Source: Psilocybe cubensis
Lineage: Eukaryota
Assembly (NCBI GenBank): GCA_017499595.2
Contig: CM039003.1
Coordinates: 3,286,001-3,350,000, forward strand
DNA length: 64,000 nt
Direction of reading: 5' to 3'
Below are positions 1 through 64,000 of the stretch, in pieces (within the stretch, counting starts at the first letter, position 1; each line of letters begins with the position of its first letter). A program made the translations under genes and the position numbers. The notes below the pieces were generated by a model. It had not been told where the DNA came from. It saw only the letters and a list, made by a program, of their open reading frames with translations, and ran no database searches.

Positions 1-1345
1 ATAGCCTCACAGAACCCCCAGTCGATATTCCACCAAACCCAACATGGTATGACCCATCGAAGATTGTGTCGTTCGATCCATGGGGACACGTCGTGCCGCA
101 GGTGTTTCAGAAAGAGATTGAGGAACAAGGGCTCGATGTGAGACCCAGCATCGCCGTGACCAAGGCCCATTTGAAGATGAGCGAGTTGGATGATGCAGCG
201 AGGAAGGGTGATATTAAGATCGATGGGTCGATTGTGCTGAAAAGCCATCCCGTGAGGAATGTCGACGGAAGCGAGAACACTAGCGTCGATCCCGGCGTGG
301 AAGTGACAGTGAGCAAGGCGGCAGTTGAGCCAGTTTGGTATCTTCCTGGAGTAGCCGAGCGATTTGGAATGTGCGTCATTTGTTCTACTTGCAGAAATTT
401 CAACTGACGTGCTTCAGCTCGGAGACTCTGTTGAGGAGAGCTCTTTTTGAGGATACTGGAGGAATGTATCCAGAACTTATCACGCGTCCAGATATCAAGG
501 TCTTCCTGCCTCCTATTGGAAACTTAACGGTTTATATCTGTATGTTGTTCCCTTCACGTTTTTACGCGATCCAGATAACCATATCTTCAATGTGGATAGT
601 TGGTAATCCGGCGTTTATGTCCGACGAGAGCAAAGAGTTAACGTTGCGTGTACACGACGAATGTGCGTTCTTTTTTTCGCAGTTGCACTGTCCATTAACC
701 TTTTTGGTTCAGGTAACGGTTCTGACGTCTTTGGCTCTGACATTTGTACCTGCAAACCCTATCTGACCTACGCCATCGAGGAGTGCATTCGGGGAGCACA
801 ACGCGGAGGTGTCGGTGTTGTGGTTTATTTCAGAAAGGAAGGCAGGGCTCTAGGCGAAGTCACCAAGTTCGTTCTATTCTTTCATTTGTATTTATGTCGT
901 AATTCATTCCAAATCCAGATACCTGGTTTACAATCTTCGTAAACGCGGTGGCGACTCTGCAGATCGGTACTTCAAGTCCACCGAACTTATTGCTGGCGTG
1001 AAAGATATGCGTTTCCAAGCGCTCATGCCCGACGTCTTGCACTGGCTCGGCATCAAGAAGGTCGACCGGATGGTGAGCATGAGTGACATGAAGTACGATG
1101 CGATTGTGAAGAGCGGGATCAGCATCTGGAATCGATATGATATCCCTGGTGAGTTTTGAAGCTATCCCTTCAAATGTCGTCAAGAATCAGGCTGACCGGG
1201 ATATTTAGACCACCTTATTCCCCCTGACTCACGAGTGGAGATCGACGCTAAGATCGCGGCTGGCTATTTCTCGAGTGGCAAGCAGGTCACGGAAGCTGAT
1301 CTAGTTAAGACTGTTGGAAGAACATGGGAAGAGACTGAACACTGA
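1..1345 (+). CDS. urg1: GTP cyclohydrolase II-like protein (urg1/URC1 family), 3' portion, multi-exon
   Basis: Exons joined over GT..AG introns give RVHDECNGSDVFGSDICTC and RKEGRALGEVTKYLVYNLRKR...DMRFQALMPDVLHWLGI...DAKIAAGYFS, which are RibA-like Zn-binding motifs typical of fungal Urg1/Urc1. Stop TGA is at 1343-1345; the 5' end lies outside the window. Confidence 0.88.
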
Positions 1346-2070
1346 AACATCATGAACGGCGCTGAGTGCGGAGCTTTGATTCCATTTACTGACCAGGGTT
1401 TGTATATCCCTGATATCACTTTTCTTGCCGACCCATTTCCTACTCAAATACCTGTAGTTACATTGATAATTACATTTAGTTGCTGTACATATCGATATCT
1501 TCTCTTGCTTGTAATGCTGTATATCGTTGTTGTCGCTTGATCGCTTCTGTCGGCCTATTTTGGGAGTATCAATCTTAGGGGTGTCGACGCGTTTTAGGCT
1601 CACGTGACGTGAAAGACCAAGGACCATCTTATTGTGGACCTCTTTCTTACTCCTCTTTCCTGACTCTTTCATTCGCCTTTTGTCTGCTTTGACCTTTCAT
1701 AAATTTGGAGGAGATAAAATTCTTTCAATAATCTACAGGGAGAGATACTCTTGTGCTTCAAGTTAATGTCCCCCTGAGTACACGACTGGGCCACGCGATG
1801 GCCCCATTTTCTGAAATTCAATATTCTTTGCGGCTAAGCAGTGGCCCTTAGGTATGCAATACATTGTTGTCATTTCTGTTATAACGCAGCGCCGTGACAT
1901 AGGAATGTCTGATATAAAGACTATCTCAAAGTCAATTGGTTCCAAGTTCTCCCAGAACTTTGTTTCCACTAGCACTGGTGAAGTTGACGTACGTCGTTCA
2001 TGTTGGATTGTACCAGAAGGTTGTGTTGATTGCATTCATTTCAGGAAAACGTCCATAAGCTCCCCCCAGC

Positions 2071-2370
2071 ATGACGAACGAGACCATACCCGACGGACGC
2101 TGTCCTTTGGACAGTAGGTGCCCTAAACTTTACAGTGCGGATGCCTTCGACGGCCTCACAGAGGACGAGATTGCACAATGCAGACAGAAATACATCAAGC
2201 ACCATCTCAAAAAACACCATAACATGGATTGCAAAGCAGGAGACAATACTCCGGTGGTCTGTGTGCTGTGCAAGGAGTACACAGTGGTTCCAATGCAGGC
2301 GTATCCCGCACATCTGGATATATACCACCTCCCATACCCGGTACCGTCCGGGAGGTTGATAGAGGTCTGA
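2071..2370 (+). CDS. Small (99 aa) Cys/His zinc-finger-like protein
   Basis: ATG-to-TGA ORF with CPLDSRC..HLKKHH..CVLC..HLDIYH. The same architecture occurs twice in the 24198-24944 protein. Confidence 0.6.
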   Translation: MTNETIPDGRCPLDSRCPKLYSADAFDGLTEDEIAQCRQKYIKHHLKKHHNMDCKAGDNTPVVCVLCKEYTVVPMQAYPAHLDIYHLPYPVPSGRLIEV

Positions 2371-2590
2371 GGAGAAAGCTGGTGAATAACCCCGGGGAAG
2401 AGATCCTCATCTTCATTTGTTCATTTGTAGTCGTCGTTGCATATATAACCATCCATATCAGAGAATATCTATGTTTCAAACATTTGGTAGTCAATCGATT
2501 GGGCTGTATAGGCCATTGACAGCACCGCGGTGTATAAAATGACAAAGAGATAAGATTATCTTCAAAAAGAAAAAAATATCTGCATAAGTA

Positions 2591-4991
2591 CTAGAGCGCG
2601 GCCTTACCCCGAGGTTCATAAGGCAGTGCAAGTACTACAAGTCCAGCGAGGATAAAGATGGTCCCTGATATAAAGATGGGCACGGACGTAGTGATATTGG
2701 CATAAAGGGCTATGATAGGAGCCTATATGCCACATCCGGTCGTGTACGGAGAAGAGGGCAGGTTCATATAGACCAGGTGATTAGCAAACAACGAGTTGGA
2801 TGAGAATCAGTAAACCAGGACGCACCATGACACCAAACATTCGATTTGCACTGGCACACAATGCGTTCCCTGTGCCCCTTTCTCGTGTCGGCAATAACTC
2901 TGGAGTCAGAGCGTACAAAACACCGTACATGACTTTGGACGTGAAAACATAAGCGCAATTCCATCCAAGCAATGCAGGCGATGAGCGAGACGTAAGAGAA
3001 AGGAGAAGAAAGACACCAGTGAGGACTGAGCGAAGTTAATGATGATGAATTAGTATATTCGATGGAATGAAATATAAAAGATAACATGCCTGTGAAAATC
3101 GACAGAGTTCCTCGTCGCCCTAGCACGGGTATCTCTACCATATATGCCGCGAGCAATGCACCAGGAATACCAACAACAGCTAAAATTACTTGCTGAAAAA
3201 CGGTTTCAAAAAACAGTCATGTTAGTGGTTACACCTAGAGTAAGAAGAATTTGAAGTCTACTTGTGACTGACATTACGGTAGGTGACATATGTTGATCCG
3301 TCGCCGAAGTGGGCACCGCGCGTGGCTAGACTTCAAGATGTTTCTAGTTAGTGACTTCTTTGCCTCCTATGTGTAGAGCTCAGACATACTAATATGTGAT
3401 AAAAGAGCTGTATCTGAAAGAAGTTTGAAAGAGATTTAGAATAACTACCATGTCAAAGACTCACAGTGGAAATGCAAGTCCAATTAACCCTATGGGAATG
3501 GATTCAGTATGGGCACGTCAATGTACAAAATGTACGAGAATGGAAGCAAGACAACGTACCCCAGAGAACAATCAACAAACTCGTCGAATACATAAGCTTC
3601 TTCGTCGCGAAAAGCGGCTTGATGTGGTTCAAGCCAAGGATAGGGGATTTGGCATTCAGTATAGCACTTGACGTTCTTGATTTGGCCGTGGGCATCCTTT
3701 TCGTCGGGATTATTGGTGCGTCTCCCTCCTTTGCCATGTAATCCATATTTTCGTGTGGCTGGCGGATTTTGACCTTCTCGATATAACTTCCAGAGCGTGT
3801 GAGGGCATCTACACTCAACTGTACTTCTTTACCATTGACCTCCCCAACCTTCTTCACAACGGCGATGGCTTCCAGGTCTCTTCCTCTTCCTATGAGAAAT
3901 TTCGGGCTCTCAAACAACTCGAACCAAAATAACCGTATAAGGGCGAAGCAAAATATAAGAAGTGAAAGCACTAAGAGAAGATATCTCCAACCCCTGTTTT
4001 CGCTTGGGTGGAAAGCAGACAAGGGTTTGCAGGAGAAATTGATGATGAGCGGCCACGCTATCTGCATACAGATGGTAAGCCTTTCTATCAGTATGTCATC
4101 ACTTGGGGAAATGAATGTACAAGGCTGGTTATCAATTGACCAAAGGCCCACCAAATTGAGAGCACTGTAAGGAGGTACTGGTGTGTTCCTGGTAGAAACT
4201 CTTCGAGGGAAGTGAGCTCGTCGAATGACCAAAGAAAGAAAGAATCCTACCCAGGAAGATCAAAGAATCGACAGGAAAATTCCCTCCCACCCCAACAGAC
4301 CATGCCGCCCCCATTCCGATGAGCATTGGGTAATCCCGGGAGAATACACCACAAAAAGAGAATAAGGCTGTAATAAGCAGTGTAAGGGTAAACGAGATCC
4401 TGATTGAAGATAACTCAAACTTCGAAGCAACGAAAGAGAAGCAAATAGAGCATACTTCCGTCCCCAGATATCAGCGGCAATCCCCCAGAATGCAGCACCG
4501 AGCAGCAATCCAATGTTCTGGCCAAGTGTGAGATATGGGAGGCGTGAGCTTGACGTGAGCTCCGGTGTGATGGTAGGGAGTATCAAATTGATAGCTACCT
4601 GGCGTTGTAGAAAGGTAAGAAAGAATGACAAAATCACAAAGTATAAAAATGTACCATCCAGGCGTTATCGCTTTATACAAATATTCAGTACTCGATTCTG
4701 AATGATATGTGATTTTGAGGAGCTTACGAGAAGTATCCAAACCCAGTTACTATGAATAAACGCCTAAGTGACTTTCAGCAGCTGAGCAAAGAAATAGGGG
4801 CCATGAAATCGATACCATTGGTACTTCCCCATCCCAATATCCTGTATCGCGCCATTAACTACACGACATTTATTTACGTATTCAGAATCTCCTGTGTCGA
4901 GCTGGGACCCCGATTCGGCGTCCATTGCCTTCACGATATCGTTGGGGATTTCCAATTTGTTTTCGATGCCATCCACATGTGGTACCGCCAT
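2591..4991 (-). CDS. MFS transporter (SV2/sugar-porter-like), copy 1, multi-exon
   Basis: Motifs IGMGKYQW, FWGIAADIWGRK, GGNFPVDS, RGWRY, ESPKFL, LGRRGTL, PTRERGTG and C-terminal EPRGKAAL*. Many short GT-AG introns. Confidence 0.88.
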
Positions 4992-5519
4992 ATTGCAGGT
5001 GGATAGATGGGTGAATATAAAGAAAGAGGAATACCATAAAAGCCGTTGATAGCTGGCTTGGTCATGTAATGAACCGACAGCTTGCAGTCCAGAAGGCGCG
5101 AAGCCAAATGGAAAAAGGTCAACTTCGGAGATCCGCCGCTGGGAGTAAATCGGCAGTATTAATACAGAAAACTACGGATCACACCAAAATAGAGGATACT
5201 ATGCCAGGTATATCGTAGAAAAGAAGGTGTGAATGTATTCTGAACGCTTACCTTGTACATAAGTACACAAACGTTACTTTGGGGCGTGATCATCAGAAGA
5301 GCGCGATTCCCTGTCCATAAGGGGCAGATTGGATGACAGAGTGTATGATAATTTCATAATAGTAAGAGAGAACGAATTATAGTTCAGAAGGGGTAAAAAT
5401 GACAACAAGAAAGCATCTTTGAGAAACGAAATATTAAGAGGCAAAAAGAGGCAGAACAAGTGAGCTGTTGGCAAATTGCTTACTAATAGTATTACTAATC
5501 GTAAAAACCAAACAATAAA

Positions 5520-6388
5520 CAATACTCTGGTGGTCTGCAAGGAGTCTGCAAGGAGTACACATACACTGCGGGCTCCGATACATGTTTGATGTCAAACATT
5601 GACAATCAAACAGATATTATGTAGGATATAGATGTTTGATGTCACGCACATATTGTGTTTGACAACAAACATGCTTCAAACATAAATTGTGTTTGAACTC
5701 TGTGTGACATCAAACACTAAATATGTTTGAGCACTGTTTGTTAAAAAATATTAGCCTGACATAATTCCTGTTTGAATAGCTGTATGATAAGGTTCTGTAA
5801 GAGATCAACCATAAAATCCGTATCTTATCTAACATGAATATCAAACATATTTTAGGTAAGCATTCAACCAGAATATTTGTCCGAAATCAAACAGATTGCC
5901 AAACAGATATGTATGAACCAATCAGATTCGAGAAAAAATGGATGTTTGATAATTGTTTGATTTTGGACAAATATTCTGGTTGAATGCTTACATAAAATAT
6001 GTTTGATATTCATGTTAGATAAGATACAGATTTTATGGTTGATCTCTTACAGAACCTTATCATACAGCTATTCAAACAGGAATTATGTCAGGCCAATATT
6101 TTTTAACAAACAGTGCTCAAACATATTTGGTATTTGATGTCACACAGAGTTCAAACACAATTTATGTTTGAAGCATGTTTGTTGTCAAACACAATATGTG
6201 CGTGACATCAAACATCTATATCCTACATAATATCTGTTTGATTGTCAATGTTTGACATCAAACATGTACCGGAGCCTGCGGTGATACAGTGGTTTTGTAG
6301 TGGTTCCAATGCATGCGTATCCCGCACATCTGGATATATACCACCTCCCATACCCGGTACCGTCCGGGAGGCTGATAGATGTCTGAGG
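5520..6388 (+). pseudogene. Truncated 3' half copy of the 2071-2370 zinc-finger ORF, interrupted by a MITE
   Basis: CAATACTCTGGTGGTCTG..AAGGAGTACAC (about 5520-5560) and GTGGTTCCAATGCATGCGTATCCCGCACATCTGG.. (from about 6300) match 2244-2370. Confidence 0.75.
5564..6283. mobile_element. 720-bp palindromic MITE/foldback element, CACTA-like
   Basis: Termini CACTGCGGGCTCCGATACATG...CATGTACCGGAGCCTGCGGTG, inverted arms of about 330 bp, and 3-bp TSD ATA (5561-63 and 6284-86). Absent from the paralogous site near 2280. Confidence 0.92.
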
Positions 6389-6607
6389 AGAAAGCTGGCG
6401 AATAATCCCGGGTAAGAGATTATCATCTTCATTTGTTTATTTGCAGTCACCGGCGTCGTCGCATATATAACCACCTATCTCAGTAAATATTCATGTTTCA
6501 AACATTTGGTAGTCATTCGCCAGGACGTATGCGGTGACTGTACCGCTGTGTATAAAATGACAAAGAGATAAGATGACCTTCAAAAGAAAACAATATCTGG
6601 ATAAGTA

Positions 6608-9005
6608 CTAGAGCGCTGCCTTCCCCCGAGGCTCGTAAGGCAGTGCAAGCGTTACAATTCCAGCGAGAATAAAGACGGTCCCTGATACGAAGATGGGCAC
6701 GGACGTAGTGATATTGGCATAAAGGGCTATGATAGGAGCCTATATGCCACATCCGGTCGTGTACGGCAAAGAAGACGGGTTCAGATAGACCAGGTGATTA
6801 GCAAAGGTCAAGTGGGACGAGAATCATGGTAAACTAGGACGCACCATTACACCAAATATTCGATTTGCACCTGCACATAATGCATTTCCTGTGCCCCTTT
6901 CCCGGGTTGGGAATAGTTCCGGAGTCAGAGCGTACAAAACACCATACATGACGTTGGACGTAAATGTATAAGCACAATTCCACACAAGCAATGCAGGTGA
7001 CGAGCGAGACGTAAGAGAAAGGAGAATGAAGACACCGGTGAAGACTGAGTGAAGTGAATGATGTCGAATTAGTATACATGATGAAATGGAATATAAGATA
7101 TAGCATGCCTGAGGAAATCGAAAGAGTTCCTCGTCGTCCTAGCACGGGCATTTCCACCATATACCCCGCAAGCAACGCACCAGGGATACCAACAACACTT
7201 AAAATTACTTGCTAAAATGGTTTGAAGAAACAGCAATATCAGTGTTGAGGCCAAGAGCAAGAAGTGGGAGTCTACTTGTGACTGACATTACGGTAGGTGA
7301 CATATGTTGATCCGTCGCCGAAGTGAGCACCACGCATGGCTAGGCTTCAACAGGCTTCTAGTTAGCGCTTCCTTTGTATAGAAAGAGTTCCATTCAAACG
7401 TACTAATACGTGATGAATGAGTTGTATCTGAAAGATATTTGAAAGAGAAGATCACCACCATGTTAGGGACTCACAGTGGAAATGCGAGTCCAATAAGTGC
7501 TATGGGAATGGATTTAATAAGGGAAGTCGATGTACAAAGTGTCCCAGAATAACAGGAAAGACATCGTACCCCAAAGAATGATCAACAAACTCGTGGAATA
7601 TGCAAGCTTCTTCGTGGCGAAAAGCGGCTTGACGCGGTTCCAATCAAGGATAGCAAATTTGGCGTACATTATAGCACTTGATGTCCCTAATGTGGTCGTG
7701 GGCATACATTTCGTCAGAAGTATAGTTGATTTTTCTTCCTTCGCTACGTGATCACCAGTGTCGTGTGGCTGGTTGATTTTTACCTTGTCGGTATGATCTC
7801 CTGTGCTTGCGAGGGCATCCACATTCAACTCGACTTCTTTACCATTGACCTCCCCGACCTTTTTTACGACGGAAATGGCTTCTAGGTCTTTTCCTCGGCC
7901 TATAAGAAATTTCGGGCTCTCATACAGCTCGAACCAAAGAAACCGTACAAGGGAAAAGCAAAATGTGAGAAGCGAAAGCACAAGCAGCAGGTACCTCCAA
8001 CCCCTATTTTCGCGAGGTTTGCAAGCAGATAAATGGTTACAGGAAAAATTACTGATGAGCGGCCATGCCACCTAAATAGAGCTGGTAAGCCTTTTTGTCA
8101 GAATAAAAAACGTTCAGGGAAATGAACGTACAAGGCTGGTTGTTAATTGACCAAAAGACCACCAAATTGAGAGCACTGTAAGTAGGTACTGGTGTGTTCC
8201 TGGTAAAAACTCTGTGGGGACTGAGCACAATTGAATGGTTAAATATAGAACTAAATCTACCCAGAAAGATCGAAGAATCGACAGGCAAATTGCCGCCTAC
8301 CCCAACAGACCATGCCGCCCCTAATCCGATGAGCGTTGGGTAGTCATTGGAAAATACACCACACAGAGAGAAGATGCCTATCATCAGCAGTGTAAGGGTG
8401 AATGATATCCTGGTTGAAGATAACTCAGAAATCGCAGCAGCAAAAGAAATGCAAATATAGTATACTTCCGTCCCCAGATATCAGCGGCCACCCCCCAGAA
8501 TGCAGCGCCAACCAGCAATCCAATATTCTGGCCAAGTGTGAGATATGGGAGGCGTGAGCTTGACGTGAGCTCCGGTGTGATGGTAGGGAGTATCAAATTG
8601 GTAGCTACCTGGCGTTGTAGAAAGGTAAGAAAGAATGACAACATCACAAAGTATAAAAATGTACCATCCAGGCATTGCCACTTTAGATAAATATTATATT
8701 CAGTACGGAGTGCTTGAGGCTATGTGGTTCTGAAGAGCATACGAGAAGTATCCAAACCCGGTTACCATGAACAAACGCCTAAGTGACTTTTAGAAGAGCA
8801 ATGAAATGGAGGCTATGAAATCGATATACCATTGGTACTTCCCCATCCCAATTTTCTGTATCGCGCCATTGAGTATAAGACATTTATTTGCGTATTCAGC
8901 ATCTCCCGTGTCGAGCTGGAACGGCGAGTCGGCGTCTATTGCCTTCATAATATTGTTGGGGATTTCCATTTTGTTTTCAATGTCATCTGCCAGTGATACC
9001 GCCAT
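6608..9005 (-). CDS. MFS transporter, copy 2 (tandem paralogue), multi-exon
   Basis: Same exon structure and motifs as copy 1 (GGNLPVDS, RGWRY, ESPKFL, EPRGEGSAL*). Confidence 0.88.
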
Positions 9006-10160
9006 ATTGCAAGTGGATAGATATGGAGCTTTTGCTTGTGGGTGAATATAAAGAAAGAAGAATACTATAAAAGCCGCGGATAATTGACTTGACCATGCAA
9101 TGAATCGACAACTTCCAGTCCAGAAGGCGTGCAGACAAGTGGAAAAAGGTCAACTTCGGGATCCGCAGCTGGAAAGGTGCTAATCGGCAGTAGAAGTACA
9201 GAAAACTACCGATTACATCAAAGTAGAGCATACCATGCCAGGTATATTGTGGAAAAGAAGGTGTGGGTGTATTTTGAACGCTTATCTTGTACATAAACCA
9301 ACTTGTACTTTGGGGCTTGATCATCAGAAGAGCGATATTCTCTGTCCATAAGGAGCAGATTGGATGACAGAGTATGATACCTTCAGAGTAGTAAGAGAGA
9401 GTAAGAGAGAACGAATTATAGTTCAGAAGGGGGGTAAAAGACTCAACTAGAAAGCAGACTTGAGAAACGAAAGAAAATTTAAGAGGCCAAGAGAGGACAG
9501 TGAATGTGAGCCGTTGGCAAATTGCTTACTCATCGTAGTAAACAAACAGTGAACAACATAGTTGTCCGGTTTGGTCCGGCCATCATCCCACGCCCCATTC
9601 TTTCTGAGCAGGGGAATCCCTGAGCTGGAGCCTGGAGGCTGGTCACCAAGCATCGATACTGGACGATTGCCCGAAGGTCACCTCAACTTCATGATTATAC
9701 AATCACCCTCAGAGTTGGTCCCATTAGGGCCCGTTTCTATGGAAAAATACACACCAATGTGATCACAAAGTTAAGCACATAGAGGATAGTAGTATTTCAT
9801 GTATTAACCAGAAAAAGGGTTTGGGGTCTCGGACATCGTGCTTTGACCCACAACACTTTGACAACCAAATATTGGACCAGCATGTCAAAGCGCCCAAACC
9901 ACGCAGGACTGCCAGATTAAGAGTGCTCGCATTGGCCAAAGCCACCCGCATATCATCTACACACGCATTGACTTTCGCCTACGCGCATTATTTGCATAGT
10001 GAGGGTGTATGTTTATGGAAAATTGGCGCGCATTGTTGCCAGCTCTCATGTATAAAAGTCACAAGATGTATTGCAATAACTCATAGAACTTACTGATCTC
10101 GATTCTGAAAGTCTATTCCGTCAGCTATCAATATTCCATATCCTCTGCAACCAAGCATCA

Positions 10161-11102
10161 ATGGACTCACTTCCTTCCCATATTTCTCCTCCCCTCTCTC
10201 CAACAGCAATCCCAGAAATGCCCGATGGAAGTATTCTAAGTTTCAGGCTGTCTCCACCCACAACTCCCAATAAAGGTTGCTCCTCACTTTACAATCGATC
10301 AGCGACTTTTCCAGGCCTTTCTGCAGGCATACCTCCGCCTCACTTTGCTTATACCGGCAATTCTGGTGGGGATATACTCCACAAAGACTCAACTACATCA
10401 GTATCTGAGACAATGTCCAATATGCAACTTCATGAGCGTCCTTTACGACACTCCGTTCTCCCTGAGTCGGAAGAGCCAGTGAGCCCAATACCTGACAGAA
10501 TGTTTGCAGAAATTCCGGGGTACCATTTGAGATACTCAGAGCGTGAGCATGGTTCTCCAAGATCTCCAGGGTCGCCGGCCAGAAAAATGTCAATGGCTTT
10601 TCCAGCTCGTTCTCCTTCGTCCTCGCCCAAGTCCCCAGGATTTCACAACATGGGGCGTATTCCATCCATATCCAAACTGAGAGAAAGGGCGCGGAAGACT
10701 TCCACTCCGTATACCAGGGCCCGTAGTACCATGGGATCTTCATCAGTCTCAGCTGACGACAGGGATATACTTCCATATGACACGTTCAAAGTTTCAAATA
10801 AGGATAAAATGATTGAATGCGGGTGGCAGGGGTGTAAATCACAAATTAGAAACAACCAAGACGCTCTTCAGACCCACCTTGGGCGACACCACATGAATAG
10901 CAATGGTGGGAAGTGCCAGTGGGACAACTGCACTGACGATACAAAGTTCTTCATTGCAGAAAACCTGGCAAAGCACACCGCGGCGAAGCATGTGGCAACG
11001 TATTTGCGAACATGTCCTCTATGCGGTACATCACTGACTCCCCAGGCAGTTGCAGCCCATATGAAGGCAGAGCATGCGGAAAAGGTATTGTATAAGTCCT
11101 AG
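10161..11102 (+). CDS. Ser/Pro-rich protein with three C-terminal C2H2-type zinc fingers
   Basis: Intronless 313-aa ORF with CGWQGC..HLGRHH, CQWDNC..HTAAKH and CPLC..HMKAEH. TATAAAA at about 10051; paralogue at 22047-22943. Confidence 0.85.
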   Translation: MDSLPSHISPPLSPTAIPEMPDGSILSFRLSPPTTPNKGCSSLYNRSATFPGLSAGIPPPHFAYTGNSGGDILHKDSTTSVSETMSNMQLHERPLRHSVLPESEEPVSPIPDRMFAEIPGYHLRYSEREHGSPRSPGSPARKMSMAFPARSPSSSPKSPGFHNMGRIPSISKLRERARKTSTPYTRARSTMGSSSVSADDRDILPYDTFKVSNKDKMIECGWQGCKSQIRNNQDALQTHLGRHHMNSNGGKCQWDNCTDDTKFFIAENLAKHTAAKHVATYLRTCPLCGTSLTPQAVAAHMKAEHAEKVLYKS

Positions 11103-11589
11103 ACCCTGGATGACAATTATCGTATGGATGTTACCGAAATTTATCTCATAGTTTAGTTTTATCACTTTTATACTAATTATACATGCTATTAATATGATTC
11201 CTTAACCAGTTCACTTATACATGACACATTTCCTTGTCCTTACCCCTACAAGACCAAGCGAGATTCGTTATACAGTTATCGTGGCGTTGAATCTCTTTAG
11301 TCTCAAGATATGATCCGTTATGGATTCATTTAAGAACATACATCAGATATAACTCGAGTATCCGCTGTGCGTATCAATACTAATCATGAACGGCAATGGA
11401 ATGGAAGAATCTAAGGCGAACGAGTAGGATAAACGCGTTTCGGACAAACTATCGACCAATAGTAGAACTTGCACCCCTGAGTAAGAAACGGACGGGCGAC
11501 TTCGAGATATTTATAAGGCAGTGGATCCTTACACTCTACTACATATAAATTGAGTCACTTCCTCAGCACCAAAGACAAGATTAAACATC

Positions 11590-11879
11590 ATGAATCTCTT
11601 CAAACTTCCTCAGTTACTGGCGCTTATATCTTACGCAGTCATATTAACGGCGGCTCCTGCGCTCGCCGGTTCCGGCGATCCTGCATCATGCGCCGAGGGT
11701 GAGCGTGAAAACTTTCAGTCGCTGACACCGTTAACTCACTTTTTCCCTCATTGCACCCTCTAGGCTGTATTACAGACGTTGTGGCATGCGAGTCTACATC
11801 TTTAGCATCCCCGTCGGGCATACAAGACTGCTTGAAACAATTTATGGCGTGCAACGCGTTATGTGGTGTCGGTATCTAG
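11590..11879 (+). CDS. Small secreted 6-Cys peptide SSP-a
   Basis: Intron 11699-11763. Spliced product MNLFKLPQLLALISYAVILTAAPALAGSGDPASCAEGCITDVVACESTSLASPSGIQDCLKQFMACNALCGVGI*. Confidence 0.85.
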
Positions 11880-12401
11880 CCACCAGAGGGAGAACAGTGT
11901 GTGTTTCTTCTTGTACTGTGTCCTGGAAGTACTCTTCTAACCGGGATATCTCGTAGCGGCATCCTAGAGGAGAGGAATACAGGAGCAGACTTTAAACATG
12001 ACAATTTTTTACATGGATGTATTGTAGTTTGCGAACACATTGTGATGGGTGCACTCATGACTTTATGTTAACATAAGTCATAGTAGTAATAAAAACATCC
12101 AACCTATTCATAGTCTTCAATGCACACAACTGTGCTGCAGTGATATCCATATTGCCCCACCAAAAAAGAAGAAAATAAAATGACGAAATAAATTACAAAC
12201 GAATTTTAGAAATTCCATTACGATGGATCGCGTTTTAAAAACGTAGTAGTACTTGTCTTAACTAGTAATGATACATCTAACTAACCCTGATCCCAACTCC
12301 ACCTTGACCAAATAATCAAAAAATCCAACCCAACCCAGATAACAAAAGATCCGAAATATATATTGGCCAGAGCACCCCAGGTTCCAAAGGGTTCCATGGT
12401 G

Positions 12402-14872
12402 TCAGCTCGCCGCATCCCTCTTCCTTTCAAGCCACGCCTTCTTCTCCCCGACTTCCTTCCCACCGCTAAGTTCATCCAACATCCCAACTAATCGCTCTAG
12501 CACCCGACCCTGTACGTCCACCGCCGCTGCGAGCTCCTCAATCTGTCTACTTAACTCCGTCTGATTCTGTGCGAGCTTAAGATTCGACAGGTCCCTCCCT
12601 CTAGAGCGCATCGTGCCTTCAGGACCAGAGGCGCTGCCAAGCCCAGAGACACCAGAACCCAGTGCAAAAGCAGGTGTGCGTGGTGGATACGGTGTGTGTC
12701 CCGCATATGATGGGTATGCTGCGTACGAGGGATACTGCCGCGGCTGCTGTTGGCCCAGCCGCCGTGTAGAGAATTCGGGGGAGTAAAGGGAGTGATTGTC
12801 ATGCGCGTACATTTCCCTCCGTCGTGCTTCTGCATCAGCACCCTCCCCGTCTGCATCTCCCTCTGTACCCCCATTCCCGTTTCGCTCAGCGCCACCAAAA
12901 GCGCCGCCAACGCCTCTCCCTACTGTCATCTTCTCCCACACAAGACTGAACTCGCGGCCCAGGACGAATGAAGGGAGTGTGATGAGCAACAGACCGCAAA
13001 CGAGGATAGGGAGGGTGATAAGGCGCCCAAGGAAAGAGCGCGGTGTAATTTCGCCGTAGCCTACAGTGGTTATTGCTGTAGATAACAAGACGTCAGTAAC
13101 TTGCATACTAATGGGATCAAGATGAGGAAAAAAGGAAAGGAAAAGATGAACAAATGAACTTTTAATGAAACGGTGTAGGAAGGTGAGGACGAATAAAAGG
13201 GTGAAGAAGCATCCAAGGGAGGGAGGTACCGGGATCGGATGGGATGTATACCATCTTCGGGAAAAGAAAGAAAATTGGGAACGAGAGCAATCATGCTGGT
13301 GCTGCCGTCACAGACCAGACATAGACAGGTCACATATCAACTTTGTTGCACGAAAATACTGCACAGGGAAATAAATCCTATAAAAGAAAATATGTCCCTG
13401 TGTAACCTGTTGTAAGCCCGCCATGCAGCCCAACATATATAGGCATGAGTATATTTGGTATGCGACAAGCATACAGACGTGTAGGCGAGAGCAGCACAAG
13501 AGGTGTTCCTCATTGTGAAAGAGGGAGCTATAAGAAAGAGGATGAGGTAAATCGATACTCACTGACTAACACAAACCATGCCGCTGCTGGAATCGACTGT
13601 GGGATACATGGACAGATACATGGCTTTAGTCTCAAAGAACCTGACAATAGAAAAGGAGGAAAGTTAGGACGCACCGAAAATTGTGTTGGGTCACCGTCGG
13701 CGTTTATGAATGTTCCAAGAAGTTCGTCCCATGTCCCGCGCTCGGCAAAGTATCTGTGACGCGTGGAGTCGAGGTGGGTGTTGAATAGAAAGGTTAAGGT
13801 TGCGGGATGTGTAGAAGATGAATTCGGCGAGAAGTTAGTACCCAGAAGAAGAGCGAAAAGGAATAATGAATACGACGGGCCAAGCCCCAAATCAAAAATA
13901 AATGAAAAGAGACGTACAATAAAGTGCTGAACACCGTCAAGATCATAAATACAAAGAACCCAATCGCCAGAAGCGCGTGTTGCGACCGCCGTACGGAGAG
14001 ATACATGACCTCCATCGTTCTGCCGCCCAATTAACATTTGACACCAAAAATCGTTGGGGAGGGCACGTACAGTAGGATTGTGTGATTGTATCGGAATGGT
14101 CGGAAGACGCGTAGGAGGCGGAACATGCGTAGTATGGAGAAGCGGAAAAATACGGACTGGGTAATGTTAGATGCTCGACACGCTGGAACTTGGATTTCAA
14201 AGCTTACTGTATCTTGCTGAAGTAGCAATTCCAGATAGTACGGCAGCACCGACAAGAGGTCAATCACCCCAAAGAATGCTTCAATTCGACATCGATATTC
14301 AAATCCTTCGTCAACCCGCAGAAGTCATAGTGCAACTCACAAAACTGCCAATGGAACAGGCTTTGCCACGAATAACTCCATGCCAAACACCTCGCGACAT
14401 ACTCAACCGTAAACAGCGCAACGATGCTCGTTTCGACACCAAACCACACCCTTGTTGAAATTGAATGCACGGCGGGTACCGTCTCTAGCACGGTGATGCT
14501 TGCGGAGAAAATGATCATGAAGATCGTGAACATGTGTACCACAAATGCAGCCCGCGAGGATGTCGGCTGCTCAAGCAGTTCGAAGAGTGCTCGTTTCCAG
14601 AGCGGTCGAATATGGTTGCTTGCAGAGTGGGCGTCGTCGTATGAATGGCTCGTAGGAAGGTGGTCCTGGCTTCCATGGGGTCCGTTGCCGGCATTGTAAT
14701 TATTGTCATTGCTGTTGTGGATATTGTGTGGGTGAGCAGATGCAGAAGCAGACGGCGGGGGTGAAAAGTTCTCCTCCGTAAAAAATCGTACTGCTGAGAG
14801 AGGCGGAGGCCGCCTTATCCTGTTGAGCTCGATGTGTGGGTCCGTCGTCGGCGACGTCGCGGTGGTGGTCAT
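12402..14872 (-). CDS. Voltage-gated potassium channel (Kv-like, 6TM), multi-exon
   Basis: S1-S3 segments (LETVP, LFTVEYVAR, IDLLSVLPYY), S4 LRMFRLLRVFRPFRY, pore SIPAAAWF..TTVGYGEITP, and a C-terminal coiled-coil-like tail. The start codon is approximate. Confidence 0.9.
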
Positions 14873-15809
14873 CGAGCAAAGCAGCGTTGCCGTCAAATCC
14901 ACTTTCTGTCAGCATGCTGAGCATTCTCGGCACGTGGCAACATTTTCTCACGGCCCTTTTTCGCGATTGGTCGACCGACTTAGAGGTTACCCGGAGTATT
15001 CTCTTGTTGAGCAGTTGAGCTCTGCGTGGGTTTCGCTCCACTCTAACCTGTCAAGTGCAAAAATATTGCCAAGGGAAATCAAGGCACTTCTGGAGGCTCA
15101 AGCCTCTAAACGCAATGCAACACGAACCGCCTGGTGATATTCAAAAAGTTCTTCTGAGCTCGTGTCACTTTTCATGGGCATTTTGCTTCTCAAAGATCAC
15201 CCAGGTTGATATGCATTTAAGACATTTTATTTGGAATTGAATCGTAGACCAAGAATAACATCCTTTGCACCCAAGATGATGCCGGTTCCCGGCAGCACTC
15301 TAAGCATTAGTAAGCAATTAAAGGAACAGAAATGGCAAGACCGACTCCGACTGTCACTGTCAGACGGCCAATCACACCGTGTTCGAACTCGAGCTTTATA
15401 CAAGGATCTCCCATTTACAAGAGGAATTTGATATGATGTGAACGCCTTGCTCCCCAACAAGACTCCATCCATCGGGGCTTATATACACATATCTAAATGT
15501 GTTAAACATCTTTTATTACAGAACTTATGTCCTCTTCTTAGGTTCAATTGTCAGCCTCTATTCATTGAAATCTTACTCCCTTACAACAGTTGAAGGTGCA
15601 TGGAAAGCAGATGTGTGAGTATGGTACCTACTCTCAGAAAAGCGCCAATCGCGACTGAATAATTGGATGTATTTTACAGTGCTCCCTAGATCAACGCATG
15701 CAAACATAAAAAGTGCATTTAGAATTTCGGCTACTCAAATCTAACTTAACTGCCCTTCAAGGACATCTGTGTTCCAAACAGATATAGTGATTTCCACCAT
15801 CTATATGCC

Positions 15810-17075
15810 TTACCGCTTTTCGGATCCAGAGTCTGACATGCTCAGATTCCCAGCGAGTTTATGACTGTGGCTTCCTGTCTGTTCCAAAGTCGTGCATATA
15901 CTTCTACAGGATCCAAATTGCAGGCCTGATACATACACCTCCCGTGTTGTCGCTGATAGGGTAGTGCTGCTCGTATTGGTAACAGCGAGCCTCGCAACTA
16001 AAACCGTCGGCGCCATACCCTACAATGCCCATCAATACGTTTGTGAATACATAACCAATAACAGATCCACACACCGATACAACCACCAGAACCGTTTCCA
16101 CATATCCGTTCACTACAATCTTCCCATATCCTGCTGCCGCTGTATTCGGACCGGGGAGGTGTGGCACAATTGACCAGACAAGTAGCACGACCGCGTATGC
16201 CGCGGCCGATTCGACGATCATCGCTAGGATGCGGTGAAATAACCTCTGGGATGGCAACGAGCCATAAGCATCCTTTGAACTCGAGGCAGTGATGATACGG
16301 TATGCGATTAGACACGTCGTGCAGAGGGTAGTCGCGAGCAGCGTGAACGCAAGTGCGTTGGCAATGGGGTCCGTTCCGAGACAGATGAATGCAATGTACA
16401 GAGCTGGGGGGTGAGATTAATTATCAGGACTTGAAGGCAATGACGTGACCATACAGCACTCTGCAATAAATAGCGTTAAAGGTACTGCCAGCCATCTGAT
16501 CGATCGACCACAGACGTGATAGCATCGCCACACCTAAAGGCATATCCCCAGTCAGAATAAACCAGCATCCAAACACCAGCGCAACTTACCAAAAGCCCGT
16601 CAGATATGATAAAGGACGCATACAAAAGCACTGCGCCCATGAGCACTACATACCAGTGCGGAGGCGTCAACTCTGTCTCGAGGATATCATCGCGCGTCTT
16701 CCCACCATTGACGAACACCATGTTGGAGGTGTACCAGTGCAGTGCATATTCCACGAGACAGATGATATACAGTGCTGATACGAAGGAGAGAACAATGCTG
16801 CGATTTGTGTTGGATGGCTTTTTGGATACTTTGCGCGTGTCAGAGTGTTATATTATCAGATTCTGGGATCGGAATTCACTGTATAGATACAACGTTCCAA
16901 AATACACAACGGTATACAACCCTACAACATCGTCTTCAGTGATCATGGTAGAATAATCAAGGCTAAGCCACAAACCCATAAGCAAATCAAATAGCATTCT
17001 AGAGTTTAGATACGCATTTAAAAGCGTGGTTTCGATGTGAGTAATCTGAGAGTCGGTTAGCGAAGACATGTTCAA
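15810..17075 (-). CDS. Multi-pass membrane protein of unknown function (Agaricomycete type), multi-exon
   Basis: Hydrophobic exons with GLYTVVYFGTLYLY, ISDGLL/WRCY, TCLIAYRI, IVESAAAY and GMAPTVLVARLA. Confidence 0.7.
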
Positions 17076-17776
17076 GAAAAAATCTGTTCATCCGGTTTGT
17101 CGCTATTATATACCGCTTAACAGTGAGATACTGCGGTATACACAGTAATTCTATCACACCATATGTGAACGGCAGAATTCTCTTTCCCGCAGTCGACAGA
17201 TGGTTGCATCCTTCTGCATATTCGATTGGTTACCTATGTCTGTAGGTTGCCCGGAGATTCTAAATTCTAGCCGACCAGGATAGGAATGACAGCCACTGTT
17301 CAGGATATATGTTGGCGGGTAATGGGTAACGGTGAAGCCCAGACGATGTTGGAAGAAGGATAGTTCGAAATTACACATTGAGAAACCTCAGATTAACAGT
17401 CGCGACTCGCCTAGGATTCAGAGTGAGACCAACCTCCAGTGCACCAAACCTATATCTCACATGTTTACTCGAGGTAGGAAAACTAATTAAAAAGATGTTC
17501 AATCATTGTTAAAATAATTTACATTCGAATCGATCAACTTCCAGCTTCAGCGTTGCCTGGCGCCGGCCTGATGGTAATCAGATGGGTTGCGTGCGTGGTA
17601 ATAGACGTGGTCGTGGTCATGGTAAATTGTACCTAGTTTCCAGAACCACAATTCACTCAGATAAAGCTGAAAAACGGTCCTCCATGGGTCTATGGAGTGA
17701 TTTCTGTTATGAAAAGCTTAAAGAGAAGAAAAGAGAACTGACACATCAAATCTGACAACGGACCATCGGACCAAGA

Positions 17777-18122
17777 CACGCCGGACAAAAATGCTGACCA
17801 GTTAGCCTGGGTGTTGTCCTGACCAGTGACGTGACTAGTACCGTGACCAATTACATAGTGTCACACATATACTGTCACGCTAATTCATTATTAGTAAGCT
17901 CGACAGTAAATGGCAAATTATTTGATTGTCTTGCGTTTTAATTCAGTGCGGAGTAAGAAGAAATGTTAAACAATCAAGTAATATGTTATTTACTGTTGAG
18001 CCTGCTAATGATGAATTAGCGTGACAACATATGTGTGACACTATGAAATTGGTCACGGTACTAGTCACGTCACTGGTCAGGACAACACCCAGGCTAACTG
18101 GTCAGCATTTTTGTCCGGCGTG
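17777..18122. mobile_element. 346-bp palindromic MITE, CACTA-like
   Basis: TIR CACGCCGGACAAAAATGCTGACCAG..., inverted arms of about 155 bp, and 3-bp TSD AGA (17774-76 and 18123-25). Confidence 0.9.
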
Positions 18123-18492
18123 AGAGTCGGCACAACAAGCGTGAGAAGATAAATCGGCATTATCCGGCAGCCCTTATGTAAGTCGAACGAGTCAAGGCAA
18201 CTCTCGTCGTTATAATCAATCAAGAACCATAAGTATTTTTATGAAATTTTAATTCACAGAGCTGTTATAAAACGAGAGGAAATAATCGTGAGTTAAAGAG
18301 GGCTACATATGTACCACTCAACGCATTTAAGTAGTAGTACAAGTCACATTCGGTACAGACATTTTTTTTAATACTTTTTCTCAGAAAGTTGGACTATACA
18401 GATAATATAAGTTAGCAGTTAGAACCATCTAAATAGGATGGAAAGGCCATCATACTGTTTTCAATTGCCTTTCCCTATTGGTCCAAGCCACT

Positions 18493-18752
18493 TTAAATAC
18501 AGGCAGCGGTACACTCTTCGAAGGCGGTGGTGCATGCCGTAATAGCTGCGACGCGGTTTGAGTCAGTAGGCGCAGCAGCTGTACAGGTGGTGAGTGTGCT
18601 AGTGCATGCTGTAAATTTCAAAAGATTAACATATTCCCTCTTGTTAAAATCAAGCTCGGACCTGCGGTGCAAGTGGTCAAGTCGGCTACGGAAAATGGTA
18701 TCATGCAGATGCATAATGCCAAGGTGAGGATGGAAGTTGCGACGTTCTTCAT
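18493..18752 (-). CDS. Small secreted 6-Cys peptide SSP-b
   Basis: Intron 18609-18661. Product MKNVATSILTLALCICMIPFSVADLTTCTAACTSTLTTCTAAAPTDSNRVAAITACTTAFEECTAACI*. Confidence 0.85.
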
Positions 18753-19720
18753 TGTGATATGCTTGGTTGGATGTTTAAATATTTGCTACGAGCTTTGAAC
18801 TGATGAGGACTTCTCTGGAGTTCTCGTCTTTTATGCAGTTTCAAAAATTATATTTTCATTCCTGTATAATTTATTTCTCCTACACCATCCCTCGTGCTCC
18901 GTTCCTAGAATATTTGGATACTGCGGTGCTCCCAGTGTCGCATTGATTCGTTACCAAAATACTCATAGAGTCGCCGTTAGTACTCCACAAAGCGTCATTG
19001 TTCTTGTATTCCTCCTGAGGGGACTATCTTGACTCGCACGTACTTATGGCGATCTTCTTCCTTGTCCCACAGCCGATGTTACCACGTCTCGCTTCGTTCC
19101 CAAGTCAGTAGAAAAGCGCTGTTATGAAATTGGCGCCGAAATATAGTTGGTATGGTGCAACCTCAGGAAGGGGAAACTCAATGATGAGATGCAACACGGA
19201 TACCCTATAATCTCAAATGATATAACCACAAATTTATACACAGTAGTAATATGCTACACATATAGGGAATAGGCACTCTCATGTACAGTTCACGTTGCCG
19301 CCGGCTGACATTTTCCAAGAAGAAGTTTAACCTGATAGCTAAAATACTCTCAACCATTTATAGCTATCTCCACCATGTTTGGAATGTTTTAAGAACACTT
19401 CAGTTCCGATACCACTTTGCAAATCATGTTTCCCACCATTCTGGATCAACCCTAAGTTCTTGTTGACGTCATGACCGCCTTCGCGGGAACAAGTGAGGTT
19501 TCCTATTGGTGGACTTCTACTGGAATACACTGAAAGAGTCAATCCGTTGGAGTAGCGAACGGAATCTTGTTAATAAACACCGACATTGATATTTTATCCT
19601 AGAAAGCTCCAATGGCATAACTTACTCATCGATATGAATTTAAACTTTCTCAATCCCCAATTAACAATAAGTCTGCAACAAACTTCAATGTTTCGTATAA
19701 TGATCTCAGGGATTCATACT

Positions 19721-19798
19721 GGATGATTTGAGATAGTTGGATGAACGGATGATTTGAGATAGTTGGATGAACGGATGATTTGAGATAGTTGGCTGAGC
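19721..19798. repeat. Tandem repeat, 26 bp x3
   Basis: GGATGATTTGAGATAGTTGGATGAAC at 19721, 19747 and 19773 (the last copy is degenerate). Confidence 0.9.
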
Positions 19799-19950
19799 TT
19801 CATGTTATTCAACGATGTAATAGAAATCCAGCATATATTCCGTTGAATTATATTCAATTTGACACTATAAGTCTATCTAGGATGTGCAGCTACAAACCAT
19901 TCCTATTAGAAAACCGCTATTTGTAGTCTTTAAGCCTGCGCATACTTTTG

Positions 19951-20256
19951 CTATTCCTGCAACTCTAAGGTTCCGGAAGGGCATGGTTGGATGCATTTTG
20001 AAAAAATGCTTAAACACATCTCCACTTCGGAGAAGAGAACGATCTAGTGCACGTTTCCAATTTTCGGATGCATCCTAAGCAATATGGCATAAAACACCGT
20101 CAATGCTGCGACTATACCCCTACACGAGTGAGCCTTTCTACACTCACTCTTTGTGCAGAAGGAGTTGTTGCCACTGTCTTGGGGGGAGCTTACAGGAGCC
20201 GTATTTGCAAGGGTGCATGAAATAAGTAACAGCATAGCAACCTTCAAGAAATTCAT
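19951..20256 (-). pseudogene. SSP-c, frameshifted member of the 6-Cys peptide family
   Basis: MNFLKVAMLLLISCTLANTAPVSSPQDSGNNSFCTK|RCIRKLETCTRSFS.. then stops early. The remaining EVEMCLSIFSKCIQPC lies in another frame, with the shift near 20030. Confidence 0.72.
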
Positions 20257-20936
20257 GATTTCAAGCCTAGTTGAAGAAAAATATGAGACGTTGGGCAATA
20301 TATTTCTGGGATCATCCCTCTTTTTCTATACAGGGCTGAAACCTGACGCGTTGACGGTTCTCTCGACGTGCCACGCAGGAACGAAAGAGCACCTGATAGG
20401 AATGTTACTCAAATGCTAACTACCAGCTGTGAGACAACAGCGGGTGCTTGGTGTTAAAGCTACTAAGCTAGTGCTAGCATGAGAATGAAAAAAGTCGTCC
20501 ATTTTCTACTCGAACTGGTGCCTCCGTGATACATGACATGCTCCAGGCTTTCAAGTGGCAACAAAAAATTTGAATCCGGAGGGGACATGCTTTTAGGGGA
20601 GCTTCCCGGGTCCCGTCACACTCATACGCTTAGTTGTGATCCATACGTTGTTGGCCCACCGTCACTGCCAGCATCGCTTTGCATATACTGTCGCCCAAGG
20701 TGGGAGTCGACTCGTTTATATCATAATCTCTTTGCTGGACTGTATATTCACTTGGGTCATACTCAATATTGCAGTGCATTTGCAAGATACAATACGTCCC
20801 ATAATTGCTAAAAATATATTGTTTAAAGTCTACCCCTATAATCGTTTCTTCAGGCTGCAGCTGCAAATAATCTTATTAGAAACCCTGAATGTGATAATCC
20901 TAAGAATTACATACACTGTGGCTGTCCATGTGGACC

Positions 20937-21230
20937 TCAGAGGCCAGAAATGCATAACAGACTACATGTTCCAAATTCTGTCAAGCATCCTTGAATGTCC
21001 GCCGAGGATAGCATAGACTCAGAGCACTCCTGAAGCACTGTGATGCATCCTACCAGATACAACAGAAAACTTTTCAATCTTTTGATCATATATTGGTATG
21101 ATTGAGCCTTTCTGTACTTACCCTGTGCGCATGATACAGGGTCATCACCGTCTCTAGGTGAAAGCGATGGAGCTGCCATTATGAGGGTGCATGATAAAAG
21201 CAGCAGAATAGGGAATTTCAAAGGATTCAT
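20937..21230 (-). CDS. Small secreted 6-Cys peptide SSP-d
   Basis: Intron 21050-21121. Product MNPLKFPILLLLSCTLIMAAPSLSPRDGDDPVSCAQGCITVLQECSESMLSSADIQGCLTEFGTCSLLCISGL*. Confidence 0.85.
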   Translation of the reverse strand: MNPLKFPILLLLSCTLIMAAPSLSPRDGDDPVSCAQGKYRKAQSYQYMIKRLKSFLLYLVGCITVLQECSESMLSSADIQGCLTEFGTCSLLCISGL

Positions 21231-22046
21231 GATGTTCAGTCTATTGCCTACTCTCGATGAGAAATATGAGGTGTTGAGCGATACACCCTTGAGATTTTTC
21301 CTCGTCTTATATGCAGTCCTGAAACCTGATGTATAACGATTTATCCTAAATCCCTTTATCCCCTTTTGCCCAATCCTTCCAGAGCTATTAAGCCTCATCA
21401 GGAGAAGATTGATAAACGTACATTTTCAGACGTCCGAGCCATCTATAGGAGCTTAGGAAGGTCAACAGAGCAGTAGATGACCACTACTGCTCTATTATTG
21501 CAGTCATTAACAGTAGATATAGGCTGACGCTCCACGTATCCACACTTGAGGTTAGATTTTACACTGCTATTATTGTTAAAATGTTTGATATCGACGTTAA
21601 CGAGGAAATCACTAGACCTTTGTTGAGCAGAAGATCATATCTTTAGAAGGCCATTAGGAAGAGGACGCGGATTCCGGTCAACCTGTCCCCGGATAGCGAC
21701 CGCATTTGGAAATTATTTGATCTTCTATGACGTTTTGGAAGCTGAATGGATCATGGGCTCTTGGAACGTGCATACATGACGCAGTTCACGGTTTGTGTAG
21801 TGGATGTTTGGCTATTGAACTTACACTGTAAGACAGTCTTAAAGCTCGTAAGAAGTTGACAAAATGAAGATTATATTCCACTTTGATATATGGGTTGATA
21901 GCTAATTTCACACTCCGATATATATTAAATTGTTGATATGTATATTCAATAAAGTAGAAACAAAACAGAGAGTTTCACATTGTAGGTAGAAAAAGTTGTA
22001 ATAACGTTCTTATGCAGTAACACCCATTCGATCACTGCCATTCAGC

Positions 22047-22943
22047 CTAACACTTATAAAGCACTTTGTCGGGATGCTTCGTCCTCACATGGGACCCAAC
22101 TGCCTGCGGAGTCAGCGATTCCCTACATAGAGGACATATTCGCGAATACGTCGCCACATGCATGGCCGCGGTATGTCTTGCCAAGTTTTCCGCCATGAGG
22201 AACTTCGTATCATCTTCGCAGTTGTCCCACTCGCACTTTCCACCGTTGCCGCTCACATGGTACCTCCCAAGGTGCGACTGAAGAGCCTCGTGGGTATTTC
22301 TAAACTCGCTTTTGCAACCCGGCCATCCACACTCTATCGTTTTCTCCTTGTTTGGAACTTTAAACGTTTCATATCGAAGAATCTTCGTGTCATCTGAAGC
22401 TGTGACTGATGAGGATCCCATGGAACTACGGGGTCTGGTATATGGAGCATAAGCTTTTTGTGTCTTTTCCCGCAGTTTGGAGATGGAAGGTATCCGAGAA
22501 ATTCCTGGGGACCTGGGCGATGAAGGGGGAGAACGGATCGGCATGGTCGTTGACGAATGTCTGGCGGGCGAACGTGGTGATCTCGGCGAACCGTGCCCAA
22601 GCTCTGCGTATCTCGAACTGTGCCCTGGAATCTCTGCAAACATTCGTCCAGGTATAGGACCAGCCGGAACATTCCTGGTGCTATTTGACGATGGAGGGCG
22701 TTCAGGAAGATCCACGTTTGACATTAACCTAGATCCTGATGCAGTTGAGCTTGTTTGAGGTGTGTCCCAAATAGTTGCTGATAGTTTAGAACGTGAGGAG
22801 GAGCCTTTCCTAGGTGTTGTAGGTGGAGACATAGAATCTGGGTTGACATTGTAAGTCAAGACGTTTCCATTATGAGTTTCTGGGTTCGTTGTTGAAGAGA
22901 GAGCAGGGGAAATATGGGAAGGATAGAAGTCAGTTGGAGCCAT
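22047..22943 (-). CDS. Ser/Pro-rich protein with three C2H2-type zinc fingers (paralogue of 10161-11102)
   Basis: Intronless 298-aa ORF sharing RMFAEIPG, RIPSISKLRE, IECGW.GCKS, GGKC.WDNC.DDTKF and CPLC..SLTPQAV with its paralogue. Confidence 0.85.
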   Translation of the reverse strand: MAPTDFYPSHISPALSSTTNPETHNGNVLTYNVNPDSMSPPTTPRKGSSSRSKLSATIWDTPQTSSTASGSRLMSNVDLPERPPSSNSTRNVPAGPIPGRMFAEIPGHSSRYAELGHGSPRSPRSPARHSSTTMPIRSPPSSPRSPGISRIPSISKLREKTQKAYAPYTRPRSSMGSSSVTASDDTKILRYETFKVPNKEKTIECGWPGCKSEFRNTHEALQSHLGRYHVSGNGGKCEWDNCEDDTKFLMAENLARHTAAMHVATYSRICPLCRESLTPQAVGSHVRTKHPDKVLYKC

Positions 22944-24197
22944 GTTGAAGAGGATATAGGTAGTGTTCTGTGAGATATTGAAGCTTTCTTAGGAGACTTT
23001 CCGACGTTGGGGATGAATTAGTGCTATGAATTATTGCCATATTCATCAGAACTTATATACTTTAGTGAGCGCCGGCCACACTGCGCGTCAATCTTCGTGG
23101 CATCAATTAATGTACATCGAAGAGACACACAAGCGGCTCTGGCCCAATGCATTAATTCTGAAGGCCAGAAACTGAGTGGCTATTATGACGGGCGTCCTGC
23201 TGGCCTAACTTTCTGCTTACAATCTAATCTATTGGGTCATGGCCTGTTCGAACTGGCCTGACTTGTAAAAATTCCATAACCGAATTAGGATTCTGAGACG
23301 GTGAAGCACCTACAAATCCCCTGTGGACTTGTTTGATTTCATAAACAACTAACATCTGGCCCCAATTTGACGCCGAGAAGTTACATCAACATATCCATCG
23401 GCAATCTGTCAAGTACAAAATCCAATATTATCCTCATGTATGACACAAACGTTCAACAACATTCATTTGACGGTAGGACACATTATACAATATGTTCACC
23501 CCTCCTCCGGTCTATCAGATCAGAAAAACGACGCCCTTGCTCCTGAGAAGAATGTGATGCGACTAGATTCAACTCTCCGCAAACAGACCGATGTGTTACA
23601 GTCCTCTATGAGCTACTCACAAAAACATGCAAAGCTTGGTTGCCAGCAAATGCACTCACCCTAAAAAACATAATTGGCTTAATTAAATCACCAAATTTGA
23701 GAGTACTGAGTGTGTCTTTGTAGCTCAAATATGTAGAATAAACTCGAAAAAGCTGATAAACACTCTGTACTGTATAAAAGTAGCTAAAAAACCGATCCAA
23801 TTCAATCATGAAGCTCAAGACAATCCAAACAAAAACGCGACATCGCTTCATTGTCCACAACCCTCGTTTTCGGTTTATAATCACACTCACGTGGCTAGTT
23901 TTTGGTGTTAGAACCATTGAAGAAGGAAGTGTAGGTGCTTTGACCTTTGAAAGACCTACGACGAATATGTTCGATGACCGCTGACCAAATGGTACGACCC
24001 ACTGAATTGATTTGCACTCTTCCATCTCAAAGAAAATATGAATGAAGATTTTTCTGTTTTCAACTTTCGCAGAATTTGTTCGTGCACTCTTTTGTTCGTT
24101 TGGTCAGAGCGTTGTGAGTGAGGAGAAGTATAAATGAATCCCTGCAACGACAGAGTATCAACAACGAGTCCTCCTTTACACATCATAGTGGCATATC

Positions 24198-24944
24198 ATG
24201 AGTTCTGGAAACAATGGGTAGGTGTCTTAATATCTCGTTCTTCAATATATCAATTAACCATACCATTCAAGGGGTCTACCACCCACCGACATCCCAGATA
24301 GCTACACCCATCGCATCACCGTAGAGCAGCTACAAGGAGCATCAAACGAGGGCGGCGGTGCCCCGCCGCGCGACCCACAACTTTGTGTGCTCTCCAAAAC
24401 ATGCCCTTACAAAATGTACACCAACGCGCTTTATACATTCGCCGCGACCACTGCCGAGTTTCTGAGCCGCCGTGAGCACGCGATCCTCCAGCACCTGATC
24501 GAGCACCACGCGATATCCACAATTAAAGGCCGGCCTCCAATGATACAGTGCACGGCATGCGCAATATTCACCCCGAAGGGCGCGGGCGGGATGATCCTCG
24601 TGGAGAACATCGCGCGGCATATCAATCTCGTGCATCAACCCTCGCCGTACACGATCGGGTACTGCATTCTGCTGGAGAAGAAGTGTAAGTGCAAAATGTA
24701 CGGCTCGAAGCTGTATGTCGCGCCTGTGACGGCGCAGGAGTTCTATGTCAAGCGGGGAGAGTATATCGCAACACATTTGCAGACGATGCATGGTATACCA
24801 AGGGAGGGTGAGCCACAGACATTTCATTGCAAAATGTGTCTTAGGGACGGCAAGAATTTTGTGGTTAGGGAGGATACATTTGCGGATCATGTTAATGAGT
24901 ACCATCAGCCGCCGGTGTTCGATATATTAAAACCTCTTAAATGA
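24198..24944 (+). CDS. Protein with two tandem double-zinc-finger (C2H2-like) units
   Basis: ATG 24198 and a short intron (about 24218-24271) join in frame to CVLSKTC..HLIEHH..CTAC..HINLVH and CILLEKKC..HLQTMH..CKMC..HVNEYH. Confidence 0.72.
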
Positions 24945-26164
24945 ATTTATGGATAGTGTAGATCTTTGAAGGCAGGCAGGCACTCGATAGCCGCGTAGTT
25001 CTATGTTATCTGTCTGAAATGAACTATTTGCCGTGGTTGAAATTCAAAAGAAAGATTTGATGAAATTCAATAGTTTCGATAAATCAGCACGAAAGAACGA
25101 CTATTTAAAGTGTGCATCTGGTTGTACCTACATCTCTCCTTTGAATGCTAGCAGGAAGTAACAGGCATAAACAAGGCGCAAAGGTGTGAAGACAAGACGA
25201 GGGTTTGTCCTGAAGGTGTTCAACAAACAAGCGCATGGGCCATGCGCACGGACCCGGTCCAGACTCTTCCTTTTTGGGAAATGAACTTGTACGCTTCGCA
25301 CTTGGGTCACGGTAATTGGTCTTGCTACAGAACCGCACCCTTTGTACAAAATCACAGAAAGCCTACAGATGTCGAAAGATGCTTCTCGTTAATCGCCTGC
25401 TCCTCAAGACAACTCACTCAGGTAATGTTATGATAGGGCGCCGTCACAAGTGACCTATCCGATGAACTGTTTGCTTCGCGACGTGTCACTGAATTACTCC
25501 CTTCCCTTTCAACTGCTGACCCTGGCATGGAAACATAGAGTAATTTTAGATAATTATCTGCTACTCTATTTTACACGCACCGTCACGAACCTGATCCTAT
25601 CCAACGGATCGCGACTCGCGAGATCAAACAGGATCAACCTAAAGGTTAGTCATACCATCCCAATCACACCCCTCTCACTCCCTTTCTGGCATGCACACGC
25701 ATCTCAAAGAACCCAAACCGCTTGACAGACATATTATTCGCAGACATAATATGCGCGAACAGATTCTCATCATACACCATCTGCGGACATTTCTCGTTGA
25801 TCGGGCAGAATCCAAGGTGGAGAGTGGGAAACGGTCAGTGAACTGCTAAATCAAAGTCACACCTCTGCATCCACATCAAGGTGTGTGCATCCCTCGTACA
25901 ACTGCCCCAAAAGCCGCTAATGTTCATTTCAGTTTCATCTTATTCACACTATAGTCACAAACTAAAAATATCTCATTTTCGGTCGATTTAGAATTGAAAA
26001 TTTAAAGTCTGCATTTGCACTCTTTCAACACCCCAACCACAACCACAACCTGATAAAAGCAGCTGTAAATCTCAAGTATCAGGAATACTACGTAAATGTA
26101 AGTCATAGCAGGAGTCAGCTTACACTATCTCGAGCGGCTGGCTTGCCGTCCGTGGGTCACCGTG

Positions 26165-26440
26165 TCAAACAGCACAACCTTGTAAGCAGGTCGTGCTTGC
26201 AGTAATACAAGCCAAGAGTGGAACGAGTGGGGAGGAGCTGCCGAGTGCGGAAGTTTCGCAGGTTATGAGGTCAGCGCTGCACGCTGCAAATTTTATTGAG
26301 GGACGGTTAAAATTGTGGTTTGTTAATGCAGAAACGGAAGGATAATAATTACCTGCTGCGCAGCTGGCGCAGTCTGCAGCAACGTATGGGACCATGAAGG
26401 ATGAGATGAGAGCTAATGCGATGGATGTGAAGGTCTTCAT
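26165..26440 (-). CDS. Small secreted Cys-rich peptide SSP-e (7 Cys in mature part)
   Basis: Intron 26284-26352. Product MKTFTSIALALISSFMVPYVAADCASCAAACSADLITCETSALGSSSPLVPLLACITASTTCLQGCAV*. TATAAAAAG lies about 80 bp upstream. Confidence 0.87.
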   Translation of the reverse strand: MKTFTSIALALISSFMVPYVAADCASCAAGNYYPSVSALTNHNFNRPSIKFAACSADLITCETSALGSSSPLVPLLACITASTTCLQGCAV

Positions 26441-28087
26441 TGTGTGCTTTGGATTAATTGCTTGCCGATTGGGTTCTGTGCTGGAAACAATGGGGTATCT
26501 GGAATGTTTGTAGGCTTTTTATATGGGTTTTGGGGGACTGGGACGAATATGGGTTTGTGTATGTTTGGGTTCTACGGGTTTTTGGTTTCGGCATTCTGTT
26601 GTATTGAACATTCGTTATAATTCCAGATACAGTCGTAATAATATTGAAAAACCTGGTCGCCGTCCACCGCCGCCTGAGTCCAGCTCACGTCAATTGCAGT
26701 TTGATATACCGAATGGCAGCATGTTTCGTTCAAAGTCAGCCAGCTGATCATCATACACAGAGTGGCGACAGATATTCAGTGTACCATGACCTACTACGCC
26801 GATGTCCTTAGAGTACGATAACCAAATTATATGACATAATTGAATGGATTGGCGTGAGCGCCCACGCTGTCCTACCGCTGTCGATTATCAAAGAGATCGC
26901 AATCATTCTCTCTCCAGAATCCGGAGTATGCGAAGTGCCTATTACGCTCACAGTTTTGTATATCACATTGTCTATCTCCTACCATTTTTCTATCTCCGTA
27001 CCCATGAAAAGGTCAAAAAATCACAATATCAAGAACAACGTAGCTGAAATAAACGCCTGCCCATGCAGGTTATGTCCGTCGAATGGGATTGGGCGTTGAT
27101 CATTCTCAAGTTATCTGGGATATATCTGTGCACCATTCCGGAGTATATCTACCCCGTTTAGTGGGAATATACTAACCACTTTTTGCAGACCGAATGTACG
27201 TATCTGTGAATCTCTACCTCAGGAACTGAGCGGCAAGATGAATATGTGTGCTTTATGACGTCAAGAACATCGTCATTCGACACTCATAGAAGGCTCGTAA
27301 TTGTATCGACTTGAAATTTTGGTTAGATGTTTTTGTGGCTCGATGTTTCATTGGTTATCGAGCGGCGAGATCCCTGATTCAATGACAATAAGTGAATGAG
27401 CAATAGGAATCACTTGGAAACTTTATCACTACCTAATGGGTCTTCATTGGCATGTAGATATGTCTCGATATGTCGATTTTCTAGTCCGATTCACGTATCT
27501 CATAAATTTGCCTGAACAGCATTACAGTAGAATGCAGAAAAGGAAATGAAATGAGAAGACAGAATGCCGGATCGGTAGCGCAGCCTTTTCCCGTTTATTA
27601 ACCCTGGTCCCAAATATATCACACTTGACGGCGATCATCGATCATCTCCTGGTGGGGGATCCTACTTGTATCCTGCAGTTTCTTCAGTAGCTAATTGTAT
27701 GTCCGAATAGGTCATATTGAGCTTATCTTCTGGTTAATTTCAAGCAAGTCGGGGGTTTTTTGCTATCGATAGTAAGCGCATCACGCGCTTTTTTGCATTC
27801 ACATTCTCTCGTAATAATGCTCAATTACTAACAGGAGGAGGCATTCGTTTAACATGTAGAGCACATTGTTATTTATACTCATTCACCCTAATTGAATGAA
27901 AAAAATCAAATATTCATGATCAATTTTAAAATTATGGTTTATTAACAATTTAAAGTCTGCATATGGAACTGCTGCAAAGCCACCATATAGAAGCGGCTGT
28001 CAATGTCAATCGTCAACAAAACCCTCTAAATAATTGTATGAAACACTTACACTACCGTGACCGTTTGATTCATCCGTAGCTGCTGCT

Positions 28088-28361
28088 TTAAACGGCGCAG
28101 CCTGACATGCAGGTCGTGCTGTCGTCGATGCAGCTTGCCAGAGCAGTGACGGGATCGGAGCTTGCAAGCGCACCCGTCTGGCATAACAAGAGCGTAGTGC
28201 TACAACCTGTATTTCATTCGAAGAGGATAAAAATGACGGCTTTAGTTATGAAGACGAGTATGATAACCACCTGCGACACATGTAGAACAGCTTGCTGCGA
28301 CATATTGCACCATAAAGACGCTTGAGACGAAGGCGAAAATGATGGAGGTGAATGCCTTCAT
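28088..28361 (-). CDS. Small secreted Cys-rich peptide SSP-f (7 Cys in mature part)
   Basis: Intron 28207-28270. Product MKAFTSIIFAFVSSVFMVQYVAASCSTCVAGCSTTLLLCQTGALASSDPVTALASCIDDSTTCMSGCAV*. Confidence 0.87.
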
Positions 28362-30036
28362 GGCGTGGTTTGTTTGAATTGTTTGTTGCGACTTGGTTTG
28401 AGTGCTGGAACAATGTGTATTTCTGATATACTTGTGGGCTTTTATAGGTATTTCAAAAGCCTAAGACCTGATAAAAATGTGTGAATTTTCGTTCAAGCGC
28501 TGTGTCTGTTTCGGAAGGTCAATAGTATTGCCATAATTCATTCACTTCCATCATTTGAATTTTCTCAATCAGAAACCACAGTATGAGTTAATATTACGAT
28601 GCTATTCACTGGTAACTGACTCCAACCAGCTTCACGTAAATTGGAGTTTGACATAAGGAATGGTAGCGTAATGAATAAATTGCATGTGACCGTTCATCGC
28701 ATCGGTCATCCTCTCATCGAGGTCTGTGCCTCTCGACAGAGCTTTGCGCACACCAAGAGATACAGCACCATCTCTGAATTTCAAATTTCTCATCGGGCCT
28801 TTTCAGCTGCATGCTATGTCCGTCAAATTGATTTTTATAGTGTCCCTCAATGACCAAGAATTGAAAAGATATATCCAAGGTATCTCTGCTAGATGCTGAG
28901 ATACCTAGCAATTGTGATTGAATATGTTAACAAAGGGTCGATGGCGCTAAGACACCGAGATAACTATGAGTATGACGTCAAAAGCGGCCTCATTTACCTT
29001 CACTGAGTACCCATTGAACCAGAACGTTACTGGCGAAGGCTCACGCAACGTTAACGAAACCTGTAACTTGTCCTAATGGGTATGTTGTGTTCTGTCTATC
29101 GTGAGTAAAGACATATGCTACAAAGGGTTACGCAAGGTTCATCAAATGGCGAATGGCAGATTCTGATCGCCGTTCAAACCTGCTATGGTATAGTGTATTG
29201 CAGTACAACTGATATTGTCAAGGTAGAGCTAAGACACCAGGAACACAACTGCGCTTTAGGACACATGTACAGTACAGTCCGGCTGGTCAGTATATCAATA
29301 ATCACTTCGAATCAATAGTCCATGGTATGAGCATGCGATCTAGCAGGATCTAGCGTATCTCAAGGTCACTGAGCTGGTTTCGGTTCGTGGTAGTGTGGTC
29401 AGTTTGTCGTTCTTGTAATAATTTTGTATAAAAACAATCGTATTAACATACGCTTTCTAATATGTCGGAAATATGTATGAAAGTTCACAACTAACCGTTT
29501 TCTCATGATTCACACCAATAGTTGATAAGAAAAAAATTGCTTTGCAACGCGTACATACAGTCAGGTGGGTAGAAGATCCAAAGAAAACAAGAAAAATGAA
29601 TGGGTAGCTACGGATTGACATGAAGGTGACTCGAAGTAAGGGTCTGGACCCCCGTTGGGCGCAGCAGGCACGGACCATGGTTCGTGCATTTATTTGGCTA
29701 TCTACATTAAACTAAACATCTGATCTCTCCGGATGATCCCGATGATAAGGCATTGTTGGACATTGCTCATACGCAGCGCTCACTGAAGGACATTGTGGAT
29801 TCTGCGAATTCCCCTCTAACTCACAATAAGGCCAATGGAAACATATTTATCATCCAAAATAAATTTCACATTTCATATATTTCATATTCACTAAACTTTA
29901 AAGTCTGCCTGTGGTCTCTTCAAGTTTCACCACCTCCAAAAAAGCAGCTGCATATTTAGTTATTAAGAGCGTCTGCCCCGACAGATATATCAGACTTACA
30001 CTATTGTGAGCATTTAACGTCGCCAAACATATTTCC

Positions 30037-31608
30037 TCAAGGGAGAGTGCAACCCCTTGTGCAGTCCGTGTAGGCAGAGGCACAGGTCGCAATAGCGGTA
30101 ACTGGATCACTGCTTGCGAGTGCACCCACATTGCACGTTGTGAGCGTTGTAACGCATCCTGCCATTTAGAAGACAGAGAGTTAGAGTCTATATCCTGGAG
30201 TGTATGTACGAAGCAATAATCCTTACCTGTACATCAGCAAAAGTGACCAGACCCCCAAATGCCTTGGGAGCCTTATAAGGCATGCCAATGTTTTACGTGA
30301 CACAGTAATGTCACGCAAAACATTTGGGCAACATTTGGGAACACTCAAATCATTTGGTGGTCATTTGGAGGCCCCACAAACATTTTTGAAGCACAAAACA
30401 AGCACCAAATAATTTCTAGTAACTACAATTTACAAAAAAAATTCGTACACTGTGCAACCTTGAAGGAATCATTTAACAAAATTAAAAGAGGTCACAAAAC
30501 ATTTGGTTTTACACTTCGGTTATGAGAAATGTTTACAGGACTTTCAAATGCTGATGAAATAATTCATCCACACCAAAATTTACTGGATATACAGCCACAT
30601 TAGTTCTAATTAGAATTCTGTACAGTTGGTCACCCGGTCTGTACAATTTCTCGACTGTCAACGAAGTCACAATGCGATCAGCGTGAATCGGAGTGAATCG
30701 GAGATCAAATATTTGTTTGTTTGTGCATAATAATCTCTTTCAACCCCCGTTTCTTTCTTTCCACATACTCTCATGTTCACTACTCCGGCGACGCTTGGTG
30801 GGACTTGGGCTTGGACTTTTCAACTCTAAGTCTTCGTATATCATAGCTGAATCTAACTCACAGGTAATTCTGCCACTTCCTTTCTGATTAGATCATCCTC
30901 AACTGACCATGTATCTGCCTTTCCGTAGACCGTTCTCCTTCTGCCTTAGATCTACTGGATATCCGGCTTGGTATATAATCATTCACTAGTTCCCAAACTT
31001 TTAGGTGAGTATATGCGCACTTCTGCACACACACCTTGCTTACATCATGCAACCAAAGTAGCTCCTATAATTCATGGGTACCATCTATTGATGACATCAT
31101 CTCAGCATCATTTTGTTATTTAACCACTTTCTCGCTTCTCTGTACCTTTTGGAGTCATGTTGTAGTATAAGTTTTCTTAATGCAACAAGTTCTTTTTACT
31201 TGCTATGATAATCTGAGGGATCCACTAAATAAGGAACCATGTGAACAGTGTAAAACATTTAAACACTGGAAAATGTTTGCCAAATGTTTTTGGGACTCCC
31301 AAATGTTGCCTAAATGTTACGGACACTCTCAAATTTTAACCAAATGATTTGGCTATATTTAGTACTACCTAAATCATTTCCTTGGAATAAATAATTCGAA
31401 GCCTTTCAGTCTTCGGAGTCTCTCGTTACGAACCGCACAATGCCTTTCGGGCATTGGGGCCTTTGGACGCCTCCAAATGCCTTGTCAAGGCATTTGGGGA
31501 TCCGAGCACTTTTGCTGATGTAATGCAGGTAGCGTACGATGCGGCAACGTATGGTACCATGACGGAGCATGATACGAGTGCGAGAGCTATAGAGCTGAAG
31601 GCCTTCAT
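30037..31608 (-). pseudogene. SSP-g, disrupted by a transposon insertion at the end of exon 1
   Basis: Removing 30232-31520 plus one TA restores MKAFSSIALALVSCSVMVPYVAASYATCITGCVTTLTTCNVGALASSDPVTAIATCASAYTDCTRGCTLP*. Confidence 0.87.
30232..31520. mobile_element. 1289-bp non-autonomous DNA transposon with TA TSD (Tc1/mariner-like)
   Basis: TIR CATCAGCAAAAGTG..CCCCAAATGCCTTG at both ends, TA flanking both sides (30230-31 and 31521-22), subterminal CAAAT/ATTTG repeats, and no long ORF. Confidence 0.9.
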
Positions 31609-33158
31609 TGGATTCTTTGGTAGAGTTGTTTGAGTCTGACTTGAGGTGAGAAACAATCTCTCTTTTATACACATTTTTAAGCGCAATATTTATTATTGGC
31701 TGGTGCATTTTTGTTCAAAAGTGTGTTTTGGGTTTCAGCCTCCTGCCGTATTACTTCTATTGTCTTATCTTTACGGCCACTTACCTGATTACTCTCCTTG
31801 TCTCAGTCGTTCAAGAATTTTACTTAGATATTTTCTACTGCTTGACAGAAAGTCACGTACAAGAAAGGTTTGACTTACTAAATAACAAAATGATACTCAA
31901 TTCCATCAGTAACCCTTTCCTCTAAACCTCAACCAGGTGACTATCTTCTACGTATCGATAGACGCCACCATTCCGTGAGAAGCGCCCGCTTTGCCTTGTA
32001 CGTGCAACTCCACTTTGACAAATCTCAACAATGCCACAATCATATTTCCACACAACCATATGAAGTGTAGACCTATTAGTTTTCAGCTTATCGTGTTTAT
32101 CAATATGCATGTCGGACAGTCTAACATTTAGCATGAATTCTAACCCATAAAATAACGACCACATACCAATATAACACCTCTGAATCGAGTTTCCGCGTCA
32201 GTCACAGGTCATTGTCTTCCTCATAGAATAACTCGCGATATCTCAACACGATCACTGGCATATCCCCAGATCGAGATTGCATTGATCAATCTAGGGAAAT
32301 TGCTACTCAATGTTGAAATTACGAGATACACAGTCAATTGAAAACATGTCACTTCCCGCAGGCCAACGGATTCGATCGAAATGTGTGAAGGCAAGGTACC
32401 GAGACGACTATGACGTCAAATCCATCGTCATTCATAGATCCACCATCACTCACGGTTTCAAGGAAGGATTGATGGGCCTCGGTTGCCGAGTTCTCTTACG
32501 ATATGTTGAATGAATTGGATGAATTTGATCTGGAAGGCTCGCGGAATGAAAACTCTAACATTTCTTAATGGGGCAACTTTCTTGTCCATCGTTTTGATTG
32601 ACATATCTCGGAAGTTTTATTTGTACAATCGCCGTAAAGCGTGGCGTACATAGTGTTGTAGAACGTCAAAGTGGAGCTGAACGGTACTGTATAGCTTGCT
32701 TTGATTGGCTGGGTGAAGGTTAAAGATTTTTGGCCAGAAGATGTACAATTCATTAGGGGATCAGATGGTACTACTTGAGAGTCACCAAACATCCGCTAAA
32801 ACAGTCTTCTTAGATGAGTAACGGCGTGCTGTATTGGGGTTAAATCACGGTCAGATGAACAGCGTTGATTATTGCATTGTTTTTTCTTTCGAACTTGAAT
32901 TTACGTGAACTTGTGCTCAATGTGGGTGAAGGCATTGAATCCCATCTCATAAAGTTATACCTGAATGACAAATTGAAGTACAAGGCAGCCGTAACGGAAC
33001 TAAAACAACATCAATTCAACACGAATCTGAAATGGTGTTTACAAGTACAGAGTGGGACAGCACGCTCACCCAAATCGCATAAAAGACGAGCCATATTCCA
33101 GAATCCTCATCGTTTCAACTCACAAACAAGTCGTAAACGGTTCCAACAATCTCACACA

Positions 33159-33438
33159 ATGAAGACCTTCACCTCCATCTCACTTGCCCTCGTCTCATGC
33201 TCTCTCCTCGTGCCGTTTGCCGCAGCGGACTTGACCACATGTGTCTCAGGTGACGATTATTATCTTTACTCTCCAACTACGAGCGAACGACTGACCTGAC
33301 GTTAAATCCTGGGCCATAGCATGTGTTACTACTCTCGTCACATGCAACACGCTCGCGCTCGCAAGTTCGAATCCAACAGTTGCTATTGCGACATGCGCCT
33401 CTGGCTACTCGACCTGCACATCGGCGTGTGTTGTGTAA
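33159..33438 (+). CDS. Small secreted 6-Cys peptide SSP-h
   Basis: Intron 33250-33319. Product MKTFTSISLALVSCSLLVPFAAADLTTCVSACVTTLVTCNTLALASSNPTVAIATCASGYSTCTSACVV*. Confidence 0.87.
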
Positions 33439-35192
33439 ATGAGATTTCACTTGCCTATCGAGTCCAACCGACTGGCAGTGTACGTTTATCTTCTTATCGG
33501 TTATCTTTCATTTAACGTCTGATTGTTATTGTTCAACAGCTGCCTTTCTTTCCGGGATGGGGTACGGGTTGACAGGGAGACTATAAATCTGAATAAATGT
33601 TTTAATTGTGGCCTTTAAATACGAAAACAAATATATTCCCGCAGCGGTTTGTGTGTAACTGCAAGTCCAATTATTGCTGATACACCCGGAGGCGCCCGGG
33701 TGACATCGTGGTGGCTTGATTGAACTGTACAGTTGCTGTACGGCACGGAGACTAAACTTCCCACAGTCAATCGCAGAGTCACTAACTTCTGCGAAGTTTC
33801 GCTACATTTTTACCTCACGGCTCTGTGTCTTTTCTTATTTGACGCATGTACGCTTGTTCTGTGCATATTCAACTATCACGGTTACAACTAGACGTCTCTC
33901 CCGCTCTCCCGCTCTCATGTGTCTACAGATTTCTCTGGTCTTTTGGCGAATTCGAATCCGCGGCGATCTCACTGTTGCATGACATACAATTCGACCACGC
34001 CGTACCGCACTGTACTGAATGTAGCCGAGATGAGCTTGGAGCTATGGACACTGTCGCTTTGATTTAGGAGTCATGCATCATGGCTCATCAGGATACATTA
34101 CCCAATCTTGGACTGCTTCCTTTATCATGGTACGGCTGTTTCATATCTCAGATGGGATTCTGTGTTCTACCAGGAGACACCTCTCGTTCAGTGATATCCT
34201 TATCGCACATATTCCGTCTTCCTGGTCCCTTGAAGGTGTCCAATTGATGCATCAATAAAGACCTCCTGAATCGCGGAGTGTCCGTATGGATCATAATCAG
34301 TCGACTTTAAGGTACAGGGAGACAGAATAGAATCGAATGGGTTTACTTGGGTATGTGTGTTCTCTGTGAGAAACCTTTAAATCCTGGATGGCGGAATCAG
34401 ACCTATGTATATGCGCATATTTTTTGGAAGAACGTGAGTGACGTCTCTCTGAACAACTGTTCAAGAAAAATGCAGGTTGTCGGCGTCCGCTTACGCATGG
34501 GCATTAAACGAACTCGGACTAGCCTATCTGAGGAGGATGGTGAACATTGGTTAATAGCAGGACTATATGTTTGACATTGTCACTCGGCCCTGGTATTCTC
34601 GATACTCTTGTTTCATTGCCTCCACAGATATCAGCGACCGTGTTCAACAATTAGCCTGGGGTGCGTGTGAGGATCGAGTCAGTGGGAGAGTGTTGAGATT
34701 TAGTTCGCCTTATTACATCAAGCTCATTGATATGTGAGAAGAGTACAGCGAGTCGTGTGGAAGGCATTGAACGGGAAAAGCATACACCAGCCGATACCTC
34801 TCGGCGCGGTCACCTCCAAATCAATTGTCCTGCGTATCCTTTGGATGTAACCTCCGCTGGAAATGTGGCCTTGTTGATGCGTCGGTGGGCAGCACCCCGA
34901 GACATTGTCATTGCGTCAGTAATTCAGTGCGCTGCGTCACAAAGCAATCCTCACCCTCGGTAGTGAGAGGTCTATCAGCACAATAGCGTATAGACCCAAA
35001 TGACTCCAAGTTACCCAAGTACTATATTGTAACCAAATTTGCATAGTCTCTTCCGCGGGCGCATTAGGCATTTTGTATTGGCTCGGAAGTAGTTTAAACG
35101 TCCATTAAATGTCATTAGAAGGTTCACAATACATCCGCACTCACTGTGAACAAAAATTTAAAACACAATTGAAACAAATCGAAAAACTATTG

Positions 35193-35322
35193 CGACGCCA
35201 GCAGGATTTGAACCTGCGCCCTCAAAGAGGAACAGATATCAGAACTGAAATGACGATCTCGGGAAGAGACAACGTGCATTTGAAATTCTAATCTGTCGCC
35301 GTAACCACTTGGCTATAGCGCC
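35193..35322 (-). tRNA. tRNA-Ser(AGA) with intron of about 50 nt
   Basis: GGCGCTATAGCCAAGTGGTTACGGCG-ACAGA-TT-AGA-A[intron]A-TCTGT, a long variable arm CCTCTTTGAGG, T-arm GCAGGTTCAAATCCTGC, discriminator G, and a downstream T-run. Confidence 0.92.
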
Positions 35323-36258
35323 TTGTATACATAGGCCGGACGGGGTTTCCTGGCGCTCGAACCAACTCGGTCGACGACTTCTCGTATTTATCTAACGCTG
35401 TACCCACGTAGAAATACAGTTGGAACAACGTTGGACATTCACTGGGCCTTTGTTGTCTTCGCATAGCCGTGGGCTCTTCCGGAAATTGACGACATCAACT
35501 TCGTGGGACTCAGTGTTGACATTGACAAATCACAAATAAAATCTGTTCCAGATGTGCTGTCTGATGCTTGATTTACGGATATCATGATGTGGAGCAGAGA
35601 TAATCAAGGCATGATACCTCGAAAGGATTATAGATTCTCAAAATTGATTTGGGGCTCCACAAAACGACCCTGACGCACTTATCGTACGACCTCATACTCT
35701 AAAGAAAGCTTCGACGGCCTCAATATGCGCACACCTCTGAGAAAAGCACCAATACCAAGAGGGTTTCAGCTCCAACAAGGCGGTTCCGGTTGTTGGAGAT
35801 TATTCTCAGCTGGATGGTTGTGAGGAGATCAAACGAGTTTGATCCGGGTCTATGAGAGGAAAGGAGACTCGCGCGTCGCGTCGCGCAGATTAGATTAGAT
35901 ATGCTTCGCATCTCATGAAAGGCCTTTGTCTGTTAGCTCGTATATAGTTCTCGCTCGCGTTTTTTTCCCCTTCTTCATCTCTCTTCTTACTCACACAGCT
36001 CGTTAGGCTCTGCCTAGAGCTTGTTTTTGCTTCTTTAGCCATTCCGGCACGTCTTAGAGACGCTCGTGGCCGTTTCCTCCCCGGCGCTCTTGCTGTTCAA
36101 TCTTCGTCCTCTGACAGTGAAAGCGCCTCGTTTCCCTCTTCTCCCGACTCCGATCAGTCTGCGGACGACGAGGCTCTCTTGGTTTCTGCGCTCCTGAACG
36201 TCTCCCTTTCATCTCCCACACCATCTTCAGTGTCTTCCCTTTCATCACCCGCATCAAT

Positions 36259-37192
36259 CATGTCCGGCTCCAGCTCTGGTGAAGGCAACCCTGCCAGTCT
36301 CGGTTTGGGTTTTGGCACGGGCCTCAATCTCACCAACGAGCAGTTCAACATCTTGCTCGAGCGTGGCCTGATCGGCTCGCCTCGCGTCGAGATCCCGCCG
36401 GTCGCCCCCACGGCATCGGTTGCGCCTGCTCCTGTAGCGATGCAGATCCCGCCTTTCATCAGCAATGCAACGTCGAACCAAGCTAGCAGTGAGTCTCTCG
36501 TTGACCTTTTTCCCGATGTTCCACGCTCCACCATACTGGAGATTGTCCAGTTTACGTTCCACCCTCTCAACTTGAATAAGCTGGATCTGTCTGCGCATGA
36601 AAAGGTTCACGATGCACGCTCGTCTCTGGTTCTTGAGAATGACAGCATCACTGTCAAGCCTCGCGTGGGCTCTGCAAAGGACTATCCCACTCTCCAGTCT
36701 CTGCTCGAGCCCCTTTTCATCTATTTCAACATCTTGGGCCAATATGCTGCGTCATCCGGGTCGGCGGCGGCGACGGGCGAGATCATCTCCGCCTTTTCTC
36801 ATTACTGTGCGCAGATCACGACGTTCAGTCGTACGTATCAATGGCATGCGGTCCTTGCGTATCATCAGCGCTTTTTCTTGCGCCGTTCCAAGGAGATGTC
36901 GCACGGTGATTTTTCTGGGTGGAAGGTTCCCGATGCAGCACTGCAGGCTATCTGCCTGACACCTCACGCCCGCCCTCTTTCTGCGGCGGCGCCTAAGGGT
37001 CGTTCGGGCACTGCAGGATCAGCGGGTTCATCATCCTCATCCTCTTCGAAGACCCCGGTGGCACAGCAGACGTGCTTCAATTTCAATCGTGGCACCTGCA
37101 AGTCGTTGCCCTGCCCTGCCAGCCGCCTGCATAAGTGTCAGGCTTGTGGATCAGAGGACCATGGTAAGCCTGACTGCACTCGTAGCGGGTAG
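36259..37192 (+). CDS. Ngaro gag-like ORF1
   Basis: YQWHAVLAYHQRF motif and C-terminal Zn finger CFNFNRGTC..C..HKCQACGSEDHGKPDC. Confidence 0.82.
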
Positions 37193-37198
37193 GGACGC

Positions 37199-39060
37199 AT
37201 GGGGGCGCGCAATGTTTCTTCATGTATTTCTACCGTTTCTTCCAATTCTTCTTTCAACGCTCGCCCCATTAGACCCATTGTTTCGCATGTTGCTTTGATT
37301 TCTCCTTCACCTCTTCCTGTTTTTAAAAATTTGGTTTCTGATTCCATTCCCCACTCTCCATTACTTAATCATGCTTTTAATCCTTCCCTTTCCATCCCAC
37401 ATCATGATTTGTTTCCACCTTCGTCTCATCTGCCTCCTCTTCGTCCCAATACAGACCCACGTTGTAATTCTTGTTTTAATCTTGATAATCTTCTCCCCGC
37501 ACCCCAAGTCTCTACCCCACTCGTGCTGCATTCTTGGGCTTTCTTCCTTCGTGACTATCCTGACCGCGGGTTTGTTTCGTCGCTTCTCAATATCATTGAG
37601 CACGGCGCAAACATCGGCTTTGTGGGTCCCAACCGCAAACATTACTGCTCGAACTTGCGCTCTGCCTTTGATGACGTCAGCTTCATGGATGATGCTGTTA
37701 ACAAGCTTGTTGCAAACTCGCAGGTTCATGGCCCTTTTCCCGCGCCCCCGCTTCCTGACTTTTTCTGCTCCCCCTTGGGTGCGGTGTCTAAAAAACACGA
37801 CCCTGGTAAGCGCCGTCTTATCAATCACTTGTCTTTTCCCACCGGGGCGTCTATCAATGACGGCATTGCTGACGCCGAGGCACATATCCACTATGATATG
37901 TTCGAGCGTGCAGTTGATGATCTGGTGCGCTCTGGTCCGGGTTCTTTAATGGCCAAGCTCGATTTGAAGGATGCTTTCCGTCATGTTCCTATTCGTCCGG
38001 CTGACTGGCACCATCTGGGTTTCTCCTGGCAGCACCAGTTTTATTACTGCACAGTTCTCACATTTGGCCTGCGCTCTGCGCCTTACATATTCAACCTTTT
38101 TGCGGAAGCGTTACACTGGATTATCCAGCGTCATATACCCGCCTTTATTCGTCATTATTTGGACAACTTCTTTCTTAATTTTGGGTCCTCCCTGCCTGAG
38201 TCTCGATGCTTTCATGCGGTGAACTGGGTCATGGGCCTCGGTCGTAGTCTTGGCTTGGAGTTTCAGGACGCGAAGACTGTTTGGCCATCTACTTCAATAG
38301 AGTTCCTGGGGATTGAACTCGACTCGTCTTCCGTGGAAGCAAGGCTTCCACCTGTCAAACTTGCTTTCCTTCGCGAATTGCTTCGTAATTGGGATGGCAA
38401 GACTTCTGCTTCACTTCGGGAGGTGCAAGAGTTAGTGGGATTCTTGCAGTTTGCCTCGCAAGTTATTCCCTACTCACGTACCTTCATCCGTCGTATCATT
38501 GACTTCTCTATGAAGTTTTCCTCGCCATTCCAACGTCGTCACATTTCGCGAGGGGTGCGAGCTGACCTTCACTAGTGGGCTGTCTATTGTGCTCCATGGA
38601 ACGGCATTCGCATCCTGTCGCCATCGCGCCCTGAAGTCTACGTTTACACGGACGCCAGCGGTTCCAAGGGCTTGGGCGGCCACTTTGAGGACCGTTGGTT
38701 CTCTGCTCGCTGCCCTCGTCGCTTTAGAGCGCGCGACATCCAGTTCAAAGAGGCGCTTGCGGTGCTGCACGCCATACTCTGCTGGGGCGATCTCTGGTTT
38801 GGTACTCATGTCGTCTTCCATGTCGACAACGAGGCTGTGGTAGAGTGGCTCTCTTCTGGCACCGGGCGCTCATCTCTGGCGATGGCTACCATTCGCATGA
38901 TTTTCATGCTGGCGGCTCACCTTAATTTCTCTTTTTCTTGTGTTTGGATTCCAACCGCAAAAAACGCGATTGCTGATGCTGCTTCTCGTTTCCAGTACAG
39001 CCGCCTGTTTCTACTACGACCGACGCTCGAAAGAAACTCCTCATCAACGAGGTCCCGGAT
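37199..39060 (+). pseudogene. Ngaro reverse transcriptase/RNase H, disrupted
   Basis: KLDLKDAFRH, FGLRSAP, HYLDNF (expected YLDDF), FLGIELD, in-frame TAG at 38573-75, then YTDASG, HVDNEAVV and NAIADAASR. Confidence 0.88.
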
Positions 39061-40119
39061 CACTGGTATAAGGCACACTCTGAATTCTCTCGACGCGCCG
39101 CCTTCTACCTCTGGCACGGTCTCGCTGCCAGCACCAGAAAAACCTACTCCACAGGCCAGAAGAGTTACCTCGATTTCGTTACCCTCAACCCCAAATACCA
39201 AGCCAAACCCGGAGTTTTCCTCCCCGCCAATCCCATTGCCATTGCAGAATGGATGGCCTCACTCGCCGATAGAGGCCTCAAATACACGACTATTAAGTCC
39301 TACCTCTCCGCCGTTCGTTCCCTCCATGTCGATGCAGGACTCTCCCCGGAGTGCACCACATCCCCCACCACACAGCGAGTCTTTCGCGGCATCAAGATGG
39401 TCTACGGCGACCATCGCGTCCCCAAACTTCCCATTACCCTCAATATTCTCCAGCGCCTCTCCTCAGTGGCGGGAAACCTTGACTTGCTCAATAATCTGAA
39501 CTTTGACGCCGCAGCAAAACTTGCGTGGGCAGGTTTCCTGTGATGCGGCGAGTTCACGGTCCCCGCAAACACTAAGTTTAACCCCGCTGTACACCTCTCC
39601 CGATCCTCAGTTGAGTTTATCCCTTCCATCGATGACCCTACCCATCTCTGCCTCACGTTGCCTGCTTCAAAAACCGATCCTTTTTGTTCTGGTGTTACCA
39701 TTCTCATTGCGCGGGCGCCTAGCGGCTCCCTCACGTGTCCCGTGACGGCGCTCAAATCCCTGTTTCTTGCAGATCCACGCGCGCCCACAGCGCCGCTATT
39801 TGCGGATGCCACGGGCGCTCCGCTTTCACGCCAGGAATTTATCTCAACCCTGAAATCCCGCCTTGCTATTATCGGGGTCGACGAGTCTAAATACTTGGGT
39901 CATAGTTTTCGACGAGGCGCCGCCACATCTGCTGCTTGCGCAGGGTATTCGGACTTTGAAATCCAATTGCTGGGTCGCTGGCGCAGCGACTGTTACAAGT
40001 TATATATTGACACGCCTCCTGAACGTACTCTCCACCTTTCTTCTCGTCTTCATTTGGCCCTGGCGCCTCCTCCAGCTCCCGATCCTCTGGCTCTTCCCTG
40101 GGCGATCCCGGTGGCTTGA
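39050..40119 (+). pseudogene. Ngaro tyrosine recombinase, disrupted
   Basis: TIKSYLSAVRSLH, WAGFL*CGEF (TGA 39541-43 replaces the catalytic Arg), SKTDPF, CPV, GHSFRRGAAT and LGRWRSDCYKLY. The start is approximate. Confidence 0.88.
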
Positions 40120-40915
40120 GCCTGGGCACACACCCTCGCCGAGACTTCACGTGTCGGTTTGGGTGTCCCCACGCGAGAGAGATTTGGCGACAAAAATTTA
40201 ATATTTTTGCACCCAACCTCGCGTGTGAACCTCACTGTTTTTTCTGGGACTGGACTCACCATAGATGAGGAGATCAAACGAGTTTGATCCGGGTCTATGA
40301 GAGGAAAGGAGACTCGCGCGTCGCGTCGCGCAGATTAGATTAGATATGCTTCGCATCTCATGAAAGGCCTTTGTCTGTTAGCTCGTATATAGTTCTCGCT
40401 CGCGTTTTTTTTCCCTTCTTCATCTCTCTTCTTACTCACACAGCTCGTTAGGTTCGTTAGGTTTTGTTTCACATCTCTCTTCTTACTCACACAGCTCGTT
40501 AGGCTCTGCCTAGAGCTTGTTTTTGCTTCCCCACCCTTACCACTTCCCATTTCTTTCTTCTTTTCTTGTGTTCTTGTTTTTTTTCATTCTCGTGCTACTC
40601 ATTTATTCGTACATACACTCGCCTGTTCCGGCTTGAGCCTGGGCACACACCCTCGCCGAGACTTCACGTGTCGGTTTGGGTGTCCCCACGCGAGAGAGAT
40701 TTGGCGACAAAAATTTAATATTTTTGCACCCAACCTCGCGTGTGAACCTCACTGTTTTTTCTGGGACTGGACTCACCATAGACCAGGAAGCGTGGCAATG
40801 GGCGCCGGTACACTCATAATATAAACCTGTGGGTACAAGTTCCTAGTATTGCGCGGAACCTTTCATTCACCTTCATATTTGATTCTGACACACGGGCAGG
40901 CCCTCCATTCACACC

Positions 40916-43900
40916 ATGTCAAGCTGGCTCGACGAAAATCTTCTTACTATCGGAAAGGATGCTGTGAATTCCGCGTTTATGGGTGTATACGTGTCAGGGA
41001 TGTAGGTAGCTCTGTAATTATCATCTTCAAATCCAAAATCTGAGCATCTCGTCGTGTTTTGCTAGATTTTATGGCTTCACAACATACCAGATGTCGGTCT
41101 ACTTTAAAAAAGGGGTGAATGACCCATTACTGCTAAGGATCTTAGTGAGTCGTTGTACAGTGGTATCAACAAAACGGCCTAGAGAGTAAAATTTACAATT
41201 TTTTAAGGTGTTCACTCTTTGGTTTGCGGGTCTACTTGTCAATTTAGATCATTATCTGACTGCGTTTCACGTTCTCAGGCTCTTAAGCACTCTTCACTCT
41301 CTTTTTGGGGCTATTGGATTTTTGTATTTAACAGGAATATTCCTGTCAAGCTCACCAAATTCTGAATTCCAAAAATCTCCATGGTAAGTTCAGCGTCCGA
41401 GCCTAAAAGCTGGACCTAAACTCAAAGAATTCTAGGTCTATTATAGTTAGTCGCAATACTTCACTGACCTCCGTCCTTTCCTTGACATTGTTGAATCATA
41501 GGCAACCTACTGGCCGTCGGTTTGTCTTGATCAATTAACTATATATCAAATATTATCATCTCTGAAATTGTTCACAGTTTTTGAGCAATTTGTTGATTGG
41601 AGGGTAGCTATCCCCATTATTTCGCTCATCTACGATATTAACTGAATTCGCATTTCCTAGTTTCTATTGTGGACGAATCTGGACGCGTGAGTTTCCCGAC
41701 AGTAACCCAGCCAGCAGGTTTTCCAACTAACCAATTGAATTACAGTAAGCAATAGGAATGTTCCCCTGATCGTTTTCACAGTACGCCTTCGTACGTTTGG
41801 CTTTCTCAGATGTTTCCTGACTTTTCCTGTTCATACCAGATTCTGGTATATAGCGGGCCTATTGCTGGAGGAATATGTACGTACTTATGTCTTTAAATTG
41901 AAACTTCCTCCCTCAAACTTAGGTCAATAGATTGGGGTGTTGAACTGTACGCACTCGAGGCTATGTCGTCCATCCTTCTCTATTTCTCATGCGAGTATAC
42001 ACCTTTTTAGTCAGCCGGGGACGCTAATGTTGGAATTAAACATGACGGTATTGACTCTACCTGAAACTTACGAAGTTGGTGAATCTCACAACTCTGATAG
42101 ACCCCTCTGTATCTTACCCTTGGCGGAATCATGGCATCTGATCTCATAATGGCCGGAATTATTTGTATTCTTCTTTGGAAGAAACGGTCGGGCATGAAAC
42201 GGTATGTAGATCTGTTGGAACGCACTATGCTCCTATAGTGTTCTGAAAATTGAACAGAACAACCTCGCTTATCAAGACGTTGATGCTGTACACTATCACG
42301 ACTGGCTTATTAACGGGCATCGTAGCCTTTATTGGATTACTATTGGTACGTTTATCTCTAATTCTGATAATATTTTCTTGAATTAATGATCATTTTTTTT
42401 CAACTGATAATATACTTCTGCAGACGTTGTTAGTCAAGAAAACCATGATTTACCTTGGGGTTTTGAATATAGTTGGAAATCGTACGTCAGATACTGTGGT
42501 AACCACCTAAGATCTGAACAAACTTACCAATGGAAACTGACCATTTGTGGGATAGTCTACCTCAATGCACTTCTTTCCTCTCTTAACCGTAGGGAAGAAC
42601 TTAGAAGCTCAATGCGCACAATAGGGACAATGGGTCATATCAGCATACAGTGTACTAGGGGATTCGGTCGTTAGTCACGTGACTACGTAGATAGCCTCCC
42701 GTACATTGTGTAGCGCAGACTTAGGAAGCTTCCACCACCATCCCTCCGTGCGCAGTCCGATCCGACGCCTCCATATGGTGACAACAGAGCGATTCGACAC
42801 GACCTTGCCGTATCAGACCAGCCGCACTATCCGTGTACTGCCTTCAGCCTTCCGTCTTCAGTTTCAGTTTTCAGCATTCAGTTTTCAGTCTACAGTTTTC
42901 GGCATTCAGTTTCAGTAAACGGGTTAGAGGGTTACAGGTTACTGAGCTGCAGGAATATATGGTTCTGGAATGCTACAGTCTGTCCCTTCATCTTCGTATC
43001 CTTACCATCACAAGATTCTGGTCCTAGGACCCCTCAAAAAATTTTCACCCATGGGGCCCGCGTCTCTGACTGGTATATTGGGCCCTTTGGTTTCGCCCAC
43101 CCTCACTTCCACACTTCCGCCACCTTTCCTACCTGAGACCGCCACCCCTCAGTTGCCATCTGCCAACAAAAAGCCAAAAGATAGGTGGGCCAGAGAGGCA
43201 TGCCCTACCACTCACCCCACGTTCATTGGATCCTCCTTTCTTATTACGGGTGGTCAATTCTATCCACATTCACCCCTCCGAATCACTCCCAATCCGTTCA
43301 GCTCCATTCACCGCCGATTCCAACGTTGCCACAGTCCATCACCAATTTCCGAGCACTTCTCATCTGGTTTGGTGTCAGCCACCCGTATTCCCTATTCTCA
43401 GCCACCAAGCAAACCCACCTCGACTACAGTTTTATTAACCACACAAATTCAAGTTCCCGAATCGCATTCCGACAACCCTTTGTTGCACTCGCAAAGCTGC
43501 AAGCAGGTTCGCCCTTTCCGTCTTCCGTCTTTTAGAAAATCAGCCACACGATTTCGAAGCTTCATACGCCGAGTCAAGGCTCGTTTGAAGGAGATTTCTA
43601 GTTAGTATATTTTTTATTTTTATTTTTATTTTTGGGTTTGTGTCTTTGTTGCAACGCGGACGTTGCTTTTGTGGGACGGGGGAACATGTACTAGGGGATT
43701 CGGTCGTTAGTCACGTGACTACGTAGATAGCCTCCCGTACATTGTGTAGCGCAGACTTAGGAAGCTTCCACCACCATCCCTCCGTGCGCAGTCCGATCCG
43801 ACGCCTCCAACAGGTCCAAAGCGAAATTAACAGACCAAATAATCAAGCAAGCGCCATTGTCTTCATGCCTTTCGACTCTGCCAGCGCTTCTTCATGTCAT

Positions 43901-43936
43901 GAATCATCGCCAGCCGAAGGTTATAACAAGTGTTAA
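40916..43936 (+). pseudogene. Multi-exon membrane protein (DUF6534-like), last exon interrupted by a TRIM
   Basis: Exons MSSWLDENLL..AFMGVYVSG / FYGFTTYQMSVYFKK..DPLLLRIL / RTTSLIKTLMLYTITTGLLT / YLNALLSSLNRREELR..SIQ|VQSEINR..YNKC*. The family name is from recalled motifs. Confidence 0.7.
42651..43809 (+). mobile_element. TRIM-like non-autonomous LTR retrotransposon (1159 bp)
   Basis: Apparently identical 123-bp TG..CA LTRs (42651-42773 and 43687-43809), PBS TGGTGACAACAGAGCGATTCGA, PPT GGGACGGGGGAAC, and 4-bp TSD ACAG. Confidence 0.93.
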
Positions 43937-44145
43937 AGCATGCGAAGGAGTGGTGTATCATAGGCTGGTCTTCAGTCCAGTTTATGACCTACAAACTAAT
44001 GACCTATGCAATGTGATTTTATGTACCAAAATTCATGATTTCAAAGTAAACAAACTCCCGACACGGTTTTGGATTTCTGACGAGCGCAGCTCTGTTTCAA
44101 GGGTTTATACTCCTATCGCTTCTAGCATTCCCTCTGCTTCACCTT

Positions 44146-44552
44146 TGTCATGATCTTATCCCGACTCATCTCACGCGTGCCCTTTTTCGCGAGATGCTGT
44201 GTACATATATGTCCGTCTTATTCGTCCTCCCTCCCAACCGGAGAATAGCCCCTGAATTTTCTCACTCATATCCATTGTCAGGGTACGTATTGGTGCCACC
44301 CCTATCCGTTATCGTTATCTGTTACGGTCCCACGCTGTCATGCCTTGTTCTATCTTTGTGTTCGGTCCCACGTCTATCGTTCTCCTGTTTCATCTATTGA
44401 TAGTTGTCATATGTCGAGTACTCTGGTCCGGGAAGTAGTTACTCCGGTCTCCATGTATATATAGGGTCCTGGGGTCAGTAGTCAGACCCCAGCTTCGATA
44501 TCAACTTGGTCTTTGGGCACTCTTCTCTCTTGACTTAAGTCGATTCCTAACA
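44146..44552 (+). mobile_element. Probable solo LTR
   Basis: TGTCATGA...TCCTAACA termini, internal TATATATAG and a CTGGGGTC/GACCCCAG hairpin. The flanks (ACCTT/TCCAT) are not a clean TSD. Confidence 0.45.
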
Positions 44553-45039
44553 TCCATCTTATGTCCGGCTTGTGCGTTGCACCATGATACTCTCACCAGT
44601 GCGGATCTTGACGGACATTCACAAGGTGAAATTCTCATGCTCTCGATGATTACCGTGAAATTTGTGATGCCAGGTATGGTACGGATGCCATCAGGGATTC
44701 GGGGAAAATCAGATACCACATGTAATCTGGCGTCGACACTTATTTGTCCTTGTATGATAATATATTGATGCTATATACATTATACCATCTTATAATGTCG
44801 CACATGTGGAATCCAAATAATACCACAATTACACCAATGATATCAGAAATATATAACCTTATATACCGCTTATACCTATGCTGCCAGCCCGATATCATAA
44901 TATGGTATGGAATAATGTATATACCAGCATTACATTTGTATATACCACATGTAGCTACTTAGGATTATTTAGTATTGCCTCGGGTGGTCGCTCAAGCCTT
45001 GTAGTAGAGTACATGTTCATATTGAAAGCTACAGACACT

Positions 45040-47463
45040 TTACAAATCATTAAAACCAAGATCGTCGTTATCAACAGTGTCATCGTCAAAGTCCTCGTTT
45101 GCTGAATGACTGTCGATATCTTCATTATCGGACTCTGAGTCATCAGACATGTCATCGGGACACCCAGGTCCATCATCTTCTGCTGCCTCAAGTTCTTCTG
45201 CAATGTCGGAAGGCTCTTCAAATTGAAATCTTCCTGAGGCTTCTTGGTGACCGATTCCAATGCCGAGATATCGAGATAGCATATCACGATCAACAAAGCT
45301 GTAAAATTGAAGTCAACACAGTGCAAGACCAAACAATTAGAAACGTACATGTTGACATAGTAGTTCATCCAGTCATCGGTTTCCTGGGGCGGTCTGGCCT
45401 GAGTTGGACCTGTTGTGCGCAACAATTCATTTGTCCGCCCGTCAACAAAGGATGGAAGTAGATGACATCCACGAACAACCAAAGAAGGGTCCAAAAATCC
45501 AAACGCAAATTCATCGTCTTCTACAACAAATCCGATTTTGGGAAGACATGCTAGTTTTCGACCAGATTTGTACCCAGGTTCTACCCCCAACCAACGTACC
45601 CACAGAAATTCCACTCGCTTTGGGCTGCAATTGCGTGATTTTGGCCCCGTGTGCTGAACGTCTGCATGAAAAACACCTATCACAGATGCATACCAGAAGG
45701 GATGGGCACCTGGTTCCGTTTCTGGAGATAGCACCATGACAAACGGATGGCTTCGTGTGCTGATGGTGTCATATGCCCGTCGCATGTCATACGTAGTATA
45801 ATACGTACGCATAGTATTAACTCGAAACATTGTATTGTTGATAAATTGAAGATTATTACAATCTTCATCATCAAAAAGAGAATCTGTGTCGTCGCCGTCA
45901 AATGTTCTTCCAGTCAATCGGCCTAGTAGGTGATTCTTGAGGAGATGCAAAAAGTTCTATAAACAGCTATATGAACTATTAAAGTGACTCGAACACAAAC
46001 AATGACTTACCTTCTTTGCAGGATCAGTATCATTTTGCATAAAAGCGAAAATTGGGACTGGCGTATTTCGTGATTTTGAGATATAGTGCGTGTCTTGAAG
46101 ATGCCCAGATACTGCTGCTTCTGCCCTTTCAGCCATACAATCCTGTTGATAGGGCATTGTACTCTGCAAGGCCATCATGCGACTGTACTTTTGAGCAATC
46201 TGCTTGTTGGCATCCTTTTTGTTTGTCAATTTGTACAATGATTTTAGCAAACGATGGGCCACTTCGCTCTGCATGATTATATTAGACAGATTGGGTACGA
46301 TACTATTCAAAACATACCAGTTGAGTTGAATAAGAATCAGTGGTTCCAAAATTTCGAATATGTCGGACATAATCCCCTAAAAAATGAAACTTTGGTGTGT
46401 TCAGATTGAATTTTATTGAACGTCGGCTCAAAGGTGCTTTGGCTGGTGCATTATTTTCCACAGTAGACGCCTGTTTCTGTGCTTGACGACGCTGTTTCTT
46501 GAGGAAGCTCAAAAGTTTCAAAATGAGTACAAGTTACATCTCGAAATTCACGCATTAATTTGCCAAATTCAAAAGTGAGCTCGTCAAGCAATTTTAAACT
46601 CCCTTCGGTATGTATTCGCATCTTGGCCAAACCGTGCCATTCGGCGGTACGGTACAAGAGCTTTGAAATTTGTCGATTATGTGGATCTGGAAACAGTCCT
46701 TCAAATATAGGAATAGCACACTATAGTAGGTATTAGCATGGAATGTAGGTGTGTAAAGCTTTAGATTCTTACTTGCAAAAGGTCTTCGAAATTGCGTGCT
46801 GCCAATTTTTTCATTTCCGAAGAATTTTCAGCAAAGTTACGTATAGTACCATTGCCAAAGGTTGAGACCTGTCGGTATCTGTTATATTTTGAATATTAAT
46901 TATTAGTATTCAGGCATAGTTTGCACACGTACCGTCTGTCTAGCTCTGTTACAAGTTCATCGGAACCCCCTCTAGCAGCATATAGTAATCTAATCAGATG
47001 AGTAAATAAGCTTTTCCAGACCCCGATTTCAAACTCATGCAGCAAATCAACAGTTAGCATATCAGACGGGTTAAAATCAAGGCCCAAACGCGCAACAAAA
47101 GCATTCTGTGACAATCATCATTTTTGGTTTTTAATCATTAAGAAAATATACATACTTCTGTTGGAACACCAGAAAACGGCTTGAGGAGGCGATCGACAAC
47201 TTCCGATTTTATTGAATGCCCAAGACAATAAATGGCATCACGGGCGAGTGCAACTTGCTCGACAATGTATCGACAAACTGTTCTATTATCAGTTCGGAGA
47301 TTCTTGTCACGTTTCAATCCAAGCTGGTCTAGCTTGGACTTTGGCACAAGACAAGTTGGACAAGGGCATAGGCCCTTATCTCTAATCGTGACCAATAGAA
47401 CCCTACAACCAAGGTCCAATCAGTAAAGAACATACAGCAGCAAATAAAACCACACTTTTCAGG
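45040..47463 (-). pseudogene. Plavaka/CACTA-like transposase, 3' part
   Basis: GLCPCPTCLVPK, DLLHEFEIGVWK, FNLNTPKFHFLGDY..FGTTDSYSTQ, YTTYDMRR, HPFWYASVIGVFH and EFLWVRW. Apparent frameshift near 46490. Confidence 0.82.
46137..47463. repeat. 1327-bp direct repeat, copy 1 (transposase sequence)
   Basis: Matches 56750-58076 at offset 10613. Confidence 0.95.
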
Positions 47464-49545
47464 CGCGTTAGCGCTGTGCGGCCTGGGTTCCTCACTTATT
47501 GTGAGGGCTGAGCTGGCAGCGCTAGCAAGGGACGCTTCAACTTCAGGCGCGTTAGCGCTGGGCGTCTTGCTAGCGCCCGCTGCTGTCGACGTGATAGGAG
47601 TGGGCTGAGTGGTCAAGGCCGGCGCTTCTCCAGGTTCGACAATCATGGGGTCCGGTCGATTCACGAGAAACCTTGACGTCGGTGGCTGCCCTGCGAGGAG
47701 CCATCCTGAATCTCTGAGGCTGAATCGGGGTGGTTGTAACCCCTCCTCCTGTTCTAGTATTAACGCAAGGCGAATGCGATCGCCCTCTGTCGCTGGGCGC
47801 CAGCCGTCCCATTCTGCGATGGGGGCTGGTTCTCCGAATGCGTCCAGCCGGCGTAGGCGTTCGTTATCGATATCTGCATACAGTGACTCGTCCATGGTGG
47901 TTCCCGAATGCTTCTGATTGAAGTACTGGAACCCGAAGTTGTACGCGTGGTCTATCCACTCGGGTGGGATGCCGTTGTTGATGAGTACATCGATAACCAG
48001 GCCTGTGGACATGTTACGAATGTGATCCGGGTCAATCTCACATCGAGTGAATCGATATGTTGGTCCCGATTGTGGCCTGAACTCCTTTCCAGGGTTATCG
48101 GCGTTGAATCGCCTAATGCCCTCTCGATAGAGGTTGCTATGGGCTGCTATAATTGCAAACTGTTTCACAAACGCTGTGCGTGCATTCCGGTCTGCAGGGC
48201 TCAACATTCTCGACAGTCCGTATCCAAATACTGAGCGTCTGTCCGCACCAAACATCATGTTGAGTATTGCACCCACAATGGGGTTTACTCCTCCAGGGTG
48301 CCCATAAAGAAGTATGCTTCTCCCCAAGTCGTCAATTTCCAGGAGTCGATGATGGCTGGGGTACTTGGGTGATATATCGTGAGCTGCTGCCTCCAGTTTC
48401 CTGGGGTCACGCGCAATGGCCGTTTTTGCGAAATAACTCTTGTCAACATCAGGGATGTAGTCCACAAGAGCAATGGTGAGCACGTAATTCATGGTCCTGT
48501 CACGGCAGTTTGCTATAACGCGCCCTGCAATATCCCTAAAGATGTCCAGCAAGGTGTACGCCTCTACCCGCACCCATGGAGGTACCCGCACATCCTGTGT
48601 GATTTTCACCAGTTGTGTGGCTTCGAAGGGACTCTCGGGGAACCCATGAGGGGCCTTTTCGTATACGTTGTGTCGGTTAGAGCCCATGCTGGCCCTGTAT
48701 GCTGACGGCTTTTTGCGCTCCCATTTTTCAGCCAGTAGCGCTGTAGACCGGACAAACACTGTGTTGCTCCTCGTAGATATGTATGTGGACGCTAATGCCA
48801 TACCGCGCAGTGTGTTGTCGCGTTGTGGTGCCTGTCGGGGCAAATGTACCACCCCAAATAAGTCTGGGGTGCGCCCCGTGAACTCCATTTCAGCCCTACG
48901 CCTCGCATCCTCGATCTCGCGGTTCCGTCGCATTGCCCTCTCCCTCTGCTGCCTTCGCGCATGTACGTATGTCACCATCTCCTTGCGACTGCGTTGGCGT
49001 CCACTAGGCGAGAACTCTCCGTCGGAATCAGGCGGGACAGGGACTAGTTCCTCGTCTTCTTGTTGGAGCGGCGCCACGTCGTTGCTGGTGTCCTTTATAA
49101 TTCTCGGTTTCGGCAACAACGGCCCTGGTACCTTTACCCCTGATATGACTCTGAGCCTCCGGTTTACTGCTTTAGCCTGCTCTTGGTCACTAATTGTGCG
49201 AGCAAGGCGCTTGCTGGGTCCGCCCTCAGTCTCACTTTCATTATCCTCGCAACTCCTCTTGGTCCCACGTAATTCCTGTGCCAGGATTGCATTGCGCGTA
49301 CGTAGTTTCCCAACTTCGTGTGCCAGGTCGTTTATCAGCAGCAGAGCTCCTCCTGAGACTTCGCCGTTGATGAGCCCGCCATCCATGCCGGATTTCTGTA
49401 GGCGTTCTTGTATCTCCTTCAGTAGGTCCCCCTCCCCCGCCGGCGACGCTGCCAAGTCGCCGGAGTCAACGTCGTTAGACAGGCTTGAAGGTTGCATATT
49501 CGCTGCGAGAGTGCAGGTTGGTGATTCTGGTAATGATTGAGTCAA
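47464..49545 (-). CDS. Extra ORF of about 690 codons downstream of pol, function unknown, truncated at the junction
   Basis: Uninterrupted ORF with the same GC-rich composition as the element. It runs into transposase DNA at 47463. Confidence 0.7.
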
Positions 49546-49646
49546 GGTCAGAGGTGAGGTGTCTCACACCTTCCAACCCACCCAACTGATGGTAAGTCAT
49601 AGGCGCCGGCTGTTCGGCCAAGCCGCTTGGTCATGTCGCCAGCCAA

Positions 49647-52600
49647 TCACCGTGTCGCATCACGCCTCGGCAATTGTGATGGCCGATCCACGCCTTTCAG
49701 TGCAAGGTATCGGTCTAGCGCCGCCAGATCCTTGCAGTGACTTAACGGCTCCCAGGTAGTGTCCCCCAGGCTCCACCGTACCTCGAACTCGAGGGCTCGT
49801 CTATTCCACCTGTGGCCTGTGATTTCGTCAACAAACCACTCCTGGTCGTCGGGTGCGCCGAAATCATATGGCCCAGGTTGCGTACGGTCGGGGAAGAGGG
49901 CATCACTCGAGGCAAGGTATGGGCGCAACAGAGACACGTGGAACGTTGGGTGTATGCGGCGCGCGGTCAATGCAGACGGCAGTTCCAACGTGTATGTTGA
50001 AGTTTTTGGGTGAGCCTCCAACACCCTGTAAGGTCCCACAAACTTTGGGCAGAGCTTGCAAGCGCGGTTCTTGGGTAGGTTCAGATTTTTGGACGACAAG
50101 TAGACCAGCGATCCCTTCTGTATGTCGGGTTCAGGTCCACGTCTCCCGTTTGCTGCCCTGGTCTGCATCACCCGCGCCTCGATAATGCCGTCGTGGGCCG
50201 CAGCTAGGTTCAATAGTGCCATTTGCGCAAAATCAGTAATACCCCGTGATACTGAGTCCACGCTGCGTATCTCCTTTATCATGGATGGCATGTACCCACC
50301 ATTCAACTCAAAGGGTGTGTACTTTGTGCTTTCCGAAACGCTCGCATTAATTGCAAACTCGGTCATGTCAACCCGGGCCACCCAATCCTTCTGGTCATTG
50401 CTGACCACTGCCCGGAAGATCTGTCCTATCGTGCGATTTGTGCGTTCTGTCTGGCCATCTGTCTGGGGATGGAAAGATGTGGACATGAGCAGCCTTGCAC
50501 CCAGCAGTTTGTGCAGCTCTGTCCACCATTTGGATGTGAACTTTGAATCCCTGTCACAGACTATCGAGCTCGGAAGTCCGTGTAACCGGACAATTTCTCG
50601 CATGTAAATCCATGACAGCTGTGAAGCTGTAGTCGACGTGTGTACAGGGATTAGGTGTACCATGCTCGTCATGCGGCATATGATCACCCATAGGTAGTTA
50701 TAACCTCTCGATTCCGGGAATGGTCCAACGAAATCCATGCCAATAGAGTCCCACGGCTTCGTTGGTACAGGCAGTGAATGCAGTTTACCCACCGGTTTGG
50801 ATGTTGCACCCTTTGCCCGTTGACAAGAGGCGCACGTTCTGCAGAACATGTCCACGTCTTTGAACAACTGCGGCCACCAGTACCAACGCCGGACATATTC
50901 CGATGTTCTTTGTGCTCCAAAGTGCCCCAACACGCGGTGTGCATCCTCAATCACCCTCGTGATTAGCGCGCGTTTGCGTGGAATACACGTCACAATGTCT
51001 CCTCGTATGTTCTTATACGTGATGAGACCGTTCGACACCGAGAATGCCTTATGATGTTCCGGGTTACGCAAAATCTCCTCGTATAGTTTGTCGTTGCTGT
51101 ACTCCTTCTTGATCTCGTCCACAAAGGCGTCCGATTGCATCATCAATGTATGTGGCGCGGGCGCTGACCGGACGGATTGTCCCAGGATGCATTCTCCCAG
51201 TGTCATATCGGGGATTTCCCCCGCGTGGCTATCACTCACACTGGTCATCTCGTCGAGGTTGTCAGGCGGCACTGGTCCGTCCGCCAAGATCTCAGCTTCC
51301 ACCTCTCTTTCTTCCCGTAACTCCTTCAGGCGCTGGCTGCGCCGCAGCTCCATCGCCCGCATTGCTCTTATTTCGACAACATGCTCTGTGATCTCCCTAA
51401 AGCGTTCCTTTGACAGGTCCTCGCCTTGAGGGTCGATGCGCGCATCTGCCGAGACATAGTCATGGACTTCGTGTACATCCGCACTAGTGTCGCTTTCGTA
51501 GTAGCGCGACAAACAGTCCGCTACCTTGTTGTATTCACCCTTGACATATGTGATATCGAAATCGAACCTGGACAGGTATTCCAACCAACGGCGCTGTCGG
51601 TACGACAAGTTAGATTGGGTCTTAAAGAATTCCAACACCTTATGGTCTGTAATGACGTGGATCTTAAACCCCACGAGTTTGTCCTCCCACTTCATTAGCA
51701 CTTCGAGGATTGCCAGTGTTTCTAGTTCGTGCACCGCATAATTCTGCTGTGCGCTTGTAAACTTTTTTGACATGAAGCCTGCGGGTTTGCAGGTTGTCCA
51801 GGAGTCGCCTTGCCCATACATGGCCCCCACGCCTGTCTTTGATGCGTCACATATTACCCAAATCTGCTTTCCATTCCTAGGATCAATGGGCTTCAGTACT
51901 GGTGTCTTGCAACAGATTTGTTTAATCATGTCGAAGCACCGCTGATGCAGTGGTCGCCAGAAGAATGGTGCCGCGTTCTGTGTCATGGCCTGCAGAGGTC
52001 CCGTATATGCCGTTATGTTTGGTAGAAAGCTGCTAACATAGTTAATGAGGCCCACGAATCGCTGGATGTCATTGTAGTTGCGTGGCGTGCGCCAATCCCT
52101 GATTTTTGCCAGTTTGTCGGCATTGGGGTGGATACCCTTATCGTCAATAATGTGTCCCAGACAGTCAACCCTGGTAGCATACAGGTCGCACTTGGACCAC
52201 TTCACGTACAGCTTGTTCTCCCTCAGCTTGTTGAACATAAAGCGCAGTGCCTCCTCATGCTCCTCTATTGTGTCTGTGACTATGAATAGATCATCCAAAT
52301 ATGCGTGTAGGTACCTCCCTATCGCGCTCCGGAATATACTTGTCATTAGTCTCTGGAATGTGGCCGGGGCGTTACAATCGCCCTGCTGTACGACATTGCT
52401 GACGTATGTTCCAGATATAGTGGCAAACGCTGTCTTGTGTACATCCTCTAGCCTCACTCGCACCTGTTCGTATGCGTCCGCAAGGTCAATTTTCGATACA
52501 TACTTTGCTCTTGCCACATCCTCTCGTATGACGTCCTGATCCGGCAGCGGGGTCACGTCTTTGACAGTGTTATCGTTCCGTTGCCTAGCGTCAACAACCG

Positions 52601-53672
52601 TACGTAGTTTCCCGTCCTTTTTAGGTATGCACATCAGCGGCGCGGCCTGCGATGTTGCCCGTAGCTCCCACCACCCTGCGTTCACGTATCTATTCAGTTT
52701 CTCATGGAACTGATCTCTCAACGATAGTGGACAGCGCGGTAAGTGGTATGTGTATTGTTTATTCTCGTCAATGAGGTGAATTTCGTGGTTAACCTCTCTG
52801 AAGGGTGGTAGTTCGTTAGGGGTTCCCTGGACTATGTCCACAAACTCATCGTGCCATTGTTGCCGCAGTCGTGGGATGTCTTCATCTGTGAGTCCCACAG
52901 CGCGCGTTTTTCCTTTATCATTTGGTCGTGTTGCCATGCTGCATAGTCGCGCTGATGCACTGCTTGCTTCACGTAGCTTGTCAATATTTCTCTCAGACTG
53001 GTCTTGGTAGCGCAGGCGCAATGGTGCTGCCTTAGTGCGCGTATCTGGTTTCCCAGGCCTGTCAAACTCGAACTCCGAAGGCTCGGATATTTCGTCGGCT
53101 CGGGGTAGCCTATATACCTCATCCCTCTCGTCCCTTGCCCTCTTTGTTGCCCACTGCTGTGCCCCACTGCGTGCTACAGTTTTATTCCATTCGCGCGGCA
53201 TGCGCGGGTCGTATATCCATCCAAGGTCAGGAGGCGGTACTGGTCTGTCCCAAAGCCGTCGATGGGATCCCGTGGACCCTTCCGATGCGTGGTCGGATTT
53301 TGCAGCCAGTCGACTCTCTTCCTCGTCGGTGATTAGATCCTCCACCTTTACCTTGGACGATGTGGGCTGGCAATATTCTCGTTCCTTTTTCACCTGTGTA
53401 TCCCATATTGGGTCGGTCTTCCCTTTAGGTCTGTCCTTTATTTGTTGTTTTGGTGGTCGTTTTTCGCGACGTACGCCATTGTTTTCCTGTTTCACAGTTG
53501 GTTTTTTTGTAGTTGTTCTAATATCGTTTTTAGGTTTAATTTTTCTTATCATGTCTTCGTCGTCGTCGTCTATACCGCGCAGAATGCGCGGGTCGTTGTT
53601 TCTCAACTTTTCTCCGACGTGCTGCTCCTCTTCCTCTGTCACATCCTCTACGGTCGCTTTCCTACCATTGAG
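49647..53672 (-). CDS. pol: Gypsy Pol (RT, RNase H, integrase, chromodomain)
   Basis: KIDLADAYEQ, QQGDCNAP, YLDD, CDASKTGVG, ITDH, H..H..C..C, MDFVGP, CDRDSKF, HPQTDGQTE, GPY and EWFVDEI..EVRW..TWEP. Confidence 0.95.
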   Translation of the reverse strand, partial: LNGRKATVEDVTEEEEQHVGEKLRNNDPRILRGIDDDDEDMIRKIKPKNDIRTTTKKPTVKQENNGVRREKRPPKQQIKDRPKGKTDPIWDTQVKKEREYCQPTSSKVKVEDLITDEEESRLAAKSDHASEGSTGSHRRLWDRPVPPPDLGWIYDPRMPREWNKTVARSGAQQWATKRARDERDEVYRLPRADEISEPSEFEFDRPGKPDTRTKAAPLRLRYQDQSERNIDKLREASSASARLCSMATRPNDKGKTRAVGLTDEDIPRLRQQWHDEFVDIVQGTPNELPPFREVNHEIHLIDENKQYTYHLPRCPLSLRDQFHEKLNRYVNAGWWELRATSQAAPLMCIPKKDGKLRTVVDARQRNDNTVKDVTPLPDQDVIREDVARAKYVSKIDLADAYEQVRVRLEDVHKTAFATISGTYVSNVVQQGDCNAPATFQRLMTSIFRSAIGRYLHAYLDDLFIVTDTIEEHEEALRFMFNKLRENKLYVKWSKCDLYATRVDCLGHIIDDKGIHPNADKLAKIRDWRTPRNYNDIQRFVGLINYVSSFLPNITAYTGPLQAMTQNAAPFFWRPLHQRCFDMIKQICCKTPVLKPIDPRNGKQIWVICDASKTGVGAMYGQGDSWTTCKPAGFMSKKFTSAQQNYAVHELETLAILEVLMKWEDKLVGFKIHVITDHKVLEFFKTQSNLSYRQRRWLEYLSRFDFDITYVKGEYNKVADCLSRYYESDTSADVHEVHDYVSADARIDPQGEDLSKERFREITEHVVEIRAMRAMELRRSQRLKELREEREVEAEILADGPVPPDNLDEMTSVSDSHAGEIPDMTLGECILGQSVRSAPAPHTLMMQSDAFVDEIKKEYSNDKLYEEILRNPEHHKAFSVSNGLITYKNIRGDIVTCIPRKRALITRVIEDAHRVLGHFGAQRTSEYVRRWYWWPQLFKDVDMFCRTCASCQRAKGATSKPVGKLHSLPVPTKPWDSIGMDFVGPFPESRGYNYLWVIICRMTSMVHLIPVHTSTTASQLSWIYMREIVRLHGLPSSIVCDRDSKFTSKWWTELHKLLGARLLMSTSFHPQTDGQTERTNRTIGQIFRAVVSNDQKDWVARVDMTEFAINASVSESTKYTPFELNGGYMPSMIKEIRSVDSVSRGITDFAQMALLNLAAAHDGIIEARVMQTRAANGRRGPEPDIQKGSLVYLSSKNLNLPKNRACKLCPKFVGPYRVLEAHPKTSTYTLELPSALTARRIHPTFHVSLLRPYLASSDALFPDRTQPGPYDFGAPDDQEWFVDEITGHRWNRRALEFEVRWSLGDTTWEPLSHCKDLAALDRYLALKGVDRPSQLPRRDATR

Positions 53673-56456
53673 TCACTCCTGAGTGGCTTTATTGGTGACC
53701 CTTTGGCGGCGAAGCCTTGAGTCAGAGTCGGGGTGTGGCACTATCACTGCTGGGATCCTGGTGCCGTTTACCCGCACCTCCCTTTTCTCAAAGTCGAGTA
53801 CCACCTTATTTTGGTACATGAACGGTGTTCCTACAACCATGTCGTATCGATCGAAGTTGGCAACATCAAGGTATGTCTTTGTGGTTGTACTTCCCACCGT
53901 TACAGTGACGTCGGCCCCGTATTTGATCATCGACCTGCTACCTGTCGTTCCCAACTGCAGTATATGAGGATCTAGCAGCGTGTCAACAGAGATGTTCGCG
54001 ATCTGCGCGAACGTTGGGGTGATGCCTGACGTGGTGCTGCCCGAGTCCCAAAGTGTCCAGGCATCTACACCGCCCACATTTGTGTAGGTTGCCAGGCAGA
54101 TTTTGTGTTCTGCCTTGACCTGCGGGCGCACGCGACTCTTAGATGTGAGTTTCATTCTCACTTTACGCATCCTCGCCCCATCGTAGTTCTTAGCGCTTCG
54201 TTCAGGAATTTCTGTCATTGCAGCGTTATATTGAGCGAATTCTCCTTCATCATCCGGGTCCGGAACGGAGTGTAGGTCTGGGACACTCTCGTCCGTTGTT
54301 TCCAGGCCGATATCACTATCCTTCATCATTGTGTCAGTATCCACTTGGGGTATCTGGGCGGCATCATGGTGCGTATCCTCGTCCAACCCTATGATCCTCA
54401 TAGCGTACATATTATCCTCGTTGTCTGATGCGTATTCCTCATACCAGTCAGAGTTCATGACCTCAACCTCGGTATATGCGTCTTCATTACCACTATTCTG
54501 TTCGTCGGTGGGTTCCTGCTCAGGTGGGTCGTCGTCCCTGTCTGATTCCCTTTCGTCATCTTCAGGTACCGCGGTGTGCGCCGCGCGAAGATGTACTCGG
54601 TTCTCCTTGGGTAGCGGACATTCACGCGCTAAGTGTCCCTCTTTCTTGCAGTTATAGCATCGCATTCCTTGTGTGGCCCTCGGTGGGGATGCTTGCTTGA
54701 TTTCGTTTCTCCTCTCACCACCTTTGTCACCTTTGTCTGGTTGTGGTGAGTCCTTACTGTTTACCTTTATTCCATCATTTAGTTTGGTCTTTGGGTCATC
54801 GCTCAGGGCGGACCTGAGCACCATAATCCTGTTCCCGGCTCTTACACGTATCGCACCTCGTCGGTTGTTCGTGTTGGCGTTGGGTTGGTATGTGTCCTGA
54901 TTTGGGGTGGTCCTCTTCTTGTAGTAGTCTAGCGTTTTGACTCTTGTCTCGTATTGTATGCCGAAGGCTACAAAGTCAGTTATAGAATTCATTTCGGGTG
55001 ACAGTCCTCGGTCTTTAAGTAAGTGTGTCCTCATCTCATCTGGGATGCCATCTAGGAATTTTTCCAAAATGGTATATTCGTCAGGCCACTCGTACATATT
55101 CTGTGCGCACTCTAATAGGGTGTCATAGTATCCTTGTACTCCTTTAGATGGTACATATTTGGCGCGTCTGAACCCTTCCCTCGCGTCTTGCATCGACGTA
55201 GGATGTACGAATCTATCGTATAACGCTAGGACGACTCCTTTGAAGTCCCATGCCTTCCGCGTTCGGTTCACACTTGTTACGTGTCGCGAGAAGAACTGTA
55301 GTGCCTCACCATCGAGGTATTCCATGAGTAATGTCGTGCGTACGGCGTCCAATGCGGGTCCTCCAAGTTGCCTCACGGCGAATCTGTAGCAAAGACTCGC
55401 TAGCCAGTCTTCCAGTGCGGCAAATTTGGGCAATCCGCTATATTTGTTATCTGTTTCTAGCTTCAAGTTCAGCTTTGTTCCCTGGGGGAGTACCATCTGT
55501 GTGGACAGGTTCTCATCGATAAGCTTGATCAGCCTGTCCTGCATTAATTTTTTGTGTGCTAACCTCGCCTCAATAGCCCCATTGGCGTCGGCCTTGAGGT
55601 TGTCAGCCGCTGGTAGGGAGAAACCCCGTGTGTATCGTCCCCCTTCCTGTGGTGCGGGCGATAATTGTGGTGTCTGATGGTTGTCCGATGTACTTCCCTT
55701 AGGTGGTAATTGTCCATGCATTTGAATTTGCTCACCGCCTAGTGCCTCCTTGGCAATGTGGCCATCAAAAATTACGCCTTGGTCGTCGATATTGGACTTC
55801 CCATTCTCGGTAATTTCTGCGTTCCTTATTCGTTGGAATGCTACTCGGTCGACCCACGTCTTTGCCCGCCCTATGCGCTTGTTTCGTAGCGTCACGTTGG
55901 CCCGGTTTACGAGCGGGTTGGGTGAGCTGCTTTGTGGTGTCCTGTTCCCAGACGTTCCGTATCCTGAGTTCAGTACTGAGCCGTTGTCACCGAGTACTTG
56001 ACTCATTGGGGTGAGTCCTCGTACGGACTCTTTTTCCAGCCTAACCCGTTGGTATTTCTTGGATATATTAGTGGCTGCTCGTAGTACCAATGCCACGTAC
56101 TCGTGATGTGTTCGATTGATATGCTGTGTCGGTACGCCTGCATGTTCCATGGCGTCCTCAACCACCTCAACCGCTTTGGCTTTTATCTCCTCTCGTCTTG
56201 CCGGTGTGTTAACGTTGTGGAGTTCCCACACGGGCCCGAGTCGGATGTCGATGTCGACTATCTCTCCTACATCGTCTTCTCCATTCCCCTGGTCCTCTTC
56301 TTCAACCTCATCCTCCTCACCTTCACCTTCATAACCTTCTACTCCAGTGTTGTCTGCTTGGTATCCTCCCAGTTGGTGGTAGTCTGGCTGACCCCCATGG
56401 TTCTGGGTGGTGCTCAGGTGTCCCGGTGGTGCTGGTGAGTTTTGTTGGTTCGACAT
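53673..56456 (-). CDS. gag: Gypsy Gag-protease
   Basis: Capsid-like YLDGEALQFF..FLDGIP, zinc knuckle CYNCKKEGHLAREC, and aspartic protease LWDSGS..YDMVVGTPF. Confidence 0.92.
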   Translation of the reverse strand: MSNQQNSPAPPGHLSTTQNHGGQPDYHQLGGYQADNTGVEGYEGEGEEDEVEEEDQGNGEDDVGEIVDIDIRLGPVWELHNVNTPARREEIKAKAVEVVEDAMEHAGVPTQHINRTHHEYVALVLRAATNISKKYQRVRLEKESVRGLTPMSQVLGDNGSVLNSGYGTSGNRTPQSSSPNPLVNRANVTLRNKRIGRAKTWVDRVAFQRIRNAEITENGKSNIDDQGVIFDGHIAKEALGGEQIQMHGQLPPKGSTSDNHQTPQLSPAPQEGGRYTRGFSLPAADNLKADANGAIEARLAHKKLMQDRLIKLIDENLSTQMVLPQGTKLNLKLETDNKYSGLPKFAALEDWLASLCYRFAVRQLGGPALDAVRTTLLMEYLDGEALQFFSRHVTSVNRTRKAWDFKGVVLALYDRFVHPTSMQDAREGFRRAKYVPSKGVQGYYDTLLECAQNMYEWPDEYTILEKFLDGIPDEMRTHLLKDRGLSPEMNSITDFVAFGIQYETRVKTLDYYKKRTTPNQDTYQPNANTNNRRGAIRVRAGNRIMVLRSALSDDPKTKLNDGIKVNSKDSPQPDKGDKGGERRNEIKQASPPRATQGMRCYNCKKEGHLARECPLPKENRVHLRAAHTAVPEDDERESDRDDDPPEQEPTDEQNSGNEDAYTEVEVMNSDWYEEYASDNEDNMYAMRIIGLDEDTHHDAAQIPQVDTDTMMKDSDIGLETTDESVPDLHSVPDPDDEGEFAQYNAAMTEIPERSAKNYDGARMRKVRMKLTSKSRVRPQVKAEHKICLATYTNVGGVDAWTLWDSGSTTSGITPTFAQIANISVDTLLDPHILQLGTTGSRSMIKYGADVTVTVGSTTTKTYLDVANFDRYDMVVGTPFMYQNKVVLDFEKREVRVNGTRIPAVIVPHPDSDSRLRRQRVTNKATQE

Positions 56457-56749
56457 TCCGTGGTGGTCTCGGTGTGGCGAGTGTTTGAAAATTTTTCTTC
56501 CTCCGGTATCGGTTGGTTGCACGAGTTCTGGTCTTGATCCAATCGTCGGGCTGGTTTAAAAAAGTGTAAAGCTTCTGCTTTACGAAGAGACCTCAAGTTT
56601 CACACAAGGTAAACCAGAACCAATCGTATTGGTAGTTTACTTGTACAAAATAAAGATCTAAGTAACTAAGGATGAAAACTTCGCATAAAACAGCATCGTC
56701 CAGGCCGATGCTAAACATGTATAAACACTCGATAGGGGCGCCCGTTACA

Positions 56750-58076
56750 ACAATCCTGTTGATAGGGCATTGTACTCTGCAAGGCCATCATGCGACTGTA
56801 CTTTTGAGCAATCTGCTTGTTGGCATCCTTTTTGTTTGTCAATTTGTACAATGATTTTAGCAAACGATGGGCCACTTCGCTCTGCATGATTATATTAGAC
56901 AGATTGGGTACGATACTATTCAAAACATACCAGTTGAGTTGAATAAGAATCAGTGGTTCCAAAATTTCGAATATGTCGGACATAATCCCCTAAAAAATGA
57001 AACTTTGGTGTGTTCAGATTGAATTTTATTGAACGTCGGCTCAAAGGTGCTTTGGCTGGTGCATTATTTTCCACAGTAGACGCCTGTTTCTGTGCTTGAC
57101 GACGCTGTTTCTTGAGGAAGCTCAAAAGTTTCAAAATGAGTACAAGTTACATCTCGAAATTCACGCATTAATTTGCCAAATTCAAAAGTGAGCTCGTCAA
57201 GCAATTTTAAACTCCCTTCGGTATGTATTCGCATCTTGGCCAAACCGTGCCATTCGGCGGTACGGTACAAGAGCTTTGAAATTTGTCGATTATGTGGATC
57301 TGGAAACAGTCCTTCAAATATAGGAATAGCACACTATAGTAGGTATTAGCATGGAATGTAGGTGTGTAAAGCTTTAGATTCTTACTTGCAAAAGGTCTTC
57401 GAAATCGCGTGCTGCCAATTTTTTCATTTCCGAAGAATTTTCAGCAAAGTTACGTATAGTACCATTGCCAAAGGTTGAGACCTGTCGGTATCTGTTATAT
57501 TTTGAATATTAATTATTAGTATTCAGGCATAGTTTGCACACGTACCGTCTGTCTAGCTCTGTTACAAGTTCATCGGAACCCCCTCTAGCAGCATATAGTA
57601 ATCTAATCAGATGAGTAAATAAGCTTTTCCAGACCCCGATTTCAAACTCATGCAGCAAATCAACAGTTAGCATATCAGACGGGTTAAAATCAAGGCCCAA
57701 ACGCGCAACAAAAGCATTCTGTGACAATCATCATTTTTGGTTTTTAATCATTAAGAAAATATACATACTTCTGTTGGAACACCAGAAAACGGCTTGAGGA
57801 GGCGATCGACAACTTCCGATTTTATTGAATGCCCAAGACGATAAATGGCATCACGGGCGAGTGCAACTTGCTCGACAATGTATCGACGAACTGTTCTATT
57901 ATCAGTTCGGAGATTCTTGTCACGTTTCAATCCAAGCTGGTCTAGCTTGGACTTTGGCACAAGACAAGTTGGACAAGGGCATAGGCCCTTATCTCTAATC
58001 GTGACCAATAGAACCCTACAACCAAGGTCCAATCAGTAAAGAACATACAGCAGCAAATAAAACCACACTTTTCAGG
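56750..58076. repeat. 1327-bp direct repeat, copy 2
   Basis: Matches 46137-47463 and is continuous with the transposase 5' part. Confidence 0.95.
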
Positions 58077-59662
58077 ATAATCAGCTGAATATGTGAATAT
58101 ACGCGGATAAAATCGTCTTTCAATGCCGTCATGGCATTTAATAACTATTCCATAAAGGTATGCATGCTTAAAGTCATCATCCAATATAATCTTCCAGACA
58201 CCGTGGATTAACTCGCGTCGACAATGTGTGAGCAGTTGTTGGCTTTGTGATTTCCATTTGGGGTGATTTTCCGATGCAAAATCTTTAAACGAGTCTGGAA
58301 GCTGTCGGAAAAGTAAATATAAAATCACAAGTAAAGTTATAAAGCATACACACCGAAGGAATATATGCTAGATGATGCAATGCACCAGAGCCGGGCTGAG
58401 CACAAATATATTTAGACAAATTTCCTGCCATCACATATATGGGCCATCCTTTGGCATTCCCGAAATTGGTGTAGTGAGTTGCATCAGAGGCAATTTGAAG
58501 AGCAGCCACAACCTTTTCACGTTTACAATCGGGGTTGTCAGGAGGTAATGCACCACGACGCTGAATTGCTTCATTTTCGGCAAGAAATGCATCAGAATTA
58601 TAGAGTTCGGAAAAGATACGTTCAGATTTGTTGGTACGGGGAGATTGATGCCAAAGCTCAAATGGAGCATAATGCATATGCTTGGCTAGAGGGCCCGTAA
58701 ACATTTCAGTGATAAGAGAGGTGAAGGAGCGATGGAGGAGGCCTGGAACAAGATAAGGAAGAGGTGGACAGTGTGGGATTCCAGACGGCACCCAAATTCG
58801 TACACAGGTTTCTCGGAAATGAGCTCCAAGCCCCAATGTAGCAATTGCCTTGTCCATTCGAGCATGCTCTCGTCTAGCATCAAAACCAATCAGGTTCTGG
58901 GCATTGAAATTGGGTGCAAGTAAAACCGTATCAACGAGCTCATTGATCTGCCCAATAGACTTCGATGTTTGGCCGTTATTGGCCCATTGCAGTAGAAGAC
59001 GTACGGTAGGCTGAAGATTGGAGATATATGATGTGATCCCATCCAGAATTGAGGACGATAGCTGCTTGAAGGTAGCTGGTTTGGATGCCAGGTCTTCCAG
59101 AGAAAGAAAAGAGTCGGGATCGTGATGTGGGCGTCGAGGGTAGTAGCGCCAAACACCAAACACATTGATTACGGATGTGAATCGGTCGAGAACATACAGA
59201 GTAACCCGACGTGTAGCAGACAGTGGTAATGGTGGTAAAGATGAAACAGGTTCAGGCAGAGTTTGATTATTCCTACGCGGATTTCTGTGTTGGCGTGATG
59301 GGCAGCCAGACTAGGAGGGCATAGAGATCTCGCTATGTGATAACGGGCTCGGATCGTGTATGGAGGGGGTTGGTGAAGCGGGACAGATATCATCCATGGC
59401 ACTGGTTTCCTGTGCATAAAATGGGTTGGTGAACTGTATTCACAACAAAAGTCAGGCAAGTGCAAGTATGATAGAAAAAGCTCACATTATTTCTATGTTT
59501 TTCACTGCTGTGCCCGTTTGCCCGATTTCTCTTTATTTGGCGGGAAAGTGCCAGGGCCCTCTCGTTCATCTCAAGTACGTGCACACACTTTGCTGCATGC
59601 TTGGATATGCTAGTTTCTCGACTATACGTTGCTTTGCAAAGTGTAGCTGGGCATTTGTACAT
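56750..59662 (-). pseudogene. Plavaka/CACTA-like transposase, 5' part
   Basis: N-terminal CPATLC..H..C finger, ERIFSELYNSDAF, SDATHYTNFGNAKGWPIY, THCRRELIHGVW and RRFYPRIFTYSADYPEK. It is interrupted by the Gypsy LTR at 56749. Confidence 0.85.
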
Positions 59663-62562
59663 CAGTATTCTGTACTGGTTGCTCGCCTGAGGATGTCTAA
59701 TGCTTGAATTATGAGCAAGAAGGCAGGGACGATGGTGAAAAATGTGTTAACGCGCAGTTGAGACGCGGGTCGCGCGTCACCGTCATGTGATCTAAGATGG
59801 CTGGCTGCTGCCCACCTTTGAACACTTTCTCTCTAGTACGACCCGCTCATCCAGCCTGCACTCCTGAGACACGACATCACTTCGACCACCAACGCCACAA
59901 AGAATCGCCTCTGCGCGGTACAGCGCCGCCATGCTGCCCGCATTTGGACTTTTCCAGCCAACGTCAAGAATCTCCACTATCCATCTGCGTCACTCGCGGT
60001 TGGCCACCACTATCCATCTGCGTCGCTTGCGGTTGGCCACCATCGCTCCAATTTGACGTTGTCGGAGTGCGTACGGATCAACTGGAAGGTGCATCGCATC
60101 GTCTTGCGCAGTGCGCAGTCACTGATATGATATGATAGCGAAACAAACATCTACTGGACGACGACAACGACGACTGGCCAGGCGGCGACAACTCTTCTTC
60201 TTCTCCAAACCCCCCTCCAACCCAAACACCAACCACACCTCCCCTCTCCCACCTGACTGGCTCGACCTCATCACCCCATCTCCGACGCCGCAACCTACCT
60301 CTCCACACACCTCCTCCTAACTTACCTCTTCACTATACTCGCCCTCATCCTCGCAGCATGTACCTACCGGTCGCTCCTTTAGTCGACATCGACATTGAAG
60401 ACCAGCAATCGACTCAGCAAAATCAATTGGTGGCGCCTCATCGATCACAGGGAGCGGGTGGTGGTTGATCTGATGTTGGCTGGATAGGGTGGCAACACGA
60501 TGAAAGACGGTAAGCAGCAGCCCAATAACTGTTAAAATTTACTGACCGACGAAGCGTTCTCCATCGAGTTCTGGCACTACCACGATGGGATTGATGCAAT
60601 GACAGGGGTAGACTGCGATGGTAAGTTGCACCGCTCATCGACGGACAAATGCTAACGTCTGAAGGCGTCGTCAAAGTGGATATGATGCGCAGAACTGCGG
60701 AGGATACGAGGCGGTGGAGAGTGTTGACGCTGAGCAGGAGGGGTTGATGAGTATTGGGCAGGAGTAGTGATACAGGAGCAGGCTACAGGGATCAGTGGTG
60801 CGATGAGTAACGGTAAGCATCACAACGAGCTACTGACGCACCTTGGAAGTGCACTGCTGCTAACCCCGTTTCCATAGATGTTGAGTCAATGACGCGGCGA
60901 CGCCAACGCTCGCTCGTCGCTGCGCAGAGAGGCAAGTCGGGCCCTACACGCCCACTACTCATTGGCACTGTCTGTAGCGCATGGCGATGTGTCGCGCAGA
61001 GCACCTACGCGAGGTCCGGCTGACGTGCATCTGCCGTGGGCCCAGCTACACTGTCATAATGGAGAGTGCAAGACTTCTCCACCGCCTTAAGATCCACAGG
61101 GCGAATCTGTTTGGGTACAATAAGGCCGGTTCGACGAGCGTGTTCAGTGGGCTGAGGAGCACTTTGAGCAAATGCGGGAGGCGGCAAAGAACCCGCTCGA
61201 TGTACGTATTTTTTTTCTTCTCAACCCGCATTTTTTTCTCATTTTTTTGTTGATAATTAGGGTACGAGATGGTGGCAAAAGGCAGACGACCCATGGCAAT
61301 TACGCAGTCCACCACGGAAACCCCACCGCACCCGTACGGCTCGCACCTTGTCATAATGACAAACATGGGCAACGTACCTGCAGCTCGACCGCATATCGAC
61401 TACGACCTGACGACAATGCCAGACATCGACTTGCTGTCGCACAAATCAAACTGGGAGATATCAAAGAAGGAAAGATATGTATTCCTCATAGGTCCAATTT
61501 CCCATAGACTAAGACATCAAACAGCACGCACAAATTAATGGCCGCAACGTTGAGCGCTTTGATGAGCTGCCCAACGTGTCTAGAAGGATGTACACTAGCT
61601 ACAGAGTTCTATTGTGCTTGTGCCGTGACCTTTGCTGCTGGCTCATCCACCACCTCACAACTGCCACTGCCCTCGTTATTGATCTCGTTAAGTTGAGTGT
61701 TTGGTTTGTCGTGTCCGATGTCTGAATTAATTTGTGTACAGATTATCGTTGAGGCCTCAACTGCCCTGGCCGCCATTTTTCGCTGCGCCCGCTGTGTGAT
61801 AAAATTTTGCCATTTGGCCTCCCGCTCAGCAGCAGCAGCGCGTTCTTTTGCCCTTTCCTCTGCAGTCTGCAGAGTATGCTTTAGCGGCAATAACAAAATT
61901 CTGCAGATCAAAGGCACGTACCTTTTTTATCTTGACTACTTTTGGTTCATACTGACACCAGCATTCATCTGATTCCGATTCACATTCAGAATGGCTGCAT
62001 TCAACCTCAGATTCTTTGGAGGAGCTGTCCGTGTCGACCCGAGCTGGTTGTGGTGCTGGCTTTTCCGGAGTATCAGCAATAAATGCTAATGGTATTCCGA
62101 CCATTGTAGGTGGTGCTTCGTTGGTATTTTCTAGCATAGTAGCTGAAGAGTTAATAGCTGTAGCCTGTTGTAGAACTACAAAAGCAGTAGGTTTGAGTTA
62201 AAAGAACATTTCAGCCGCCGTTCTTTAAATTTCTGTTGAAAAAGGCATATAATTACATTATAAGGTGCATATCATGTGCTAGTGTGACGGTCACTGTTTG
62301 TTTCGTGTTTTCCAGGCTGTCATTCTCTTGTTCTCAACCACACACTTTCCAACTAGCATTCTTCGCATTTGTCAATGCTGGCTCAGGAATATTCTAGCCA
62401 GGACATACACTGATCAGTGTTGGCAATGCAGGGCATCCACGTTCCTCAAAATGTAGCCATTTGTACCCCTTTTCATCCGCTCGTTTTTTGATTTTGCCTC
62501 ATTTTTCTGCCGTGCATGCTTTTTTCCCTCTAATAAGGCCAAGGTATGCAATACGTTTCTAT

Positions 62563-64000
62563 ATGTCTTCTTACTCGTACCAACCTGGTAGTGCATTTCA
62601 TCCAGGTGCACAAGGATCTTCGTCCCATGGCCATGTCACTGGCACACCAGAGCAATCTAATGTGGTGACTCAGCATGGCCATAATGCACCTACCTATCCA
62701 GTAGGATTTAACGGTGGGCCTCCGTATACACAGAATGAGCGCAATCATGCACTGGGCGGAGGTATGTTTGAAGTCACATTTCTTATATATCTTGATTTAC
62801 TACTTAGATTTAGGTATGCCAACTTCGGATAACTCATTCTATCCAAGTCATTCCCAGCCTCAGATGCCAGCACCCACAACCGCTTCAACACCTGGCTATC
62901 AGGCACGATATGGCCATCACCTCGAACCCAATGCGTCATCTTTATCCATGTCATCCGACACCACTTCTCAGAATGAAATCTCAGCCCCCGACACTTCAAC
63001 ACTTCAAACACAGCTGGCCTTTTATAAGCGTCGGATTGAAGAGTATGAAATGGGCGATGAAGAGCGGTCCCGGAAGTCCAAAAAGGCAAAGACAAGGCAA
63101 GTTTGTTGATAACCAAACTTTCTGTTGCGGTCACATTCATCATTATAACTTTTAGGGAAAAGCCCCCCGAGCGATGCTTTCGAAAGGCTGTCAGCCTTTA
63201 TGTGAGCGCACAAGAACTGTATCGAGACTGGAACGATGATTATTTAGAAAGGAATGGTATGGCTTCGGCAAAGTTTAGGGATGTTGACACCAAACGAAAG
63301 TATGTTTCTTTTTTGTTTATATTGTTAATACTTATATTCTCTTTTGAGTCTAGCTTCGATCGTAATGTTTCTAGCTTCAATAAGCTCTTAGAATACATTC
63401 CAAGGCTTCAAATGATGATAGACGGAGATGCCAGCAGCCAAGAGATAAGGGAATATCTACACAAGGTATGTGATTATTTGATGAAATGTGAATGACTAAA
63501 TGTCATTTTTCTACAGATTGATCAGGGTGGAAATGCAGCCCGCTCAGACGATTGCAACCACATTAAGGAATTCTTTAGAGACTTCCTCAATGCCGAGCAC
63601 CGCCCTGAGGTTTTGTTTACAAAAGAACGGACTGGACGTGGTGTGCAGAATGACATAACCGGTAAATATCTTTGTCCGATTCATTACAACTGGGATGACC
63701 CCAGGTAAGTTGCTTATTTTTTTCTTGTACTCTATCTAAGATTATCGATTAGTGTTTGCACACGTATCCGTGCGGGTAATATTATGGATCCGAAATTCCC
63801 GATTTTTGTCAATTATTATCTTTGGTTTTTGTATCCTGATGGATATGAGCTGCCGCCTAATGGTAGAGTTGAGCATTTGTTTTTACGAAGTCTGATCTTG
63901 GTCAAGGTATGTAATCTACTTTTGTTTCTTTCTAATTCTTATATTAGTCCGTCTAGGTATGGTGCTATATTTTTACCTCACCAGGATCAGCCGAAGCCAT
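62563..64000 (+). CDS. Multi-exon hypothetical protein (DUF6698-like, possibly transposon-associated), runs off the window
   Basis: Exons include GNAARSDD..IK and RTGRGVQNDITGKYLCPIHYNWDDP, separated by canonical short introns. The family name is from recalled motifs; the gene may be degenerate near the window end. Confidence 0.55.

Follow-up and report, generated by a model that had tools for sequence, protein, structure and literature searches.

The 64,000-nucleotide stretch of Psilocybe cubensis DNA analysed here (the window) contains eight two-exon genes, a to h, spread over 22 kb, which encode tiny peptides with the mirror-symmetric cysteine framework C-x3-C-x6-C-x12/13/16-C-x6-C-x3-C. 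On balance, we consider it likely that they form a multigene family, restricted to one lineage, of small secreted hairpin peptides rich in cysteine; a role as diversifying extracellular binders is our best guess. The features of the cluster are as follows.

10080–11102, plus strand: C2H2 zinc-finger gene, immediately 5' of a in the same orientation; paralogue of 22047–22988
11590–11698 (exon 1), 11699–11763 (intron, 65 nt), 11764–11879 (exon 2), plus strand: gene a, subfamily 1, intact, 74 aa, loop 13
18662–18752 (exon 1), 18609–18661 (intron, 53 nt), 18493–18608 (exon 2), minus strand: gene b, subfamily 2, intact, 68 aa, loop 16
19984–20256, with exon 1 at 20148–20256 and intron at 20075–20147 (73 nt), minus strand: gene c, subfamily 1, pseudogene (frameshift)
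20731–21230, with coding exon 1 at 21122–21230, intron at 21050–21121 (72 nt) and exon 2 at 20937–21049, minus strand: gene d, subfamily 1, intact and expressed, 73 aa, loop 12
22047–22988, minus strand: C2H2 zinc-finger gene, immediately 5' of d in the same orientation
26353–26440 (exon 1), 26284–26352 (intron, 69 nt), 26165–26283 (exon 2), minus strand: gene e, subfamily 2, intact, 68 aa, loop 16
28271–28361 (exon 1), 28207–28270 (intron, 64 nt), 28088–28206 (exon 2), minus strand: gene f, subfamily 2, intact, 69 aa, loop 16
30037–31608, with 5' part at 31519–31608 and 3' part at 30037–30227 (68-nt intron plus exon 2), minus strand: gene g, subfamily 2, split, loop 16
30228–31518 (1291 bp), no strand assigned: non-autonomous DNA transposon in g, inverted ends of about 43 bp, TA (or TGTA) target duplication, multi-copy
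33159–33249 (exon 1), 33250–33319 (intron, 70 nt), 33320–33438 (exon 2), plus strand: gene h, subfamily 2, intact, 69 aa, loop 16

The gene models lie at the coordinates given in the initial annotation and bear out its description of eight two-exon genes with a signal-like N-terminus and a shared phase-1 intron. Specifically, the introns are 53–73 nt long with GT..AG ends, and every exon 1 comprises 3n+1 nucleotides, so the intron is in phase 1 in each gene; its position, at the codon directly before Cys2, and its phase are common to all eight copies. The N-termini, called by eye with the -3/-1 rule only, resemble signal sequences, in which a basic start leads into a hydrophobic core and positions -3/-1 hold small residues, and each gene encodes a single module behind its own putative signal sequence. 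The two C2H2 zinc-finger genes beside a and d are 54% identical to each other.

The C1-x3-C2 and C5-x3-C6 spacings are invariant in the seven readable copies, and the inner x6 spacing recurs on both sides in all copies. A six-frame regular-expression scan of the window for C-x6-C-x8-22-C-x6-C-x3-C returns seven matches, all at cluster loci; with the loop restricted to 12–16 residues, the window holds seven matches versus a mean of 0.005 and a maximum of 1 in 200 mononucleotide shuffles. The invariant spacing with a loop of 12, 13 or 16 residues, as claimed beforehand, is thus confirmed by both the scan and the gene models, and the six-cysteine description needs one correction: e and f carry a seventh cysteine two residues N-terminal of Cys1. 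In tblastn searches with seven conceptual peptides, E values below 1e-5 occur only at the eight loci, and the next-best match (35010–35202, E 0.022) lacks the cysteine motif.

The copies fall into subfamily 1 (a, c and d) and subfamily 2 (b, e, f, g and h). Their proposed union in one family is supported in part: framework, intron position and location are common to both, but sequence similarity between them is not significant. In particular, with a subfamily-2 HMM, a scores 15.9 bits, where 20,000 shuffles reach up to 14.9 bits, and d falls outside the top 8. Apart from the cysteines, the best-conserved stretch is the tip between the two predicted helices, which is kept in subfamily 2 as A-L-A-S-S-[DN]-P. 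Additionally, a Leu at C2+4 and an Ile/Leu at C4-3 are invariant or nearly so, and a Phe/Tyr occupies C4+4 in 5 of 7 copies.

Transcript evidence exists for one of the six intact genes, d, and in one run only. A 352-nt contig in an RNA-like run (X1) covers d and skips the predicted 72-nt intron as well as a 54-nt 3'UTR intron at 20861–20914 (CT..AC on the plus strand). The contig ends in a T-run with a 25-T loose end, corresponding to poly(A) on the minus strand, which places the poly(A) site at about 20731. Gene d is therefore transcribed, and its transcript is polyadenylated and lacks precisely the predicted intron. Its contig has a word depth of 9097 in X1, versus 45.5 and 5.8–22 in neighbouring genes; by this measure, a poor one for expression, d is strongly expressed in that run. 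Low-depth contigs of the same run cover the zinc-finger gene at 22047–22988, and d has no cover in X5, a run of the same study.

Two copies are damaged. The reading frame of c from the ATG at 20256 reaches a stop at 20010–20012 after 57 aa, and its closing C-x6-C-x3-C lies in another frame (19984–20016), which places a frameshift between Cys3 and Cys4; c still matches d in tblastn (E 5e-6). In g, the transposon is inserted just 3' of Cys1 and 5' of the intron donor. In each of two other DNA runs bearing the same organism label (X2 and X3), g is uninterrupted, with 30227 joined to 31519; the insertion is polymorphic. These findings agree with the initial count of six intact copies, one frameshifted and one transposon-disrupted.

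The paralogues are old, as judged from saturation of their synonymous sites, and their coding sequence is constrained: 10 of the 21 possible pairs were compared by region, and pN is lower than pS in all 20 comparisons. dN/dS ranges from 0.25 to 0.52 with saturated dS, and gives no sign of positive selection. In six of the seven subfamily-2 pairs computed, dN is lower in the signal region than in the mature region, and among e, f, g and h no nucleotide similarity is left outside exon 1 and the 5' regions. A frameshifted copy, a transposon-split copy and saturated synonymous sites with pN below pS together support the birth-and-death pattern suggested earlier. On the best explanation, the family retains its scaffold and hairpin tip, its exposed surface diverges, and copies come and go. 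Taken together, the motif excess over shuffles, the shared intron, the relation of pN to pS and the spliced d contig establish that the genes of the cluster are real.

AlphaFold2 models of both subfamilies, computed without Cys1 and the first approximately eight mature residues and from an alignment of the seven paralogues only, adopt a helix-loop-helix fold. The exon-2 part of h (subfamily 2) forms helices at residues 2–14 and 18–36 with a pLDDT of 85.3, and that of a (subfamily 1) forms helices at residues 2–12 and 16–34 with a pLDDT of 73.3; both models are all-helical and strand-free, in line with the fold part of the helical-hairpin proposal. In a helical-wheel tally, the conserved Leu, Ile and Phe/Tyr lie within about 60 degrees of the cysteine face. 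A structure search with the model retrieves helical hairpins only, disulfide-linked ones among them, including the Jug r 2 leader (9q1l_F, Z 5.1), the vicilin-buried peptide (6o3q, Z 4.7) and p8MTCP1 (1ei0, Z 5.0, rmsd 2.0 over 36 residues), whose likeness reflects a common arrangement only, because its Z score ties with those of many unrelated helical hairpins. Probably, three nested disulfides pin the two-helix hairpin.

We infer secretion, disulfide pairing and function as follows. The pre-peptide of 66–74 aa would comprise the signal sequence, followed in subfamily 1 by a short acidic or polar spacer, and a core of 45–53 aa. Folding in the ER after signal cleavage would turn the core into an antiparallel hairpin of two helices, in which the mirror-image spacing would place Cys1, Cys2 and Cys3 on one face of helix 1 and Cys4, Cys5 and Cys6 on the facing side of helix 2. 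Such an arrangement would yield nested C1–C6, C2–C5 and C3–C4 bonds, like the rungs of a ladder, with the conserved Leu, Ile/Leu and Phe/Tyr filling the remainder of the small core. The resulting rigid mini-scaffold may bind extracellular targets, namely competitors, grazers or partner organisms, and its variable surface may set specificity. The mature peptides have a pI of about 4.1 with 0–1 basic residues, and those of subfamily 2 are rich in Thr, Ser and Ala; they are therefore not classical cationic antimicrobials, and this acidic charge profile, which sets them apart from most antimicrobial peptides, disfavours membrane lysis of the cationic type. As to function, our best guess is that they act outside the cell as diversifying peptides for binding or defence.

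The main rival to this guess is a surface or wall role, in which large amounts of the peptides, produced at one developmental stage and possibly O-mannosylated on Thr/Ser, cover hyphae or interfaces as hydrophobins and smut-fungus repellents do. The uncharged-to-acidic mature peptides, with a GRAVY of +0.3 to +1.0 and a T+S+A+G content of 50–57% in subfamily 2, would suit such a role, as would the very high depth of d in one run and its absence from another, a pattern typical of stage-specific structural proteins. However, contig depth measures expression poorly, bulk coating would not need strong divergence among copies, and no clear amphipathic face is seen: only 3 of 14 helix segments have a hydrophobic moment at 100 degrees above that of shuffles (p < 0.05), and sector means differ modestly. 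We regard a surface role as unlikely, albeit worth serious consideration.

It is less probable still that the peptides are real and secreted yet differ in fold or pairing, for example as a disulfide-laddered beta-hairpin or a mixed fold. Any antiparallel hairpin would suit the mirror-symmetric spacing, beta-branched residues are plentiful (Thr, Val and Ile form helices poorly, which counts against a helical hairpin), helical amphipathicity is weak and the alignment of seven paralogues is shallow. Against this stand the two independent helical models and the core-like Leu, Ile and Tyr/Phe residues positioned i+4 or i-3 relative to cysteines; moreover, on geometric grounds, i+4 and i+11 would share one helical face, whereas i+7 would switch faces on a strand.

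We give a slightly lower chance to protease inhibition, in which the conserved tip would be a canonical reactive loop directed against proteases with a preference for small or aliphatic residues at P1. The conservation of the tip fits this idea, and trypsin inhibition is reported for the plant alpha-hairpinins VhTI, BWI-2c and C2, but in VhTI the recognition site includes helix 1 itself (PMC7191063), an arrangement that is not obviously transferable. Moreover, the loop contains neither Arg nor Lys, and no sequence similarity to any inhibitor is found in Pfam or among PDB sequences. Finally, that the Ser/Thr/Cys-rich core is the heavily modified substrate of a Kex2-processed RiPP pathway is very improbable and was rejected: the composition only superficially resembles the Ser/Thr/Cys-rich cores of lanthipeptides, the leader is putatively a classical signal peptide, disulfides better explain the even, mirror-symmetric framework, and, unlike fungal RiPP precursors, which carry repeated cores between dibasic sites with tailoring-enzyme genes alongside, the cluster genes encode a single core with no Kex2-type dibasic sites, and no peptide-modifying or tailoring-enzyme domains occur in the 37 ORFs scanned across the window.

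Database comparisons accord with the view that the family is an unrecognised one. Pfam returns nothing at E ≤ 10 for seven exon-2 peptides, and no relatives are found among 1.84 billion protein representatives, PDB sequences, the ESM Atlas or metagenome contigs, nor is a described family with this framework found in the literature searched. A profile search of PDB sequences gives six matches at E 0.43–4.6, none to a cysteine-rich peptide, short peptides being hard to link by sequence. As no orthologue in other organisms is found in the databases searched, the family is known from one genome. Hydrophobins (PF01185, PF06766), whose eight cysteines include two CC doublets and whose core is a beta-barrel, were rejected, as the initial annotation had done, given six (or seven) cysteines, no CC doublet, no Pfam match and an all-helical model; like other fungal small secreted cysteine-rich proteins, they are nonetheless similarly small, secreted, multi-copy, often stage-specific and very highly expressed. 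The eight-cysteine fungal extracellular CFEM domain (PF05730) was rejected on cysteine number and the same Pfam result, and fungal cysteine-stabilised alpha-beta defensins, in which one helix packs on a beta-sheet, because both models lack strands.

Among disulfide-pinned helical hairpins, the animal toxins with a cysteine-stabilised alpha/alpha fold (scorpion kappa-KTx type) and mitochondrial CHCH/twin-CX9C proteins, p8MTCP1 among them, are alike in arrangement, yet they have two disulfides with other spacings, and CHCH proteins are not secreted. With cone-snail toxin and defensin-like families, the cluster shares an evolutionary pattern only, namely a conserved signal region, a diverging mature part, a fixed cysteine framework, and tandem duplication with loss of copies; there is no homology, and the fungal cluster lacks evidence of positive selection. 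The closest known kind is the six-cysteine alpha-hairpinins of plants. Plant alpha-hairpinins are described as a defence-type gene family of small secreted peptides in which two antiparallel helices are joined by a loop, with one CXXXC per helix and nested disulfides (PMC7191063, PMC11591084); EcAMP1, VhTI, BWI-2c and Tk-AMP-X2 represent the four-cysteine type and nigellin-1.1 (PDB 2NB2) the six-cysteine class. The outer C-x3-C pairs and the helix-loop-helix predicted without Cys1 are common to the fungal peptides, whereas the six-cysteine class has the motif C-x3-C-x3-C-x4-20-C-x3-C-x3-C (PMC11591084), with an inner spacing of x3 rather than x6. A three-disulfide hairpin is thus not unprecedented as such (PMC11591084). 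Additionally, plant alpha-hairpinins are reportedly cut from multi-module or vicilin-type precursors, and the antifungal ones are described as needing positive charge (PMC7191063), unlike the single-module two-exon fungal genes with their own signal and acidic products; no sequence similarity is detectable.

No part of fungal genomes is less well understood than their small secreted cysteine-rich proteins, and annotations routinely omit tiny two-exon genes of this sort. We tentatively advance a joint reading, more speculative than the family itself: the cluster may be the first fungal family of three-disulfide alpha-helical hairpin mini-proteins, with a new framework independent of plant alpha-hairpinins, overlooked by gene callers and databases because its genes are tiny and intron-split, with at least one member among the most abundant transcripts in some fungal state, and forming an unrecognised defence or surface class of mushrooms with an uncharged Thr/Ser/Ala surface. 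If fold and pairing hold, a fold class so far represented chiefly in plant seeds and animal venoms would gain a compact fungal scaffold of 45 aa, helical and with three disulfides, together with a clean case of a convergent disulfide-laddered helical hairpin. The uncharged, hydroxyl-rich surface is unusual among disulfide-rich defence peptides and may point to non-lytic action. The cluster packs eight copies into 22 kb, among them one that contig depth marks as very strongly expressed and one that is transposon-polymorphic, and is well suited to questions of mushroom defence, surface chemistry, protease control and signalling.

The window contains eight clustered two-exon loci (genes a to h) for small peptides in which the cysteine framework C-x3-C-x6-C-loop-C-x6-C-x3-C (Cys1 to Cys6) is invariant. 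A six-frame scan of the window with C-x6-C-x8-22-C-x6-C-x3-C returns seven matches, each at a locus listed in the initial annotation; with the loop held to 12–16 residues, the window yields seven matches versus a mean of 0.005 and a maximum of 1 in 200 shuffles. Reading the loci on their coding strands and assembling them by coordinates results in six intact two-exon genes:

gene a: exon 1 11590-11698, exon 2 11764-11879, plus strand, 74 aa
gene b: exon 1 18662-18752, exon 2 18493-18608, minus strand, 68 aa
gene d: exon 1 21122-21230, exon 2 20937-21049, minus strand, 73 aa
gene e: exon 1 26353-26440, exon 2 26165-26283, minus strand, 68 aa
gene f: exon 1 28271-28361, exon 2 28088-28206, minus strand, 69 aa
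gene h: exon 1 33159-33249, exon 2 33320-33438, plus strand, 69 aa

The introns of the cluster genes are 53–73 nt long with GT..AG ends, and because exon 1 always measures 3n+1 nt, every one of them is in phase 1. In all copies, the codon split by the intron is the one directly before Cys2. The motif scan and the coordinate-built models thus confirm the eight loci, the fixed cysteine spacing and the shared phase-1 intron proposed from the sequence. The loop consists of 12 residues in d, 13 in a and 16 in b, e, f, g and h. In genes e and f there is a further cysteine two positions upstream of Cys1 (C-x2-C-x3-C; exon 1 26353-26440 and 28271-28361), which brings the total to seven. With this odd count, the extra residue could be a free thiol or form an intermolecular bond, perhaps linking the products of the two adjacent genes. 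In tblastn searches of the window with seven conceptual peptides, matches with E < 1e-5 are confined to the eight loci. A candidate ninth copy at 35010-35202 was rejected, as it is a weak tblastn match only and the cysteine motif is absent.

The two remaining copies are broken. Gene c (minus strand, 19984-20256) starts at 20256 and carries its intron (20075-20147) at the position common to the cluster, but its frame ends at a stop codon (20010-20012) after 57 aa, and the closing C-x6-C-x3-C lies in another frame at 19984-20016. Gene c is therefore frameshifted between Cys3 and Cys4. The core of this pseudogene would be basic and Lys/Arg-rich; those of all intact copies are acidic. In gene g, an element of 1291 bp (30228-31518) interrupts the coding sequence immediately after Cys1; its inverted ends are ~43 bp long and its target duplication is TA (or TGTA). 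In both other DNA runs compared, X2 and X3 (same organism label), contigs about 99% identical to the window join 30227 directly to 31519, so the element is absent there and g is uninterrupted. The gene models, the frame of c and these joints bear out the reported count of six intact, one frameshifted and one transposon-disrupted copy. Depth over the element in the DNA runs is 15–25x that of its surroundings, and RNA-like contigs hold relatives of it, one with a 57-nt GT..AG intron (31002-31058). A second insertion polymorphism is located at 17774-18122, where X2 and X3 skip 349 bp and have 8 other letters between; since depth there is raised, this is probably another repeated element.

Transcription is observed directly for gene d. 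The run X1 is labelled RNA only as a guess, no run being on record as RNA, and was taken as RNA for its many joints that skip an intron and have CT..AC ends. A 352-nt X1 contig spans 20731-20860 and 20915-21048, and then continues in exon 1, leaving out the 72-nt intron that was predicted. A second intron of 54 nt in the 3'UTR (20861-20914, minus strand), ~22 nt past the stop codon, is spliced out in this contig, and a loose end of 25 T at 20731 corresponds, on the minus strand, to a poly(A) tail. The word depth of the contig is 9097, versus 45.5 and 5.8–22 for neighbouring X1 transcripts, contig depth being a poor measure of expression. Gene d has no cover in X5, an RNA-like run from the same study. 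That X5 does hold RNA of this organism follows from an internal control, a multi-intron gene at 13563-14859 (minus strand, no Pfam match) that is spliced identically, with five CT..AC joints, in both X1 and X5. Genes b, c, e, f, g and h have no cover in X1 or X5 over the stretch compared, which excluded gene a, and this is not evidence of silence.

Coding constraint is evident across the cluster. pN is lower than pS in 20 of 20 region comparisons (10 of the 21 possible paralogue pairs), synonymous divergence between paralogues has reached saturation (dS from 0.64 to >3, or undefined), and the mature region has a dN/dS of 0.25–0.52 in the pairs where it is computable; the low pN and the saturated dS indicate that the copies are old and constrained. 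Across e, f, g and h, exon 1 and the 5' flank are the only parts still similar in nucleotide sequence, and dN is lower in the signal region than in the mature region in six of seven subfamily-2 pairs (subfamily 2 being b, e, f, g and h). This uneven divergence is a conserved-signal, divergent-core pattern. Taken together, the d transcript, the coding constraint and the uneven divergence establish the cluster genes as real.

Putative signal cleavage sites, set by eye with the -3/-1 small-residue rule after the hydrophobic core, give cores of 45–47 aa in subfamily 2, with Thr, Ser, Ala and Gly making up 50–57% of residues, and of 48–53 aa in a and d of subfamily 1 (a, c and d), in which a short acidic or polar spacer precedes Cys1. 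The cores of intact copies have a pI of about 4.1, 0–1 basic residues and a GRAVY of +0.3 to +1.0. The most conserved non-cysteine sites are Leu at Cys2+4, Ile/Leu at Cys4-3, Phe/Tyr at Cys4+4 and the tip A-L-A-S-S-[DN]-P. Of 20,002 sequences scored with an HMM of subfamily 2, gene a comes top, only 1 bit over the best shuffle, and gene d falls outside the top 8. Common origin of the two subfamilies therefore rests on features other than sequence similarity, namely the framework, the position and phase of the intron, the gene architecture and co-location.

In the collections searched, the family matches no recognised one, in line with the initial annotation. No Pfam family was matched by seven exon-2 peptides and two unspliced ORFs, the one sub-threshold match being Mtp (E 0.13). 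A profile of the seven exon-2 peptides against 1.84 billion protein representatives gave one match, P0001 (E 9.9e-4), which was rejected as a family member on its different cysteine pattern. A word-indexed protein collection returned nothing for the unspliced e ORF or a 41-aa piece of h, the ESM Atlas gave no usable match, a profile search of PDB sequences gave nothing significant, and none of the 36 and 138 pattern matches from two scans of metagenome contigs was confirmed. In full-text literature, neither the framework nor a fungal helical-hairpin cysteine peptide was found described; the motif strings lead mainly to plant LBD zinc-finger papers and to a few unrelated ones on defensins, connexins and peptide libraries. 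Homology queries were exon-2 parts and unspliced ORFs, and the collections have little coverage of fungal genomes or of mini-genes split by introns. The blanks therefore mark the family as uncatalogued but do not make it rare, absence from these sets being weak evidence of rarity. Mating-pheromone precursors, which follow a CaaX box rule, were also rejected, as the peptides have a putative signal peptide and no consistent C-terminal CaaX box.

A helical hairpin, the fold first proposed, is supported by models, short of proof. From exon-2 parts without Cys1 and an alignment of seven paralogues, AlphaFold2 predicts a helix-loop-helix for both gene h (H2-14, H18-36; pLDDT 85.3) and gene a (H2-12, H16-34; pLDDT 73.3). 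With spacings of i+4 and i+11, all three cysteines of a helix would fall on a single face of it, and with the mirror symmetry we infer C3–C4, C2–C5 and C1–C6 pairs, the outermost involving a Cys1 that lies outside the models. On the other hand, only 3 of 14 helix segments have a 100-degree hydrophobic moment above that of shuffles, and the cores are rich in beta-branched residues, both against or neutral to a helical reading. Foldseek found no match to the model in the PDB, and an all-against-all structural search retrieved generic helical hairpins only (Z <= 5.5; Z >= 5 in 16 of 48,161 chains), among which the Jug r 2 leader, p8MTCP1 and a vicilin-buried peptide are disulfide-linked.

Of the families described, the plant alpha-hairpinins come closest. 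As described in PMC7191063, alpha-hairpinins carry two CXXXC motifs on antiparallel helices with C1–C4 and C2–C3 bonds and are released from modular or vicilin-type precursors; PMC11591084 describes a six-cysteine class, C-x3-C-x3-C-x4-20-C-x3-C-x3-C, exemplified by nigellin-1.1. What the fungal peptides have in common with alpha-hairpinins are the outer CXXXC pairs and the predicted fold; they differ in inner spacing (x6 rather than x3), in their single-module precursor, in their acidic charge and in having no detectable sequence similarity. The suggested extended alpha-hairpinin thus appears to hold for the scaffold and not for family membership, and we read the peptides as an extended-alpha-hairpinin-like scaffold outside that family.

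Two C2H2 zinc-finger genes, at 10080-11102 (plus strand) and 22047-22988 (minus strand), lie directly upstream of a and d, respectively, on the same strand, and are 54% identical (184/340, E 3e-109). Their paralogy beside both genes suggests that an ancestral duplication carried a zinc-finger gene and a subfamily-1 gene together. The zinc-finger copy beside d has low-depth contigs in X1, which also holds d, and none in X5; the zinc-finger and subfamily-1 genes are possibly co-regulated. A tandem duplication of ~3.2 kb (2283-5494 and 6299-9540, 82% identity) contains ORFs that match sugar transporters weakly. Beyond 35 kb, the flank is rich in transposons:

35948-39500: LINE-like reverse transcriptase
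47329-56555: full-length Ty3/gypsy-type polyprotein (long open frames)
58285-59310: Plavaka-type transposase fragment

Together with the short introns, the Plavaka match is consistent with a basidiomycete from the mushroom-forming class.

As to function, extracellular binding or defence has a serious rival in a hydrophobin-like role at the surface or wall, and a minor one in protease inhibition through the conserved tip. Cationic membrane attack is argued against by the acidic, nearly uncharged surface, and a RiPP cluster by the lack of tailoring-enzyme domains in a window-wide scan of 37 ORFs. Extracellular binding or defence is the leading guess, because it best fits a scaffold that stays fixed while the surface diverges, copies that are gained and lost, and expression that depends on condition.
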